Source: Amoebophrya sp. A120 (taxonomy: Eukaryota > Protista > Dinoflagellata). Taken from it: DNA of 64,000 bases. The translations under genes were made by a program, and so were the position numbers. Shown here in pieces: positions 1-64,000 of the stretch; the stretch's first letter is position 1; the number at the start of each line of letters is the position of its first letter. The notes beneath the pieces were generated by a model. That model searched no databases. It worked only from the letters and a program-made list of their open reading frames with translations, and was not told the DNA's origin. The stretch is from contig CAJINV010000003.1 in NCBI GenBank assembly GCA_905178155.1, positions 5,857,985 through 5,921,984 on the forward strand. The letters are read 5' to 3'.

Positions 1-854
1 GCATGTCTGCGATCTTGGCCACCGGGGGGGATCATTGGATTACATTCATAGCTGCACTCAAGTTCTTGCGACGTTCGCCACTGTCTAATAAGTACCTTGT
101 CGCTACGTCTTTTCTACGAAGACAACATCCTCTGCGAAAATTTGGTAGACAGTCGCGCTGTTCACTTCCGGGGGCGAATACAAAGGGGATGCCAGCGCCA
201 CTCCTTTTGGCACAGGCTATCATTATCTCGATAGACATAGAGCATCATACGTGAAATACATGAAACGTTGGTTGACTTTTGCCAAGAGTAAGAGAAAGTA
301 GATATCGGTTACAAAAAATTCATGGTGTCGATGGCAGGAGTCGGTACTACCCAGCACTGCTTTGATCGGCAATTCATCTGAAATCTATCTTTCTTGTGTC
401 AGAGATTCGGTTCTAGTTGGTGCGCACAGACACACAGACAGTCGTACATAACGAAGGACTGGAGCAGTGAATGATCTCGTCAGACGAAATGTCACTTAGA
501 TCTTCTAGATCACAATCGCAAAGCCGAATCACATTAGCGATGACCTCGCTCAGTGATAGAGGTGGCTCGGGTCGGTTGGAGTGACCGCATGTTTTCTTTT
601 TTCTCTAATGGTTCAGGTCCCATGCACGTGCTCGACAACGAACCCCCGTATGACTACCTCAGCTCCTAATACTCATGCAAAAGCTTTAGCTTATGTTGAC
701 CCCCTCCCCCTCGGTCTCAGCGCAGTGTTTTTATTGAAACCGAAAAGAAAATCGAAACCCATACCCAAATAACTCCAGCAGAACGTGATACTTGAGAGGG
801 TTTGTTGAAGTTCTCCATTACGGGTCGCGTGCAGCATCCTCCACAAAAATCAGC

Positions 855-3595
855 ATGCGTGTGAGCAACATCGCGAGGTGCAGCTCCGGGCGGAAGCGCG
901 CGATCAGGATACAACCGGAGAATGCGACAGCCATATTTGCGTCCTCGACGACCACCGCGTTGAAAAGCAAAAGAAGTCCCAGCACTTGTTACCCGACCCT
1001 TTGTTCCAATCTTCGTGGCCTTCCGACTTCTACCCTTTTATCGAGATCCCCTTTGTTCCGAGACCCACCACTGCGACCGCGTAGTTTCGAATGCACCACT
1101 GGCCGTGGCTTCGCCACGAAATTCTCGCTCGAATCTGTACTAAGCGATGGAAGCGACTCTGCCAGGCGTTCGCCAGGTGAGCTGTATAGGCAACTATGCG
1201 ACCAGAAAATCATCGAGGCCGACCCCATGCAGACGCACGCGCTGCAGGCACTCGACCGCATATTCCACCAGACCACCGCAAGATCCTCAGCCTTGTCTTC
1301 TTCGAGTGCGGGAAGAACTCTAGTCGGGGGGCAGGAGTCGGGGAAGTTGTCATCTGCAGCCGGCGCGGAAAGAGACATGAGCACAGGCCCGGCGGGCGAA
1401 TTCGTCCGTGGACTCTATCTACACGGGCCGGCGGGCAGCGGCAAGTCCATGTGCATGGACTTACTTTTTCACAGCCTTTCAGCGCAGCCCCACGTGAAAG
1501 CCAGGAGGCAGCACTTGCACGAGTTCCTCTACACCTTGCACCGGCGGCTGTTCCAGCTGAAGAGCAAGCCAAACTACCAGGGTGCCAGCCGCAAAGAAAG
1601 CGTGGTCCTGGCGCACAGCGGTGTGGGGCACATTGGCAAAGAGGCCGCAGCCATGTCCAGCGCTCGCGAGCAGCAGCTCTCTGCAAACTCTGCAATGAAG
1701 CGGTTCGCGGAGGAGCTGAAGGAAGAGTGTGATGTCTTGTGCTTTGACGAGTTCACAATAACCACAATCCAAGACTGCACCATCCTAGCACCTCTACTGG
1801 CAAAAATGTTCGCCCAGAACATCGTTGTGGTACTGAAGTACTTGTTTGCTTTTTGATATTCCGATAGTTCGTTTATCAATCTGGGCTTGCCAGACTTGAT
1901 ATCGATACGATTTTGATTCGCATCATCGATCTATCTTCAACATATTAAAACGAGGACACATACATAAGCCTTTAACTCACAACTGTGATTTCTCCGCCTT
2001 TTTTATCACAGGTTGCCACTTCGAATCGCGCGCCGGAGAATCTTTACGAGGACGGGCTGAACAGATATTTGTACATCCCGCCGTTGCTGGAGGCGTTGCA
2101 GAGTCACATGGACGTGATGACGGTCGAAAGCCAGGACTACCGCCTGCAGAAATACGAACAAGAGAAAGCCGACTCGCGTCGGTATGTGGACGACACGCCG
2201 GATGAGGACGAGGAGGATGAAGCTGCTGGTCGGCTTCTTCGACAAGAAGCATCACAGCCTACGGTGGGAGAAGCGAAAGATGCCCCTGCGCAATTGAGAC
2301 GTCGCCACAAGGTGTTTTTTCACGCCGAGGAGAAGGCAGCCGCGGAGAACTTTCTGAAGAAGAAAAACCTCCACAATGGCAGTTTGCAGAATACTTTCGA
2401 CCTCGAGGTGGGATACGGGCGCGTGCTTCAGTGCGAACAGGTTTCCGCCGACCGAAAGACCGCTCGGTTTTCCTTTGGCGACTTGTTTCAGGGGCCTCCA
2501 TACTTGGGGGCGGATGACTACAACAAGATCTGTGCGCAATTTCACACCATCGTTCTCGAAGAGCTGCCCGTGCTGCAGGTGGAGGATCACAACGAGGCGA
2601 AGCGGCTGTGCAACTTCCTGGACTGCGCCTACGAGCACCACGTGCAGCTGCTCTGCGTGGACATGGAATGCCCCGAGGTGCTGGAGTTGTTTCAGAACCT
2701 CGTTCCGCTGGAGAATATCAACATGGAGGAGGTGTTGAGAGAGCAGCAGCAGAGCCAGATGGGGTCTGCGGTGGCCGAAGGCGCCGGAAATAAGACCACC
2801 GCAAGGCATCTACTTCCTCAGGTGCAAGGTTCGGGCGACCTGGACCAGTCCGCCGCCTCGTCCGGCGTCTTGTCCGCCGTGCGGGCCGTGTCTGACATCG
2901 TCGGGAAGCAGCAGCAGAGTTGCTACTTCCTATCCGCGGACCACAAAAACTGGTCGGTGGAATCCAAGATTGTGGGAACCGACGCGTCTGATCCGGGTTT
3001 TCGGAAGAGTAAGAGCACCAGCAAAAAGGGTTCCTCTTCCTTCAAAAGAACGCTGTCGCTGAAAGAAACACCAGAAGTAATTGCAGGTAATAAAAGTAAG
3101 AACAGTCCAGCAGGAGGAGCAGACGGCCGAGATCGTCATGCAGACGCTAACCAGCACCTGCGGTTCAATACAGAGTTGCGGAAGCGCGCTACCGGGCAGA
3201 CAATGCCAGCAGTTTCAACGACCAGCGGTGCTCCTGGGGTGCAAGATCTAGATGCTGCGACACAAGCACCCGACTGGACGGCGAAAAACCAACCCGCTGA
3301 AGATGTTACACAACCACCGCACCACCCAGATGTCCAGATTTGGAAGCAAGATGCAGCGGGCATGCCACAGGTGACGAAATTGTGGGATGAAAAGCGGCGC
3401 GTGTCGCAGTCCGAATGGGAGGCAGCTGATCCTACTGCGGAACAGCACACGGTCAAGGGCGTCTTTGTGGCCGCTATCGCCTCGCTGCATGAAACTGGCT
3501 TCGCGGTCAAACGAGCTATTTCGCGCTTGCAGGAAATGCAGACGCGGTCCTATTATCAGGAGTGGCAGCGCAGACAGGGGCTCAATCAACAGTGA
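855..3595 (+). CDS. AFG1: AFG1/LACE1 (ZapE-like) mitochondrial AAA+ ATPase, 2 exons (855-1829, 2012-3595)
   Basis: Walker A GLYLHGPAGSGKS and Walker B LCFDEF. GT-AG intron 1830-2011 joins NIVV|VATSNRAPENLY, the family motif. Also NEAKRL..FLD.AYE and C-terminal FAVKRAISRLQEM. The start ATG at 855 is assumed. Confidence 0.9.
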
Positions 3596-4298
3596 CCGTG
3601 TAGTCGTGTCGTCCTAGTGTGGCTTCAAGAAAATCAGATACAGATGATGAACCTCCGAGGAGGCATTCCATTGAAAGAAGCGACTCAGAAGAAATCGAGA
3701 CCTACTGCGTAGCCAGGAAATGGCAGCGTGGCGTGCGCACCTGCGGTGGTGTGGTGTCCGCCTCGTCAGGCGGCCGTGCCAGCAAGAGAGTCTACATCCG
3801 CAGCGTTCTCCAACGAGTATGAGATTTCGCTGAGCACATCATTCTATCACATTCGAAGCAGAAGCAGACGCTTTTGTCCAAGTGTGTAGTGGCAAACGGT
3901 GTCTCTTCTCGGGCGAAGAACTCACATATCCAATTCAACTTGTCCTTCGATGCAAGAAAAAAGAAAAACCTGACAGCACATGCACGCGATGATGGGTGTT
4001 CCCGCCGGGCTCTGATTCAGATTTGGACGTTTTCAGCCTGGGATAGGCTAGAGTCTCAAAATGAGAGTGAAGTGCCGAGGTGCTTGTTTCGGAAAAATGG
4101 AAAAAATGCAGTTGCAGAGTTGCGCTTTGAAAGTGGAGTTTTCGAGAGACACAGAAAAACGGACTTTTCCAAAAAATCATGACGCTGTTTCCAGTTGATT
4201 CTGTTAGTGGTGCGACCGAATTAAACTAGCTCTAGCTGCAGAAGATAGGGCACCATTTACAAAGTCGCATCTCAAGGAGGAGCCAGCAAAGCGATAAG

Positions 4299-5053
4299 AT
4301 GGGCTGCTTGGAGTCCAAGGATGCCTACGCATATCCTGCAGAGGCTGAAGATGTGGAGCTGAAGGTTTCCAAGTTGATTTATTTTGAGAAAAGGTTTTAA
4401 GGCTTTATTTTGCATCCTGGTAGTTTCCGGCTTGGAAACGAAAACGTTCAAGATGCCATGTATAAGGATCGTTCGGGATCATGTGCTGCCTAGGGCGGAA
4501 AGTTTTTGCTGTTGCTGGGAACAACAAAGCGATATTCAAGACAAACCACATCAAACAGGTTGATGCCGCGCAAACATTCGCAGAGAAATGCAAGGAAGTG
4601 CGCCGAGAACAAGGAGGTGGGGACGAAGACACAACCGACCGCGCTTCAAGCACCACGGGCACGACTTCGGGCGTCGAAGAAGAGCAGGTTGCGGCCCGCA
4701 AGACGAACGCTCTGCAAGCAAATGCGAAAAGTCAACCAGGCGAGACTGAGCCCGGGTTGACGGGCTGCACTGCTTTTTCGTCGGTGCACGGAGACAAGGG
4801 CGGTTCCGAGAAGCACGTAAGAAACAAATCGGAGAAGAGTGAAGGGAAATCGGGCAAAAGCAGTGGAAAACGCCAGGGGAAAACCAAGGGGAAAGGGGAA
4901 ACGAGCAAGGGAAACAAGGGAAGCAAGCAGCAGGACGACTGGTTCAGCGCAGGCAGCAAACAGTACAACAAGAACAGCGGCAAAGGGAAGAGCAAGCCAA
5001 AGCGCGGTGGTTACTACGAACAAATGAATGCTGGCGCCCAGGGGGCGTGGTGA
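4299..5053 (+). CDS. Hypothetical small K/G/S-rich protein, possibly N-acylated; exon structure unresolved
   Basis: MGCLESK... at 4299 is followed by GTTTCC at 4365. A 190-aa ORF lies at 4481-5053. I could not find an in-frame GT-AG join between them. Confidence 0.35.
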
Positions 5054-6022
5054 GAAAAAGAAAGAGGAATAACGACCCGAACGGTGGCAATATTTCTCGT
5101 TTTCTCCCGCGACCCTGCAGGGCTGCATCTGCAAATCGGATCAGAAAATCGAAACTGTATGATGCTGTCCAAGAACGATCACAGACACAGAGATTTTTCA
5201 CACGACCGAAAGTTTCAATGTACACAGACCTAGAGGACCGAAACCGATATCGGTACGGCCACGATATAGAAGAGAGCAACAGGATGTTGTTAGAGCTTGT
5301 ATAATGTTGTATGGGTCAAATCATGAACGTGGAGACTTGCCTGCAGCCGCGTTTTGCGATCTCGGCAGGCGCACTTGTTTGGATGAAAAGCACATGGATG
5401 CCATATACGAGATTCATTTACCAGAATGTGCAAAATGTAAGTTTGTATCGGTTGCGTTATCCGAATCCGAGTCCAAGTGGGCAAGAACCCTGGAGTAATG
5501 TTGTTCCCCACTCATAGACTGAAAATCCCTCAGGATCAAGACACAAAATCAATGAGATCGTTCGCGAAAATGTTGCTCTTGATCTTTTTGAAAAATGAAA
5601 ATTTCTTGTTGAGCCACTAGCAATACACGCGGAATTATGGGCCCTCCTGAATTCCAAAAAACGTAGTCTTTTTCTTCTGTATTGCAAAATTCCACAGGCC
5701 TGAGTTGTAGTGGCGACATTTTGGTGTAGTTTTTTTTTGTTAGCATTATCCGTCAGTAAGTGAGCTTCCGAAAGTAGTAGGAAATTTTTATGTTGAAATT
5801 AGGAGCACGACTTGCTTCTTGAAATATTTTCGCGCACAGATTTTTTTGTCGCAGCCATAACTAACAATCACGACATCAAAAGACGAGTTGTAGGGATTCT
5901 TGCAAAAAACACTCACATCACGTTCGGGGGCTCTTCTTGTCAACATCTTTGAGCAGCAGCACCAGAAAATCGTGGCATCAGGCGAAATTCGGCGACGTCA
6001 CCGAGTAACAGCTGCTGGGGCG

Positions 6023-9000
6023 ATGCCATCGGAATCGAACCCTCGTTCTTCACTCGTTGTTTTGAAAGCAGGGGATCATCTGAAAGATGGGGGCCACAAC
6101 TGTGCCTTGCCGTACCCCGAGGATCCTCAAGCAACAAAGCAGGGGCCATGGATCGCGGTTCAACAGCCGAGCAGCAGCTTCGTGTCAGAAACGCCTTTGA
6201 CAACCACTGCAGCACTGGACGGGCCGCGAGCAGCAGGCCTGCAACTTGAAGCTGCAGAAGAGCGGCAACAGCAGGAAACTACAGGGAGGGGCGGAGACTT
6301 TAAGAATGGTTTTCCACAGCCGGAGACCCTCGCCAGCACACCAGCTGCAGCGCGGACTGTTTCTTTGACAAGTGGTTCTTCCTCGTCGGCTGAGGCTCGC
6401 CCATCGAACCCTTCGCAGTGCCTCAATCATAACAGAGGCAGCAGCAGCCCCATTCGATCGGCCCCCGCACAGCGGTCGGGCGGGACGGGCAGGGGTACTA
6501 CACTTGACCGCAGTACCAGCACTAGCAGTACTAGCCGTGATTCGCATTCGAACTACTTTGTCACTGCGCTTGTGACCGCCAAGGACGCCGATCATGGCGA
6601 CTATGCCGCCTTCTGCGGCCGGGACTTGGACCAGGAGCCGCTGTACAAGTACAATGGCGCGTTGCCTGGTCTTGTAGCTGAAGATGCGCGCTCCACCACA
6701 ACCGGAGGTAACAGCAGCCTGTCCAGGTCTTACACTGCTTCCTCACCGCCCGATCTTTCTGCATCGAGTGCGGAGGAAGAAGCGGCTTCGCAGACCTCCG
6801 GGATAGTACACGACACCAAACGTGGCACCTGTTCTGAAAATCATTCTACCGCTCCTGACTACACTTCTGCGACTTCGATTTCCTTTGCGACGACCGGAGA
6901 GGTAATGTTCACTGGCAGTACGTCTAGTAGTGCCAGCAGCACCGCCAAACCGCATCTGCAGCAGACCGGTAGCACACGACGAAGTACAACAAGTTCGGTT
7001 AACAGTGACCAGCCTTTGGTCTATGATGGTCTCTCGGAGGTAGAACAACGGGAAGGTAATTGTATTACTGGCAGACCGATGATAGATCCTGCCCTGCTGC
7101 TTGAGCAGCTGCAGCACGCAGGTGGGAAGGAAATGATCGCCTCCAGCAAGGAGGTAGTTCACACTGCATCTTCTACTTCCGTCACGACAAAGCCGCAGTT
7201 GCATAATCGGGAACAAAAGCAACATCAAGCAGGAACCACGCCCCACACCTCAGCCGTGTCGATGCGAGCAGCAGATTCCACTGAATTCAATTCACTGGAG
7301 TCTGCTGCTGCTTCTGCTGCGTCGAGCTCCTCCTCTCGCTCGATGTCTTCCCGTGGTCCGATGAACGACAGCCTTGCGTCGAGCCTCTACAACAGGCGGG
7401 GGCCGACCACCTCCGATCACGACAGCCCCGTGTTTTCACTTCACTACAGCAGCCCCCCGCCGCCGACGTACGGCGACACCATCGCCGTACAGCCCCCACG
7501 AAGGAGCAACAGCCAGACCAAATACCGCTCCAATATCGCCGGTTCGCTTCAAGTCAACCTGAACCTGCCAGATAGCCGTGCTGCCATTCCAGCGCACCAC
7601 CAGAGTAGTGCGCGAGAAGTGGATCCGTGGTCGTCGTCTTCGCCACCAGGCTACGGTCACCACATTGCGGCAACGACGAATGGCAATGCATTAGCACCTT
7701 TTGAACCACCGACCGCAGACTGTGTGTGCCGAGCACTCGTTTCGGCTTGCAGCCATGTGAAGCAGGCCGCGGGCTCTGTGCTGCGGTGGCAGACCATTTT
7801 CGCCCTTTGCTTTGGCCTGTGCTGCGTGTGGTTCAATTGTGTCTCGCAAGTTCTGCTGGACCACCGCTACATCTACGGACGGATCCACATTTTTCCGGAC
7901 GCGGAAGAAATTGCGCGGGCAAAACAAGCCACACAAGACTGGTCGCAGGAGAAGTTCGCGGAACGAGTGGAGCGTCACGCGTTGCAGCACGACGTTTTCT
8001 TCGATCTGCTGCCCGACGCCCGCAGTATGGAGGATCATTCACTCCACTTTCTTTTCGACTCCGACGCCCTCCTGAATAACCTCCTTCGGGTATAATTTCT
8101 ATATATAATCTTCATGGTTCTTACTATTTTAATTTTTTTGGGCTTGATTCTAAAAATTGAAGCCACCAACATGCAGGTCTTCGGGCACTGTAAGTAGAAA
8201 TAAATTTATAAGGTACCTTGTTGAATGCATTTTTTACTCCGCGGTGCCTAGCTTTTCATCCGACGGACGTAAAACTGTAGAAATATTGTCTCATCAAAAA
8301 AATAACTCAGATGACGGCCTTGGTTTTCCTGCTGTTCCATCCGCGCCGGAGTACACTAGTGGTTCGCTTTTTGCTCTGTCAGGGCTTTGTGTTCCTGCTA
8401 CGCGGAGTCAGTATTTTTATCACGCCTCTGCCCCCACCGGACGCCAGTTGTCAGATCGGGCTTCCCGCACCGGACGAGAATTACTTGTGGGAAGGATTCA
8501 AGACGGTGTTTCGGCACCGGGTCACCTGCTGCGATGTCCTCTTCTCGGGCCACACCGTGAACTTCACAATGTTAACGATGCTGTGGTGGGACCACTTTGA
8601 TCGCCACGTCTGCCCCTACCCAAGCGTGCGTTTCCTGGCTAGGAGAGCAGTGCTGTTTTACGCCTGCCTAGGGTATAATTCATTGCGGATATTCATTTTG
8701 CCTTTGAGAGTTTTCCTTTTGGCTATTTGTTTCCTTTTCCGCTAGTTTCCACATACTATACTTTGCTTTTGCATTCTGATTACGTCCTCCACGTATGGCA
8801 ATTTACTCTTCCGGGTCAGGTCAGGTTCCGCTCCTATGGTACATTGCTTCCATGCATACTAACTTCTGAAACTACAACTACTTCCAGGTTCACCGCCATG
8901 CTGATCACGCGGTTTCATTACACCGTTGACCTGTTCCTGGGTGCGATCATTTCTTTTTTTGTGTGGCGGTACTACCACGCTCAGTGCGCCTACTTCCGGC

Positions 9001-9818
9001 AGCTCCTGTCGAGCCGGAGGAGCTTTGCGTGTCTGGGAAATAAAACCTCCCGACAATTATACGCAAACCACCAGCTGAACACCTCAAGCGCGACGACCAG
9101 CGAAGGGGAGGAGCCCGAACAATCTGACCCGGAGAACGTGGCCTCAGCGGCAGTTCTGCAGCAGCAAAACAAGTACGCCAAAATCAGCACCCGGGGGCCC
9201 CCGTCCGTCGGGCACCAGCACGTAAGAACGGTTTTCGAGCGCGGCGTGATCGAGAATCCCCACGGGTCCCTCGCAGCTCAACACAGCAGCTACAGAAGTG
9301 GTGGACACAGCATTGTCAATGGTGTTCTATCCCCTGCTGCGCACCAGCAGGCCGATCGGGGGCAAGACCTCACCGAGAACCTTGCGCACCTGAACCACCA
9401 GTCGAGAGACGATCTTATAGTTCCACAGTCAGCAAGCGATGTCGACTGTGCTGGCGACAGCACGCTGCTGGTGCCGGACGAGCAACGGGAGCAGGACTTG
9501 ATGGTCCTCGATCACGGCGGAGTGCTAGTTCATCCGGGCAGCCGCACGGCTTCCAATTTATCCACCCGGGGGCCCTCGTCCCTTCGGGGCATGGAAGTGG
9601 AATCAGACGCGCTGCATTCCGACGACGTAGTGCACCGAATCTTTAACTACATGTCTAACATTGGTGAGCCGAAGCGAATGCGAAAGTACGATCCTATCAC
9701 CTTTGTGCAGCGAGGCTTGTGTGGCCTTTTCATGTGGTTGGAATTCACACCGACGCTACCGTTCTTCGGGTTGCAGTTATTCTCCGGCGATCGGGGAGGT
9801 CCCTCGGCACCCTTGTGA
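6023..9818 (+). CDS. Sphingomyelin synthase / inositol-phosphorylceramide synthase-like protein (PAP2 superfamily) with long disordered N-terminus; exons 6023-8089, 8311-8672, 8888-9818
   Basis: GT-AG introns 8090-8310 and 8673-8887 give a continuous frame. Motifs T.LP.P...C, CCDVLFSGHT (D3) and HYTVDLFLG (D4), with several hydrophobic helices. Confidence 0.85.
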
Positions 9819-11062
9819 AGTCGAGTATAGTTGTTGTCCTGCGGCGAGCGACATATACGAGAAGCGGGATAATTGCTACTCCCTGTAGATGTAACAGATT
9901 AAACATACTTCCACAACAGAGAGCGACAGCCAAGAAGATACAACTCTAAACAAACGACACTGCGACAAAATTCAATTCGAACAAAAGTGGCTACATGCAT
10001 ATACAGTGCTGCAAATTTTTTTCACGTCCTGTGCCATGAGGAAGCGTATAGTGAAGAAGCAAGAGCCTATCACTCTCGAGCTACGGAGCGATACGTCACC
10101 CTTCGGGCTCCCAAAGCAAATGGTGCGAAACGCACACCCATTTTCCGACGTTCTTGGTGGGTCTCTCTGCCTGCAGTAGACTTTGTTCTTAGTAGAATGG
10201 CACCCAGCCAAGTAACGCACAGCATTCATTTTGGTGAAGGGCGTACGCTTCACAGGCAGGAGTACAGCTGGACCCTGAGATACAAGTGTTCGAACATCTC
10301 TGGAGGTGAAGGCGCCTGAGGGATATGGAGATCGCGATCATACTGTCACAGCAAGCAGAGTAGTATACGGGTTCTGATATATGCGATCGAGCGCAGATGA
10401 TGTACAAGAAGTGCACCTCTGGCTCTGTCACGACTTTTTTTTTTCACGGATGATCGAGTACATCAATGCCAGACACTGTCATGATCGCTCCTGCTATGTT
10501 TAGTGTAAGTACTTGCCTTTGCGGGACGGGAGCTCGTTCGCTCTTCTCGTTCGATCATGGGATGCAGTCAATTATGTGGTTGCGTGCCCTGTGCGATAGG
10601 CGGAGTTCTGCCCTTGTCTAGCGAGCAATATGAGAAGAAGCCACCGCGGCCCGCTACGACACGACCAATTGAGTTAATAATACACAACAACGCAATCAAA
10701 GGATAAGGATCTGCATTTGTAATTGTATGGAGCTGCCATCCAGCCGACACCCTTGTAGCGCACTAGTCAAGCTGTAGGTGCGCGTCGTGCCACCATATGA
10801 AGAAGTTCAGTCTCAATTAGAAGCGGAGCATCCACAAGATCAAGATCGCATTTTTTACGACACCAATCTTACTCTGCCAACCTGCCGCTAATTATAAACA
10901 CAATCGCATATTACAGCTAGATCTTCTAAGTAGTTCGTAGCGCTTGATTGAAATATCACTCCGAGCTTCGTCTGTTTAGTTTTTCCGCTTATCTACTGTG
11001 TGTCAGAAACACCAGTTGCGCCTGCACCACCCCACGACACTCCAGAAGAAAAAGAATCTAGA

Positions 11063-14000
11063 ATGAGCGTCCCTTACGAAGCGTTGACGATTGAGCGACT
11101 ATGCTCCTCGCCGTCCCTGACCGGAACCTCTCCCTCCGGGCTGAAGATTTCGCCGGACGGTCAGGCCATTACGTACTTGAAAGGCCGAGAGGACAACAAG
11201 AATTTCAAGGACCTGTGGATGCAAAGGCTCGGCGTCGAGAAAAGCGACCCTTTTCTACTGGTGTCTGGCGACCCGCTGGACGCACCGGAGGAAAGTTTAT
11301 CCAACGAGGAGAAAGCGCGAAGGGAAAGGCTGCGCGTCGGGGATGCGCGGGGTATTCTCCAGTACTTTTGGAGCGAAGACGGCAGGTATCTATGATATCG
11401 AACAAGGAGGCTCCTCAATGGGGCTACAACAGCACCCTGTGCTTGAGTCGAGATTCGATAGCAATGAGCACTCTGGCTTTTTCACTACGAATGCTGCATA
11501 CCGGTTTCATCCTCCGACTAAACTGAAATTCGTCGGGTGATGAAGGCCTCCAAGGCTGTAGTTCCCGCTACAAATTTTCAAACGAAAAACCTTTGAAGTT
11601 CTATGTACACGTCCAACCACCACGTTTTTTATCTTCGCTCAGGTCTGTTCTGTGTCCTGCCTCGGACGGGACGCGGATGTACCTGTACGACGTTGCGGCC
11701 AGAAAAGGCCGCATGGTATCCGTCGATGGGACAACGACCAAAAATTCCGACGAGGAGAGCGCAGCAAGTGCGGTGACCGACGCCAAACTTTCGCCGAAGG
11801 GCACGTTTTTGAGCTATGTGCGCGGCCAAAACCTGTTTGTCCGGCACATAGAGACCGAGGTGGAGACGCAGCTGACCTTCGATTCCTCGGAGTGGATCAA
11901 GAACGGCATGGCGGAATTCGTCGCACAAGAGGAGATGCACCGGATGACGGGCTACTGGTGGGCACCCGACGAGAAGTACCTGGCCTTTACGCGCGTCGAC
12001 GAGTCCCCCGTGGAGCTGGTTCCACGAAACGAAATCTACGCTGACGGCGTGAAAATGTTTTCGCAGCGCTACCCTTACGCCGGCCGACCCAACGCACTGG
12101 TGGAGTTGTGCGTGGTGCGGATAGTATGTAGTGAGGTCACCGAACGGTTCTAACCAGGGAGTTTTTTTGACAGCCAGACAGCAAAACGGCCGTCAGTTTT
12201 CGAGCGGCCGGAAGCGTTTTTTGACATAAAAAATTTCCAATTATCAAGCGGGCGGGGCTTTGAAGTCAAACAAGCCCGTTCGAAAACTATCGATTCGCAC
12301 TTGATAAAACGACGCAGGGGAGCCGGCAAAAGGGGCGCCCTTCTGAGGCGCCCACCGCCTTGGTTTCTGGCGGTTTGGGCCGCCAAAAAAGGGGCGCGCA
12401 AAAAACTCGCCCAAAATCAGAATAGCGAAACAGCATGGCACGGCCGCGATTTCGGAGCATTTTGGGCGGCCGCGAAAGCGGCCGCCTTTTCGCCGGTTTC
12501 AGAGCCTGGGAAGCTTTGCAAAAAGCGCCGGAGGGAAAGATAAAGACGCAAAAAAGAAAAAGCGCGCCAGACGCGCAGAGCCAATCCGCATGCTACGGGC
12601 CCGATTTTTCCTCGCTTTTTGGACGCCCCCCGTGGCGCCCGGATCGGCCGCATAGCATGGGGGCTGGCTTTCGGAAAGGAATTTCGGAAATTTGCCAAAA
12701 TTTGCGACGCTTACCAAGCGGCCGCCATACCGTGCGGCCTAACGTTACTCGCGGCGGTATGGCGAGCCCAGAAAAAGCAAAGCCGCGGCCAAGGCGACGG
12801 CCGGCAAGAAAACGCCCACGACCTCACTACCCCCGCCCCGGCGGCTATATTTGGTACCGGAGGAAACTGATTCGACCGAGCCAGGACCTCCAGCTCGCGT
12901 GTGGGTTCCGCTGCGTCCGCTTGGGGCCACATCTTCAAAGGGAGCAGTCGCGTCAAAAGCCGCTTGGTCGGGCGAGGCGCCGGCGAAAGCCGGTCCGCAA
13001 GACGAACTCTCAGGAGATAAGGAGACCCTGTTGCGACGAAATGTCGATCCCGTCTTGGATTACTATCTCCCGAGAGTCAAGTGGTTGCCCGCGGGCGGAA
13101 ATCACAAGGGAGAACAATCGCGTCTGCTGTCCTTTCAGTATCAATCCCGCGACCAGAAGCGCCTGCAGCTGCGCGTCGCGAGGATCGACGAGGAGCATTT
13201 TAGTGGCTCGTCCTCCGGGACGGGGACGTTGACGAACGCCAGCAATCCCAGTGTTGACCGGGATGAACAACGACTACAAAAAACAACAAGGAACTATCTT
13301 CCGGATGCTGATGTCCGCCCGGTCTTGCACGAGGAGAACCTCGCCGCCTACGTGAATTTGTTTGAGGACGAGGAGCTCCACTTCTTCCAGGACGGCAGCT
13401 CCCGATTTCTGTGGTGCTCAGAGGCCGGGACGGGATTCAAAACGATATACGTCGGTAAACTGGAATTTGCCAAGCTGTTTGAAGCGGACGCCGGAGAGAA
13501 GGACTTCCCGCTGCGGCCCGTCCTGAATACTAAAGCCGGCTGTACAGGAGTTGTAGAGACAAACACCTTGTCGTGCGCTGCGTCGTTGACGCCGCTGAAC
13601 CACGTCGTGCAGCCAGCGAGCGACGTCCAGACGAAGCAGGTGCAAGTCGGGATTGACGCGCTGGAGCATGTCGACGAGCGGCAGGGCTACGTGTACTACA
13701 CTGCACGCACCAACCACCCCGCAACCGAGCGCCACCTGTTCCGGCTCCACCTCCAAACCCACAAGGTGGAGCAGCTGACTAGCGAGCCCGGCTGGCACAG
13801 CCCCGTGTTCGGCGGCGCACCAGCGACGGGTCAGGAGGTGCGAGAGGCGACGAGCGTTTTTTTCTTCGACCACTTTTCCAGTCTGGCGCAGCCGCCGCAG
13901 TGCTCGTTGTGGGAGGTGGCGCCGAGTAACAACAAGCGGGACAAGGCGCTCTCCCCCCGGGAGTCGTGCTGCAGCCGCCGGCAGTGGATCGCGGAAAACA

Positions 14001-15127
14001 AGGTGGCGGATTTGCTTTTGAAGCCGTATTTTCCCGGTCTCGTGACGAAGCCGTTTTTCGGCTCGTTTTCGGCCATGGACGACCCGAATAGCACCCTGTA
14101 CTACCGCGTGTTTTTCCCACCGACCGTGAACCCGCTGGATCGGAAGTGGCGGCCCAAGATGCCGGTGGTGTGCTTCGTGTACGGCGGGCCGCACGTGCAG
14201 CTGTGCATCACCGGGTCTCGGTGGTCGGACCAGCACTTGTTTCTGCAATTTCTGCTGCAGCAAAACTACATCGTCTTCACGGTGGACAACCGCGGTAGCA
14301 GCGGCCGCGGGCTGTCCTTCGAGAGCAGCGTGTACCGCGACATGGGGAAGCGGGAAATTTTGGACCAAATCGCGGGGGTGCGGACGTTGTGCGAAAAGTA
14401 TCCGCATCTGGTCGACCCGGACCGCATCGCCATCTACGGCCATAGTTACGGGGGTTACATGGCCCTGCACTGTTTGTTCCGCAGCTACTACGTAATGTCG
14501 GACACCAGCAACAAGAGCCCTACTGCCGATCAGAATCTGCCACGTAATTGGAATTTTTACGCTTCCGAGGCTGGTGGTGAACAAGGAGCCGGCGGCGGCG
14601 CAAATGGCAGAGCATCAGCTAACGGCGCACACATTGGCCAGAAGAGCAGAGCAGACGTCGGCAGCTACACATACGAGGAAGCGCAAGACGTGGATGCTGC
14701 TTCGAAAGCTGTTTTTGCGAACCGGCGTCCGTTGTTCAAGTGTGCGGTGAGCGGCGCGCCTGTGACGACGTGGCGGCTGTATGACACACACTACACAGAG
14801 CGCTACATGGGGGTGCCAGACTTTACCAAGGACTACCCGGGGAGCGAAGGCACCAACTTCACGAACGAGGCAGGCTACGAAAGCTCCTCGGTAGTGCCCT
14901 ACGCCAAATTCTACGATGATAAAAGGTCAAAGCTACTCATTTACCACGGGATGGCGGACGACAACGTGCTGTTTCAAAATAGTACGAAACTGTACGGCGA
15001 GCTCTTCCAGCAGAAAAAACTGTTTCGAATGTGCGACTACCCGGGTGCCAAGCACTCCATGAACGGGGAGCACATCAAGAAACACTTGTACGAGATGATT
15101 TTCGATTTCCTACAGAAGGAGTTGTGA
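11063..15127 (+). CDS. Dipeptidyl peptidase IV (S9B), bacterial-type; exons 11063-11385, 11643-~12123/12144, ~12860/12863-15127
   Basis: NGMAEFVAQEEM (Glu-Glu motif), GYWWAPD, YGGPH, DNRGS.GRG, nucleophile GHSYGG, YDTHYTERYMG, HGMADDNV and YPGAKH complete the Ser-Asp-His triad. Intron 11386-11642 is GT-AG. Confidence 0.92.
12124..12862 (+). other. Long second intron of the DPP-IV gene, with MITE-like composition
   Basis: Interrupts the propeller domain. Two in-frame solutions exist: GT-AG 12124-12862, or 12145-12859 bounded by an imperfect IR CGGTTCTAA/TTGGTACCG. The interior is rich in homopolymer runs. Confidence 0.7.
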
Positions 15128-15847
15128 TGAACATGCGCAGAAGCAAAATTCCGAGAAATTGAGATAAGATGAAAGACTCATTGAGCAGCACGCAACTGAA
15201 GTTCAACACGGTATCCGCAGACAACTCATCCTCGTGGGCCTGATGTTTGCACCGGCAGCAGGACTGTCATTGAGCGGCGGCATTCTCTCTGTGTGTAGTG
15301 GACCGTAGGCGGTAGCCTGGAGATCCTGTTTCTTTTTCTTGCAATCAGGATGGACGATCATTTGACAGGCCTGCGATCGCAAAGATGAAATGACTATAGT
15401 GCGTCGCTGATCTGTTTCCTTTTCGAAGATCTTTCGCGCTCTGATTCCTTTGATATTCGAGAGACGACCCATTTTCGCTTTTCTTGTGCCTTGTTTTATG
15501 TCTACCTCTACTTCGCTGCAGACAAGATCAAAGAGTACAAGCGGCGCCCCTGCCACAGCCACATACACAGAAAAAAAGTCCGGCCCTGCGTATGTTAGAT
15601 CAATTTGTTCTTTGGTGGATTGTTGAGGTCGTCCAAGAATAAAGTTAAAGACAAAGAATGAAAATGTTCTGTCTGTGTAATAATGAAAAAGCAGAAAATT
15701 TTGCTTTCGATTTCATCGGCCCAAATACATACTGGGCTTAAAGATGTGCATCTCTCGCTAACGCCGCAATCTCACTCGCATTTGCAGGGCGACAGCATCG
15801 GTTTCTCGACCGAAAGTCGACGAAAATTGAGCGCAGCATCCACGAGG

Positions 15848-16692
15848 ATGGCTACCCCGATGGAGGAAGATCCGGCAGTACTGGTCCCGGACGGCGTGCC
15901 CGAAAATACGCAGCTGGAGAGCGCGCCGCCGTCGAACATCGACAAGTTTCTGAAAGCGTTCGAGAAATTGAATCCTGCGTTTGACCCGACCACCGCGCAG
16001 AGGCCGGTCGTGTGTTTTTTCGGCGACAGCGATATCAGCCACTGGAGAAATCAAATGCCAACAGACGGCGGCGCGAGCGCAAAACGAACGTTGGTAAATG
16101 TCGGGGTGGGTGGGGCAGAGATGCTGCACGTCGCGTATTACGCCGAGCGCTGCTTCGAGAAATACCGCCCCGACGTGGTTCTCCTGTGTGCTGGGGAAAA
16201 TGACATCGGAAGTGGTAAGTACTTGCTGTTGCCAGGATACGGCGCCAACTTTACTAGAATATTCCTTGACATCGGAATCAAGTACGCATGGAAAAAAGCG
16301 TCCTGTCGGTAGTTGCGCAACAACTTTGTTCCCTTAGACTTTGCACTTTGGAAAAACTCATGCAATTTTTTCCAGGTACATCATCAGCGTCGACTTTCAG
16401 CTATTTCCAGAAGGCGTATAGCTGTTTCCGCGCCAAAAGCGGCTCAAGTCTCCCGATCATCTACATGGGCACGAAGCCGGAGCCAGCAACGGAATCGCTA
16501 CGGAGCGAGTACCTTAGTTACGACGGTCTCATCAAAGAGCGCACAAATGCGGACGCAGCTTTCCACTTTGTGGACTCCTGGGATCTGCAGGACTATAAGT
16601 TTTACGATAAGGACGAACTGCATCTGAGCCCTGAGGGTTATGAAGTTTGGAATCGCCGCGTCTTGGCGATTTTAGATACTGGCTGCGATTGA
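15848..16692 (+). CDS. SGNH/GDSL hydrolase; exons 15848-16214, 16376-16692
   Basis: Block I FFGDS, block II NVGVGG, block III AGEND, block V DELHL. Intron 16215-16375 is GTAAGT...CAG. Confidence 0.88.
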
Positions 16693-16904
16693 TTAGCCGT
16701 GCGCAGGCGTAACTGTTAACAAACTGGCGACTGCATCGTCGCGAAGTTCTTGAGTGAGTAAATGCTGCAGGCTTTACCTTCCGAACATGAATTAGCTGTC
16801 GCTTGCTCGCGGCTTTCGGTTACCGGGGTTCTTCTGATGTGTTCCGTTGCGTTGACATTCCAATACTGCGAGTCGGCTATTGGATGCTATAGCTTCAGCA
16901 AAGT

Positions 16905-19015
16905 GTGGCTTTGAAGCTTCATCAATGGGCCAAATTTGTCGGACGGTTTAAGCTTGGCGAGGTGCCTCCAGGAGGATTCCCGGCCGTGGTTTTGCGGACC
17001 TGGAGGAGCAGCGTCGGGCCGTCTTGGCGGTCTTTACGGACCCGCCGAAGGCCTTCCCGTCCTTGTGCTGGGGGGCCGCCGCCGACATCGTTCGCCGCAT
17101 GGGAATCGAGGCGGCGCCGTGCCTCCGCTGCTTGCAGTCCGTCCGCTTCGCCCCGGCTGCGCCGAGCAACTGGCGTCGCCCTTTGGGCGGTGTATCTATT
17201 GCTCCGGCCCATGCGAAGGCCCACGGCCGCAGCCGTCTGGGCCCACCGGCACGCGCCCGCGGCCAGCACTTGCCGCCGTGGCGTTTTTTGTTGGGCCGCG
17301 GCGTAATGAGCTGAACCAGGGCAAGCGCGCCCCTTTTCTTGCCTACATTGGGAATATGCGCCAGCTGCAGGGGGGGCCTTGCAGCCCGCACCCAATCGGC
17401 TAAGCCCTGGCATGGAGATAAATTTTCCACGTTTCAGATCTCGACCAGAACGGACAGGCCCCGATGCCGGAGAGCCAGCTCGGACAGCGCGCCGGCGTCG
17501 ACCAGGAGCAGCAGTGGGGACAATACATCGGCGTCGGGGTTGCGTCAGCGAAAGCCGCCGGACCGCCGCAGTCTGCACCCCTGCAGCCCGCGCCCCCCGG
17601 GCTGCCCCCGAAGATTGCTGCAAAGCAGGCCACTGGGCAACAGTTCAATACGGCGCCCGTGCGAAACATGGGCGCGCTCGGTGTGTCTTTTGGGCAGTCG
17701 TTCGCCGTGGCAAGTCCGGGCGTCGGACGGCCGGCCGCTTCGCTCAGCGCAACGCTCGGACAACAGGCCGCCGCGCAGGTTCCAAAGCCCCCGGCGTTCG
17801 GGCTCCCGTTTGGCGCGCCCGCGCAAGCTTCCGGCGGAGGGGGCGGCGCCGTGCGCGCGTTGCACCCACTCCCGGCAAATGTTCCAAGCGGGCCACTTTG
17901 CAGGGCTGCACCGCGCCAAGCCAGCCTCCTCCTCAGGCGTGTGCCCCGGGCCGTTCCGCCAAGCGCTTGCAAGGAGTGGCGTGCCGTTTGGATGCGGGCA
18001 GCTTTGCCGGGCTTTCCAGTGACCCGGGGCCGAGTCCTGCGCAGCCCGCCGCGAAGCGGCAGGCGCTGAAGGCCGAAGGCAATCGCCCCGCCGCCTTTCT
18101 GAAGACGCGCCCGGCGGGGCTGGTGTGGTGCCGAGATGGCGCGCAAGAAACGTCGGCCATGGAGGTGGTGGCCATCTGGCGGAGCATTTGCGAGGGCGTT
18201 GGGCGAGCTGCGCCTGAAGACTCTCGCAGAGAGACCAACTCTCGTGAATAATGCGCAAACGCGTGGCGCAGGGGCAGGCGTGGCGTGATGCGATCATGGA
18301 GAGTGTCGAAAACTACAGCAAAGCGACTTCCGCGGCGGAGCCTTCGGCGATGTCGAAGCCCCCGCTTGCTTTTGGCTCTCTGAGAGCCATCCGGTGCAGC
18401 AAAGCGCCACCCGACGAGCAGGCGAAGGACGTACTCGGCGGGCGGAACAGCTTGAAGGAATTGCCTCGCCGGTAATTTTTCGCCGAAACAAATCGCGAAA
18501 AGGGCCCCCCGGAAAGGGGGCCGCGCCTGCCCAGGGCCCGCCGCCCGCGCGCGGGCGTTTGCATCGTTTGGGCGGCAGGCGTCCGCGCCTCCGCGCCCAG
18601 GCACTGCCTGCGGATTGAAATTGGTGAGAGTTGTTGTCGCGCTTGCCTGGCCGGGGTGCCGGGCCAAGTGCAAGGCGCCCCCTTCCAACCTCTCGGTGCC
18701 GCGCGCCCACGCGCCCTCGTATTTGTTGTGCCAGGCGCGACACTGGCGCGAGGGCCCATTGTGGGATCGCCGTTTTTTGCCGCTTTCTACGTACTAACCA
18801 TGGGCGCCAGCGCCATGCTGACAAGCGGCATGGATATGCATGCCTTGCGCGCTGCGCCGGGGTCTGGCGCTGGGGTGGACCTTTCAGCTGTGTGCATCTG
18901 CTTGCCTCTACGCAGCTTCGCCTTCATGGCCAAAATTTCTACTAGGCCGCCGGTCGGCCTAGAAGCCTGTTCGTTTGAAACAAAGCTCCCGCCTCGTCTG
19001 CAATTCTTCGTGTAG
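16905..19015. pseudogene. Very GC-rich degenerate segment (decayed transposon or pseudogene)
   Basis: Abrupt rise in GC. Overlapping ORFs in all frames. Protein-like pieces (17464-17850, 18020-18475) are broken by stops and frame changes, with no recognisable domain. Confidence 0.35.
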
Positions 19016-19410
19016 ATCTCCACTTGACTTCCGCACTACAATCGTGCCTCTACTGACCACAATTACCAGGACACACTTCTTAGCAGTATCTAAGACCTAT
19101 GAATTTATGTCGCTCGTTGAGATTTCTGGCTCGTCATTCGATGTTGCACATACCTTACAAACGGCTTCGACTGCTTCTAAAGTTTTTGATATTTTTTCTA
19201 TGATTTAGAATTTGTCACGCTCACCACGAACAAGGCCAGACTGCGATTGGCGCCGGTAGCTTGGATATCATGAAGCAGCTATTCTATTGCACGACACGCC
19301 TGGCCTTTCTTTTGCCATCATGGTGGCTGTATTGTTCGACATTACTTCCAGTCCTCGAAAATGTCAACGAGAACACTTCGGCAAGGACCCAGGCGTTTTT
19401 TTGCAATGCG

Positions 19411-20328
19411 ATGCAAATCTATCCCACTTGTTCCGGCAGCGCTCCCCGTCCTCGCGGCACTCGCCAGCTTTCGGCGCCCACCGACGAAGATATCGCAGCA
19501 ACGTCGGGCCGCCGCCAGCCTGTCAAATCGCACCAGATGAATACAGTGGAACCAGCGAACTCGCACGAGCACGTGGGCCTCCAGCAAGACACTTTTGAAG
19601 TCGTGCGCGACCTACTCCTCCCGTTCCTGGATGGCAAGCGCATTCCCGCTGCAGCAGCGATCAATTGGAAGGTGGATGCTCGCTCCGGAATCGACATCGG
19701 TCGGCTCGTGCCGCCGGAAGATCCGATAAACGTCGTGAAGATGATGTCCACGTTTGCAAATCACTACGACTGCGGGAAGATCCGCACCGCCCCGCGGAGT
19801 CGCACACTTCTAACGGAGGGTAAAGACTACAGCAAAAATCCAAGCCGCATGCTTCTTGAGTCACGCGCTTTGATGGCGAACGTAGAAGACCGCCTTCTAC
19901 GAGTGCACTCTGCTGAGGACACCATTGCGATCCCGGTGAAGGAGATTGTTTTGGTTATAGGTTCAGGGGAGCTGCTGGAGCCTCCGCGTCCGTCGGGGTC
20001 AGAAGAGAGTGGAGCTGTTCCACAAATTCATGCGGCCAAGCGTTCTGCCCATGATCGGGGCAAAAAAATACAAGAAAGAGAGGCTTTGGCACTCTCAACA
20101 GAGGAGCACTATACTCGTTCCGGTGGGCAGGAAGTCCAAGTTGTCTACCGAGGAGTTGATATACTTCTGCAAGACGGATCGTCTGTCCATTTTGACGTTC
20201 ACAGTGCCCTGGATTCGCCGTTTGGATGGCAAGCTTTGCGTCCGTGTCCGTACACACCGATGGTGTTTCCGCTTGCGGGTGCTGAGGAAAGACGTTGCGG
20301 TGCCCAAATGTGGGTCAACTTTTCGTAA
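19411..20328 (+). CDS. Hypothetical protein
   Basis: 355-codon ORF (19261-20328) with a globular-looking central part. No motif recognised; start uncertain. Confidence 0.5.
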   Translation: MQIYPTCSGSAPRPRGTRQLSAPTDEDIAATSGRRQPVKSHQMNTVEPANSHEHVGLQQDTFEVVRDLLLPFLDGKRIPAAAAINWKVDARSGIDIGRLVPPEDPINVVKMMSTFANHYDCGKIRTAPRSRTLLTEGKDYSKNPSRMLLESRALMANVEDRLLRVHSAEDTIAIPVKEIVLVIGSGELLEPPRPSGSEESGAVPQIHAAKRSAHDRGKKIQEREALALSTEEHYTRSGGQEVQVVYRGVDILLQDGSSVHFDVHSALDSPFGWQALRPCPYTPMVFPLAGAEERRCGAQMWVNFS

Positions 20329-21500
20329 AAACAGAACGCGGGCCTTCATTTTCCAGAGGATTACGGTCGTGGAAGCCGAAGCTATGGTAGGAGCATGAAA
20401 CAAGTAGCCGCTCGCGGGTGGGTCCCGCTCCCGATTCGTGGTCCCGCGCAGATGCCTCCTGTTTTTTTTTCATAGATGTGCGCTAAATAAGTTTTCAATC
20501 ATGGCATGGGTTTTTCTACAGGAACAAGGCACCGCGAATGCGGTCGTTACTTGAATCCCATACGACATACTTACGCGACTGGTTCTACATGTGATCAGGC
20601 TGGATTTTCTGCTCTCACTAGACACCGACCGATTAAGATTCCGGAGAGCCGCCTCGTCAAAACCGTACTTGTGTCTACCAGTGGACAAACTTTTACTAAA
20701 CCATTTCTTTTGCCAACACTTTTTCGACTGCAAAACGACCCCGTCACCCTAGTACCGCGAGCGATTTGCGCTGACTCAAGCAACATACTGTGGATCAGAT
20801 CAATTATGGAGTTGTGCTAACTCTGACATGAATAGTTGTAAGTAGTTGCAACCGTCAACCTGTATCTGTAAGCGAAACGCATTGCGAATCACGCGGGCTG
20901 CAGCGGCAGCAAAAGCTTGCAAATGCAGCTTCTCGATTGTGAGTTCTATATTCGCTCCCGCGTCCCACGCCTCCGCGTCTCAAAAGCGTAAGCTTGATAT
21001 GCAAGAAGATGGGGTTTGTCTTTGTGCTTTCGTCGTGTAGCAAATTTGCATCTAGTTTCACGTCCATAGCACCTGTACTCGTGTTGAATCAGGGGCGTCT
21101 GAGTATGTGGGGTAGAAAACTTCGTCTTTCCAAAGAGGTTCGCCAGGATCATCGTGCTCTTGTTCGGGGGATCTACTTCGTCCACAGCATTTAAGAAAGT
21201 TGCACTGCACTTAGCTGAGGTGGTACACGTAGACGAGAGCGCTATAGTAGAAAACCTCTGAACATGAACTACTTCATATGAGTTTTTGCTTCCCGAATCA
21301 ATGGCTCTGAAACTGATAGCAACTGAGCTCTTTTATCGAGGGCCTACTTGCGACGTGAAGGCACCACGCAAGTTCAGTTTTAGTAGACAGGCATTTTTGA
21401 AGCTGAACGAAGTGCTGGGCAAAACGTTTTGATCGCATTTCTACTGGAGGTGAAGAAGTTGGGCAGTATCTTCAAAGCTAACGCTCGCAATTTGCTAACC

Positions 21501-22736
21501 ATGAAGACGACCAGCATATTTATCCGACGCCGGAATATCGCGTCTGAATCTCGCGGGAAGTGGATCGGGTTATTTCGTGTTCCTGATAGTATCCACTACG
21601 TAAACGCCCCGAGGAGCATGGTGCCACAGCAGATGCCAAGCCAGCCATCCAGTTCTTCATCCGTGATCTTCACAACGAAGCGAGCCGTAGGAACGGGCCG
21701 CTCTCTACCGAAGTTCGGCATTGCACGGGAGCGCGTCGCAAGTGGCGATGCAGCCTTGCTCGCATCGGAACTTGAACAACTTGAGTCCGGGATTCATCGA
21801 CTTGCCGCACAGAAGCCCTTCACGGCGCGATGTCTTTTGACGGAACTGAAAAAAGTTCTAGAGCAGGACGGAGCCACGTCTTCGACTGCGACTTCGTCCC
21901 AAGCATCTGCTTCAAGTGGAGCAGCCACTGCGCCCGCCGACGGAGAGGCGGCCACGACCGGTACTAGTGCAGCTTCTGCAATGCGGTCCCGGAATAAACA
22001 AACAAAAACATCAACTCCCCCACGGACCATTATACGGCTGGACTCACAGGTGGGCGCGGAGCAGGGTCGCCCCGTGGTAGCGGCGCACGCGCGCCCGGGG
22101 AAAACGTTAACATTTGCCTACCTGTCGGACAAAGACAAGGCGCGAGTCCTGCAACTCACGGAGGCGGAAGGGGCCGCGGAGGTCGCAAGCCAAGCCACGG
22201 GGAAAACCGCGTTTTTCGCTACGTTGACCAGCGAGCAGAAGTACAAGGGCTTGCTGGAATGGCAACAGGAACGCGACCAGCAAGGCGAGGCGGGAACGGG
22301 CGGGGCCGACGACGGTAGCGCGCGGTCCGACGACGCGATCCCCGTGGCGGAATTGCGCAAGCTGTTTCTTTCCAACGCCGCACCCATGATCGGCTTTGGT
22401 TTTGCGGACAACTTTCTCATGATTCTGTTCGGGTCCAGCATCGAGGCCCAGTTCGGGATGTACGTGAGTACGATGGCGGCCGCGGGTTTGGGCAATCTGT
22501 GCAGCAACCTCGTTGGCATGTCGCTCGCGGAAAATATCGAGTACGCGTCGAGCCGGTTGGGCATCGCGCAGCCGCGTTTGACGCACAAACAACGGCAGAC
22601 ACACACTGCTCGATTCTGCATCTCCATGGGCACAATGACGGGAATTACCATTGGGTGCTTGCTCGGCCTCGCTCCATTATGGTTCTTCGACGAAAACAAC
22701 GAGGAAAGCCAAGAGGTGGACACTTCCACGAAATAG
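21501..22736 (+). CDS. TMEM65: TMEM65-family mitochondrial inner-membrane protein with long N-terminal extension
   Basis: PMIGFGFADNFLMILFG..IE...STMAAAGLGN..S...G and GITIGCLLGLAPL match the TMEM65 signature. Start is 21501 or 21618. Confidence 0.85.
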   Translation: MKTTSIFIRRRNIASESRGKWIGLFRVPDSIHYVNAPRSMVPQQMPSQPSSSSSVIFTTKRAVGTGRSLPKFGIARERVASGDAALLASELEQLESGIHRLAAQKPFTARCLLTELKKVLEQDGATSSTATSSQASASSGAATAPADGEAATTGTSAASAMRSRNKQTKTSTPPRTIIRLDSQVGAEQGRPVVAAHARPGKTLTFAYLSDKDKARVLQLTEAEGAAEVASQATGKTAFFATLTSEQKYKGLLEWQQERDQQGEAGTGGADDGSARSDDAIPVAELRKLFLSNAAPMIGFGFADNFLMILFGSSIEAQFGMYVSTMAAAGLGNLCSNLVGMSLAENIEYASSRLGIAQPRLTHKQRQTHTARFCISMGTMTGITIGCLLGLAPLWFFDENNEESQEVDTSTK

Positions 22737-23724
22737 AAATGCAAAATGAAAATAGCAAATGAACTCGCGAGAGAACGATTCTTGATTAGCACGAAAAAGA
22801 ATACACCCGAAGAATCTTAAAAACAAAAACAGGGATTCTACCACACAGATGAGATATATACCCAACTCCTGATGGAAACAGGGAGGGTCGACGGACGATA
22901 CAGATCATCATGAGGACGAGGATGATCACGATAAATGAATCGCCAACACACACACAAACTAAAGAAATCCAAAATGAATTTTATCGAATTATTGGATTGT
23001 TCTCGTTTTCAGAAAAAATTCCGTATCTTTCGGATTTTCTTTCTTTCTTTCTTGTCATGTCTGGGCATGACTCAAATTGTCGTTTTGGCCCGGTCCGAGA
23101 TTGTCTTTCCTCGTTCTCATCATCATGTTGTAGTTCCCTCAAAAGATCAAGATAAGGATAAAGGTAAAGAAGTAGAGAAGTGATATTCGAAATTTGGATT
23201 CTTTCTTTCTTTCTGGTCATTCTTTCTTTCTGGTCATGTCTGGCTATGACTAAAATTGTTTCATAATTGTCTCATAAATCCGGTCTGAGATTGTTCATTT
23301 AAAAGATAAAATTCTCGCAAAAGATAAAACTCGGATTTGGATCCATCATTGCCCATGATCCAATGAAACATTTCTGATATTCAATTATCAATGAAATTCA
23401 TCAGATTTCCGGTTATATTTTAATTTTCTAGATCGCATTTTTTTTGTATTATCATTCATATGATATAAATTGGCATCGAAATTCATATGAAATTTATCTA
23501 TCATCGATCGATTCCATCGATATATCAGATCGATTTTCGGGATTCATATAAAAAGAAAAGAAAATAATTTAGGATATCATTTATTAAGAATATGATCGAC
23601 AAGATAAAAGAGAACAAAAATCATATGCCATCATATTCATCATAGATATCATAATCATATATTTGTGTCAATATGAACATCGATATCGATGCAGTTCATC
23701 AAATCTATATTTCCTTATCCAATT

Positions 23725-24734
23725 CAGCCGGCCGATGGGTCGCAAATTTGCCGCCTAAAAGGTTGCCGATTTTTTTCTAATATTGTGGGGTCCACATTGT
23801 CCCGGCTTGGGGCCCCCGTTGTTTCTTTTCGTCGTGGTCCCGTGAGTCTGGGGCCCCAAGGGTTCCGGAGGTAGTCCGGGCAAGGGTTTTTCCGCCGGTA
23901 GTTTTGGCAGGTTAGTTTTGGAAACTGTGGCGCCGGGCATTTGTGTTTTTAAATTTTTTTGCCGAAGATTGCCCGCCCCGTTGTCATCTGCAGGGTGCAT
24001 GGTACATCGGGGAGGGTGCATGGTACATCGGGGTCCGGGGCTTCCAAGGTTTGCGCCCCTGCGATGTTTTTGCCCCAGAGGGAAGACAACGCGATTGTTT
24101 TCCATTTGTCTCGGGCCGCATATTAATGGCCCCGGCCCGCCCGGCCGAGGTTCATGAGGGGCGCAGAAGTGGGGTTGGGGGGGTCTAATTTGGGGTTTAA
24201 TTTCGCGTCTAATTTGCTTCTAATTCCACCATAGGGAATGTGGAAGGGTTTGCAATGAAAAAAATTAGCCGCGATTTAGCAAGGAACTTAGGCGCGAAAT
24301 TAGTCGCCTGCCTTTCTTAGCATCGATTTAGGCAAGGAATTCGCCGGAGGCAAGAGGCGTCCCACCCAGTCTTTTCCCGGCTAGGCGGCTGCTGTTGATC
24401 ATTTCGCCAGGCGGTTTCCCGGTTTTTTGTTTGGAAGAATTGCCGCCCCCCCTGATCTGGCACATCGCGCGCCTGGCCTCGCCTCGGGGCCGCCTCCCTT
24501 CTGGGTCATTTTCTCTCTGGATGGGAAGAGCCCCAATGCGCTAGGTATTTGGCCGTGAAATTCTCGGCCCCATTCGTTTTTGGTGTCCCGCCCCACGTGA
24601 TTTTTGCCCGGCGGCCTTCGGATTGGGTGTTGTCTTTGGCGGCATTGCCACCACTTTCTTTTTTTTGTTTTCCTTCGCAACATTAGAAAAAATATAGCAA
24701 GTTTTACGCCTTGGAGAATGCCCGGGGCCGGCTG
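23725..24734. mobile_element. ~1-kb GC-richer MITE-like insertion inside the AT-rich island
   Basis: Bounded by a 9-bp IR, CAGCCGGCC (23725-33) / GGCCGGCTG (24726-34), coinciding with the compositional edges. No clear TSD. Confidence 0.55.
23992..24033 (+). repeat. Perfect 21-bp tandem duplication AGGGTGCATGGTACATCGGGG x2
   Basis: Seen directly. Confidence 0.9.
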
Positions 24735-25329
24735 CCTGATCCAATCATCGATATCGATGGATTTCATCAAGATATTTTCCCTCTTCATGGAAATATTTTT
24801 TTTTTCTGAAAAATTTTGAACTAAAATGATAATGACAATTCGGATAAATATCAATCCAGACCCATATCAACTTCAAAAATATTATGAAACTCGGGAAAAC
24901 AAATAATTCGAATCATTTTTGATATAGGATCTCAATTGAGGAAAGATTCACACAGAAAAATTTTGGAGACAAATCAATGATATTGCAAATTCAGATATCA
25001 ATCCAGATCCATATCAATCTCCAAATTATTAGGACAATCGGGATTGGAAAAAATATTTCAAAATCAAATCATTTTTGATATGAGATGATCCTGAAAAAAA
25101 CATTCACCTACCGATGATTCTTGTCTCTTTCATCGATCTTGTTCTGGATTCTGATAAAATCTTCGGTGATGTTTATGTTTCAGATCTATCAAATATGTTG
25201 CTTCATGTGCTACAAAGGAAATCGAAATATTTCATTGGATTTTCATCATTTCGCGTTCGTGGGATGTTCATCTGTGTTTTTTTTTTTGGAAAGTCGCGCT
25301 GTAATGTCTCAGTGTCACCCATTAAACAA

Positions 25330-27237
25330 TCAATCGCACCAATTCCAAGGAGCTTGATGTGTGTCATTGTAATTTTCAAAGATTTGCCGACCTCCCCGCT
25401 GACACAAAAGATCTTTTTTTTTGTTCTGCTGGATTTTTGGTGTATTTTTTTCGTCCAGGTGAAAAGTCGGCAGCTCGAGTAGCCGGTTACGCAAGACGTT
25501 GAGATCTCCGATGTCGTCGGAGTTGAGTCCGGAGACAACCCGCAGGGATGCGGACCGCGCAGCAGGAATGTGCAATCCGCGGGCATTTGTGAAGAGGTCC
25601 ATCGGCCCGGTGTTGACAGGTAGGCTGTCGATGTCCAGGTGCTCGATTTTTGGTAGCATCATGAAGGCCAGGCCGCTCGGCATTGGCTGCAACTGCAGAT
25701 CTTGCTCTGGCACATAGTCTTCCGCGCGAAAGCAGGTGCTGTCGGCCATGCGGAGCTTCTTCAAGCTTGGAAACTTTTTCGAGGCAACATTCAGGCGGTC
25801 CGGATCGACGTAGAAAACTTTTTCCGGGAGTATGAGGCCACTGACGTCGAGCGCTTCCACCGACTTCTCGAGAAACGATCCCGCTTCCAACAGCTGCAGC
25901 AATTCACGAGGGGCCAGACGGCAGCACCCGGCGACGTTTAGCGCGCGGAGTTTCGGCACGTGCTTCAAGGACTCGTAGAGCCCGGTTTGCACCCCGCAGT
26001 CGCGCAGGTCGAGGTGGACCAGGTCGGTGCCACAGAACTCGTGGAAACGCCCGCTCGGCTGCGCTGCAAAATTTCTCTGATTCACCACGACCAGTCTTCG
26101 CAGGGAGGGGAATCTGACGCCCATCCGGTACATATCGTCGTCAAAGTTGCTCCCGCCACTGGAATCGGAGTGTCCGCCGATTTCTAGAGTCCGCAGGTTT
26201 TTCAAATTTTCTGTGATCACTGGCTTCGCACAGAAGGCGTGGTTGGTAATTTGTTGGCAGTGGAGGAGGGACAGCCGCTGCAGCTCGTGCCCCGGCGGCA
26301 AGAGGCTCAGCAGCGTGGCAACCTGGGCGCTGGTCAGGGTGGGACACTTGTAGAAGCAGACGGTCTGCAGTTTCCCGAAATTTTGGTAGGTGTTGCCGAT
26401 CCCGACGAGCGCCTTGATGTCGAGTCGGTGGCCGTAACTCTTGAGGAAGAACTCGCGGACGTTGTTGTGGCAGTGCAGCATGCGGATGATGCGGTCCGGA
26501 CCGATGTGGCGTGCGTCGCGCAAGTCCAGCGTCAGGCGCCGCACCTTGTCGCGCATGATACATGAAAACCACTTGCAGACGGGGCGGATCTGCAGCTTGT
26601 GGCCGGAGTTGAGAAGGAAGGAAAACACTTCGTCAATGATTTCGTCGGGCAGCTTGTCGAAAATGTTGGTTGCTGGTTGTTGAAACACCGAAGCAACAGC
26701 CCGACCGCCGTGCTGCCCGTTGGGTTCTTCCGTCTCTGTGCTGGTTCCTGCCGGTGGTGCTCCGGTCTCCGCCACAGTGCGTCCGCCTAGTTGTACTATT
26801 GTGGTGCTGCTCGCCGTGCTGTTGCTTTGCCGCATCTCCGTCCGGGTGGAGGTGGAACTGGAACTGCTGGAGGAGCTTGCGCTCCTGTTCGTACTTGATT
26901 TTGTAGTTGCAGTGGCTCCTTGCGCTTGCGCGGGAGGTGGGAACTTAATGCCCTTGATGAGGAGGCCCTGCTGGTGGCACTTCTCGGCGAACTGCCTCAT
27001 CGATAGTGGCTCCGCCTGTAGACAGCGAATCATGGTGTTCGGTGGTTTACTTAGCGTAACGGTAAAAGAACTTTCGCCGAAGTGCAGATAGCCCACGTCT
27101 TTGAAAGGGTACACGCGATTGCACAACAAACCATACAGCTTCAGGCCACTCAGTTCCAAGCCCAAACCCTGCTCATGGCCCTTTGCTTTGGTTTTCTTGT
27201 TGGCCAACTGCACCTCCACCGTGCAGGGGAGAAACAT
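25330..27237 (-). CDS. F-box / leucine-rich-repeat protein with an N-terminal PH-like domain; 3' end uncertain
   Basis: F-box IFDKLPDEIIDEVFSFL...IRPVCKWF, then RNI-like LRRs (LQRLSLLHCQQIT, LVHLDLRDC, LRALNVAGC, VEALDVSG). The last ~40 codons run into the AT-rich island. Confidence 0.85.
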   Translation of the reverse strand: MFLPCTVEVQLANKKTKAKGHEQGLGLELSGLKLYGLLCNRVYPFKDVGYLHFGESSFTVTLSKPPNTMIRCLQAEPLSMRQFAEKCHQQGLLIKGIKFPPPAQAQGATATTKSSTNRSASSSSSSSSTSTRTEMRQSNSTASSTTIVQLGGRTVAETGAPPAGTSTETEEPNGQHGGRAVASVFQQPATNIFDKLPDEIIDEVFSFLLNSGHKLQIRPVCKWFSCIMRDKVRRLTLDLRDARHIGPDRIIRMLHCHNNVREFFLKSYGHRLDIKALVGIGNTYQNFGKLQTVCFYKCPTLTSAQVATLLSLLPPGHELQRLSLLHCQQITNHAFCAKPVITENLKNLRTLEIGGHSDSSGGSNFDDDMYRMGVRFPSLRRLVVVNQRNFAAQPSGRFHEFCGTDLVHLDLRDCGVQTGLYESLKHVPKLRALNVAGCCRLAPRELLQLLEAGSFLEKSVEALDVSGLILPEKVFYVDPDRLNVASKKFPSLKKLRMADSTCFRAEDYVPEQDLQLQPMPSGLAFMMLPKIEHLDIDSLPVNTGPMDLFTNARGLHIPAARSASLRVVSGLNSDDIGDLNVLRNRLLELPTFHLDEKNTPKIQQNKKKDLLCQRGGRQIFENYNDTHQAPWNWCD

Positions 27238-29255
27238 CTTGTTTTTCAATTTTGCTTTTTTTCAACGACCGCTGGACCACCCTTTCTCGGCGGTGCGACC
27301 AACACCCACACACCGTCGCTGAATTAGCTTTCAGAAGTAGAAGAAATTGAAGACGTCCGACGGTTCGAAAAATATGAAGAATTAAAAGGACAAAATTCGA
27401 TTCTTTGTGCTGGCAAGATTTCATATACCGGAGTTCTGTAGTAATTCATTGTATACGTCGTCGGCGTTGGAGATGAAGCTTTTCATCAAAATGTCAACTA
27501 CGTTCGCGTCCTCGGTCGACATGCCGAAAGTCGCAGACCAACTGTTTGCATTTTTTTCGTTATGCATGCGTCTTTGAACTTGACACAATCCGGAAAGGGA
27601 AACGGGATATTCATTCTTGTTGGTTCAGAACGTTAAAGCGCAGCGACCGATAATGGCCAACGTGCGTCCTTGGCAAAGATCCTACTGCTGCATGCAAGAA
27701 CAGAACAGAGTATCCCCGAGGATGAGGTAGGAGCAACTCCAACATAAACTAAACACAAAGACAATAAGCGGCACGAGAAAAATTCAATCTTTCCTTCGTC
27801 ATATCCCAGCAAAAATTTGGATGTGTATTTTCTATTTTTTTTTTGAAAAATTCATGCTGTTTCGCGGACTTGTCAGCGTTTGATCGATGAAAGAATCAGG
27901 CGACCCTTGTTCTCGCGAAACATTCAAAAGTGCTAGTACGCCTCATCAGAAATAATTTGTTTACCTGGCTTGCTGGTTTAAGCGATTGGCACGATGAGAG
28001 TCTCATGCTTGTGCCAATGCGTCGCAACTTAAAAAAAAGCTATCGGGGTGGTCGATATAAATGACGCAAATTTTTTAGGCAAAGTCGGAACTGAAGCATT
28101 GTATTGCTCAGATCCCTGACGGTCATAAAACTAACAGACTAAATAGTGCTTTGTTGAAAAAAAATCGCAGATCAAAATATTCATGAGACTTTCCCCCGCT
28201 TAAGTAAAATAACGGAACGCGTGGGTGTCTTCTGTTGTCGCTGAAAAAAATACCGGCTATGTTCAAGCCCTTGCAGGGGGTCCCATGCACGTATAGTACT
28301 TTAGAAGCTGCTCATATCATGTTTGTTACGACAATTTCAAATCTTGAAAATCCATACGAAACTTTTCTTGATTAGAAAGAAATTTAGAAATGGTAAACGG
28401 TCACGATTCTGAGCTTTCCCCTCGTTCGTGCCACTTTGAAAGCTAGACAGACACAATACAGAAATTGCGCAATAATGTACTTACATACGGAGCTAAAGCC
28501 ATATTTTGTAGCGACTGCATTCATCATGAAAGACATCATGTATCGTTGCTCTACTTTTGTTCTTGTACTTCCAATTGTACGCGCTACGACGACGTAACAA
28601 TCACTGCAGATTATAGGATGAGATTGAAAGCCAACCGGCAGTCCAGTGGGTATCGGGGGATACCACAACGCGGTTGGTATTATATATTTGTCAGATTTCG
28701 GAGAAAAGCCATCAAGAAACGATCAGATGAGAGGATTGTCTCAAGATTGCATGCCGCAGTGCAGCAAAGCAATGGTAAGACATTTGTGCCATAGAAAATG
28801 TCGCCGAAATAGAAAGATGCAGAATAGTGTTTGTTTCTAGAAGAAATTGTGACAAAAATAAAACCAAGTGAAGATACATCATCATGGGCCGTGGGTACCT
28901 CTACATTCAAAAAAAAGTTTTGACTCGAGTCCGCCGGCAATCGGAATTTGAGATGGAGGTCGCAGGGGAAAAAAAGCCATCATCGGAGCGATTCGGTGTC
29001 GGTCCGTAGGAAACCGTTAGGTTTTTTTCCCATCCTTTTTTCCAGAGCCCTTATTGCTGCTCACTTTTCCACCGTCGGACTGTTATGTAATTTAACAAAA
29101 AGGGTGACAGACGATGACGTCGACGACGAAGTGAATACGGGCGGAAAAAAATACAAATAAACACCGCACGACGGATCTGCATCATAGCCTATCAGATAGG
29201 CCAACATGAAATGAAATGTGGAGTTCGAGTTGGACGGACGTAGTTAGTACCTGCG

Positions 29256-32200
29256 TCAATACAAATTGAATTTTCTCGTGTTGTTATGCATGAAGTTCGC
29301 AAGAAAAAGAAAAACTACTACCTTCTGCCCAGTGTGTATCACGAGAAAAAAGTGTTACAGTTACACATTTGTTGGAGTTTCTGCATCACAAATTTTCTCT
29401 GTGTGGCAGAGAAAACTTGTAATGCGAAGATCATAATCGAAAACAGGAAGAAAACGAGGCTCCAAAGCATTTCCTGCATGAGAAAGGTTGTCTGTGATGC
29501 CAGTTTTGCAACACAAGGCGTAACTGTAACACTTTTTTCTTGCGATAGTGTGTGACTCCCGAAGTTGATGGTCCCGGCTCATCTGCAGGGACGAGCCCAC
29601 AGCTATCAAAAGGAAAAATCCCCCCTCCCCATATTGACAAGGCACGTTTTCGGAAATTTGTGTTGCTGATTTGTAGCCACAGATCGTTTCTGTGTTGCAC
29701 GACGGCAACCCCACAGGCTCCGCCGCATTCTACAGGTGGTTTGTCATGCTGTTGACCTACAGCGTAGACGTCTGTCATGCTAAGCGCCTAGGCCAAAACG
29801 TATCTACTCAGGCTTAGCATGGGCCTGGAGTCCTCGCCAGCAAGACAAATCGGATTTGTGTACGCAAATCCAGCATGAGAAACTTCGTTTTGATATGGGG
29901 AGGGGGGTGGATTTTTCATTCTGATAACAGCACCTTTGGAGCCGCGATCAGCATTGCTACCGCCCTGCTGCGGTGGACCACCCGAGCTGCCACTGCCAGT
30001 GACTGCCGCCACAAAGTTAGGGGGAAATGCAGGAGGGACAGGAAACGGTGGGGGACCCTTGCCCCCAGGAGCGGATCCGGTCATCATGCTACTTCCGCCC
30101 CTCGGAGGGGGTGCGATCATGGGCGTCCCGGCTGCAACACCGGTAGTTCCACCGCTTGCTGGCACCATCATATTACTACCGTTGCTGCCTTTATTGGTGC
30201 CACCCGAATTATTGTTGTACGGTGCCGGCGGGGGCGTCAAATGGACCGGCGGCGGCAGCAGGGGTGCGGGCCGTTGCACGTCGTTGAGCAGGTCGAGGGC
30301 GGGTAGTTCGGGAGGCGGGGTTCCTTTTTGTGGAATACCTCCGGAGCTGGTGGTCTTGCCGGCGGAGCTACGATGCGACGGCGTTGGGCCACCGCTGGGT
30401 GCGTTGTTCATGGATGTCATGTTGGATAAAGCCGCACCAGCGCTACTACTGTTGTACATTCCACTGCCCGGCTGCTGCATTTGTGCGGATGTCGAAATGC
30501 TGCTGCTATTGCTTTTCCCCGCCGACGAGGAACCAGCGCTGGATGCATTGTTGCCACCTCCCTTGGATGAAGAAAGGCCTCTAGTATTGTTGCCTCCACC
30601 GGCGGTGCTTCCCGGGCTCGGAGCTGGGGTGCCGGGTGCGCCGGGGGACGGGGCGGGGCGTGTGGGTGCTAGGTTCGGTGGTCCTTTGTTGCTGGTCATG
30701 TTGTGCTGGACATTGCTCATGCTAGTACTGTAGTTGCTGGAGGATGCATTATTGTTGGACGAGGACCCGCCAGCGCCACCCTGCTGCAGCTGTTGCTGTG
30801 CGTTGTTGCTTGATCCGCCCTTATTTGGGGTGTTGCTTTGCTGCGTGGGTGCTGGCGCAGGAGGGTAGCTGTACCCGCTGTTTGGTCGTTCCGGCGCGAG
30901 GATGGATTGCGGTCCACCGTGGGCCTGGCTGGGAGTTCCGTGAAAACTCATCTGGTTCGGATAATGGTTGTTGGGATGCACGTTGTTCCCTCCTGGTGCC
31001 GGAGCACCCATCGAAGTTGGCACGCCCGTACTTCCATGTGGTCCACTGCTACCTCCGTAGTGACCGGAGGACGGGTGATGCTGCTGATGGGGTGGTTGGG
31101 GGCCAGGACCACCCTTGCCACCATGCATGCTGCCCATACCAGGAGCACAACTACCCGCACTGGGGCCCCCCGCACCGGCGCCGGTGCCCGAGGGCCCGGA
31201 TGCCGAGCTGTTTTGATTCAGCACCGGAGGGTATGGGGGCGGTGGCATCTCGGAAATAGACTTCCCGCCTGCTTTACCACCGCACTGCTGCGGCGCTGCG
31301 AGATGTTGACTATTGGGTCCCCCGGGATGCTGGTGCTGCAGGTGCTGTGGATGTTGGTCTAGCGCACCCGTTCCGGCTCCAGGTGGACCGGTCCCCGGGT
31401 GCAGTTGCAGGCCCGGATTGTATGCTCCCTGCTGGTGGTTCAGATTGTGGCTCGAGGGTTGGTACGAGCATCCCGGGGACGGGGTTAGGCCCTTGCTCGC
31501 GGGCTGCGAAGAGGACGCGCCGGCTGGAGCAGGATTGAACATGTCGTAGGGTCCGCTCGATTTGCTATTCGTGTGGCTCGCTGGAGACGGACCGCTCTTC
31601 ATACTGTGCTGAGGAGGGCCGTTGTCCATGTTGCTACCCATTCCTGGCGCCATGCTGCCAAGCGCGCCACCTTTTCCATCCGATCGCTGCAGGTCCAAGC
31701 CGGGAGGTTGCGAACACGAATTGAACCTGGTTTGCGAGAGAAAGTCACGATAAAGCACGAAATCGAAGCATTCTAAGCAGTGTGGCGCACACACGGAGCT
31801 ACCTGCAGGCACGAGCACAGTTCCTGCGAAGAGTGCTGTGCGCGCAGAAGGATGCTGCCAGCGGGCTTAGTGAAAAGCAAAAGAGTAGATTGATATACGT
31901 AGCTAAAGACATACGTCTTTTCTTACCCTCCCATCGACTTGCCCATCATCCCTTTTCCATCTGCGATCATTGGGCCCTTCCCCGCGCCTGTCTTAGACAT
32001 GTCGGTATTGCTGCTGTCTGCAGTTCCGGATCTGGAAAGACATAATTTGGCGGGAAAACTTTTCACATGAAGATGGTGAAAAAAGCACTTCTCAGTTCTC
32101 GTGTGGCTTAGGTAGGATAATCGAAGAAAACAATAAAACCGCAAGAACAGGGTAACAAGGAACTTAGACGTGACCGGGGGGGTCACGTCCGTCCGTCCGG

Positions 32201-35200
32201 CCGGACGGACGGCACGTGACCGGGGGCAGTCCGGCCTCGGGGCGAGTTCGGCGCTCCTGAATGCCGCAGCAACTGTGGCCCTCGGTAGCTAGAAGTCCCC
32301 GGCCGCGTCACCGACGGCGGACCAGCGGCAAGAGCCGCGCCTTTTTCCGTTTTTCCGTGAAAGACCGAACTCATGACCTTTTTTTTTTAGTTGGGCGCCC
32401 GAGCTAGGTAGCTGACACCCCCCGGCCGCGTGACCGGGGGCGGAGCGTGACGAAGAAGGCAGTTCTTCAGTGAAGTGCCGAGCTCATGACCTTTTTTTTT
32501 TTTTTTTAGTTGCCCGGCCGCGCGGTCCACCGCAGCCACCTCCACCTCCTCCACCACGACCGACCCCCGGTCACGTCACGTGCCGTCCGTCCGGCCGGCC
32601 GGACGGACGTGACCCCCCCGGTCACGTCTAGGTTCCTTGTTACCTTGTTCCAATAGTCAATGAAAACCGAGACTCCACGTGGTCATGTGGCAAGATGTCA
32701 ACATCTAAATTGTGATCGTATTCGTACCCGCCTCCGCCTGCCGATAATGCGTATTGCTGGTTGTTCGCTGAGCCCGACATGGGCATATTGTGATGCTGGA
32801 ACATGGATGAGTTCGAGTTGTCAACACCTACACCACCCGAGTTATTGGGCGGTAGCGACGAGGACTGGTGCTGCTGCGCCTGCCCATCCCGTGCGGTAGG
32901 GACGACGGAGTGCGCTGACTGCGATTTCTTTTTTTTCGCTTTAGAGGGGACCGGGCTCGCGCGGTACAGCTCCACGGCAGAAATGGAGCAGCAGTTGTGG
33001 TCCTCGGTGTAGAACGGCGTCTGGCTGTAGTCGTTTGGCCCTAACACAAACCAGCAGTCGTGTCGGGGGACCTGGAAGGTGCGCAGGTAGTGGCCATGGT
33101 ACGGCAGCGTGGGCTCGCCGTCGGCCGCCCGCTCAATCTGGTCCTTTTCGTCCTGCAACACAAACAGCATGCTGTGGTCCTTGTTCTTCAAAATGCCCAT
33201 CAACCGCTTCAGATATTCCTTCTGTTTCACAGATCCACCATCGTCTTCCACGAACTAGTGTATTTTCAGTTGGTCAGTATTTCTGTTTCATGAGCAGGGT
33301 CGTGGTTCTGATGCACACGCAGTTCTATCCTTGCTATTGTTGGATCGTGACCTACTCTCTCATATCGACACACCGGAATAACACGATATCACAAAACAGA
33401 GACTTCTTCTGAGAGCAACAAAAAGTATCACGGTGGACGAGACAACACTGTAGATGAAGAGCTCCAGCATAGAAAATGGCAGTACCGCCTGCACGCCAAG
33501 GACGGAAGAGAAGGTAAAGAGCGCGAAGATGTCGGGCCTGTCTTCCAGTGTGTTCTCGGCGTCTTGCAGCGTTCGATGGATAATCAGATGGACCTCGCTA
33601 CCGCTGTTCAACAAAGCTTTTTGCAGCTCCAGGATTTTGTCGGTGTCGTTGCAACGCTCCGAGCTGAGGACTACTGCGCTCAACATCTGCACACTCTTAC
33701 GCCGTGCAGCCGCAGCGGTGAGCATCTGTTTTCAATTTGATTTTTGATCATGAACCCGGCAGCAGGACGGAAAGCCAATGTGAATATCATAGATATCCAT
33801 GTGGGTCTCGCCGGTACCAGACAAAAGAGAAGAAAGAAAAAAATCGTCGGTTGTTCTTGTCGTGCAGTTCTTTATTTCTTAGCAGTACGTCGCACACATA
33901 CTAACTTATAAAATTCTATACCAATTGTTTGATTTTGGCAACGATCTCAGACATGCGGTAAACATCATCGTGCTGTTCTGCATCCATGTCTGGGCCCCCG
34001 CTCCTTTTACTCCATACGGAAGATCCACCACCTGGGTTGTTATTCGTGTAGCCTTTGGTGCCGTTGGCCGCCAGGCCGCTGTTTTCCTGACTGCCTTGGG
34101 GTCCTTTCGCTCCGCCTCCGCCTTTGGAGCCGTTCATAGATGTTGCAGGGGCGCCACCTCCGACAGAGTGGTGAAACGGCGGCTGCTGCGAACCACCTTG
34201 AGCAGGACCGCCCTTGCTCTGATGGTGCTGGTCCGGCAGCATGCCCGGAGGAGGATTCATATTGGCGCTTTGCTGTTGGTGCCCGCCTCCGCCGACAGGA
34301 CCACCGGGATCGCCGCCCGTGGGACCTTTGCCACCTCCTCCGGGGCCGGGGGCAGGTGCCTGACCCGACATTGCGGCGCTCCTACCGCTATGCACTGCAA
34401 AAGTATCGCACTAGTACATATCGCATGACAAATTTCCCCCAGCATCATCATCATCATTGAGACGAACCCCCTGTGGTCGTCCTCACGGTGTCGTCTTGGC
34501 CCGAGGCTGTTTCGGACAGATGTTGGCTGTGCCCGGCAAGAGGACGGCTCTGCGTGGGCAAATGTTGGCAATGTCCAGCAAGGACGCTTCCGTGGCCCCA
34601 TTTTCTGCCGGTTTTTTGCTTTCGCCAGGATTACCCGCAACACCACCCGCGGACAGTGAAACCCATGGCAGGCTTTCGCCAGGCGGTCCCGGGGAGGGAG
34701 GCCCTCCTCTTGGCACAATGTCGGTTAGATACCAATTTGCTCTCCCCGGAAGCGAGGCGAGCCTCTCCTATGTTGGTGCAAAGCACGAGTGGGGTCGTCG
34801 GCTCGGGCGAGTAGTTGGGGGGGCTACTCGGGGGGCACCGGGACTGTTCGACGAACTACTGCCGGATATGAAAAGTTTCTGGGTCTAAAATGAAATTTGT
34901 AATGCGGATTTAACTTTTGTGATGCATAAATGCGATTAGTACGAGTACGATAGTACTTTTGCAGTGCATAACCGCGCGGATCGAAGCCTCCCGGTGGCGG
35001 TGGATGCGTGCCGTAGGGCGGCTGCGGGTCTGGGTCGAAAGTAGGATTAGTGGTGTTGCAGCTACCTCCTGAATTTGCCAAAGGTGGTGGTCCACCACCT
35101 CCGTGCTGCATTGGACCACCTCCACTTGTTCCTCCGTAGTGCGGCGGTAATGGTAATCCTCCTCCGCCGCTCGAGTTGCTGTGCATGAAAGTACCGTGCT

Positions 35201-38200
35201 GCTGCTGCATAGGATGTGGCTGCGGTTGCATGATGAGCCCACCTCCTCCGTTGCAGGGGCCCCCGGCTCCTCCTTTCATTCCTCCCTGCTGCGGATTGCT
35301 CCCTCCAGGAGCCATATTGTTCATACCCATGCCGGGCGGGGGTTCGGGCATCAGGCCGCTGTTTCCGTAGTGCTGCGGTGGGGGTCCCCCGGGTCCCCCC
35401 GGTGCGCCGCCCCCATACGCGCTGCTGTTCATCGGCAGGTAGTTGTTGCGGTGCTGGTTGTTCATCATGTTGTTGCCGCCGTCGGGGCTCGGGTAACTGT
35501 TGCTCTTCGGCCCCATGCCGGGCGGGATGGAGCAGCCCGGTGCCGCCCCCCCGCGCGAACCGATCTCGACTCGCGGCGCGCTGCTCGGATGCTGGTGGTG
35601 GTCGTAGTGGAACGGATCGTTGTTTCCATTTGATGAACCTACGCCCATCGGGTTGTTTGATGAATTTTGTTGGTGGTTGTACGAGTTATTGAACATCCCT
35701 GGTGGCATAGAAGAAGGACCTCCTGGTGGACCACCGCCTCCCGCAGGCGGGGATCCTCCCATGGGATGTTGCTGATGCTGCATACCCGGCGGCGGGTTTA
35801 AGTTCATGCCACCATGCTGCTGAAAATTATTACTGTTGAGGGAGCTGCTGCTGCACATTGGGCCACCACCTGTGCCTGGGTTGCTGGTGCTGTTCATTCC
35901 GTGCTGGTGGTGCGCTATCGGACTGCTGTTGCTGGACCCGGGGCCGCTCGGTCCTCCACCTCCTGGCCCGCCCATCGCTGGTCCACCTCCCATATTGCCC
36001 ATGCCCGGTGGGGGTTGATGGCCTTGCTTGCCGCCCGGACCAGGCCCATTCAGCATCTGGTACTGCGGCGGCTGCATGTTGCTATTGTTGAATGGCGGTG
36101 GCGGCCCTCGTGGTCCACCCTGCAGGTTGTGCTGCTGCTGTTGATCCATCAGCATACTGCCAGTCGTGGTGCTGCAGTTACTGTTCATCATGCTGTTGTT
36201 CTGCGCCCCTCCACCACCTGCTCCCATGTTGCCACCTGGTCCACTACTTCCCTGGTTGTAAGAACTATTGTTCCCTCCCCCTGTAGGTGGGGGCGGCGCT
36301 TGGTGCTGCTTGTCCATCAGACAAGACATGCCGTTATTAGTGGTGTTACTGCCAGGGTGTGCAGCTTGTCCTCCTGGCTGGTGCCCACCTGGTGGCGGAC
36401 CGCCGAACATCCCCGACATGGGACCACCTCCGCTGCTCGGATGGTGCCCGAACCCGAGCGGTCCTGGCTGTTGTCCACCTGGTGCAGCTCCATTGAGCTG
36501 CTTATTCATCGGCCCACCTGCTCCGCCCAGCGGGCCTCCTCCAAGGTGGCCCTGCCCACCGCCCTTGGTCAGCGGAAGGTTATTGTTGTTACTTCCGCCC
36601 ATCATCATGCCGGGAGGTGGTCCAACGCCCGGGCTTGGACCCCCACCAGGTCCGCCGCCCAGACTGTGATTGCCCAGCGGCCCGCCCATTGACGTATTGT
36701 TCATCAGCATCCGGTTGTTCATGCCGTTCGAGGTTGCACCAGTCCCGCCCATAGTGCTGGTCGTCGAAGGGGTCATCATCATACTCGGAGTGGGAGGCAG
36801 CATGCCTTTCTGCACGAGGGACTCGTCTGTCTCCGCGTGTACGCACAGGCCCTTCCCCTTCCCCTGCCGTTGACGCCGATCGATTTCGTCGTCCCAATCC
36901 TTGTTCCGCCGGGGGTTGCGCCGCTCCTTACGCAACTTCATACTGAGGAAAACCTGAGAATTAATTTTTGTTCGATAGGTGCGTGGTTTCTCTCTCTAGT
37001 TAATAGTAGTTGCAGCCTCAATCTGAATCTTCACAGAAGTCGTGCTGTCCTATTTTGACTACGTTCGTTAAGAAAGCTTAGCATCTATTATGTGCGAAAA
37101 GTAGTGCAGCTTGAGGACGGAGACGACGTGTTTCACGCAGGGCAACAACGAGAATGCAGAGTAGAAGCCTTTTTACCATCAGTGCATAATAAGCGTCGTC
37201 CGCAGCTTTCCGGATTTGCGCACCGGTTAAGAGGTCTAGCTCCCAGTCCGAGTTCTCGACTTCTTCTGCCACCTGCAGTGCTCGCCCCTTTCGGCAGTGG
37301 CCCAACCCATACTCGGCGCAGTACCTAGTGTCAGCAATCAGGATGAATATTTTTCTCGTGAGCATGTTGCATGTCTTCGTGTTCGTAGTGGTAGCTTTTT
37401 GTAGTGGTAGAGGTACTAGAACTAGACATTTGGAAGATTTATTACTCCATCTCATTAGCATCACCGTAGGCGGGAAAGGATGAAGAAGTATAGAACAAGA
37501 CGCGGTGGCGGAGATTACGACGAGTGAAAAATTCGCAGGGAGGCGACCTTACAGCAGCATTAATTTCTTACCAAAGAAACTCGTCGTCGTCCGGAAGCTC
37601 GGGTTCAACCTTTTCGCCGTTGCGTTCTTTCAGGTTGTCTTTGGACCACTTCCGACACTCTTCGAGACCTTTTGGCGTGTTCTCAAAGGTTTTCTGCATG
37701 CGTTGGTTGATGTTCTTCAACACCAACTCACTCCCCAGGACGCACTTGGCCACTTTCTTGTCGCGGATGCATTGCACCACGTAGTCCGGGAGTCTGGGAA
37801 TTCACGTTAATTGAGATGACGAAAGGAAACCTCTCATGAAAATACAAAAAAAGGGTTATCTTATGGTGTGAATCACCTCCCCACGCATCACCTCCCCACC
37901 TCCCTACCTCCCCACCCTGGGGAGGTGCCTCCCCACGTGTGGGGAGGTACCTCCCCAGTAGTGGGGAGGTGGGGAGGTACTTCCCCATCTCCCCACCTCC
38001 CAGTCCTCCAGCACTTTCCCACTGCGTTGCACTTCCCCGTGATGGTCGACCAGAACGTGACTACGTCTGGATGCTTGCTGCTTGGCTTCTGTGCCATCGA
38101 TCTACCTCGCGGCCATGAAGCCAGGTATCTGCCACAACGCACATGAGCCCTCATCCTGCATGACAGATCCGTCTAAGTACGCGGCCACCCACCAGATGGC

Positions 38201-39435
38201 GGCCGGCGGCCCTAAGGTGGCGAACATGGAACGACTCACGGGGCACGCAAGGCAATGCCGCAAGGAGTCAAGGCGCGGGAACACGACGGGGGCAAAGAGC
38301 GCACAACATAAGGACCTAGGAGGGGCGGAGGCAAAACAGTGGCTCGCAAGGGCGGAGAGGGGGGAAAGCGCACGAGGCGAAGAACAGAATCGGCCGTCGC
38401 GCCGGCTGGCCTCGACGACCCTAAACCCCGAACCCTAAACCCAGACCCAAACAACCAAGGCCGCAGCCGGCTCTGCTTCTGCATCACCTCCGGCCGTTGC
38501 GGTGGTGATGCGCCCGCATCACGAGGTGATGCGGGGGAGGTGGGTAGGTGATCCGGGTGGGGGGGTGATGCGTGGGGAGGTGATTCAAAGGGGTGGGGAG
38601 GTGATTCACACTCCTACCCAAAAAAAGGGAGCTGCACTGAGTCAAAAATCTCCTGTACGCGCCTTGTAAATACATGCTTGCATGTTTGGGCGGGATGGTC
38701 TTGAGCTAATAGCAATGAACAAAGGTGGACGAGCCACTACAGAAGTTTCTATCTTGTTGCTCCATCTCTACTACGTCCATGACGAGCGGCACTACATCAA
38801 AAAAAAAGCGTCTACATTACAACTTGTACCTGGTATCCTTGTGTGTGCGGAAGATGTAGACCGTTTTCGGAGTGGCAATCACCAGCGCCGCGACGAGGTT
38901 GATTTTTTTCTTTCCCTGGCCCGGATGCTCCAGGTTCCACTTGAGGCCGAGCCCCACGTGGAGCTCCTCGCGGAGCCGCTTCTCGATGGATGTAAGCTTG
39001 TCGCATTGCCCCTCTTCAACCGTGTGAACCTCGACCGCGTAGGCCGGGTTACGCTCGTACGGGTTACTGAAAAGATGGGCTTGCTGCTCCTCGCGTGCAC
39101 TGCAAATATGTCTCGGTCTGGAATAAAAGGTGGACTTGTAATATTGCTCGTCTCGCATTCCTGTAAATAAATGCACGACCAACAATATGAAAAGCGCGAC
39201 CTTTTGCATTATGCATGAAAACTTCAGTTTCAACAGTTTGTGATGCTCGCTACGCATGAAAGAGCACCCAAAATAGTTCCTGTGCTTAGCTGCATTAAGA
39301 AAGCTGTTCAATTATGACCGTGCAGCATCACAAGTTTCCAGACCCAGACATATTTGCAATGCATACCTCGAGTGCCACCCAGTCCGGAATGTCCTCCTGT
39401 TTCACATTTGTCGCCTTGTAGCCGCCGACGTTCAT
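29256..39435 (-). CDS. ~2,000-aa protein: N-terminal degenerate DEDDy 3'-5' exonuclease domain, two large G/P/M/N/Q prion-like regions and a central globular domain; at least 12 exons, 3' end unresolved
   Basis: Frame is continuous from ATG 39435 after removing introner 39090-39366, GT-AG introns 37794-38829, 37325-37571 and 36954-37176, introner 34389-34970, GT-AG introns 33726-33921, 33255-33485, 32032-32667 and 31727-31926, and introners 29604-29926 and 29337-29547. Exonuclease-like motifs are VGLGLKW, LPDYVVQCIRDKKVAK and SDWELDLLTGAQIRKAADDA. Confidence 0.75.
29337..29547. mobile_element. Introner I1 (211 bp)
   Basis: TIR TATC(AC/GC)RAGAAAAAAGTGTTACAGTTAC, 26/28 match. TSD GTGTG (29332-36/29548-52). 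Lies near the 3' end of the giant gene, where the downstream frame is short, so its intron role is less certain than its TE structure. Confidence 0.85.
29604..29926. mobile_element. Introner I2 (323 bp), family C
   Basis: TIR TATCAAAAGGAAAAATCCCCCCTCCCCATAT (imperfect). TSD ACAGC (29599-603/29927-31). Removal joins SKGAV|GSSLQMSR in frame. Confidence 0.9.
32145..32650. mobile_element. MITE (506 bp) within intron 32032-32667
   Basis: ~80-bp TIR GAACARGGTAACAAGGAAC.TAGACGTGACCG..., 3-bp TSD CAA, and internal duplicated CTCATGACC(T)nAGTTG blocks. Confidence 0.9.
34389..34970. mobile_element. Introner I3 (582 bp)
   Basis: TIR TATGCACTGCAAAAGTA plus an imperfect extension. TSD ACCGC (34384-88/34971-75). 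Removal joins FDPRG|RSAAMSG in frame. Confidence 0.92.
37853..38619. mobile_element. MITE (767 bp) with CACCTCCCCA subterminal repeats, within intron 37794-38829
   Basis: IR GTGTGAATCACCTCCCCAC (37866-84) / GTGGGGAGGTGATTCACAC (38593-611). GGGT...ACCC ends are flanked by A7 on both sides. Confidence 0.85.
39094..39365. mobile_element. Introner I4 (272 bp), family A; can be spliced as a GT-AG intron 39090-39366
   Basis: TIR TATGCATTGCAAATATGTCTGGGTCTGGAA, with the left end mutated to CGTGCACTG.... TSD CCTCG (39089-93/39366-70). Joins DWVALE|EQQAHL. Confidence 0.9.
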
Positions 39436-40928
39436 CGTTCCCAAGGGGAGGCTGACGGCCACGTCCCTTTAATATTTCGTGCCTTATTTGCAACGAAAAT
39501 CGACACCGTCTGTGTATCCGGTTGGCACAGGCAGTCCTTTCGCGAGGGAGTCGTCGCGCACGGCGAAAGTAAATAATCTAGAAAGATTTATCAGGAGTCG
39601 GATGGACCGTGTGAGGCATTCACTACCGCGGTGCGTGATCCGGGTTGTCAACGCAATACTGCTTCTGTGCCCGCCCAGGAAGGCGTAGGTGTGACCCCGG
39701 TAGGGGGCGAGGAGAGCCCTTCGAGACCTATACCAAAGAAGGCTGGTTGCGCTTCATTTTTGGGTGGCAACGAGTAGCGTTGCCGGGTGCGGCGTCACGC
39801 ACCCAAAAATGCAACCCAACGAGCAACCAGCAACCAAGAATTGCAATTGCTCAATTGTTTTTGATGCAAATAACGAACTTTGGCCGATAAAAATACTTTC
39901 TCTAGAGTTGGAAGCAAACTCTTTCTGCGTGGTAACATAAAAGGTATTTAGGAATAGGAACGGGGATAGATCAAGGCCAGAATTCTCTACTGTGTGACGA
40001 GACGCAACACGAATTAACTTGTTCGATCAGATGGAAAATTTAGTGATGAAAATTACTTCCTCAAAACTCAAATCAGATTTACAGATTTGGATGACCACCA
40101 GACACTGCTGGACTTACTTTCTACCTTAAGCTTTACACACGAACCAACCAATCAAAAAAAGCGAGCAAAACCAATGACCTGTTCGATCTCTTCTATCGAC
40201 GAACTTTTACTTACAAAGTTTGCTCGCAGCCGCGGCCAGATTGAATGCAGAGTAAGTAGCTCTATCACGATCCAAGCCCTGGGTGGAAAAATAAAGGAAA
40301 AAAAAATACTGTGACATAGTGGAAACAACTCGTGCGCCAAGAGGATACACACTAACGAGAACGTATGCGTTCCATTTTGACCGGCCTTGGAAAACAGGCC
40401 GGTAAATTAGGTCTAATCTTTTCTAGATCCCGACTTACATGATAGCTCTGACGTGTAATATAACATCTGGAATAACGGATCTTCACGCTGCAGAGAACTG
40501 ACCTGCTATCTGTGTGTGTCACGATAGCGATACTTTTTATATCATTGCGGATCCATCCTCGTTAAAGAAACAATCAGCCACAAGCACAAGCTGCAGCTTT
40601 GCGAATGTAAAATTTGAATCTCAACGTCCGGTCTTGCAAAGCAGATGTAACCAGTTTTTATGTGTCAGTTTCTTCTCGTTATCCGACGGTTTCCACATTG
40701 CTTGTTTTTTTCGGCTTCAAAGAATATCGTCGGCTTTTATTCTCCACGGAAGCATCGACTTGGTACGAATACAATTCCTGTCAACGTTCATTGTGAATGA
40801 ATCCCTGTCCCAATCTTGCCGGAAATAAACAGAGAAGTAGTCATTTAATCTAATGTCGTTGTTGTATTTTCTTTATCGATTGTTCGAGCTCAAGATAAAA
40901 AAAGAGCGTGAACTTCATTGTCCTCGAA

Positions 40929-42007
40929 GCTTGTCGAGGCGCAACTACATTGTCCTCGAAAAAGGAGCACAATCCGGATGAAAAAGGTGAACATCGGAGC
41001 CGGGAGGAGCCTATGCGACCCCTAGGGGGGCGGGCGTACTTAAACGCTCCGGCAATCTCTATTCCTTGTTCCTGACGGCCACATCAAGGCGATTCTCGCT
41101 GCTAGCGCCGTGTTGCTCGATTTTGCCGCGAAGTACCGGCACACATCGGTCACAAGCTACTAACCTGTAGGTGATGCGGTCGGGGGGCATCCTGCGCTTC
41201 CGCGGATGCTTTGCGCCCTCCTCGTCTGCCCAGCTTCTTTGACAGAAGAGGAGGGGCGCTGCAATGCTCTCCCGTCTGGGCTTGCATTCCTCACAAAGGC
41301 CGGCGCGATGCGGAAGACAGATAGAAGACAAGCTACTAATGATAACGGGGCCCCCGGCTAAGCCGGTGCCACCGCGCACAGCACTCCAGCCACGCGGGCG
41401 AAGAACTGGGGCAGCTCCTGGCTTCCTCTTGCTGGTTCTCGGCAGTCGCGGCCCTGCATGCCGAAAGCGCCTGCGCTTGGCGTGCGTCCCTTTTGTTGCA
41501 GTGGCCGCGTGCTCTGACGCGCCACCTGCGCCTCAGGGTTGCGCCGTTGCGCCTGGTGCTTGCGAGCGCTGAGGGGCGCGCGCGGTAGCTAGCTAGCTGC
41601 TGGCCAACCTAACTGCATTGAGACCCGCACCCAGAAGCCGGGGCCGGGTGCGTTTAGCTTCCCTGCGGGAGGCAGGTTGCGTATCGCTCACTGTCTTCCG
41701 CTACGTGGTCGTCTATGCGAAGAGACGTTTGCACGAGCTGCGAGCTCGTGCTAGGCGCCCCTCCCTACAAGGCGAGGCTTTTTGTTCTAAACGACTAGCA
41801 TCCGATAGCTTCGTCCCTTCCCTACAAGGGCGGGCTGTTCGTTAGCAAGACGGACAGACTTTCCGTGTCCGAAGTCTGTGCTATGATGTAGTTCGCAGCC
41901 GAACAATTGACTACCTGCTGGCAGCCCCCCTTCCCTGCAAGGGCGGGGGCACGAGGCTTGTCGAGGCGCAACTACATTGTCCTCGAAAAAGGAGCACAAT
42001 CCGGATG
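40929..42007. repeat. Perfect 52-bp direct repeats (40929-40980, 41956-42007) flanking a GC-rich ~975-bp segment
   Basis: GCTTGTCGAGGCGCAACTACATTGTCCTCGAAAAAGGAGCACAATCCGGATG is present twice. The interior has three CC(C/T)TCCCT(A/G)CAAGG motifs. Confidence 0.85.
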
Positions 42008-42217
42008 GTGTGCAACTGCTTTGTCGAGCAGATGCAGAAGCCTTGTCATTATTTTTATGTTTGTCCAACTATTTTCTTTTTGACCCAGCAGTAAGAATCA
42101 CCGGCGAAGTCTCGATGTCATTTAATGATGTTGAGTTCCTCTTTCTGCAGGACCTTGTGTCTGGTTAACTTTAACCGCCGCCCCGTGCTCTTTATCAGCT
42201 CAGCACTTGTCGTGTTT

Positions 42218-44624
42218 TTAAGAATATTCCGTAGTATTTGAGCCGCCTGGGCTTGGACTTCTGAAGTTCCGCGACTTCCGGGGACTCGTGAGCGAGTACA
42301 CGGCCGGCGCCACCGCGGTAGAGCGGCGCTCCCGATGGGTCAGCATTTCGCCAACTTGATCGAAGTTTCCGTAGTCCGGATGAGCTTTCACCTGTAGGTA
42401 CTTTGTTGTCCCGGCGAACTGGGGGGGAACACGGAGTTGTGCTACCCCAGGCGACTTCTCCTGCCCCTGGTATTGATGTGAAGACGAGTTGTTGGTACCA
42501 GGCACAGGCGCGTCGAGGAGCCGTTTGTTGGGTGGTGCGGGTCGTGCGGTGGCCAGAACTCCGAAGTGACTGCTACCACTTTTTTTCCTCCGCCGACGCC
42601 CATGATGTTGAGCAGGGTGGTCGTGGCCAGAGCCAGCGACCGCACTGGACACCTCAGATTGTTCGGAGGTTCTACTCGATCGTTCTCTTCGGTTGTACTT
42701 CTGGGATGATGTTCTTGCGTGGCCACAGTCTTTGTCTTGCTCCTTCTCGCTCGCACTCGCGTTTTTCGACGCATACGAAATTCGACTGGACTATGGCGTT
42801 CTCAACTGTTACATTCTCAACTGTTACATGGATTTGTCATGCAAAATGACCATGAGCCACCAGACAATGAAGCTGCTTCGCATGACAAATTCTCGGAGGG
42901 GTAAACAGCATCTAAATCCGTGCCAAATTTGTGATGCAAGACTTGCAAGCTTGCCCCTTTTCCTATTGCTGTTTTAGCATGACAAATTCATGTAACAGTT
43001 GAGAATGTAACAGTTGAGAGCGCCATATGGACCGCGACAACTTGCGGCCACCACGATCCAGGAAATTACGCGCCGTGGTCGAGTATCAAATGTAAAAATG
43101 TCTGGGTCTGGAAGAGTCATGCAGTTTCTGCATGACACAGAAGGTCTGGCATGGCAGCTCTAGCATCACAGGTTTTGAGAAGCTTCCGCAATGCCGAACC
43201 CGCATGACAAATCCCCCATTTTGGTGACAGAAAGTGGGCAGCTTTTGCTACCTATGCATGAGAGATTTTTGTGTGTTCTGAAATGCGCATCACAAATTAC
43301 ATCCTTCCAGACCCAGACATATTTGCATTTGATAGCGAGTTCCTTCGAGGAGTCAATGGGACAAAAACTTGTTCATCTCCATTGTCATTTGCGTTCCTCC
43401 GCACCTCCGGGCGAGGAAGTTGTACATTCTGATTCGTCCTCTCGCCCCTTTGGAGGTGCTCCTGCTGCGTCGAGGAGACCGAGCTTCTTCGTGCCTCTTT
43501 CATCTTTGCCTTCATCAAAGAACTACTACTCTTGCGCCGATGCAGCCGATCCGCTTCGTCTCGCATTCTTCGCGCTTCCTCCGCCTCCGCTTGCTGGATT
43601 TTCTGCAGCTTCTTCTGCCGCCGCCGTTGCACAAGACCCGTCAGAAACAGGGACCCGATGATCAACCCCGACATACATCCGAAGGGGATAAAGAAGTTTT
43701 TCATGCTATCCTATGTAAAAACGTCGTTACCCTTTTTACCCGATTGTCATGCTAAACAAATTAGAATATAGAATTACTAATGCTAATGCAGCTGCACACT
43801 TTGCCCCTTGGCAGTGCATGAACCAAGTCGATTTGTGATGCGGCTGCACCAGCCAAGCACGGCTACACTACCGACTCAAGGTTCTCATGGGCAACAGAAA
43901 AAGGTCAGTTTATTTACTTATTTACACAGGATACATGCCAACTTCCCAGTCTTGCGTAGCCTTCAGAGTGTATACCTCGTGCTTCCACAAGTTTCGCCAC
44001 ATCTGGTAGGGCCTATGAGAGTGCACAACTCTTCCACCTCATTCGAGACGCATAACCAGCAAGAGAGACAGTGCCACAAAGCGAGTAGCCTCGGAAACAC
44101 AAATTCAAATTTGGACACAGATGATCCTATATATTCGTAGTACTGTGTAAACGGGGGTCGGTTCCCGAAACTTGTCATGCGAAGACCTGTGCTGTACAGT
44201 GTGCTTTTGCAGAGTAAACGAGCAGGGGGACGAGGGGGGTTGTCGTTCGTTGTGCAATCGGATAGGGTAGCGGAGAGAGTTTGTCTCGTTCTGACCGGAG
44301 CCACTTCGTGTCCAGGAAAAAACTGTCCTTGATAGCCGAGGTAACGGGGTCCATAAACAGGAGCCGGAGCTGGCGCACGCCGTGGTCGTCGGGTTCGGTA
44401 CTTTCAAGGGTTTCGAAAACACGTTGCTCCTCGGAGTCGCCCTCCACCGCCGGCGCCAGGCCCGACAGTGTGTTCACGGGTGCTCCTGGAACTGCCGGAA
44501 GATGCATCTGCGACGCATTCATCTTTCCTTTTGTTTTCGGCGGGAAAGTAGAACGAGTGGAGGTGAAAGCCAGCACTGCGCGCGTGAACAGAGCTTGGAT
44601 CAGAATTGCTCCACTGTAAACCAT
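42218..44624 (-). CDS. Hypothetical single-pass membrane protein interrupted by at least three introners; 5' exons uncertain
   Basis: Removing I7, I6 and I5 gives one frame: ...YQMWRNLWKHEVYTLKATQDWEVGMKNFFIPFG(TM)...RRNSTTARNF...LSRSSRISY...NTTEYS*. A signal-like N-terminus starts at 44624. Joins between 44030 and 44270 are not resolved. Confidence 0.65.
42792..43027. mobile_element. Introner I5 (236 bp)
   Basis: ~51-bp TIR TATGGCG.TCTCAACTGTTACATTCTCAACTGTTACATG.ATTTGTCATGC with 2 mismatches. TSD TGGAC (42787-91/43028-32). Confidence 0.93.
43084..43334. mobile_element. Introner I6 (251 bp), family A
   Basis: 31-bp TIR TATCAAATGYAAAWATGTCTGGGTCTGGAAG, 29/31 match. TSD TCGAG/GCGAG. In-frame removal. 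Confidence 0.92.
43707..43933. mobile_element. Introner I7 (227 bp)
   Basis: TIR TATCCTRTGTAAA, 12/13 match. TSD CATGC (43702-06/43934-38). In-frame removal. Confidence 0.88.
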
Positions 44625-44939
44625 CGTCTTACCGCGGCTCGCTTTTTGCTTGTGCACCCTGTCTGCCTTTAGTGTCACTCGCACGAAAAATCCCGGCGGC
44701 CCAGTTGGTCGACCTCAAGATTAGTGTATTTCATCTTTCAGTAGTGTTGATCTACTGCTTCGATGGCACGAAAATCGTGTTTTTGGAGTTCAGCAATAAA
44801 TCAATTCAATGGTAGGAGCCTGCTGCATGATATTAAGGATCGTGATCTTCATCGAAAAGGAAGATCATCATGGGCGGTAAACTTGCTTAGCGCTGTGTAA
44901 TTCACAAGTACTATTCCGATCATATTGACGCATTTTCTT

Positions 44940-47611
44940 TTACGCTTTATGGCCTTTTGAAGATTCTGTACCAGGACCGAGCCCGCTGGGGTACGCGGTT
45001 GTCGCCGGGGTCATCGTGCGGTTTCCCGACGACAATGCATGATCGGCCGCCACGGGCGTAGTCGCTCTGCTTGATGGCCGTGCGCGGGAAGCAGCAGGCG
45101 AGGTCGGATGCTGGTAGGAATGGCTTATCAATTGCTGCGCACGCAACTGCTGCAGCAGTCCCGGGTGGCGAAAACGTGCGTCGGTGGCCCGCTGCACGCA
45201 CAGGTGCAACGGTTCGTTGAGGAAGCAGCGCGTGCCCGAAGTGGAAACGGGACGGACCCCCACCGGCCCGTGCTTCGGCCTCGTCACGCTGAACACGTGC
45301 ACCTCGGCGATCTTCAACCGAGACCCTTCGCGCTATCAAAGTTAATAAAAAGGCCCTGCTTGTTTTTAGCGACCTCCCTGACTAAAGCTAAGTAGCAAGA
45401 AACAACTCGTCCACCCGACGGTGCAAATCCATGGGAAGATACTTACGAGCGAAGCGCTGTGTTGCAAATGACGAGAGGCGCAGGAGTGAAGAAGGCAGCA
45501 CAAGAACTTGTCACGTACACAGACAAACGACAGAAGTTGTAGCTGTCCCACCTAGATTCTAAAACTAGACCAACGGTATTAACGCGGCAGTGGTCCCTTT
45601 GTTGAATACAACATGTCCTCTGTATTGTTTGGATGTTGAAGCTTTCATCCAGTATGTTCTTGAGCTACCTTGCTGGTCGATTCTGATGACTGGGGCGGGG
45701 CACTTTTCCATCTTGGTATGTACATCAATATGTCCTGGTCCTCCTCCTCGTCGTCCTCCTGGTCTGGAGCTCCTCGTTTCACATCTTGATCGTCCTTCGC
45801 CGCCGGTGGTGCGCGCAGTAGTGCGTGTTTCACCTGGTCGGCCACACCCGGCTTTGCGCGCATTGGCGAAAAGTCGACACGCTGCCGAGGTTGAAAGGGC
45901 AGCCGCCGCTGCTCGCGCGCGTTCGATTCGCCGCGACCGTCTTGTTCGTAGGCTGTTCGGAAAGGCCGGTCTTGGAGTCGCATCATACCGGTGTGCACGT
46001 GCTTCTGCTGGCGGTGGAGCACATAGTGCTGCAAAAAGGGGCCGACGGCTTGCGTTACGATCGCCGATTCCATAAACTCGCGCACAGTCCCGAGTTTGAC
46101 GGTTTCATCGTGCTCATTCAAGAGGGTCTCTTGCTTGCCTGCCTTTGGGGTAGAAGTTGTTGTGCTTCTTCTACTAGCTCTTTTCCGAGATGAAGCTCTT
46201 GCAGCGCCACCACCACTACCCTCTGACGGAGCGGAATTCGCTGACGCAGCAGTGGGTTGCACTAGCGCCGACCCATCTCCGAGCTGATCGGGAGGAGAAG
46301 GTTGTAGTTCTTCTGCTCCAGGTGCCCCTCGCACAGCTTCCTCCCCTACAACTTCTCGCGGCTCTGTGGGGAGCGTTCCTGCTTCTGCCTCGTCGAGCGG
46401 GTGGAACTCTCCGTCGTGCGTGCCCGAGTAGAGAGGGAAAGTATTGCCCTGAAGATCGACGTAATGAAAGTGCCACGCAGACGGGTTTTCTCGGGTCACC
46501 TCCGGTGGGTTCGACGCCAGTTCCTCCCGGTCGATACTGGTGTCGGACCGGACGTCGTCGTCCCTCTCAAGGATCTTCTCCTCTTCCGGTTTCAGCTGCG
46601 CCCCGGAGCTCTTCCGGATGAGGAGTCCCCGTTTTATGCGGGCCTTGTGTTCGCGAGCCGACTGCCGTTCCGAACGGAGGACCTGTTCCTCCGGGCTCGG
46701 GGGCGCATAGAAATCGGTCCAGTCTGTACCCGGCTCGATGCTGTGGCCCAGCAGCCACGGCGGGTGGTCCCCGTCAGTCGTCAGTGGAGAACCGCTGCTT
46801 GTAGTTTTCTGCACGGAAGAACGGAACACCGGGTAATGAATATCCACGTCCGGAAATTTATACGTCTCCAGTGTCCGGCTCATCAGCCGCCCATTTTGCA
46901 CAGCAACCGTCCCGATCTTGCGGGTTAACCCGAGTGTCCAACAGAAAAAGTGGTGCGGTATGGTATGAGGCTATAGGATGTAAAATGTATATCAACAACA
47001 CTGGACGAAGATTGGCTTTCAAAAAGATGCCATTCATCTCGAGCCCGAATACATGAGAAGTTTGGTGTTTTGCAGGAGATGATGCAGCAGATGTTAGCAT
47101 GTACCTACATGCACACAATATTGATCCACCGAGCTACACAATTTTGCTGCGGGATACCGAGGTATGCAAGCCCGTATACATGCCGACTCACCACCGGCGC
47201 GTGGTTCGTCGGCAACTTCACTTTCCCCGTCACTGGGTCGACAGGAAGAACTGTTTTGTAACTCGTCGTGCCGGTTCGCTTCAGTAAGCCCTCGATGCTG
47301 CGGGGTTGTTGTTCGAGTTCGGCCCCTGGTATAATAATTGCCGTGGCGTTCGTTCCGCCGCGTGCTGAAGAGGAAGAGCCCTGCTCTCGTGAAGGAGCAA
47401 TCGCACGTTCTGCGCCAGACCTGCCCCCACGTGATCTTCGACTTCCGGTGGAGGGTCGGCCTCTGCCCCGGTTCACTGCGGGACTCGAGGCCCCACCTGC
47501 AAACCAAATCGACGAGGAAGATGAACTGAGGCAGAATACGGGTGGGAGAAAACCCAAAAAGCCCGAACCATGCACCGAGAAAAGAAACAAAAAACGGAGT
47601 ACCATCCTCAT
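44940..47611 (-). CDS. Hypothetical protein with signal-peptide-like N-terminus; exons ~47611-47117, 46916-45719, 45328-44940
   Basis: Three - strand ORFs can be joined by a GT-AG intron 46917-47116 and the degenerate introner I8. No domain recognised. Confidence 0.55.
45334..45718. mobile_element. Degenerate introner candidate I8 (385 bp)
   Basis: Ends TATCAAAGTTAATAAAAAGGCC and (rc) TACCAAGATGGAAAAGTGCC. Flanks CGCGC/TGTAC differ only by transitions. Removing 390 nt joins two ORFs in frame. Confidence 0.45.
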
Positions 47612-49050
47612 TTTGAAACACTTTTGCGAACCTCGTTTATTTTTCGTTAGTTGTAGTTCTAGCCGAAACCTATGACATTATTCGCTTCTCTTTTATTCTT
47701 CCATGCCACAGACGATGTGGAACAAGGTCCATGTAACGCATACAAACTTGTAGCAATCGTATGGCAATTGTAATGATCTTGTTGATCATCAACATCAAGA
47801 TCACGTCCACCTCCACGGTGTCCTTGTCCTGGATCCGGGGGCATTAGCTTATGTAATGTGCTGCAGTTCGGGTTTGTCTAAATGCCTCATGATCTTCAGT
47901 CATTGAGATCGCGCTCGCAAGCAAAAACCACAGCCACACTGCAAAAACAAGAAAAGGGTGATCAAAGAGGAAACTGCCGTGGAGGATGTCGACCCACGGA
48001 GGGGAAAATGGCAAAATCAGTGACCCTGTACACACTCACACACAAGTTTGCTGTTTTCTGGATCATTGATGTGTTCAGAAGTAGCAGTGAGTACACAGCT
48101 AGTGTGTAAGTGGCACGACAGGAAGCACCAGACCGGACTGATCGAACCTGTACCAACAAAGAGAAAAAACTAGTATGAAGGTGAACACAACACCTATGTT
48201 AGGAAACAGCGCACTCATTGTCATTTCAGCTCCCAAAAGGACACCGAAATATAAACATTTCTGATGTGAGGAAGTGATATTTATGTGAATTTGATTCATC
48301 AAAGCTCGGGCAAATCCTAGCTTTGATTCCTGCAAGCTTTATTTGCTGAATCAAATTTCGTCAACAAAATTTTGCAACTAGATGCACACCAATCGGCATC
48401 AAACAGATCTACATTGACATTCTGTTTACAAAAAACAGACCCTGCACACGATGACAAAAAAGTTGCCGAACCGACGAAGCGCTACATTGGATTTGACTAG
48501 GAAGCACAGCCGCAGCTGGGTCGGTGTATTTATCACACTAAATCCATCGGTAAAACTGGTAAAAGAAAAAGCTTGTTTGAAAATTGTAAAGCCATTGACT
48601 CAAAAATATTCACGAAAAATCCCGCGCCCTCGGTCTGACGAGGGCGAACACGTTACACTCATATGAATAACTCTCTACGCAAAATGCATGTGTGGTGGGA
48701 GGAATGAGGATAGATACCTGAGAAATACCAACTGCCACTTGCACTTTTGGGTATGGCAGACTGCACATGAGAATCACAGATACTCCTGTTTTGGTTTTTT
48801 TTTGAAAATATTGAAAAGTCAAAAAAATGAGCTCTTGCTTACGTTGCAGATCCAGATATGGATATACATATTCTTTGTCTTTGAGTATAATAGTATAGTC
48901 CTGGTTTACTGAAAATTATAGGAATAGATTCATTCAAAAAGGGGAACTAATTCATCTTGGTTTGATGTCTTCGACGACATTGCTTTCGTTTTCATGTTGG
49001 CCATGCACAATTTATTTCTACTTCACACTTTTTCACGTTTTCGTTGTCGG

Positions 49051-51999
49051 CTACTTTCGCCTGCCTTCGCTGCTCCGGTTCTTTCCCGAGCCAGAGGAGT
49101 CACGGCTTTTCCGGGTAGCGCCGGATTCCTGCGAGTCTTGCGAGCGGCGGCTTTTCTTGGAAGACGCAGTGGTTACGGACTCGATGTCAGTCGGTTTGTT
49201 CCTGCTGCTTTTCCCACTTCTGGCAGGATCTGCTTGGCCTCCCCGCGAGGAGGAGGAGGTGGGAGCTCCGTCGTCGCGGCGCTTTTTCTTCTTGCCCGTT
49301 CCGTCGTCCATCGGGGCAGCTCCGTCTGCCGGACAGGTGATCGCGACGTCTTCGGGAATGGCGCATCTTCCGGACGCGTCAGCCCCAGCAGCGCCTGGTT
49401 TTTGCGACACGGGCATGTTCTTCATTTTCATTTCCACCGCGTAACTGTTGGTGTCCAGGTCGCCCCCAACGCCTGCACCTCCTTTTCCGCCCTTCTTGGG
49501 CTTCTCCACAGCGGCCGCTTGCTCCGGCACGGTCTTTTTGCTCGGGTCATGGATGAAGAAGTAGTAAACCGCGACGAGTCCAAGCACGCCTAGAATGCCG
49601 CCTCCGATGATGCCAATCAGGGCGACCGAAGACATGCCCATGTCTTCTTCGTCCATGGCTGCATTACCACCGCCCATACCACCCGCCATGCCCATGGACG
49701 TGGATGTGCTGCCAATGGTGTGCGCGATCACGTTGTTGTACGTGACACAATCACTGCCGCTGCAGGCGGTCCCGCAGGGCAGCTTCCAGCCCTTCTCCGC
49801 GTACCCCTTTTTCACCAGTTCCATGTCGAGCGACAGGTTTCCGCACTCGGCGCACGCCTCCGGAAAGACGCCGTGCGCGCGGGAGGCGTCGCCCTTCTGG
49901 ACGTAGAGCCCCGTCTTGTAGCTCAACGCGGGACAGAACTTGGGCAAAATCGTGAGCGCCTTGTCGTAGTACTTCTCCGCCTCCGCGTAGTTCGGCGTCG
50001 GCCGCTTCCGCCAGGCGTACCCGATGTCCGACTCGATCCAGGCCTCGCAAACCTCGGCGTTGTTGTAGTCCGCGGGCAGCCAGTCGCTGCACCCCAGCCC
50101 GTTTTCCTCCCGCGCGTGGGGCAGCACGCACCACAACCGAAACTGGGCGGTGTCGGCGGCGGCATTGGTGGCGAACCCGTTGGCGAAATCGGCGTCTACG
50201 AAGTAGCCACTCATGGCCATGGCGTAGGTCCAGTGCTTCGCGCCGTTGTACTTGGGGTCCGTGTTCACCATGTTCCGCAGCGTCGCGGTCTTGCTCAGAT
50301 CCGTGACCTGCACCCGGATCTTCTGCTTCGCGTCGGTGCAGTGCCCGGGCACGCTGCACGAGAAGAAGTGCATGCCCTGCTTGTCGCAGTTCATCGTGTA
50401 GGAGCCGCTGGACCCGATCTCGGTCATCTTGGTCGCGTGCGTGAAATCGCAGCCGACGTACTCCGACTCCAAATTGATCCGCTGCACGTCGTGCTGCATG
50501 TTGGCGTTGGTCCACTTGAACCGGATCTTGTTGCCCTTGTCGCAGACCAGCATTTTGTACTCCTGCCCCGTCATCAGGCTCCAGTCCAGCTCGTGGATTT
50601 CGCTCACGCCCGCGGTCTCGGTGTTCGACACGCTTTGCACCTGGAACCCGCTGGTGGTGCTGCCGCCGCTGGAAAGCTCGATGTTGGTCTTTTGCTTGAT
50701 CTTCGAAGCCATGTCGGATTCCTGCAGTTTCGAAGTCATGGCACTCACTTCACTGTCGTCCGCGACTTTCAGCTCAAAGTCCACACTCAGCGAAGACGAG
50801 CTGGTAGTGAGCAAGCGCGAGGAGTACGAGTAGTAGTTTGCGTTGATGCTGCCGTGATTGCTTTCTTGTCGGTTCATGTTCGTCATGATCTCTTGCGGTC
50901 GTGGTGCCATAACGCCCCCGCGAAGGAATTTATTTTCGGTGTCGTGCTCGGTTGGTGGCGCGGAAAGTTGCAGCTGCCTTCTTGTACTTGTCGCGGACGA
51001 TGCTGATGTTGATCCGGCAGAAGCAGTCGCACTACTGCTTGCCGGTTCTGCCTGGCGAACGTCAATCACGCGGCATTCCGTGGCGTCCGCGGCGTTCATG
51101 GCAGATTTGACGCCCTTGCAGAGTGCGGTGGTGAAGTCCGCGTCATTTTTCAGGCTGGAAATTTCCTTGCCCGCCGGAATGGTCATGTCGAGCACCGCCG
51201 GCACGGCAACGACCTTCTCGGTGGCCTGGAAGGCGAAATTCGGCGGTGCGTCCGTCTGTGGCGGCGCGGTCGTTGTGGTCGTGCGGTACACCATGGGGGG
51301 TTGCGTCATCTGTGGCGCCAGGGCGTTCATGGTAGCCTGGTCCATCATTTGCATGCCCGAACCGGTACTGGACGTGGTTGATGTTCCTCCCATCGTTCCC
51401 TGGCCCGCGGACGGCTGCTGGCGCACCGACACGGGAGCGGGCACGGGTACCGGCATGGGTGCGGGTGTCGGCACGGGCTGCGGAACCGGTTGCGGCTGGG
51501 GCACCGGCTGCGGAACCGGCACTGGCTGTGGAACGGGTTGCGGAACGGGCATCGGCTGCGGAGCCGGTGCTGGAGGGGTGTAAACCGGCATCGGTACGGG
51601 AGCGGGCGCTGGCGGAGTGTACACGGGCATCGGGGCCGGAGCCGGTGCTGGAGGGGTGTAAACCGGCATCGGCGCTGGCGCTGGAGGTGTGTAAACCGGC
51701 ATCGGGGCCGGCGCCGGTGGGGTATACACGGGCATCGGCGCTGGCGCTGGCATTGGCGAGTACGCGGCCGGTGAGCCTTTGGTTCCCGGAAGCCGTCTCA
51801 ATACACCCTCGACCCACACCCACTCGTAGAGTTCTTCATGGTCCTCCGGCACCGCCTCGTCGGTGTGCGGCGTATTATAGGCGTGGTCAGAATTGTTCTC
51901 GTTCATCCCCACCTTGCTGCCACTGGTGGTCCCGGCGTTGGCAGCGAATACCAGGGCCAGGAGAAAGAAACACGCGAAACGGAAAAGCGGGAGGCTCAT
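49051..51999 (-). CDS. Type I membrane surface protein: signal peptide, Pro-rich repeats, phytocyanin/cupredoxin-like domain, TPR-like region, TM helix, basic tail
   Basis: Signal MSLPLFRFACFFLLALVFAANAG. HDVQ...GCDF...HFFSCSVPGHCTDAKQK supplies type-1 Cu ligands H, C, H, Q. TPR-like YAEAEKYYDKAL. TM VALIGIIGGGILGVLGLVAVYYFFI. Intronless. Confidence 0.8.
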   Translation of the reverse strand: MSLPLFRFACFFLLALVFAANAGTTSGSKVGMNENNSDHAYNTPHTDEAVPEDHEELYEWVWVEGVLRRLPGTKGSPAAYSPMPAPAPMPVYTPPAPAPMPVYTPPAPAPMPVYTPPAPAPAPMPVYTPPAPAPVPMPVYTPPAPAPQPMPVPQPVPQPVPVPQPVPQPQPVPQPVPTPAPMPVPVPAPVSVRQQPSAGQGTMGGTSTTSSTGSGMQMMDQATMNALAPQMTQPPMVYRTTTTTAPPQTDAPPNFAFQATEKVVAVPAVLDMTIPAGKEISSLKNDADFTTALCKGVKSAMNAADATECRVIDVRQAEPASSSATASAGSTSASSATSTRRQLQLSAPPTEHDTENKFLRGGVMAPRPQEIMTNMNRQESNHGSINANYYSYSSRLLTTSSSSLSVDFELKVADDSEVSAMTSKLQESDMASKIKQKTNIELSSGGSTTSGFQVQSVSNTETAGVSEIHELDWSLMTGQEYKMLVCDKGNKIRFKWTNANMQHDVQRINLESEYVGCDFTHATKMTEIGSSGSYTMNCDKQGMHFFSCSVPGHCTDAKQKIRVQVTDLSKTATLRNMVNTDPKYNGAKHWTYAMAMSGYFVDADFANGFATNAAADTAQFRLWCVLPHAREENGLGCSDWLPADYNNAEVCEAWIESDIGYAWRKRPTPNYAEAEKYYDKALTILPKFCPALSYKTGLYVQKGDASRAHGVFPEACAECGNLSLDMELVKKGYAEKGWKLPCGTACSGSDCVTYNNVIAHTIGSTSTSMGMAGGMGGGNAAMDEEDMGMSSVALIGIIGGGILGVLGLVAVYYFFIHDPSKKTVPEQAAAVEKPKKGGKGGAGVGGDLDTNSYAVEMKMKNMPVSQKPGAAGADASGRCAIPEDVAITCPADGAAPMDDGTGKKKKRRDDGAPTSSSSRGGQADPARSGKSSRNKPTDIESVTTASSKKSRRSQDSQESGATRKSRDSSGSGKNRSSEGRRK
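51440..51755 (-). repeat. Coding tandem repeats (PAPAPMPVYTP)n and (PVPQ)n
   Basis: About 5 units of 33-39 nt followed by 12-nt units, seen in both DNA and translation. Confidence 0.9.
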
Positions 52000-53082
52000 C
52001 GTGGTCCCTGTTACTCTCTTCAGACTGTAGCTGACCAGAGGGTCGCCACGCGTTCCGTGGTCTGGTACCGACATGATTGGAAGGGGAAATAACCTCCTCC
52101 GACTCTAGATGAAAAATAGGTTATCTATACTTCTCGAGTTTTACCTCGTCCAGGAGGCCGAGAATGGTTCAAATTTTCTACACAAAGGAAAAAAAAACTG
52201 CACAAGAATGCCTGTTGTGTTATTTGTCACTACAACAATTTTGTTGAGCACAACAAAGGAGAAAAACGATTGCTGTGCCAAAAGAGGGGTAGAAATCGTA
52301 TGTGTGAACTACTTTAGTGGCTCAAATGGAAGCACAATGAAGCTCAAGAAGATAAAACGGCTCAATAACTGAATCCGTTGATGTTTGTACTGCAACACAC
52401 AAATATGCACACGTATGACAGTTGTAGCAGGTTCTTACAGGAGAAACAAGGGGTACTGCGGATTTCAGAAATGATGTGAATTGCGTCAGTCGCAAAGGAA
52501 AAGAAAGGGGTCCACCGCAAAAAAACGAACCTAGTTTGAAAAAGCGAAAATGGAAAATTACCGAGTGCGCGACTCTACTCTCACGAATTTCATTTATTTT
52601 GCCTACCTGAATTTGGCTTTTCCGAATTTATTTGTGGAACGAAAGGCTTGATTTTTCGAATTAACGACGCACGTCGATTCGTTGTGTACGTACCGATGAT
52701 TATTGTTGCATTCGTACGAGCGCTACGCAGTGCCGATGCAGTCGTTTGCCTGTCCCGTCCGCAAGTCTAGTACACGATATGTAATATTGCAGAAAGCTGC
52801 GCAAACGTGTACCGAATCTTGGAAAGTTAAGTCGAAACAGAACACTGGAACAGTACATGCGCGCTTGTTTTTTTTTCAATTCTACAAATTCTCAAAGCGC
52901 TGTGCACGCAAAGTGAGGAGGCGGGGCAGCGCTCGCTGCAGCTACTGGCCCCGGTAGGAACATGGCGCATGTGATTGTGCACGGTTTTGTGGCTGGTTTA
53001 TTTGTAAGTATGTGTACGTTCTTCCCGAAAGCACAATTTTCGGGTGGACAGAAAAGTGCAAGTGAGGCAAAGGGTCGCTACT

Positions 53083-56000
53083 CTAGCCTCCTTCGAGTTC
53101 CGCATTTATCTGAGCAAGGGTAGCCGGCTGCGCAGGTTGCAGAAACGGCTCGCTACAGTGTTCACGGTGTTCCGCAACGTGAGTAACCATATTCGACAGC
53201 CATTGTCTGACCTGCAGTTGAATCACGGTCAGCTGAAGCAACTCGCTCCCCATGCTATTTAGATCGCGGAGAAGGCGGTTCCCCCATGGGTGCGCAGGTG
53301 TATAGTAGGTCGCAGCGGTGGGCGAAGAAGATGCGTTGCTTTCGCCTCTATCTGGACTCTGTAGCGGAGTTGCACTTGCGGCTAGCTGATCTACGAAGTG
53401 CGGATTCTGTGCCACTTCGAGTAGCGATTGCCGGAACCGTGTTTGCATCGTGTCGAAAGCCCTGGCGAAGATTCTCTTCATGTTTTCGCCAGATATCACT
53501 TTCAGCAGTACTCGGTACATGCTACTTACATCCTTGACGAGCGCTGCACACACATCGTGTGGCGCAGGCGGTAGTGCCGTTTCAGCATTTGCAGTGGTAG
53601 AAGAAGCTCCACCGCCTGCGATATTAGTAGCAACTGTGTCATCTGACTGCTGCTCTACCTCTGTTACAACTGTTGCAGAACTCCCGCGCGCTCTACTGGT
53701 ACCGACCTTTACAGCTCCGCGATCCGAATCCTCGGCTTGTGTGGAGGTAGTGTCTGGATCGTCGCCTTCTACTGTTGGGTCACCCCGAGCAGGTGCCGTA
53801 CCTTCGTCTACTTCTTGGTTCCCGTCTGCTGCTTTTTCCTTTATTTCTACTGCGGCTGCGCCCTCGGTGGCGAGAGCTTCGCTTCTACCGCTTTGCTCGG
53901 CCGCAAGAGCAGTTTCCACCTGTGCCGTCAGGGGACTACTTGATGTCGCCGCCGCGAGAAGTAGCTGCGGTGGCAAGGCCGGGTGTGGTGTGGAGAACAG
54001 CGCCTTGGCGTGCACGTCGTATCGCATTTCCAGGATCTCCGACAGTTTTCCCAGAAGCTTTTGGTGGTGGTCTTCGAAGTCGCCAACCGTTTTTCCGAAA
54101 TCAGCCAGCAGCGCCATTCGTGTCCGGTTTACAATCGACGCTGCAGCGGAGGTTGTTATACTAGCAGGCTGCTGCAGTGCGGGTGCTCCGGCGGTGGGCG
54201 TCACCACAGACGAGGATGACGAACTACTTGAGGGCCTCTCGAGAATCAGGCACTTTTGCAGCTGCTCTTGAAGTTTCGGAACCAATGCCATGTACATCCC
54301 GCACGTCTGGCTGCATAATGCAATGTTGGTCGCGGTCACTTTCTTTAATACCTGATTTTGATATAGAAAAGATAAAGATTTAAAAAAAAGATTTGCACGA
54401 TGAAACGAAACTAGGAATAGTGCAGATTTGCAGGCCTGCAAGTTGACACTTTGCCAGTAGTAGAAAACGAAATTTATATATATACCTTGTTGGTTTTTGC
54501 TTCTCCGAACAACACAAGCTGCTGCATTTGCCGATTGAAAAGTTTGAAGAGATGGGTGAGCCGCTGCACTGCTTCGACGGCAACGCTTTGCAGCGCGCGG
54601 CAGAGCTGCAGGTATTCCTGTGCGATTTTAAGCATCATCAGCGCACTGGGAACCACCAGGAAGTGGCTCTTCTCCACTTTCAAAAACTTCTCAGAGTGCT
54701 GGCTCTCTTGCTCCAGATGCTGTTGTCGTGCGGGTACGGACGGTGTTTGCTGATCGGCGGAAGAAGCAGCGCCGTTACCAGCACCCTGAGTGGCTGAAGC
54801 AGGATTGATGTTCGCGGTATCAGCAATACCAAGTATGCGCTTTTCGGCCTCAGATACCTCCGGTGTTGTTGTCACGGTTTCACCGCCCTCGTGAAAGGAC
54901 TGCAACATTTGTTGAACCTCGGCGGCATCCGGCATCATGGCGGGCGGTGCGGCAGGTTTGTGCGGTGCATCTTCTGGTCGTACGGGGGCAACACTACTCG
55001 GCGCTGTTGAAACAGTACTCGCTGCTCGGGGCGAAAACTCTACTTCCTCGGTTTCGCCGGCCAAAAACCGAACGTAGGCCCGGTGCTCCTTGGTTGCGTC
55101 GCAGCGTTCCCACCGCTCTTATCAAAAGTAAAAGTGTCTGGGTCTGGAAACTTGTGATGCTGGGTGGCGTCTCATGATGAGGCTACAAATGCTGGCTCAG
55201 CATGACAAGTTTCTGAGCTCCTAGGTGTTGCCTATTCTGCATGACAGACTGCGCTTCTGCATCACAGAAAAACGGAGCTCTTGGGTAACGTGCATGACAG
55301 ATTTAAGAATCATGCCAGACAAGCATGACAGACATGAATTCTTCCAGACCCAGACATTTTTACAGTTGATAGCTCTTCAGCTAAAACCATCTGCACGTGC
55401 GCGACCTTGCGGTGGTGAAACTCTTCCACGTATCGAAAGGAAAAATCCCCCCTCCCCATATCAAAACGGAGTTTCTGTGTACACGAATCAGGTTTGTATT
55501 GCGGAGAGGCATTGCGGCCAGATCCCCGGGCTAGGTAGGGGCGTATGGGTCTAGTTGTTCAGCACGGCAAACGGCTCCCCTTTAGGCCCAACAGCATGAC
55601 AAATCGCCTCCATAATGGGGCGGAAGCTTCTGCCCTTGTCTTCTTGCAAAACAAATGTGATTTGTGACCTCAAATCAGCAACACAAATTTTCGGAAACAT
55701 AGCTTTTCGATATGGGGAGGGGGGATTTTTCCTTTTGATACCACGATTGCCTTCGATTGGGTGTACAGAATCGCACGAAGGCTCGCTGCGACGTCCACTA
55801 TTTTCTTGCTCACGACTGCTGCACTTACACTTACAGCCGCTTGAGGAGGTACTATCGTGATGTCCTCGACAGGTGCATTTTTTGAGCTGGTTCCCCTCTT
55901 ACTGTCTACCGCTTCGGAGCTCGAAGACACTGATGATGAAGCACTGCTGCTGCTGCCGTCAACTTTCATTTCTTGTGCCAAAACAGTTGCTTGTTGCGCA

Positions 56001-59000
56001 AGAATTTCTTCCTGGCGTTGCACCTCCGAAAGCAGCGGGTCCACAGCAGTGCGGTGTAGCGTCTCGAGCATGCGCGACGTCAAATCGAGGATGCCACGCC
56101 AATCACTGTAGTACAGGTTCTGGTGCTCCTGCTGCCGGTATCCTATCAACGTGCCGACCTGTGAGAATGCGCGGATGGGGTTGTACAGATCGCAACCACG
56201 TGCAGATCCACCTCGACCTCCTTATCGATCGGATCACGCAATAAATCTAAATAAACGTTTAGTATATCATGGCGAAAATAATTCCGACCATGATGAATGT
56301 CTATGGCAGGATCAGGCTCAAGGTCAAGAGGCTCTTCCCGCCCGTGGAGTGGTGTAGGTGAAGGTGTTCTACTTCTTGTTTCATAAACAAGTTTATTCAC
56401 TTATTTCAAAAGTACCTTTTGAATTAGTGTTGACAAGGCGACTTCAAAACACCGCACAACTTCGGCAAAGATCCCGCGTCGGTCGCTTGCGTCCAGGCCG
56501 GGGGCCGCTAGCATGAAAAGAAGCAGCGATTTGAGACGCGCACCCACGTCGAGAACGATCCAGCGCAAGATGGCGCCCCAGAAAAACACAAACTGGTCGT
56601 GGTTCAGGCTCTGCAGTCGGATTTGGAAGGAACCTCTGCTGGCCGCCGGCGGTGGCTGCGACGAAGCAGAGTTGCTTTCACCGGACGTCGCCGCGGCGCT
56701 GTTGTGCCTCTGCTCCGCCTCGCTTAGGATTTGCGAAGTGACCAGCTTCAGGGAGTGCTTCAGCTGTGTGAGCAGCGCGTCGCGAAAGCCGGCGCTGAGA
56801 CATGCCTTTAAGGTACGGCGACGGATCAGCGCAGAAAGCAGTTCTTCGTAGAGCGCCCAAGGTCTAGACAACTCCACCACGTCGCTCGCGCTGCTTTCCT
56901 TGCTTCGAAACGACGACCGCCCGGCGCCGGCGGACGACCGTACGCCGGTGATTGTGCTCGTCAGAGCCGTCACTGACGCCGCTGCCGCTGGCGAACCTGG
57001 ACGCGAGTGGCCTGAATCCTCTGCCGCTTGCTGTGGTTGAGCCGTATCGTCGGCTTTACTGGCAGTCCGGCTACGACGGCTCTGAAGCAGCGTTCCGATG
57101 TCCGGAATGTCCGGCGGTGCCGCCTCCTGAACAGAAACCTCAGTAGAACCACCGCCCGCCGCGGAGGGCAGGGTCAGCTCAGCCCGCGTGCTGTGCTGCC
57201 ACGTGGCCTCCGCGGCCGCAGCGAGGTCTACGGCCTGCTGTGTGAACCTCTCGGCAAAGGTGGATTCCATCGACTTAGCCAGGGCTGCGAGGCTTTCTCG
57301 GATGTTTCTCACACATGCAAGCCCACCGAGCATGTCCTTGCGGTCAATGGCGGCCGTTGTGCTCTCGAGAAGATCCAGGGCGGTGCCAAAATCTTGTGCT
57401 GCGAGCAACATCTGTTGTATTTGCATAAATGGGAGAATATGACTTCGGTAGTGAACGCAATGCTTATTGTTCGGCCGAGACGCAAAACATATTCAAAACG
57501 TGAGAAGAATTCTAGATGTAAGTCTCTCCTAGTGCGAATGATTCATTACTTGGATCGTCGGGATGCTTTCCTTGACGGTAAGAATTAGATCCACGCGGCG
57601 GCGCAGGTCCTGCGTTCGGTTCCGTACCATTCCGAGGCGAGCGATTTTCCGACCGCGCGCGTAGCTGGTCTTAAATTGCTGCCAGTCCTTCACTACGGTT
57701 TTCTCTGCGTGTTGGACCTTTTTGGTTTGCTTCAGCAACGCACCAAGAGAGAGAAGCATTGTCTCGAAGAGCCGCATCCGGTGCGCCTGGCGGACTTGCG
57801 CAAACAGAGCCTCTTCGATAACAGACAGATACTCCTGCAGGCCCGCGCTTACTTGGTCCTGGTTTGCGAAGCTCTTTGCGATGCTCTGGCGAAACACGTC
57901 GTGGTCTTCCAGGCGGAATTCCCGGCGAAAGTAGACCTCTGGAATCTGCTCGTAAACCGCCGCGAGCTGTTCCTCGTTGCTTTCGCGGTTGCTACGTTCC
58001 TCTTGCAGGTCAAAGTCATATTGATCGTCGGCACCAGGTGGTCGTCTCGCCGTGTTCGTCGCTGCTGTTCCCCCCGGCGCAACCCCTTGTCGCGTTTTCG
58101 ACAGCCAGGCCTCGTAGTTGCGGCAAAAGGTGGCCACTTCAGAGTTTCCGAGGTTGTCGAAATACTCGCGAAAATCCTCAAAGGACACCGCTTGGCCGGC
58201 GAGAAGGGCGTTCTGTCCTGTTGTGACGTTGTTTTCTGCAGCTCCAGTCGTGTCAGTCTGCGACGCTGGTCCCCCACCGGAGGCACTAGTAGTCGTGCCT
58301 GCAGTTGATGTCATTTGTTGCAGAAGAACACCCGCGGCGGAGGTTGCTGCACTTCCACCGCTGGTGCCTGAACCGTTCGGCGTTCCAGGAGCTGCCCCGG
58401 TCGACGTGGTTGATTCCCCGCCGTAGAAGTTGGGAATTTCAAAGCCGGACTGGCCCATCTCGACCAGGCGTTCGAACCCCTTTTTGCTGGTGACGCCGCG
58501 CAAGACATCCTTCACCTGGATTTCAGTGCGCTTCCAAGGGTTACTGGACACGCGGTTTGGGTTGTTCACGATAGAAGAGAGGGTTTGCGACGTGTAGGCA
58601 AGCTGGTTTTTGTTTTTGTAGAACTCCTTCACCACGTCGAATGGCTCGGCCCCAGCAGGTGTAGCTCCGTTGCTTAGCGCGGACGCGGAGGGTCCGCTAC
58701 TAGGGGAACTCGCTCCGACGCTGACACCATCGCCAATTGGCCCCGGGGGCCTCGTGGTGGACGAGGAAGACGCTGCAGTTCCGGGAAACAAATTTGAAGC
58801 CACTTTTGGTTTTTTTATCCTGCCCCGCTTCAGTGATGTGTTTTTGAAGGCGGGAAGATCCCCGGGTGTGTCGCCAAATTCTCGCTCCTCGTCTTCGTCG
58901 GATAGGTTCATGGCGTTCCCGTCGTCTCCAGCATGCTGCGATGCAGCTGCCATCGTTGTGGCATCCGTGCCTATAGTAGAAGCAGCTTCAGATGTTGCCA

Positions 59001-59103
59001 TCCGAGCGACCGCTGGATTCCCGCTTGCTGACAGTGGCGCGGAAGGTACTCTGGGTGGACTGTGATCGCTTAACAACGTAGGGCTTCTGGCATCGACCGT
59101 CAT
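53083..59103 (-). CDS. VPS54: VPS54 (GARP complex subunit); exons 59103-57550, 57411-56416, 56158-55741, 55425-55372, 55114-54486, 54351-53083
   Basis: IPEVYF...F.L, LQEYLSVIEEALFAQV, IPTIQ|MLLAAQDFGTALDLL, QSKAIVEEFHHRK...LAEERW, LFKLFNRQMQQLVLFG and LKKVTATNIALCSQ. GT-AG introns 57412-57549, 56159-56415 and 54352-54485, plus introners I10 and I9. Confidence 0.9.
55120..55371. mobile_element. Introner I9 (252 bp), family A
   Basis: TIR TATCAA..GTAAAA.TGTCTGGGTCTGGAA. TSD GCTCT (55115-19/55372-76). Removal restores VPS54 LAEE|RWE. Confidence 0.95.
55431..55740. mobile_element. Introner I10 (310 bp), family C, inverted relative to I2
   Basis: 36-bp TIR TATCRAAAGGAAAAATCCCCCCTCCCCATATCRAAA. 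TSD CCACG (55426-30/55741-45). Removal restores KAIV|EEFHHRK. Confidence 0.95.
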
Positions 59104-60857
59104 GCGCAACCGCCCACACGTTCTGCTACAACAAATCCAGGCTGCGTTCTCGGGAGGTCAAATACAGAAGCGGAGCTGAGCAGCAGCAGATGGATACCAC
59201 ATCCATTACATCAACAATCCACACCGACTTGCAAAACGATTCTGCATTATCACTTATCAGATCAGAACTTTTTCACTTACGGGTACACAAGTTAAAAAAC
59301 AAAATTGAGAAAATGCGTTTGGAACATTTTGTTTTTGTTGAATCTCTACTTCAAGAGACCGAGACGGCCATGATTTTTCATTGAACGTGCTGCGAGGACG
59401 AAAAGCGAACAAAATTTCGCTGGCCAATAATAAAAAGTGCAGGAGGAAAAGGAAGGCAGGGAATTTAGGCCTAGGCGTTTGTTGTCATAAAACTATTTTT
59501 GTGTTCATACACTTGCTACATTGATATTCGTAGTTGGACTTTGCCGAGATTGCTTTCTTCCACAACGAAAGTGCCGGTACCAAGAGATGCAGGCAATAAA
59601 CACGAAACGATGAAGATCGGGAAGACAACATATGATCGTCCAAGGAAGAACATCGTGCGACTCGTCAATGTCAGTTGCACCGGAAAAAGAGGGCGATGGA
59701 TGCTTCAACGTCCGGATTTGAGAAGAATGTGCTTCACCTATAAAATGGCTGTGGACCACAGGGAAATCGATCTCCAATTTACGCAAGCCCAAGAAGCCCA
59801 GAACGTTTATTCATTGATGTTTTAGTTTTTGCTTGGTCCTAGTTCTGAACGAATTGTCCTGTTGACATCGTTCTATTTGCGACCTTCACAACGAGGTCAG
59901 AGAACGTGTACTACTGCGCTCCTCGCAGAGCCAGCAGCACACCGGTCGTCAATTGTGTCGCTGTTCATCATGACATGATGAATGGTTTGAGTCCGAGCGG
60001 GGCGCGAGATAAAGATTCAAATTCACTTTGGTACTACGCGATATCACTTGAATCGATTTATTGTCGTAATCTGGTATCTCAACGTGTTCCAAACCTTGTT
60101 CGCAAAAGTGAATCAAGGCTACGTGTAGCGGTAGCCTGCATTATCACTGGTCGTTCAAGATTCCAGCCACATTATCATCGCAAGGAAAAAAAAAGACTGG
60201 TCATTCACTTACTCAGATTGTCTCGTAAGCATCGTTCCAGTTGTAGTATCGCGCTCCTGTGCTGTTACCTAAGCTCTCAGTCTACGAGAAGTCGCGGAAT
60301 TAAGTATTCGCTATTTGCCAATGCATGCACTGTAGTCATCTACGTACTACACTCGAAGTTGCATGGAGGTTGACAAACAAAAAGAAAATGTACCAGGTGT
60401 TCATCTGAGGTTTTCATTTAGTCGCTGTTGCTGAAGCCGAGCACATTTCACTTAGATAGTTGACACTGACTGCGTGCGTTTGGCTTAAGGCACGAGTTGC
60501 ATGTACTAAGCTCCGTTGTAGTAGCAGTCAAGTGATTCAAAATTGAGCGCAGTACAGCAGTCTGCATCCATACCTCCGTCTGCACAATTTCCTTGATTAC
60601 CCCGAGGCGGCGACGATCGAGTTACGCTGCGACGATCGCTGACTCTGACATGTTTTTAGCTGCATCTCTCGGTCGCACGGACACAGATTCAAAAGAACGA
60701 AGCGCCAGACTAGGAAAGCGATGGCGTGTAGTCGTAGTTGCAAGCACAGGTTGTTGTAGCTCAGGTGGCTGGTATAGCTGTAGCTCGACGGGCGGAGAAC
60801 GAGGGAATTTGAACTTCTGGAAGATGAAGAATGACACTACCAGGAGAGACCAAACCA

Positions 60858-61848
60858 CTAGTCCCGCAGCGGCGGTTGCGCATCGAGCATGAGGGCGTCT
60901 CCACCGGGGGAGTCGTTTTCCAACATACCGGCCTGCTGTAACTGTTCATGTACGCCTGATGAGCCCGCGGCCGGATCGGCCACACGCTCCATCGGAGTGA
61001 CAGCATGTTCTTGCAGAAACTCCAGCGGGATCACGCTGAGAGCCCACTCTGCCGTGGACTCTAGGTAGACCTGTGATCAATTTTTCGACAGATTAGATTT
61101 AGATTAAAATCATACTTGCGTTCTTCATGCCAACATCATACCGGACAAATTGAAAAAAACCTAAATCGATCATGATGTTGATGTTCTAGTACCTTGTAGA
61201 AGTGCTACAGAAGCACTAAACAAGGCTTAATACCTGTGGGGCCTTTCCGTTTTTGTAGGCTTCCAACCACCGCGTCGCGCAAATGCACCAGTGGTCACCT
61301 TCTTGCAAACCCCAGAAGTGCGGCGGTCGCGCGTCCCGGAGATTATTTCCTCGGGCCGCTGAGAAGTCCAAGAAACCCGTGGTCATCTTTGCGCACACAA
61401 CGTGCAATCCTGCGAATAATTCATTATGGTTTTTCTACTTGTTACACAACATCAAGTACGGAACTTCTGGAATCGAAAAGAAGTACTACAGGAGCTTTCG
61501 TGCCTAGTGGGCGGAGCTCTTACGACCTCGTGAGTATCTACTTATGCGTACTCGGTCAGTAGTAGAAAAGTGATTTGTGGTCCTACTCGCTGCCCTCCCA
61601 CAGTCCCTGCTGATGAGCTGACAAAGTAGAGAAGCGCGTGTACTTCTTTCCATCTTATAGATACCTCGATCGTTCGCATGTGTTCCGCAGTAGCCGTCGC
61701 GGTGCCAGCCTGATACTTTCTGTGAATCGTGCTCGCAGCAGGGCAACAACTGGGTTCCTACAACATTCCGCTCCCCCCTGTATTTGTCGGCGAGTCCTCG
61801 ACGGACCTCCTCGCGCGTGGGCTGTCTCTTCTGGGTGGCGATTGGCAT
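60858..61848 (-). CDS. DUF2237 family protein; exons 61848-61665, 61409-61234, 61070-60858
   Basis: NVVG..L.PC...GWHRDGYC.T...DRG|LHVVCA..T..FL.FS...GNNL...GDHWCICATRWLEA...G.AP.V.LEST. GT-AG introns 61410-61664 and 61071-61233. Confidence 0.9.
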
Positions 61849-63541
61849 AATGAATGTGGTCTACTTCAACTTACAACTTCTTCGACGAAATATCTTACTT
61901 CACAATGATTTCTGAAAGAGGATTGCAGTAAAAAAGGTCTATCAAATTCCTGTATAAGTCAATGCGAAACATTACCACTCGCGTTACTACTTTTTCTAAT
62001 GTTGTTTTTGGAAAGACGGGCTTCGATTGTCGTAAAAGTGGTTGCGAACAGCATGGAAAATGTGGTAAAAAGAGTAAGAAAACATTCGATCTCAAAATTT
62101 AGCTTTACATCTAGAGAAATCTATAGCGTTGGTTGAATCTATAGCGTTTTTATTAAACACGGTTGAAACAATTGCACCGTGCCCACGGCGTGTGGGAGTC
62201 CTCGTTTGGACCTTTTTCTGAGAGAACTGAGAGCCGGGAATTTTTTGAAACTCCATCACAAAGCATGATGGTTGTCCAACTCCGCGTTCTCTCTTGGTCG
62301 TCTCCGTGTTGAAGTCCCTTCGGCACCAGTTTATTGCTGTCATCGGGTTTGCAGCTTCCACCCGAACCCGCTTCACCCACTGGCTTTGGACAGCTTCCGA
62401 GTGCAGCCATCTTCTTGGGATCCAGCCAGCAGCGCGACAAAAGGAAACAACCAGTGACCCAGAGCAGGCCGACATAGTCTGGGTAACCACAAGAAGGAAG
62501 CCCGGGGTCTGTTACTGGTGATTTTGCTTTTTGCAGTTGTCGCGAGCGATCTGCTGCGTGGGAGGGTCGCCAGTTCTGGAAAGTGATACGACGGTGACAC
62601 GACCACCGTGCCACCGGAGGATAACTCGCTGCTCTAGCCCTCCGGCCGGGCCCTGGAAGTAGAGACTACCTGCTGCTGCCGACGAACGGCGTTTGCCGTC
62701 CCCCCCACTGGCCGGAAGACGCTAAAAGACAATAAGGATCCGGCGTCCCGCGTAGCAAGTGAACCGATCCCGACCGTCATAGTCCAGGGGTCCCCGACAA
62801 AGGCTCCTGGGGTCGGGATTCGGCGATTTAAGACTACGCAAGCCCGGTCCTTGTTCGTCTCCAGCCAGGAGCGGACAGTGGAATTATCCTCTTACAAAGA
62901 GGATTTTTACTAGCCCGGAACCGCGTGCCGTCGTGTCTGAAGACGAACAACCGTCCCGGAGGAGCGGAATCTGTGCAGGGCCAGCTCGTAGCTTAACCCT
63001 CTAGATCCTGCAGTACTATCGTGCTGAACTGCCGGGCACCTGCGTCGCCACCGTGCCCCACATTTCCACCGGAGGCCCAAACCGGTGGCGAAGACGACAC
63101 TTACCGTTCCCTCCGCTGTCCAGAAGACAATAAAATACAGCAACAGTTCCGAGGAAGGAGCAGCAGCGAAACGAAGAGGCGTGACCACCCGACGCACATC
63201 CACCCTTGCCGTCCTCCTGCCATAGCTGGTCGTCATAGTCCGTGCGGCCCCGACAAGGACGCTCGGGATCAGCGGGCTGGAGTACGCGCTACTGTCTTGA
63301 AGATCGAGGTGGTGAGCCGTAGTCGTGTGTGTTCACACTTTCTAGTCTCGTGCAGAACCCCCAAACAAAAAGATCCCAAAAAAGTAAAAGACGGCATCAG
63401 GGACAGTATACAGCTAGCCGCAAAAACAAAAGACCTCAAAAAAGTAAAAGAGTGGCAAGAGGCAACACAGAAATAGCCACCGGGGGTTCTGCTTTTCTCC
63501 GTTTTTCCTTTGCCAATATTGTCGCTGCGTCTCGCGATGAT

Positions 63542-64000
63542 ATGCTGCGCCGCCGGAGCCCGACAGCGATAGAGGAGCTCCTGCGGACAGGTGTGATCAC
63601 AGAACGCGAGGCGAAGGAATACCGCGAGAACACGGAGGAAACGAAGCAGCACCTAACCAGCCTGCACCACCTCCCGCTCCTCATCCCCTTCACAAGCAAC
63701 TATACCGCGTTGATAAAGGTTGAACGCGACCACGACAACCTAGCGCAGGAAACAGAGGAGAGACGCGGGTGGCTCCGGTCCAAGGAGACATCACAGCAGC
63801 ACTTCGCAGCGTCCCGAGGGGATTTCGCGCTCTTTGTCTACGAGTACTGCCCCTGCAACCTCATCGTGGAACTGACGAGGAACAGAGCGCCCGCTCAGGC
63901 CCTTGCCACGACAGAGTCACTACCGCTGTCAGTGCGCGACCTCTTGTGCTCCACCCAGCACGACAGTAGCGCGTTTCTGCAGGTTGAGCGGGTTGCCTAC
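63542..64000 (+). CDS. Partial ORF running off the window end (unknown; possibly transposon-encoded)
   Basis: Frame is open from 63323 to the end. From ATG 63542 it reads MLRRRSPTAIEELLRTG...FLQVERVAY. It is absent from the ORF track because it has no stop. Confidence 0.45.
   Translation, partial: MLRRRSPTAIEELLRTGVITEREAKEYRENTEETKQHLTSLHHLPLLIPFTSNYTALIKVERDHDNLAQETEERRGWLRSKETSQQHFAASRGDFALFVYEYCPCNLIVELTRNRAPAQALATTESLPLSVRDLLCSTQHDSSAFLQVERVAY

What the first reader, a model, noticed from the sequence alone, without database searches (positions are those of the whole stretch)
29337..55740. Intron-generating transposon system: TAT...ATA elements with 5-bp TSDs removed precisely from exons without GT-AG
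Seen: nine clear elements (29337, 29604, 34389, 39094, 42792, 43084, 43707, 55120, 55431) and one decayed one (45334). They share TAT/ATA termini, 13-51-bp TIRs of several different sequences and a 5-bp TSD, and all lie within coding exons of - strand genes. Deleting an element plus one TSD restores the frame; in VPS54 it restores the conserved QxxxxVxxFHxxK and ERW motifs. For I1, I2, I3, I6 and I9 no in-frame GT-AG pair exists at the junction. Known: IR/DR-bounded non-canonical introners were reported in Amoebophrya. Inference: TA termini with a 5-bp TSD do not match the DNA transposon superfamilies I know (Transib has a 5-bp TSD but CAC ends). This suggests an uncharacterised mobiliser and a structure-guided excision route, at RNA or DNA level.
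Basis: partly seen in the sequence, partly recalled or inferred. Interest (0 to 1): 0.88.

Follow-up and report, generated by a model that had tools for sequence, protein, structure and literature searches.

The report
Known Amoebophrya transposon-born introns
These are the already published transposon-derived introns of the parasitic dinoflagellate Amoebophrya A120: they stay in the DNA, six are cleanly missing from a contig that is likely RNA, and they are likely cut out by an altered spliceosome that does not need the usual GT-AG signals.

Summary
Real, but already described. One exon here is 100% identical to a protein named Amoebophrya sp. A120. Farhat 2021 describes A120 introners with TAT-starting inverted repeats and 3-5-nt direct repeats. 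Gozashti 2025 lists a family with '5-bp TSD, TA/TA Termini' and LTR-element-like ORFs.

All ten elements exist, and I found two more (44014, 46935). Removing six of them, each with one 5-bp repeat, plus one canonical intron gives exactly the 3,873-nt span of a likely RNA contig and the deposited protein. A DNA-type contig keeps four of them, so removal is at the RNA level.

Three details were not found in the texts I read:
- One element with unequal repeats puts the cut 1-2 nt before TAT.
- A motif, TGT(C/G)ATGC, is shared across families (116 of 125 elements).
- Terminal bases are weakly conserved in a polar way (p 0.05-0.14 in the looser searches).

These favour a relaxed spliceosome over a symmetric hairpin cutter, and an integrase-type transposase as mover. 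Neither is shown, and no transposase was found.

The parts
29337..29547 (-). I1, 211-nt TAT..ATA element, exact 5-bp repeat
   Evidence: frame kept on removal; junction not seen in RNA; 7 copies among 241 elements of related loci, best 93%
29604..29926 (-). I2, 323-nt element, same family as I9 in opposite orientation (72% alike)
   Evidence: junction not seen in RNA; an in-frame GT..AG alternative exists
34389..34970 (-). I3, 582-nt element, no Pfam match in three internal ORFs
   Evidence: junction not seen in RNA; an in-frame GT..AG alternative exists
39094..39365 (-). I4, 272-nt element; 3' terminus decayed; reads GT..AG when cut 1 nt before TAT
   Evidence: junction not seen in RNA
42792..43027 (-). 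I5, 236-nt element, 55-nt inverted repeat
   Evidence: removal fits the contig length and protein P0002
43084..43334 (-). I6, 251-nt element with unequal repeats; deposited protein excludes a cut exactly at TAT
   Evidence: registers -1 to -6 fit P0002
43707..43933 (-). I7, 227-nt element; a same-length GT..AG alternative would change two residues and does not fit P0002
44014..44264 (-).
   Evidence: (piece starts 44263, no other letters)
45334..45718 (-). I10, 385-nt decayed element; only registers -1 or -2 fit; ends not predicted to pair
   Evidence: (piece starts 45720)
46935..47156 (-).
   Evidence: (record 1: 46929 joined to 47157)
55120..55371 (-). I8, 252-nt element in VPS54
   Evidence: junction not seen in RNA
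55431..55740 (-). I9, 310-nt element in VPS54
   Evidence: junction not seen in RNA
41956..47688 (-). Host gene of I5, I6, I7, N1, I10, N2 and one canonical intron (44714-44971); product identical to P0002, 1177 aa, function unknown
53083..56221 (-). 3' part of VPS54, host of I8 and I9, with a canonical intron at 54352-54485

Best explanation
These are Amoebophrya A120 introners: non-coding inverted-repeat elements that sit in exons between 5-bp direct repeats and are removed from the transcript with one repeat's worth of sequence, likely inserted by an integrase-type cut-and-paste transposase and likely spliced by a relaxed spliceosome that needs no GT-AG. Shown: the anatomy, the fixed 5-bp repeat with no target preference, retention in DNA, and precise removal in one gene. 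Inferred, mobility: a DDE transposase of the integrase/IS3EU/Ginger group, supplied from elsewhere in the genome, binds the ends and the inner TGT(C/G)ATGC sites. Inferred, removal: the cut falls 1 nt before TAT, so the intron starts N-U-A-U and keeps the U at +2 of a normal donor. It ends 4 nt into the downstream repeat, which puts the first A of the terminal ATA 7 nt before the 3' cut, a possible branch point. Pairing of the inverted repeats would bring the ends together, perhaps in place of U1, which was not detected in A120. Identity 0.97; RNA-level removal 0.95; cut at -1 0.7; spliceosome 0.6; integrase-type mover 0.6.
For: Identity. RNA removal: spliced length 3,873 equals the span of X1 record 1, and the ORF is identical to P0002; X5 record 10 keeps four elements. 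Repeat length: 107 of 182 TAT..ATA pairs in related loci have an exact 5-mer, 0 at length 4 or 6; flanking bases are unbiased; removed lengths mod 3 are 44/31/50. GT..AG is possible in 11 of 190 oriented elements. Register: I10 allows -1/-2, N1 +2 to -3 on the contig, I6 -1 to -6 on the protein; I4 is GT..AG at -1. Polarity: 5' T1 unchanged in 190 of 190 while its pairing partner changed 5 times; 3' first A unchanged in 190 of 190 while its partner changed 3 times. I10 is removed without predicted end pairing. U+2 pairs with U6 in the yeast spliceosome (10.1101/212811). A120 has U2, U4, U5, U6 and most spliceosomal proteins but no detected U1; an Amoebophrya with U1 has mainly GT-AG introns. 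Motif: 355 hits in 31,486 nt of elements, 1 in 9,893 nt of flanks; first site from each end points the same way 142 times against 18.
Against: The RNA evidence is one contig of one run whose kind is a guess, only one junction (N2) is listed as directly adjacent pieces, and P0002 may rest on the same data. The tight register rests on one old element. The polarity is post hoc, rests on 12-20 elements oriented by a codon model trained on this window, and weakens in looser searches: Fisher p 0.048-0.136 in four settings and 0.10-0.33 in a stricter search. Those looser sets contain exceptions at both 'invariant' bases. In a fresh element the proposed branch A is paired in a stable stem. Loss of the G+1/AG contacts is hard to square with the yeast structure. 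Published junction calls for one large family are split between NT donors (892 of 1322) and AN acceptors (864 of 1322), so they do not fix a register. No transposase was found, and Farhat found none in A120.
Confidence: 0.6

Rival explanations
1. A spliceosome-independent route, as proposed for euglenid nonconventional introns: the inverted repeats form a stem, and a nuclease and ligase cut at a fixed offset from it.
For: Ends are predicted to pair in 11 of 12 window elements, z -4.4 to -14.5 in nine of them (12 shuffles each). No sequence requirement at donor +1 or at the acceptor. U1 not detected. Euglenid precedent with circular products (PMC11282704).
Against: I10 is removed without predicted end pairing, and N1 and N2 fold no better than shuffles. 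Terminal changes lean one way along the transcript. A fixed asymmetric cut is also possible for a nuclease, so the register does not exclude this.
Confidence: 0.27
2. The elements are removed by an ordinary spliceosome using nearby GT-AG or GC/GA-AG sites.
For: I4 is GT..AG at -1; in-frame pairs lie within 12 nt of I2, I3, I5, I7, I8, I9. I2 and I3 were checked neither in RNA nor against an orthologue.
Against: N2's observed skip has no GT..AG reading; six removals sum to the exact contig length; I1 and I6 have no GT..AG pair; the A25 alignment is best and gap-free with element+5 at I8 and I9; 11 of 190 elements allow GT..AG.
Confidence: 0.05
3. The elements are excised from DNA, like ciliate internal eliminated sequences.
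For: TA-bounded ends and precise removal resemble such sequences (recalled).
Against: X5 record 10 runs 43310-51588 without gaps through I7, N1, I10 and N2, while X1 lacks them together with canonical introns. Contigs can drop rare forms, so stage-specific excision is not formally excluded.
Confidence: 0.02
4. On mobility only: the mover is not an integrase-type DNA transposase but another enzyme, such as a retroelement integrase acting in trans or an unrelated DDE family.
For: No autonomous copy found here; Farhat found no transposase in A120; IS3EU's usual 6-bp duplication is not met; family 3 rows carry Copia domains.
Against: Inverted repeats, a fixed 5-bp duplication and symmetric inner sites are the layout of a DNA transposon; family 38 joins this signature to ORFs like Copia/Gypsy elements.
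Confidence: 0.3

Closest known systems
Amoebophrya A120 introner elements (Farhat 2021, PMC7789003)
   Same: Same organism by protein identity; inverted repeat starting TAT, seven freer bases, then a run of A; direct repeats up to 5 nt; mean length near 240 nt; non-canonical borders; hairpin; repeated families.
   Different: Nothing in kind. The sections read call the border position variable or unknown and name no shared inner motif or polarity; their figures were not seen.
A120 family 38 (Gozashti 2025, PMC12130899)
   Same: TA/TA termini, 5-bp duplication, inverted repeats, intron-forming; labelled 'Ginger' in the supplement.
   Different: About 808 nt with ORFs like Copia/Gypsy elements; the elements here are 211-582 nt without a recognisable ORF. 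The main text says it lacks Ginger homology, termini and duplications.
IS3EU/GingerRoot DNA transposons (PMC10045372)
   Same: TA..TA termini; integrase-related DDE transposase group.
   Different: Usually a 6-bp duplication; here strictly 5. No transposase seen here.
Euglenid nonconventional introns (PMC11282704)
   Same: Ends brought together by inverted repeats, repeats at the junctions, no GT-AG, probable MITE origin.
   Different: Other end motifs (CAG/CTG near the ends); known circular products; unrelated lineage.
Fritillaria non-GT/AG introns (PMC13326754, PMC11282704)
   Same: Transposon-linked non-canonical introns handled by a U2-type spliceosome.
   Different: U1 is conserved there and specific splice-site pairs dominate; here neither end dinucleotide is fixed except the proposed U at +2.

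Membership tests
Amoebophrya A120 introner elements | Host is Amoebophrya A120 | tested here: met
   Exon 45726-46928 100% identical to P0002, named Amoebophrya sp. A120; whole spliced ORF identical
Amoebophrya A120 introner elements | Inverted repeat starts TAT, seven freer bases, then at least three A | tested here: met
   Definition; A at positions 11-14 is 0.86-0.94 in related elements; window ends
Amoebophrya A120 introner elements | Direct repeat of 3-5 nt at the borders | tested here: met
   Exact 5-mer in 9 of 12 window elements, unequal in 3
Amoebophrya A120 introner elements | Removed from RNA at non-canonical borders | tested here: met
   6 of 12 elements, one gene, one contig; the other 6 not seen in RNA
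Amoebophrya A120 introner elements | Repeated in families | tested here: met
   6 of 12 have copies over 70% of their length among 241 elements of related loci; I2 and I9 72% alike
IS3EU/GingerRoot | TA..TA termini | tested here: met
IS3EU/GingerRoot | 6-bp target duplication | tested here: not met
   0 of 182 exact at 6, 107 of 182 at 5
IS3EU/GingerRoot | Integrase-related DDE transposase in an autonomous copy | tested here: inconclusive
   None in the window or 533 kb of partly overlapping loci; whole genome not held
Ginger2/TDD | 4-5-bp target duplication | tested here: met
Ginger2/TDD | TGT..ACA termini (recalled) | tested here: not met
   Ends are TAT..ATA; TGT appears only as rare decay
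Transib | CAC..GTG termini with 5-bp duplication (recalled) | tested here: not met
   5-bp met, termini not
Canonical U2 intron | GT..AG borders | tested here: not met
   1 of 12 window elements (I4) and 11 of 190 related elements allow it
Canonical U2 intron | Removal through a 2'-5' lariat by the spliceosome | not testable with these tools
   Needs lariat sequencing or spliceosome inhibition
Euglenid nonconventional introns | Stem joining the two ends | tested here: met
   Predicted in 11 of 12
Euglenid nonconventional introns | CAG at +4 to +6 and CTG at -8 to -6 | tested here: not met
   Definition; end profile
Euglenid nonconventional introns | Released as full-length circular RNA | not testable with these tools
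   No raw reads covering these genes
DNA-eliminated sequences (ciliate IES type) | Absent from working DNA | tested here: not met
   X5 record 10 keeps I7, N1, I10, N2

The most novel reading that the evidence does not exclude
A120 has a U1-free spliceosome that has dropped the G+1 and AG rules. It reads only the U at +2 and a branch A supplied by the transposon's own ends, lets the inverted-repeat stem stand in for U1, and counts 7 nt to the 3' cut. Any insertion of this transposon in either orientation would then be a ready-made intron. One unknown protein binding TGT(C/G)ATGC sites would mobilise all families.
Probability: 0.3. Interest if true: 0.82.

Novelty: already known. Interest (0 to 1): 0.36.

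Why it matters
The system itself is published, so the finding is a rediscovery. How A120 removes tens of thousands of introns without GT-AG is still open in the papers read. Elements with unequal repeats fix the cut position, decayed ends show which bases matter, and the shared inner motif gives a handle for finding the transposase. All three can be scaled to the whole genome with existing reads and would separate an altered spliceosome from a new splicing route.

Tried and rejected
No whole genome was held and the records behind the loci could not be extended, so no genome-wide search for an autonomous copy was possible. The run search listed no holder on record as RNA. The raw RNA runs X8 and X9 gave 97 and 3 reads, nearly all confined to short repeat stretches, and say nothing about these genes. 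The joints table was filled by other copies in X5, so junctions were read from the pieces table. An I2-type end had 0 matches in viral contigs. No homologue was scored for the low-complexity exon beside I3. Long candidates: L023:505-1608 (1,104 nt) and L064:3862-4492 gave no Pfam match; L040:5001-8031 looks like a chance pairing of two elements' ends. A motif search for integrase or reverse transcriptase gave 2 hits: one a DNA ligase/DRMBL gene, one with no match. A 3n length rule was rejected. Published dinucleotide tables were rejected as proof of register: all nine common A120 pairs have T at +2, but the even split is what alignment ambiguity would give. Depth in X5 was not used as a copy number. 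Earlier scan notes held nothing.
Full report
Observation. All ten elements are at the stated starts. Seven are perfect: TAT..ATA, inverted repeat, exact 5-bp direct repeat. A strict scan finds 7 in the window and 0 in 200 block shuffles. I4 has lost one terminus, I6 has unequal repeats, and I10 (45334-45718) has a TAC end and repeats alike at 2 of 5 positions. Two more elements were missed: N1 (44014-44264) and N2 (46935-47156). All lie in minus-strand genes. The scans found no convincing one in bases 1-29,000, where the recognisable genes up to about 23 kb are on the plus strand.

Organism. The exon at 45726-46928 is 100% identical to P0002, named Amoebophrya sp. A120. The best hit of the VPS54 exon is an A25 protein at 55%. 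Each search scored only about 7,990 candidates and returned one hit.

Removal from RNA. Run X1 is only guessed to be RNA, but it lacks a canonical intron in VPS54. Its record 1 maps from 47688 to 41956 over record positions 1-3873. Removing I5, I6, I7, N1, I10 and N2, each with 5 extra bases, plus the canonical intron 44714-44971, gives 3,873 nt and an ORF identical to P0002. The two unlisted stretches of the record, 491 and 360 nt, are matched exactly. The N2 skip is listed directly as adjacent pieces: 227 nt, 222 + 5, with no GT..AG reading. X5 record 10 runs 8,279 nt without gaps through I7, N1, I10 and N2, so the DNA keeps them. For I8 and I9 the A25 protein aligns without gaps across both junctions and scores best with element + 5 among nine length pairs (463 bits against 451-458). 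I1-I4, I8 and I9 were not seen in RNA. The evidence is one contig, and P0002 may derive from the same data.

GT-AG. Only I4 has a GT..AG cut that gives the precise product. In-frame pairs with another product lie within 12 nt of I2, I3, I5, I7, I8 and I9; I1 and I6 have none. For I7 the same-length GT..AG option does not give P0002. I2 and I3 remain unchecked.

Larger sample. With no repeat length assumed, 107 of 182 nearest TAT..ATA pairs have an exact 5-mer, 0 at 4 or 6; 51 had three or more mismatches and are probably inner or chance pairs. Flanking bases are unbiased and removed lengths are spread over the three frames. GT..AG is possible in 11 of 190 oriented elements. The sample leans to one family: 97 of 241 resemble I6.

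Shared inner motif. TGT(C/G)ATGC or its complement occurs 26 times in 3,301 nt of 11 window elements (10 of 11 carry it) and 3 times in 60,699 nt outside. In the loci it is in 116 of 125 elements, with 355 hits in 31,486 nt against 1 in 9,893 nt of flanks. Peaks lie near 42, 80 and 125 nt from the ends, and the first site points the same way from either end 142 times against 18. Two-ended symmetry across unlike families suggests a DNA-binding site of one mover. This is inference; a splicing role is not excluded.

Cut position. Equal repeats hide the cut; unequal ones show it. I10 allows only 1 or 2 nt before the first T, on both the contig and the protein. N1 allows +2 to -3 on the contig and I6 -1 to -6 on the protein. 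At -1, I4 reads GT..AG and every intron starts N-T-A, so the element's T stands where U+2 of a donor stands. In yeast that U pairs with U6, while G+1 and the branch A dock the AG (10.1101/212811, passages).

Polarity. Among 190 of 241 elements oriented by a codon model, 5' T1 never changed while its partner changed 5 times, and the 3' first A never changed while its partner changed 3 times. I4 and I10 fit the pattern, and N2 changed the middle base. Looser searches gave Fisher p 0.048-0.136 with exceptions; one clear exception, L003:2873, can be cut at GT..AG. A stricter search gave p 0.10-0.33. The orientation agreed with A-T skew in 93 of 109 cases. This is a hint, not a result.

Structure. 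Ends are predicted to pair in 11 of 12 elements. I10 is removed without such pairing, and N1 and N2 fold no better than shuffles. A stem probably helps but a strong one is not needed.

Mover. No transposase or integrase was found in the window, in long candidates or by motif in the loci. TA..TA ends are known from IS3EU/GingerRoot, with 6-bp duplications (PMC10045372, passages), so the elements are not filed there. An integrase-type enzyme remains the best guess through family 38.

What is in print. Farhat 2021 (PMC7789003; abstract, sections 10, 11, 12, 16, passages, supplement legends and rows of Tables S4 and S7; figures not seen) describes 29,850 repeated introns in A120 in 1,954 families, TAT-starting inverted repeats, 3-5-nt direct repeats with a 5-bp example, hairpins, no detected U1 and no transposase. 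Its remark that the commonest repeat has four bases upstream of the 5' end may partly anticipate the register. Gozashti 2025 (PMC12130899; passages, 56 of 58 A120 rows of supplement file 8; files 13 and 14 not searched) lists family 38 as 'Ginger', '5-bp TSD, TA/TA Termini'. Also read as passages: PMC11282704, PMC13326754 (no mention of Amoebophrya) and 10.1101/2024.09.05.611473. Roy 2023 and Henriet 2019 were seen only as citations. I did not find the fixed register, the inner motif or the polarity in these texts or in the listings; unseen figures S19-S25 could hold them. The termini of Ginger2 and Transib and the likeness to ciliate eliminated sequences are recalled.

Verdict. Already known system, correctly observed, with removal at the RNA level supported in one gene. 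The best mechanism is insertion by an integrase-type transposase and removal by a relaxed spliceosome at a cut 1 nt before TAT (0.6), against a stem-guided nuclease and ligase (0.27). Interest 0.36, mostly for the tests that unequal repeats and decayed ends make possible.

Noticed in passing
window 32145-32650: A different GC-rich inverted-repeat element (76-nt arms, 96% complementary, 3-bp flanking repeat CAA), without TAT ends, apparently inside an intron of the gene holding I1-I3.
   Followed up: partly
window 37853-38620: Another inverted-repeat element with arms rich in CCTCCCCAC repeats, possibly GGG..CCC ends in A runs; 85% alike over 723 nt to L073:3334-4044. A second MITE-like family, apparently inside an intron.
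   Followed up: partly
window 40929-42008: A direct repeat of about 53 nt flanks about 1 kb that has diverged copies in run X5; the X1 transcript contig ends at 41956, at the second copy. Possibly a small terminal-repeat element.
   Followed up: no
window 1-29000: No convincing TAT..ATA element in the first 29 kb, against 12 in the next 27 kb. Plus-strand genes there: AFG1-like ATPase, PAP2 C-terminal, DPP-IV/S9 peptidase, TMEM65; long ORFs switch to the minus strand near 23-25 kb.
   Followed up: partly
window 45329-45333 and 45719-45723: The three differences between I10's repeats are all transitions at CG dinucleotides of one copy, as methylation-driven decay would give.
   Followed up: no
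L023:505-1608: 1,104-nt TAT..ATA element with long inverted repeats, an exact 5-bp repeat and internal ORFs up to 238 aa without Pfam match; possibly a deleted form of an autonomous copy.
   Followed up: partly
window 49054-52104: Single-exon 1,017-codon ORF with a plastocyanin-like domain and a Pro-rich repeat, free of elements.
   Followed up: no
window 44714-44738: The canonical intron here has CTAAT with its second A 8 nt before the 3' cut, close to the 7 nt proposed for the elements; the other canonical intron checked has no such clear site.
   Followed up: partly
window 43084-43115, run X8: Raw RNA reads carry this element end in another sequence context (73 and 89 loose ends), so that run holds a retained copy from another locus or strain.
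   Followed up: no

What the first reader, a model, noticed from the sequence alone, without database searches (positions are those of the whole stretch)
29604..55740. The same introner family sits in both orientations relative to transcription
Seen: I2 (29604-29926) and I10 (55431-55740) are homologous beyond the TIR. GAAA(A)TTTGTGTTGCTGATTT lies near the left end of I2 and its reverse complement near the right end of I10, and the CATATCAAAACG.AGTTTCT..GTACAC.AATC block shows the opposite pattern. Both host genes are on the - strand, so the two pre-mRNAs carry opposite strands of the element, yet both must be removed to keep the frame. Inference: removal is orientation-independent and relies on the symmetric TIR stem rather than on polar donor, branch and acceptor signals.
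Basis: partly seen in the sequence, partly recalled or inferred. Interest (0 to 1): 0.8.

Follow-up and report, generated by a model that had tools for sequence, protein, structure and literature searches.

The report
Transposon introns spliced in either orientation
Copies of one small transposon sit forwards in one gene and backwards in another gene of an Amoebophrya-type plankton parasite, and both are cleanly missing from assembled transcripts; the cell likely reads the element's mirror-image end sequence, not the usual GT-AG signals.

Summary
Observation confirmed. I2 matches the reverse complement of I10 end to end (interiors 67% identical, z 18.9). Both hosts are on the minus strand. Spliced contigs from one sample lack each element plus one 5-bp target duplication (I2 in 4 of 4 runs; I10 in one contig).

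In 51 loci of a related assembly this family sits in reading frames in both orientations (10:21), four times with both in one frame. Six other families are also mixed.

The 'stem instead of polar signals' reading is only partly supported. The stem is predicted in both orientations, but there is no G·U excess (116 vs 128 A·C), this family's arms do not covary, and weak stems are spliced. The cut is likely polar (one base before the element, four after), and either repeat arm gives N|UA, like this genome's G|GUA donors.

The elements match the published Amoebophrya A120 introners. Both-orientation introners are known elsewhere but recruit canonical-type sites from the target duplication; these do not. 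Earlier scan notes on other pieces of this genome reported the introners and the 1+4 cut; none of those shown gave an orientation tally.

The parts
29604..29926 (.). I2: 323-bp TAT...ATA TIR element (introner); the pre-mRNA carries its reverse complement, 'B' end first
   Evidence: removed with one TSD in 4 of 4 runs
29599..29603 (.). I2 left 5-bp TSD (right copy 29927-29931)
   Evidence: joint both=5
55431..55740 (.). I10: 310-bp member of the same family in the opposite orientation, 'A' end first in the pre-mRNA; TIR 37 nt, 95% complementary
   Evidence: missing from X2 record 9
55426..55430 (.). I10 left 5-bp TSD (right copy 55741-55745)
29017..39435 (-). I2 host gene: 1979-aa low-complexity protein, 8 canonical introns plus I1-I4; no Pfam hit in the two long exon frames scanned
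53083..59103 (-). I10 host gene: Vps54-like; carries I9 and I10. The part beyond 56156 was not joined by a listed contig.
   Evidence: Pfam PF07928; A25 homologue
29337..29547 (.). I1, 211-bp TAT...ATA element in coding sequence, removed
   Evidence: joint 29081->29547 with a 7-letter insert in 4 of 4 runs
34389..34970 (.). I3, 582-bp element, removed with one TSD
   Evidence: skip 587 in 4 of 4 runs
39094..39365 (.). I4, 272-bp element; 3' end decayed (ATA to ACG); reads GT..AG at the 1+4 register
   Evidence: skip 277 in 2 of 4 runs
42792..43027 (.). I5, 236-bp element, removed
   Evidence: X2 record 6 letter count; 502-aa frame
43084..43334 (.). I6, 251-bp element; its TSD copies differ at position 5 and the transcript keeps the downstream letter, so at least one base before the TIR is cut out
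   Evidence: X2 record 6 piece starts at 43336 with 52 letters between; inferred from coordinates
43707..43933 (.). I7, 227-bp element with a weak end duplex (-17 kcal/mol), removed
44014..44264 (.). I8, 251-bp element; its TSD copies differ at positions 1-2 and the transcript keeps the upstream letters, so at least two bases after the TIR are cut out
   Evidence: X2 record 6 piece 44263-44711 with no mismatch and 73 letters between; inferred from coordinates
46935..47156 (.). 222-bp element with a decayed 3' end (ACA) and the weakest end duplex (-14 kcal/mol), removed
   Evidence: X1 record 1, skip 227
55120..55371 (.). I9, 252-bp element, removed
   Evidence: X2 record 9

Best explanation
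I2 and I10 are opposite-orientation copies of one non-autonomous TIR transposon family of the Amoebophrya A120 introner type, both missing from spliced contigs together with one 5-bp duplication, and they are likely removed from pre-mRNA by a relaxed U2-type spliceosome that reads the TIR end sequence, which is the same on either strand. Steps: (1) shown: TAT-N7-AAAA ends, 5-bp TSD, no coding capacity, both orientations in reading frames. (2) Inferred from MITE biology: an unknown transposase inserts copies either way round. (3) Shown in contigs of one sample: element plus 5 nt is removed, with no fixed border dinucleotides. (4) Inferred: the cut has a fixed polar register, one base before the 5' arm and four after the 3' arm; two elements bound it to 2-4 TSD bases left in the upstream exon. 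At that register the 5' arm reads N|UAU, matching U+2 and A+3 of this genome's canonical donors. (5) Inferred: the 3' site is measured from the 3' arm (UUUU-N7-AUA). The long hairpin probably forms and may help bring the ends together, but shows no sign of being tuned. (6) Untested: spliceosome involvement and the lariat branch point.
For: Precise element+5 removal for 11 of 11 TAT-type elements found in 28.6-56.2 kb. The 5' logo equals the reverse-complement 3' logo over 150 host-oriented elements. Conserved positions behave as sequence: positions 11-13 are 95-98% complementary but 4-7 only 50-69% (positions 1-3 are inflated by my detector). 9 of 9 transcript-supported canonical introns begin G|GTA. 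All 6 sense GT-AG options fall at the 1+4 register, as does I4, whose 3' TIR end has decayed. At I2 an in-frame GT..AG alternative (331 nt) is not used. TSD letters are nearly free: at 1+4 the first base is G 56, C 39, A 33, T 22, and all 16 acceptor dinucleotides occur. The A120 paper reports nearly all spliceosomal proteins, no U1 detected and no U12 system (PMC7789003 section 10).
Against: No direct evidence for the spliceosome, a lariat or the exact cut sites; a register of 2, 3 or 4 fits the two informative elements. My idea that canonical 3' ends share A at -5 and -7 (6 of 9 in the window) failed on predicted introns (9 and 8 of 23, a noisy set recovering 3 of 7 known introns). A strong stem is predicted in 89% of 149 elements, so a threshold use of the stem would leave no G·U signal. 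2 of 8 families show arm covariation (p 0.0075 and 0.03). Transcript evidence is contigs from one sample, labelled RNA only by guess, and I10 rests on one contig. The tally comes from another assembly with no transcripts. This family leans 1:2.
Confidence: 0.55

Rival explanations
1. One reading: the paired TIR stem defines the intron, and the cuts are set by distance from the duplex, whatever its sequence.
For: Ends are predicted paired in both orientations (mean pair probability 0.74 sense, 0.75 antisense; I2 and I10 0.93). TSD letters are free. A hairpin role is also what PMC7789003 draws (sections 10-11). Families 1 and 6 show arm covariation.
Against: G·U 116 vs A·C 128 in the terminal 20 positions of 150 elements, sign test p 0.56. 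This family's arms pair no better within a copy than between copies (673 vs 673.7, p 0.62). Sense and antisense energies are equal (p 0.90, 0.45). Elements with -14 and -17 kcal/mol end duplexes are spliced. The commoner orientation of this family tends to carry A·C rather than G·U (19 vs 11 elements, not significant). The two strong non-TAT hairpins in the window lie only inside canonical introns.
Confidence: 0.2
2. A spliceosome-independent endonuclease-ligase, or a transposase-derived RNA-binding factor, cuts at both TIR ends and joins the exons, as suspected for euglenid nonconventional introns.
For: No dinucleotide rule at either border; no branch-like YTRAY enrichment near sense 3' ends (30 vs 39 antisense); U1 not detected in A120; euglenid TIR introns leave as circles (review PMC11282704 section 6).
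Against: The likely register reproduces U+2 and A+3 of canonical donors; I4 has become GT..AG at that register while losing its 3' ATA; G is slightly raised at exon -1 and intron +1 (57 and 56 of 150; p 0.04, 0.06).
Confidence: 0.13
3. The elements are cut out of DNA in the transcribing stage, like ciliate internal eliminated sequences (resemblance recalled), so orientation is irrelevant.
For: Element plus one TSD removal is what precise DNA excision would leave; contigs cannot tell RNA splicing from a rearranged template.
Against: The DNA-like run X5 carries the elements in continuous contigs at single-copy depth (43310-51588, depth 24) and spans the I9 and I10 junctions (its joint table was cut, 117 rows not shown). 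At I6 and I8 the junction mixes letters in a way consistent with one internal register.
Confidence: 0.05
4. Splicing needs polar signals in the element interior; one orientation is favoured and the other is spliced poorly or only with a lucky GT.
For: This family is 10:21 and family 5 is 2:8; family 8 is 0:4. The rarer orientation has G at +1 in 8 of 11 vs 6 of 22 copies (p 0.024).
Against: Both orientations are removed. Same-family pairs in one restored frame are opposite in 5 of 9 cases. The G association fades with relaxed calls (7/12 vs 10/25) and G is common beside the A end regardless (23 of 49). No 5-mer is strand-biased after multiple testing (best p 0.001 among 329).
Confidence: 0.07

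Closest known systems
Introner elements (IEs) of Amoebophrya sp. A120 (Farhat et al. 2021, PMC7789003; abstract, sections 10-12 and 16, passages, supplement passages read; figures not visible)
   Same: TAT + 7 nt + three or more A inverted-repeat ends, 3-5 nt direct repeats, about 240 nt, no transposase, no border dinucleotide rule, in exons alongside GT-AG introns; the best homologue of the host gene is from strain A25.
   Different: The text read says nothing on IE orientation relative to transcription ('orientation' hits concern gene order), gives no test of the hairpin, and calls splice positions relative to the hairpin variable.
Both-orientation introner classes of Polarella glacialis (Roy et al. 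preprint 10.1101/2020.10.14.339549, passages) and of Aureococcus/Micromonas (Huff et al. 2016, seen only through that preprint and review PMC10228655)
   Same: TIR/TSD DNA-transposon introns that form introns in either orientation, usually with a bias to one.
   Different: There the TSD must supply GT/GC/GA or AG (GHN6, AGGH, NNAGG), so orientation tolerance rests on canonical-type sites. Here TSD letters are nearly unconstrained.
Euglenid nonconventional introns (review PMC11282704 section 6)
   Same: TIR-paired ends, TSD-like repeats, non-canonical borders, MITE origin proposed, mechanism unknown.
   Different: They have a pyrimidine|purine border consensus and CAG/CTG pairing and leave as circles; none of that was shown here, and orientation is not discussed in that review.
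Fritillaria borealis non-canonical U2 introns (review; PMC13326754 search listing and one passage)
   Same: MITE-derived introns with TIR/TSD removed by a changed spliceosome.
   Different: They keep preferred dinucleotides (AG-AC, AG-AT) and a preceding exonic TAC; no such preference here.
Symmetrical stwintrons of Hypoxylaceae (PMC8469720, passages)
   Same: Introns with 45-55 nt terminal inverted repeats.
   Different: No TSD, canonical U2 signals, and functional only on the coding strand.

Membership tests
Amoebophrya A120 introner elements | Terminal inverted repeat starting TAT, seven variable bases, three or more A | tested here: met
   I2, I10 and the logo of 150 elements: A at positions 11-13 in 137-146 of 150
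Amoebophrya A120 introner elements | 3-5 nt direct repeat at the exon borders | tested here: met
   5-bp TSD at I2 and I10; both=5 at the joints
Amoebophrya A120 introner elements | Repeated family of non-canonical introns, removed from transcripts | tested here: met
   49 family copies; no GT-AG option at I2 or I10 within the TSD; missing from spliced contigs
Amoebophrya A120 introner elements | Host is Amoebophrya | tested here: met
   Top of 2 hits for the Vps54 piece is Amoebophrya sp. A25, 55% identical; the strain itself was not determined
MITE (non-autonomous TIR DNA transposon) | TIR, TSD, short, non-coding, high copy number | tested here: met
   element bins reach summed depth above 100,000 against about 25 for unique DNA in run X5
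MITE (non-autonomous TIR DNA transposon) | Cognate autonomous transposase | not testable with these tools
   No whole genome held; none found in A120
U2-type spliceosomal intron | GT/GC donor and AG acceptor | tested here: not met
   GY-AG possible in 10 of 150 sense and 9 of 150 antisense
U2-type spliceosomal intron | Branch point, lariat intermediate, snRNP dependence | not testable with these tools
   Contigs only; the YTRAY scan shows no sense enrichment
Polarella/Aureococcus both-orientation introners | Introns formed in either orientation | tested here: met
Polarella/Aureococcus both-orientation introners | TSD constrained to supply a canonical-type splice site | tested here: not met
   TSD composition close to flanking exon; 43 of 150 offer neither GT nor AG
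Euglenid nonconventional introns | Stable end-pairing structure | tested here: inconclusive
   Predicted in 89% of 149 elements, but no sign of selection on it
Euglenid nonconventional introns | Release as full-length circles | not testable with these tools
   No raw reads of this strain; X8 covers only about 32 nt of a TIR
Known self-splicing or structured RNA family | Rfam match | tested here: not met
   0 matches in 28600-56200 at gathering score

The most novel reading that the evidence does not exclude
Amoebophrya has a second, orientation-blind splicing route: a dedicated factor, possibly a domesticated transposase or a U1 replacement, recognises the transposon end motif on RNA and cuts at a fixed 1+4 register whatever the flanking letters. 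Any insertion, anywhere in an exon and either way round, would then be silent, which removes the usual selective filter on transposons in coding sequence.
Probability: 0.25. Interest if true: 0.85.

Novelty: new variant of a known kind. Interest (0 to 1): 0.5.

Why it matters
How Amoebophrya removes tens of thousands of non-GT-AG introns with no detected U1 is an open question (PMC7789003). Orientation independence confines the needed signal to the roughly 15-30 nt that read the same on both strands, and rules out interior polar signals as essential. The strand-asymmetry test (G·U vs A·C) separates hairpin from linear-motif models and currently gives the hairpin no support. That turns the question into a small set of minigene and lariat experiments. 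It would also explain how these elements reach such density in exons: neither orientation nor target sequence filters them. The elements themselves are published, so the gain is mechanistic focus, not a new system.

Tried and rejected
No whole genome was held and the contigs behind the loci could not be extended, so the tally is a sample, not genome-wide. The look-up of sequencing runs listed no holder on record as RNA; X1-X4 are treated as transcripts because they lack 9 canonical introns. Raw-read run X8 covered only about 32 nt of a TIR and was uninformative.

Rejected: chance similarity from the TIR alone (interior z 18.9); cryptic GT-AG splicing (unused 331-nt option at I2); A at -5/-7 as a shared 3' signal; a polar interior 5-mer or branch motif; a robust need for G at +1 in the rarer orientation. 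Mismatched TSDs in the loci gave no stop codon that could fix the register (22 cases). Pfam confirmed strand calls at only 3 of 35 loci (3 of 70 frames hit, all 3 on the called strand), so strand calls rest on the codon model (102 of 103 leave-one-gene-out chunks correct). 79 of 219 unique locus elements could not be oriented and were left out; I8 was missed by the detector and is not in the 150. Huff 2016 was not held; Henriet 2019 and the journal version of Roy 2023 were not read; the spreadsheets of PMC12130899 (13 files) and the Roy preprint's dataset were not seen and may hold orientation counts.
Full report
What is there. The window is eukaryotic DNA with GT-AG introns and, in its minus-strand genes, short TAT...ATA elements flanked by 5-bp duplications. 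I2 (29604-29926) and I10 (55431-55740) are two of 11 such elements found between 28.6 and 56.2 kb. The I10 host has a Vps54 domain, and its best homologue is from Amoebophrya sp. A25. The end grammar is the one published for strain A120 introners (PMC7789003 section 11).

Observation. I2(+) aligns with the reverse complement of I10 over the full length. With 40 nt removed from each end the identity is 164 of 246 columns, z 18.9, against z 4.5 in the same orientation. Both hosts are minus-strand: 9 of 9 canonical joints read GT..AG on that strand, and the restored Vps54 aligns to the A25 protein straight across the I10 and I9 junctions. So the two pre-mRNAs carry opposite strands of the element.

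Removal. Contigs of runs X1-X4 (one sample, one study; RNA by guess, but lacking the canonical introns) join 29598 to 29927 in 4 of 4 runs: element plus one TSD. I1 and I3 are removed in 4 of 4 runs and I4 in 2 of 4. In one search, X2 record 9 has exactly the 54 letters expected between 55114 and 55741 if I9 and I10 each leave one TSD. X2 record 6 and X1 record 1 give the same arithmetic for I5-I8 and the 46935 element. These seven are read from piece coordinates, because the joint table was cut. The DNA-like run X5 carries the elements in place. Retaining I10 adds an in-frame stop; retaining I2 changes only about the last 40 residues.

Tally. No genome was held. A scan with the family's TIR returned 51 loci, all from one other assembly (contigs JACKZZ01) that shares elements but no flanks with the window. 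I detected 238 elements, 227 unique, 219 of them in the loci. A codon model trained on window genes (102 of 103 held-out chunks correct) oriented 140 of the 219. The I2/I10 family has 49 copies with 978 consistent orientation edges. In the loci it is 10 I10-type to 21 I2-type (p 0.07, 95% interval 0.17-0.51); other families are 13:11, 11:7, 7:8, 4:5, 2:8 and 2:3, and one small family is 0:4. Relaxed strand calls give 12:25 (p 0.047). The search pattern favours one end type and 5' arms are slightly better conserved (192 vs 230 deviations), which could inflate this lean; bystander copies are 3:5. Independent of strand calls, same-family pairs inside one restored reading frame are opposite in 5 of 9 cases, 4 of them this family (L002, L011, L033, L050). 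Splicing in the loci is inferred from restored frames only.

Splice signals. Over 150 oriented elements (140 loci, 10 window) a GT-AG pair is available within the TSD in 6 sense and 7 antisense cases, and 43 offer neither a GT nor an AG. At I2 an in-frame 331-nt GT..AG alternative exists, with a GTG rather than GTA donor, and is not used. The 5' and 3' arm logos are mirror images. No 5-mer or YTRAY motif favours the sense strand.

Stem or linear motif. A G·U pair on one strand is an A·C mismatch on the other, so selection for an RNA stem should enrich G·U in the transcribed strand. It does not: 116 vs 128. Arms of this family pair no better within than between copies (673 vs 673.7); 2 of 8 families do covary, possibly from subfamily structure. 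Sense and antisense folding energies are equal, and two elements with weak end duplexes are spliced. The hairpin is nonetheless predicted in 89% of 149 elements, so it may act as a threshold aid. The conserved positions (TAT, G9, A11-14) fit a protein-binding motif, whether of a transposase on DNA, a splicing factor on RNA, or both; these data cannot separate the two.

Register. Two elements have unequal TSD copies. At I6 the contig keeps the downstream letter at position 5; at I8 it keeps the upstream letters at positions 1-2. If the register is fixed, 2-4 TSD bases stay in the upstream exon. With 4, the intron starts N|UAU, matching U+2 and A+3 of 9 of 9 canonical donors. All 6 GT-AG cases fall there, including I4, whose 3' TIR end has decayed. 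I noted this before seeing that earlier scan notes propose the same 1+4 cut; those notes are unchecked and are not counted as evidence. A matching 3' mimicry (A at -5 and -7) did not hold on predicted introns.

Mechanism. Most likely (0.55), a relaxed U2-type spliceosome reads the TIR end sequence, which is identical on either strand, and cuts at a polar fixed register. Stem-defined cutting (0.2), a non-spliceosomal route (0.13), interior polarity (0.07) and DNA excision (0.05) remain. Spliceosome involvement is untested.

Comparison and novelty. The elements are members of the published A120 introner class. Introners that work in both orientations are reported for Polarella and Aureococcus, but they recruit canonical-type sites from a constrained TSD. 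I found no statement on orientation of Amoebophrya IEs in the searches and passages; figures, the PMC12130899 spreadsheets, the Roy dataset and subscription papers were not seen. Verdict: a real, transcript-supported property of a known system that narrows an open mechanistic question; interest 0.5.

Noticed in passing
window 32145-32650 and about 37869-38587: Two TIR elements of a different grammar (76-nt arms 96% complementary; 32-nt arms, TGT...ACA-like ends) lie inside canonical introns, whereas all 11 TAT-type elements lie in coding sequence.
   Followed up: partly
window 39094-39365 and 46935-47156: Both elements have a decayed 3' ATA and both have G at +1 under the 1+4 register; I4 is fully GT..AG. 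They may be introners turning into ordinary introns.
   Followed up: partly
elements in window and L001-L051: The motif TGT(C/G)ATGC or its reverse occurs in 133 of 150 elements across unrelated families, about equally on both strands (173 vs 161); 25 of 37 window matches of the 7-nt core fall in nine elements. It is a likely transposase-binding site.
   Followed up: partly
L001:89-409 compared with L002:1456-1780: The two arm types of this family are swapped relative to the interior in L001, which could reflect inversion of the interior between the TIRs or conversion between arms.
   Followed up: no
L008, L013, L006, L041: The related assembly is far denser in these elements (10-12 per 6 kb, many exons of 40-100 nt) than the window, although the loci were picked by the element.
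   Followed up: no
window 29322-29336: A roughly 15-nt micro-exon lies between I1 and a canonical intron and is retained in all four runs.
   Followed up: yes
window 40925-40980 and 41952-42007: A 56-nt direct repeat (98%) flanks a GC-rich 970-bp stretch that is itself repetitive in run X5 (depth 88-137); possibly a solo LTR or another mobile element.
   Followed up: no
window 1-28600: No TAT-type element with a TSD passed the detector in the first 28 kb, so insertions are clustered; no reads were laid there.
   Followed up: no

What the first reader, a model, noticed from the sequence alone, without database searches (positions are those of the whole stretch)
29383..55601. Shared internal motif GCAT(C/G)ACA across introner families with different TIRs
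Seen: I count 25 exact copies (either strand) in the nine clear elements, about 2.7 kb in total. Positions are 29383, 29493, 29742, 29773, 34423, 34918, 39239, 39325, 42835, 42880, 42930, 42977, 43130, 43163, 43202, 43287, 43745, 43834, 55153, 55200, 55239, 55259, 55292, 55323 and 55594. Chance expectation under uniform composition is well below 1. Outside these elements I noticed it only near 2249, 38158 (inside another MITE) and 44173, in a non-exhaustive visual scan. Inference: a common protein-binding signal, for a transposase or for a factor that marks these introns for removal, persists while the TIRs diversify.
Basis: partly seen in the sequence, partly recalled or inferred. Interest (0 to 1): 0.78.

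Follow-up and report, generated by a model that had tools for sequence, protein, structure and literature searches.

The report
Shared spaced motif inside Amoebophrya introners
At least 13 families of transposon-like introns, in what is likely the marine parasite Amoebophrya, carry the same short conserved DNA word in both orientations, usually paired 31-33 bases apart, which likely is a docking site for the still unfound protein that copies these elements rather than a splicing signal.

Summary
In detail: 25 of 29 exact copies lie in the nine elements (2,664 bp), and one 'outside' copy sits in a tenth element. The elements fit the published Amoebophrya A120 introners (TAT ends, 5-bp duplication); RNA-type contigs skip 8 of these 10. 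In 335 further elements from another assembly the motif runs at 10/kb against 0.23/kb elsewhere, in 13 of 13 multi-copy families. It widens to (T/A/C)GCA(T/A)NACA(A/G)(A/G). It is constrained: core columns are more conserved than spacers in 8 of 8 families, while masked interiors are mostly unrelated. It has a layout: same-orientation pairs 31-33 bp apart in 12 of 13 families, often with a decayed inverted copy midway, and first sites 37-40 or 45-49 bp from the end. It shows no transcript-strand bias (312 vs 346), and two decayed elements without it are still skipped. Best reading (0.6): a double-stranded-DNA binding array for the mobilising protein, like known subterminal repeats; binding and transposase are not shown. 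This scan noted the motif twice before on other DNA; I found it in no paper. Conservation, layout and strand tests are new here.

The parts
29337..29547 (.). E1: TAT..ATA element, 5-bp duplication GTGTG; exact motif at 29383(+) and 29493(-); 5 profile sites
   Evidence: removal from RNA not tested
29604..29926 (.). E2: element, duplication ACAGC; exact motif at 29742(-) and 29773(-), a 31-bp pair; 6 profile sites
   Evidence: RNA-type contigs start matching at 29927, the first base after the element, but the joint was not displayed
34389..34970 (.). E3: 582-bp element, duplication ACCGC; motif only near the ends (34423+, variant 34898-, 34918-), none in the ~430-bp GC-rich interior
   Evidence: skipped with one duplication copy (587 nt) in contig X3 record 9; removal joins two open frames
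39094..39365 (.). E4: element (left end CGT instead of TAT), duplication CCTCG; exact motif at 39239(-) and 39325(+)
   Evidence: (277-nt skip)
42792..43027 (.). E5: element with 55-bp inverted ends, duplication TGGAC; exact motif at 42835(-), 42880(+), 42930(-), 42977(+)
   Evidence: 241-nt skip in 4 of 4 runs
43084..43334 (.). E6: element, duplication TCGAG/GCGAG; exact motif at 43130, 43163, 43202, 43287 (all +) and variant at 43256; spacings 33, 39, 54, 31
   Evidence: (256-nt skip in 4 of 4 runs)
43707..43933 (.). E7: element, duplication CATGC; exact motif at 43745(-) and 43834(-)
   Evidence: 232-nt skip in 4 of 4 runs
44014..44264 (.).
   Evidence: (256-nt skip in 4 of 4 runs)
45334..45718 (.). 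E12 (new, ends inferred): old element, one end TAT and one TAC, duplication eroded; no exact motif (best profile score 7.5, under the cut-off of 8); non-GT-AG
   Evidence: (390-nt skip in 3 of 4 runs)
46935..47156 (.). E11 (new): element, one end TGT and one TAT, duplication CCGAG; no exact motif and no profile site of 8 or more
   Evidence: (227-nt skip in 2 of 4 runs)
55120..55371 (.). E8: element in a Vps54-like gene, duplication GCTCT; six exact copies: 55153(-), 55200, 55239, 55259, 55292, 55323 (+)
   Evidence: (257-nt skip in 3 of 4 runs)
55431..55740 (.). E9: element, duplication CCACG; exact motif at 55594(+) and three variants
   Evidence: (315-nt skip in 3 of 4 runs)

Best explanation
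The motif is a conserved, regularly spaced word inside one superfamily of non-autonomous TAT..ATA, 5-bp-duplication elements, and it likely serves as a repeated binding site on double-stranded DNA for the protein that mobilises them (a transposase or its accessory factor). Shown: enrichment in all families, conservation above spacers, 31-33 bp same-orientation pairs often with a decayed inverted copy midway, preferred distances from the ends about 10 bp apart, no strand preference in the transcript, and skipping of elements that lack the motif. Inferred: one protein binds the sites cooperatively on one helical face (31.5 bp is three turns), helps pair the two ends, and cleavage occurs at the invariant TAT; lineages that lose the array stop copying, so the word survives while TIR interiors and spacers drift. 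After insertion the word would decay, and intron removal would depend on the element ends. The 32-bp layout is probably also ancient shared descent, kept by this constraint.
For: Replication: 849 exact copies in 83,788 bp of called elements (10.1/kb) against 83 in 355,931 bp of the rest (0.23/kb). 305 of 336 elements carry an exact copy. GCATGACA occurs in 13 of 13 families. Constraint: core identity 0.85-0.98 against spacer 0.68-0.82 in 8 of 8 families; mean excess 0.114 against a scrambled-profile null with maximum 0.063 in 300 trials; it holds for AT and GC columns with CpG removed. Strand: 312 against 346 copies on the transcript strand in 264 elements; family 3 (sites 85:2 in one orientation) inserts 8:5 and family 8 (13:0) inserts 5:2. 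Layout: a 31-33 bp same-orientation pair in at least half the copies of 12 of 13 families, null mean 1.7, best window anywhere 4.9, 0 of 20,000; best inverted-site offset is 16-17 in 12 of 19 pair groups, 0 of 200 permuted profiles reach the score; first sites mostly at 37-40 or 45-49 bp from the end, 10.5-bp phase R = 0.67 for 25 family ends and 0.52 for 25 singleton ends. Dispensable for removal: E11 and E12 are skipped without it, and four other skipped introns (three CT..AC, one) hold no exact copy. Decay after insertion: rare-change rate in the core 0.029, equal to TIR interior 0.027-0.030 and above TAT 0.016. Precedent: Lemi1 proteins bind subterminal repeats of the Emigrant MITE cooperatively (PMC1636448, abstract).
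Against: No binding was tested and no transposase was found: six interior frames of two long elements gave no Pfam match, and Farhat et al. found none in A120 (PMC7789003, section 16). Sites fill the whole interior of short elements, not only the ends, and point inward in some families and outward in others. Outside the 31-33 class, helical phasing of same-orientation spacings is weak (mean cosine 0.29, n = 14; 18, 39, 49 and 59 are off phase), and the end-distance period is loosely fixed (9.5-12 fit alike). Core changes are still only 0.45 of the spacer rate on terminal branches, and 0.029 is below the 0.049 per-pair duplication mismatch, so some constraint after insertion is not excluded. 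Motif bases pair more often than spacers in predicted RNA folds (0.72-0.87 against 0.55-0.64, no null). Family 2 shows a 17:6 orientation skew. Families are related, so the 13 are not independent trials. Only two motif-free skipped elements were seen, one starts with GT in the 1+4 register, and all RNA-type runs are contigs of one sample whose RNA nature is a guess.
Confidence: 0.6

Rival explanations
1. A host DNA-binding or chromatin factor, not the transposase, binds the array, and marks these introns on the DNA for co-transcriptional removal or for chromatin layout; elements carrying it are tolerated and spread.
For: Fits orientation independence and spacing as well as the best explanation. 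No transposase is known in A120 and U1 snRNA was not detected (PMC7789003, passages). Some constraint after insertion is not excluded.
Against: E11 and E12 are skipped without the motif. The core decays at the TIR-interior rate and faster than TAT. Other introns and other repeats in the window hold no array.
Confidence: 0.15
2. Ancient common descent only: all families derive from one end module with a 32-bp repeat, and the motif is a leftover with no present function.
For: The shared 31-33 bp pair with a decayed inverted copy midway looks like one ancestral unit. All families share one end grammar. Masked interiors keep a slight excess of similarity (mean z 0.76).
Against: Within families the core changes about 2.7 times less than spacers on internal branches (0.016 against 0.045) and beats scrambled-profile controls. 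A leftover would decay at the spacer rate.
Confidence: 0.1
3. The motif is structural in the RNA: opposite-orientation copies pair into internal stems that compact the intron and bring the ends together.
For: Motif bases are predicted paired more often than spacers in 9 of 9 families, and motif pairs with motif in 34-69% of its bases in the seven mixed-orientation families.
Against: Pairing needs complementarity, not one fixed word across families. Family 3 has a one-orientation array with only 14% motif-motif pairing. Same-orientation 31-33 bp pairs cannot form a stem. Variable positions 4-5 do not need to match between copies.
Confidence: 0.1
4. The motif is a single-stranded RNA splicing enhancer (it contains GCAUG, like the RBFOX word; recalled, no call) that recruits a factor replacing U1.
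For: Strong enrichment in non-canonical introns and absence from four other skipped introns in the window. U1 not detected in Amoebophrya (PMC7789003).
Against: No strand bias (312 against 346), and one-orientation families are inserted both ways, so both a word and its reverse complement would have to work. Skipped elements without it exist.
Confidence: 0.05

Closest known systems
Introner elements / non-canonical introns of Amoebophrya sp. A120 (Farhat et al. 2021, PMC7789003; abstract, passages, section 16 and one supplement text seen)
   Same: Inverted repeats starting TAT + 7 loose bases + 3 or more A; short direct repeats at the boundaries; about 240-nt length; non-GT-AG removal; many families; co-oriented gene blocks.
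   Different: The text I saw describes only terminal repeats and reports no family-specific IR motif. It names no internal motif, spacing or conservation pattern. Supplementary figures (S19-S25) are pictures I could not see and may show it.
Subterminal repeated motifs of MITEs bound by a partner transposase: Emigrant/Lemi1 (PMC1636448, abstract seen); Ac/Ds and CACTA subterminal repeats (recalled)
   Same: A short word repeated inside the ends of non-autonomous elements, in both orientations, more conserved than its surroundings.
   Different: Here one word spans at least 13 families with diverged TIRs and unrelated spacers, fills the whole interior of short elements, has a fixed 31-33 bp pairing, and sits in elements that are spliced as introns. 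No partner protein is known.
IS3EU/GingerRoot DNA transposons (PMC10045372 and PMC6839031, passages seen); A120 family 38 labelled 'Ginger, 5-bp TSD, TA/TA termini' in Dataset S2 of PMC12130899 (row seen)
   Same: TA..TA termini; capture of unrelated interior sequence (as in E3); integrase-like enzyme suggested for an A120 family.
   Different: Duplication is 5 bp here, usually 6 bp in IS3EU/GingerRoot; TIRs are 16-55 bp here, 100-150 bp in GingerRoot; no transposase found here; no subterminal motif is mentioned in the passages seen.
Ginger2/TDD (PMC2836005, passages seen)
   Same: TDD-4 and TDD-5 make 5-bp duplications.
   Different: Ginger termini are TGTNR; here TAT. Ginger2 prefers AT-rich targets; here the duplications show no strong base preference.

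Membership tests
Amoebophrya A120 introner elements | Inverted repeats starting TAT, seven loose bases, then an A-run | tested here: met
   Family-weighted end profile has A at 0.74-0.90 in positions 11-14 (TAT itself was required by the finder, but deviates in only 20 of 1,221 positions in similarity-found ends)
Amoebophrya A120 introner elements | 3-5 nt direct repeats at the boundaries | tested here: met
   5-bp duplication exact in 8 of 9 reader elements and in 261 of 351 similarity-found copies
Amoebophrya A120 introner elements | Removed from transcripts without fixed GT-AG ends | tested here: met
   E3-E10 skipped by element + 5 nt in RNA-type contigs of one sample; end dinucleotides vary; RNA nature of the runs is a guess, supported by their skipping of CT..AC introns
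Amoebophrya A120 introner elements | The window comes from that genome | not testable with these tools
   No genome held; identity inferred from matching features and from earlier scan notes
Subterminal transposase-binding repeats | Short word repeated near both ends and conserved above its surroundings | tested here: met
Subterminal transposase-binding repeats | Bound by the cognate transposase and needed for transposition | not testable with these tools
   No transposase identified; needs binding and transposition assays
IS3EU/GingerRoot | TA..TA termini | tested here: met
IS3EU/GingerRoot | 6-bp target duplication | tested here: not met
   5 bp (skips equal element + 5)
IS3EU/GingerRoot | Integrase-related DDE transposase in autonomous copies | tested here: inconclusive
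   No autonomous copy in 64 kb + 476 kb; six interior frames gave no Pfam hit; most of the genome was not searchable
Ginger1/Ginger2 | TGTNR termini | tested here: not met
   Ends are TAT; one TGT end seen, in E11
Single-stranded RNA splicing enhancer | One polarity on the transcript | tested here: not met
   312 against 346; families 3 and 8 inserted both ways
Single-stranded RNA splicing enhancer | Needed for removal | tested here: inconclusive
   E11 and E12 skipped without it, but n = 2 and efficiency cannot be read from contigs

The most novel reading that the evidence does not exclude
One protein, possibly host-encoded or domesticated, recognises the internal 32-bp module instead of family-specific TIRs, and so licenses almost any TAT-ended sequence to be copied and tolerated as an intron. 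This would explain about 2,000 families with no transposase found, and the same DNA-bound protein might also guide the U1-less spliceosome to young copies.
Probability: 0.15. Interest if true: 0.85.

Novelty: new variant of a known kind. Interest (0 to 1): 0.52.

Why it matters
How A120 introners move and how they are spliced are both open (PMC7789003: no transposase, no U1, no family-specific IR motif). A conserved word with a fixed spacing, shared by all families, is a ready bait for pull-down of the missing protein and a search key for autonomous copies. It also suggests that the many 'families' are one superfamily served by one machine, and that the mobility signal (internal array) and the removal signal (ends) are separate.

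Tried and rejected
No RNA holder was listed on record; the 2026 raw RNA run X21 laid only 97 reads, on TIR pieces, and told nothing. Autonomous partner: no long element with matching ends apart from 834 bp (L032) and two spurious spans; no Pfam hit in six interior frames; two TIR patterns found nothing in viral contigs; I listed 178 long frames in the loci but did not scan them. Paired-motif scans gave 11 prokaryotic and 17 viral loci, which are short tandem repeats or REP-like palindromes picked by my own pattern; I did not scan them for TIRs. L136 looked orthologous to E5-E6 but has other duplications and another exon, so no orthologous after-insertion test was possible. A general 16.5-bp lattice scored well at first (p = 0.002) but same-orientation spacings outside 30-34 do not follow it (cosine -0.04), so only the 32-bp unit is kept. 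The idea that the TIR itself holds a decayed copy is inconclusive (24 of 200 permuted profiles score as high). The first free EM run merged both orientations into TG-N5-CA and was replaced. Literature; the four motif spellings gave 0 hits in the supplement text of PMC7789003 and in 12 of 14 supplement files of PMC12130899 (files 13 and 14 not searched). One search listed one Amoebophrya paper (PMC6482013) with a single occurrence of one spelling, which I did not open. Roy et al. 2023 (Curr Biol) was not read.
Full report
Observation. All 25 positions are exact copies; the window holds 29 (shuffle mean 5.0, maximum 11). The copy at 44173 lies in a tenth element, 44014-44264.

What the elements are. 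Their ends follow TAT + 7 loose bases + an A-run, the pattern published for Amoebophrya A120 introners (PMC7789003, passages). The organism is inferred, since no genome is held. Contigs of four RNA-type runs (one sample; RNA is the tool's guess) skip E4, E5, E6, E7, E10, E8 and E9 by element length plus 5, and one contig skips E3 likewise. The same contigs skip CT..AC introns, and contigs of run X1 run through an intron that X3 and X4 skip, which supports their being RNA. E1 was not tested and the E2 joint was not displayed. E6 and E10, whose duplications differ, are compatible with the '1 before, 4 after' register of earlier scan notes but do not fix it; E4 reads GT..AG in that register.

Replication. 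A pattern for one family's TIR, which holds no motif, fetched 169 loci from another assembly, merged to 475,658 bp. The finder called 336 elements, against 4 in shuffled sequence; 335 remained after removing one duplicate. With the nine window elements they form 13 multi-copy families and 19 singletons. Exact copies: 849 in 83,788 bp of elements, 310 in 35,939 bp of missed or partial element sequence, 83 in 355,931 bp of the rest. The rest is still above its shuffles (18-26); 27 of the 83 lie in clusters, probably decayed elements, and the others are unexplained. The profile is (T/A/C)GCA(T/A)NACA(A/G)(A/G)T, at 19.6 sites/kb against 0.57 in shuffles and 1.9-6 sites per copy in every family.

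Not recent descent. After masking ends and sites, 3 of 78 family pairs exceed all 30 shuffles, and only one clearly. Within families, core columns are more conserved than spacers in 8 of 8 families tested, those with 9 or more copies (p from 6e-4 to 1e-8). The mean excess is 0.114; scrambled profiles give at most 0.063 in 300 trials; the contrast holds for AT and GC columns without CpG. Alignment anchoring on the motif was not excluded.

Layout. A same-orientation pair 31-33 bp apart occurs in at least half the copies of 12 of 13 families (random placement: mean 1.7; best 3-bp window anywhere 4.9; 0 of 20,000). In 12 of 19 pair groups the best inverted match lies 16-17 bp after the first site (0 of 200 permuted profiles), so the unit looks like site, decayed inverted site, site. 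First sites lie mostly 37-40 or 45-49 bp from the element end (10.5-bp phase R 0.67 for 25 family ends, 0.52 for 25 singleton ends; ends beyond 65 bp, 1 and 11, were left out). Three helical turns are 31.5 bp, which suggests binding on one face of duplex DNA; this is inference. Other spacings fit a helical period only weakly. The families are related, so part of this is shared ancestry.

DNA or RNA. Gene strand was called by a codon model for 255 of 335 locus elements, with no locus giving mixed calls, and the model agreed with the window's gene blocks. With the nine window elements, the motif lies 312 times in one polarity and 346 in the other. Families 3 and 8 carry one-orientation arrays (85:2 and 13:0) yet insert 8:5 and 5:2. 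Family 2 is skewed 17:6, the only such case in 13. Two decayed elements, E11 and E12, hold no exact copy and no profile site of 8 or more and are still skipped. Rare changes at near-fixed columns run at 0.029 in the core, 0.027-0.030 in the TIR interior and 0.065 in spacers; TAT deviates at 0.016; duplication pairs differ at 0.049 per position. The core is slightly less protected on terminal than on internal branches (odds ratio 1.24, p = 0.015). Together these favour a constraint during copying over one during splicing, but sparse sampling leaves a host role open. Predicted RNA folds pair motif bases more than spacers (up to 8 copies per family, no null), which keeps a structural rival alive.

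Mechanism. Most likely one mobilising protein binds the array on duplex DNA and acts at the invariant TAT ends, making a 5-bp duplication; the spliceosome then removes element plus one duplication using the ends. Shown: enrichment, conservation, layout, strand neutrality, skipping. Inferred: binding, the identity of the protein, helical phasing, and the division of labour between array and ends. No transposase was found.

Comparison. It works like the subterminal repeats of Emigrant bound by Lemi1 (PMC1636448, abstract). By termini the nearest superfamily is IS3EU/GingerRoot (TA..TA), but the duplication is 5 rather than 6 bp, so I do not file it there; Ginger termini (TGTNR) are not met. Dataset S2 of PMC12130899 labels one A120 family 'Ginger, 5-bp TSD, TA/TA termini'.

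Novelty. The introners are published. I found the internal motif in no paper text or searchable supplement (figures, two supplement files and Roy et al. 2023 unseen). Two earlier notes of this scan report it on other DNA; they are not independent support. Verdict: real, a new variant of a known kind, a useful handle on an open question; interest 0.52.

Noticed in passing
window 34440-34890 (interior of E3); L032 632-1465; L024 505-1608: Family-type ends enclose long unrelated interiors with no motif sites in the middle; E3's interior is itself repeated in the genome and gave no Pfam match. Looks like sequence capture.
   Followed up: partly
window 45334-45718 and 46935-47156: Two old elements with eroded ends or duplication and no motif are still skipped in RNA-type contigs, one with AT..GC ends.
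   Followed up: yes
family 0 copies in L001-L169: Left and right TIR variants (first 8 bases) occur in many combinations, which suggests recombination or end swapping between copies.
   Followed up: no
L136 300-850 against window 42792-43335: An E5-family element followed about 57 nt later by an E6-like element, same order and orientation as in the window, but with different duplications and exon. Probably coincidence.
   Followed up: partly
window 32145-32650, 37869-38612, 40925-42007: Three other repeats (76-bp inverted ends; G/C-rich inverted ends; a 56-bp direct repeat) carry no motif array; 40929-41955 is skipped in one X3 contig across the direct repeat.
   Followed up: partly
L174 2210-2560, L175 2415-2590: Bacterial REP-like palindromes bounded by the same word, followed by 16-17 bp tandem copies. 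Found by my own pattern, so no evidence of a link; CGTC-type REPs (PMC3733652, listing only) may be the class.
   Followed up: partly
similarity-found element ends in L001-L169: The terminal TAT changes about half as often as the rest of the TIR (0.016 against 0.027-0.030), a hint that the host selects on the very ends.
   Followed up: partly
window 52952-57492 (-): E8 and E9 interrupt a Vps54-like gene (Pfam PF07928 in two pieces).
   Followed up: no
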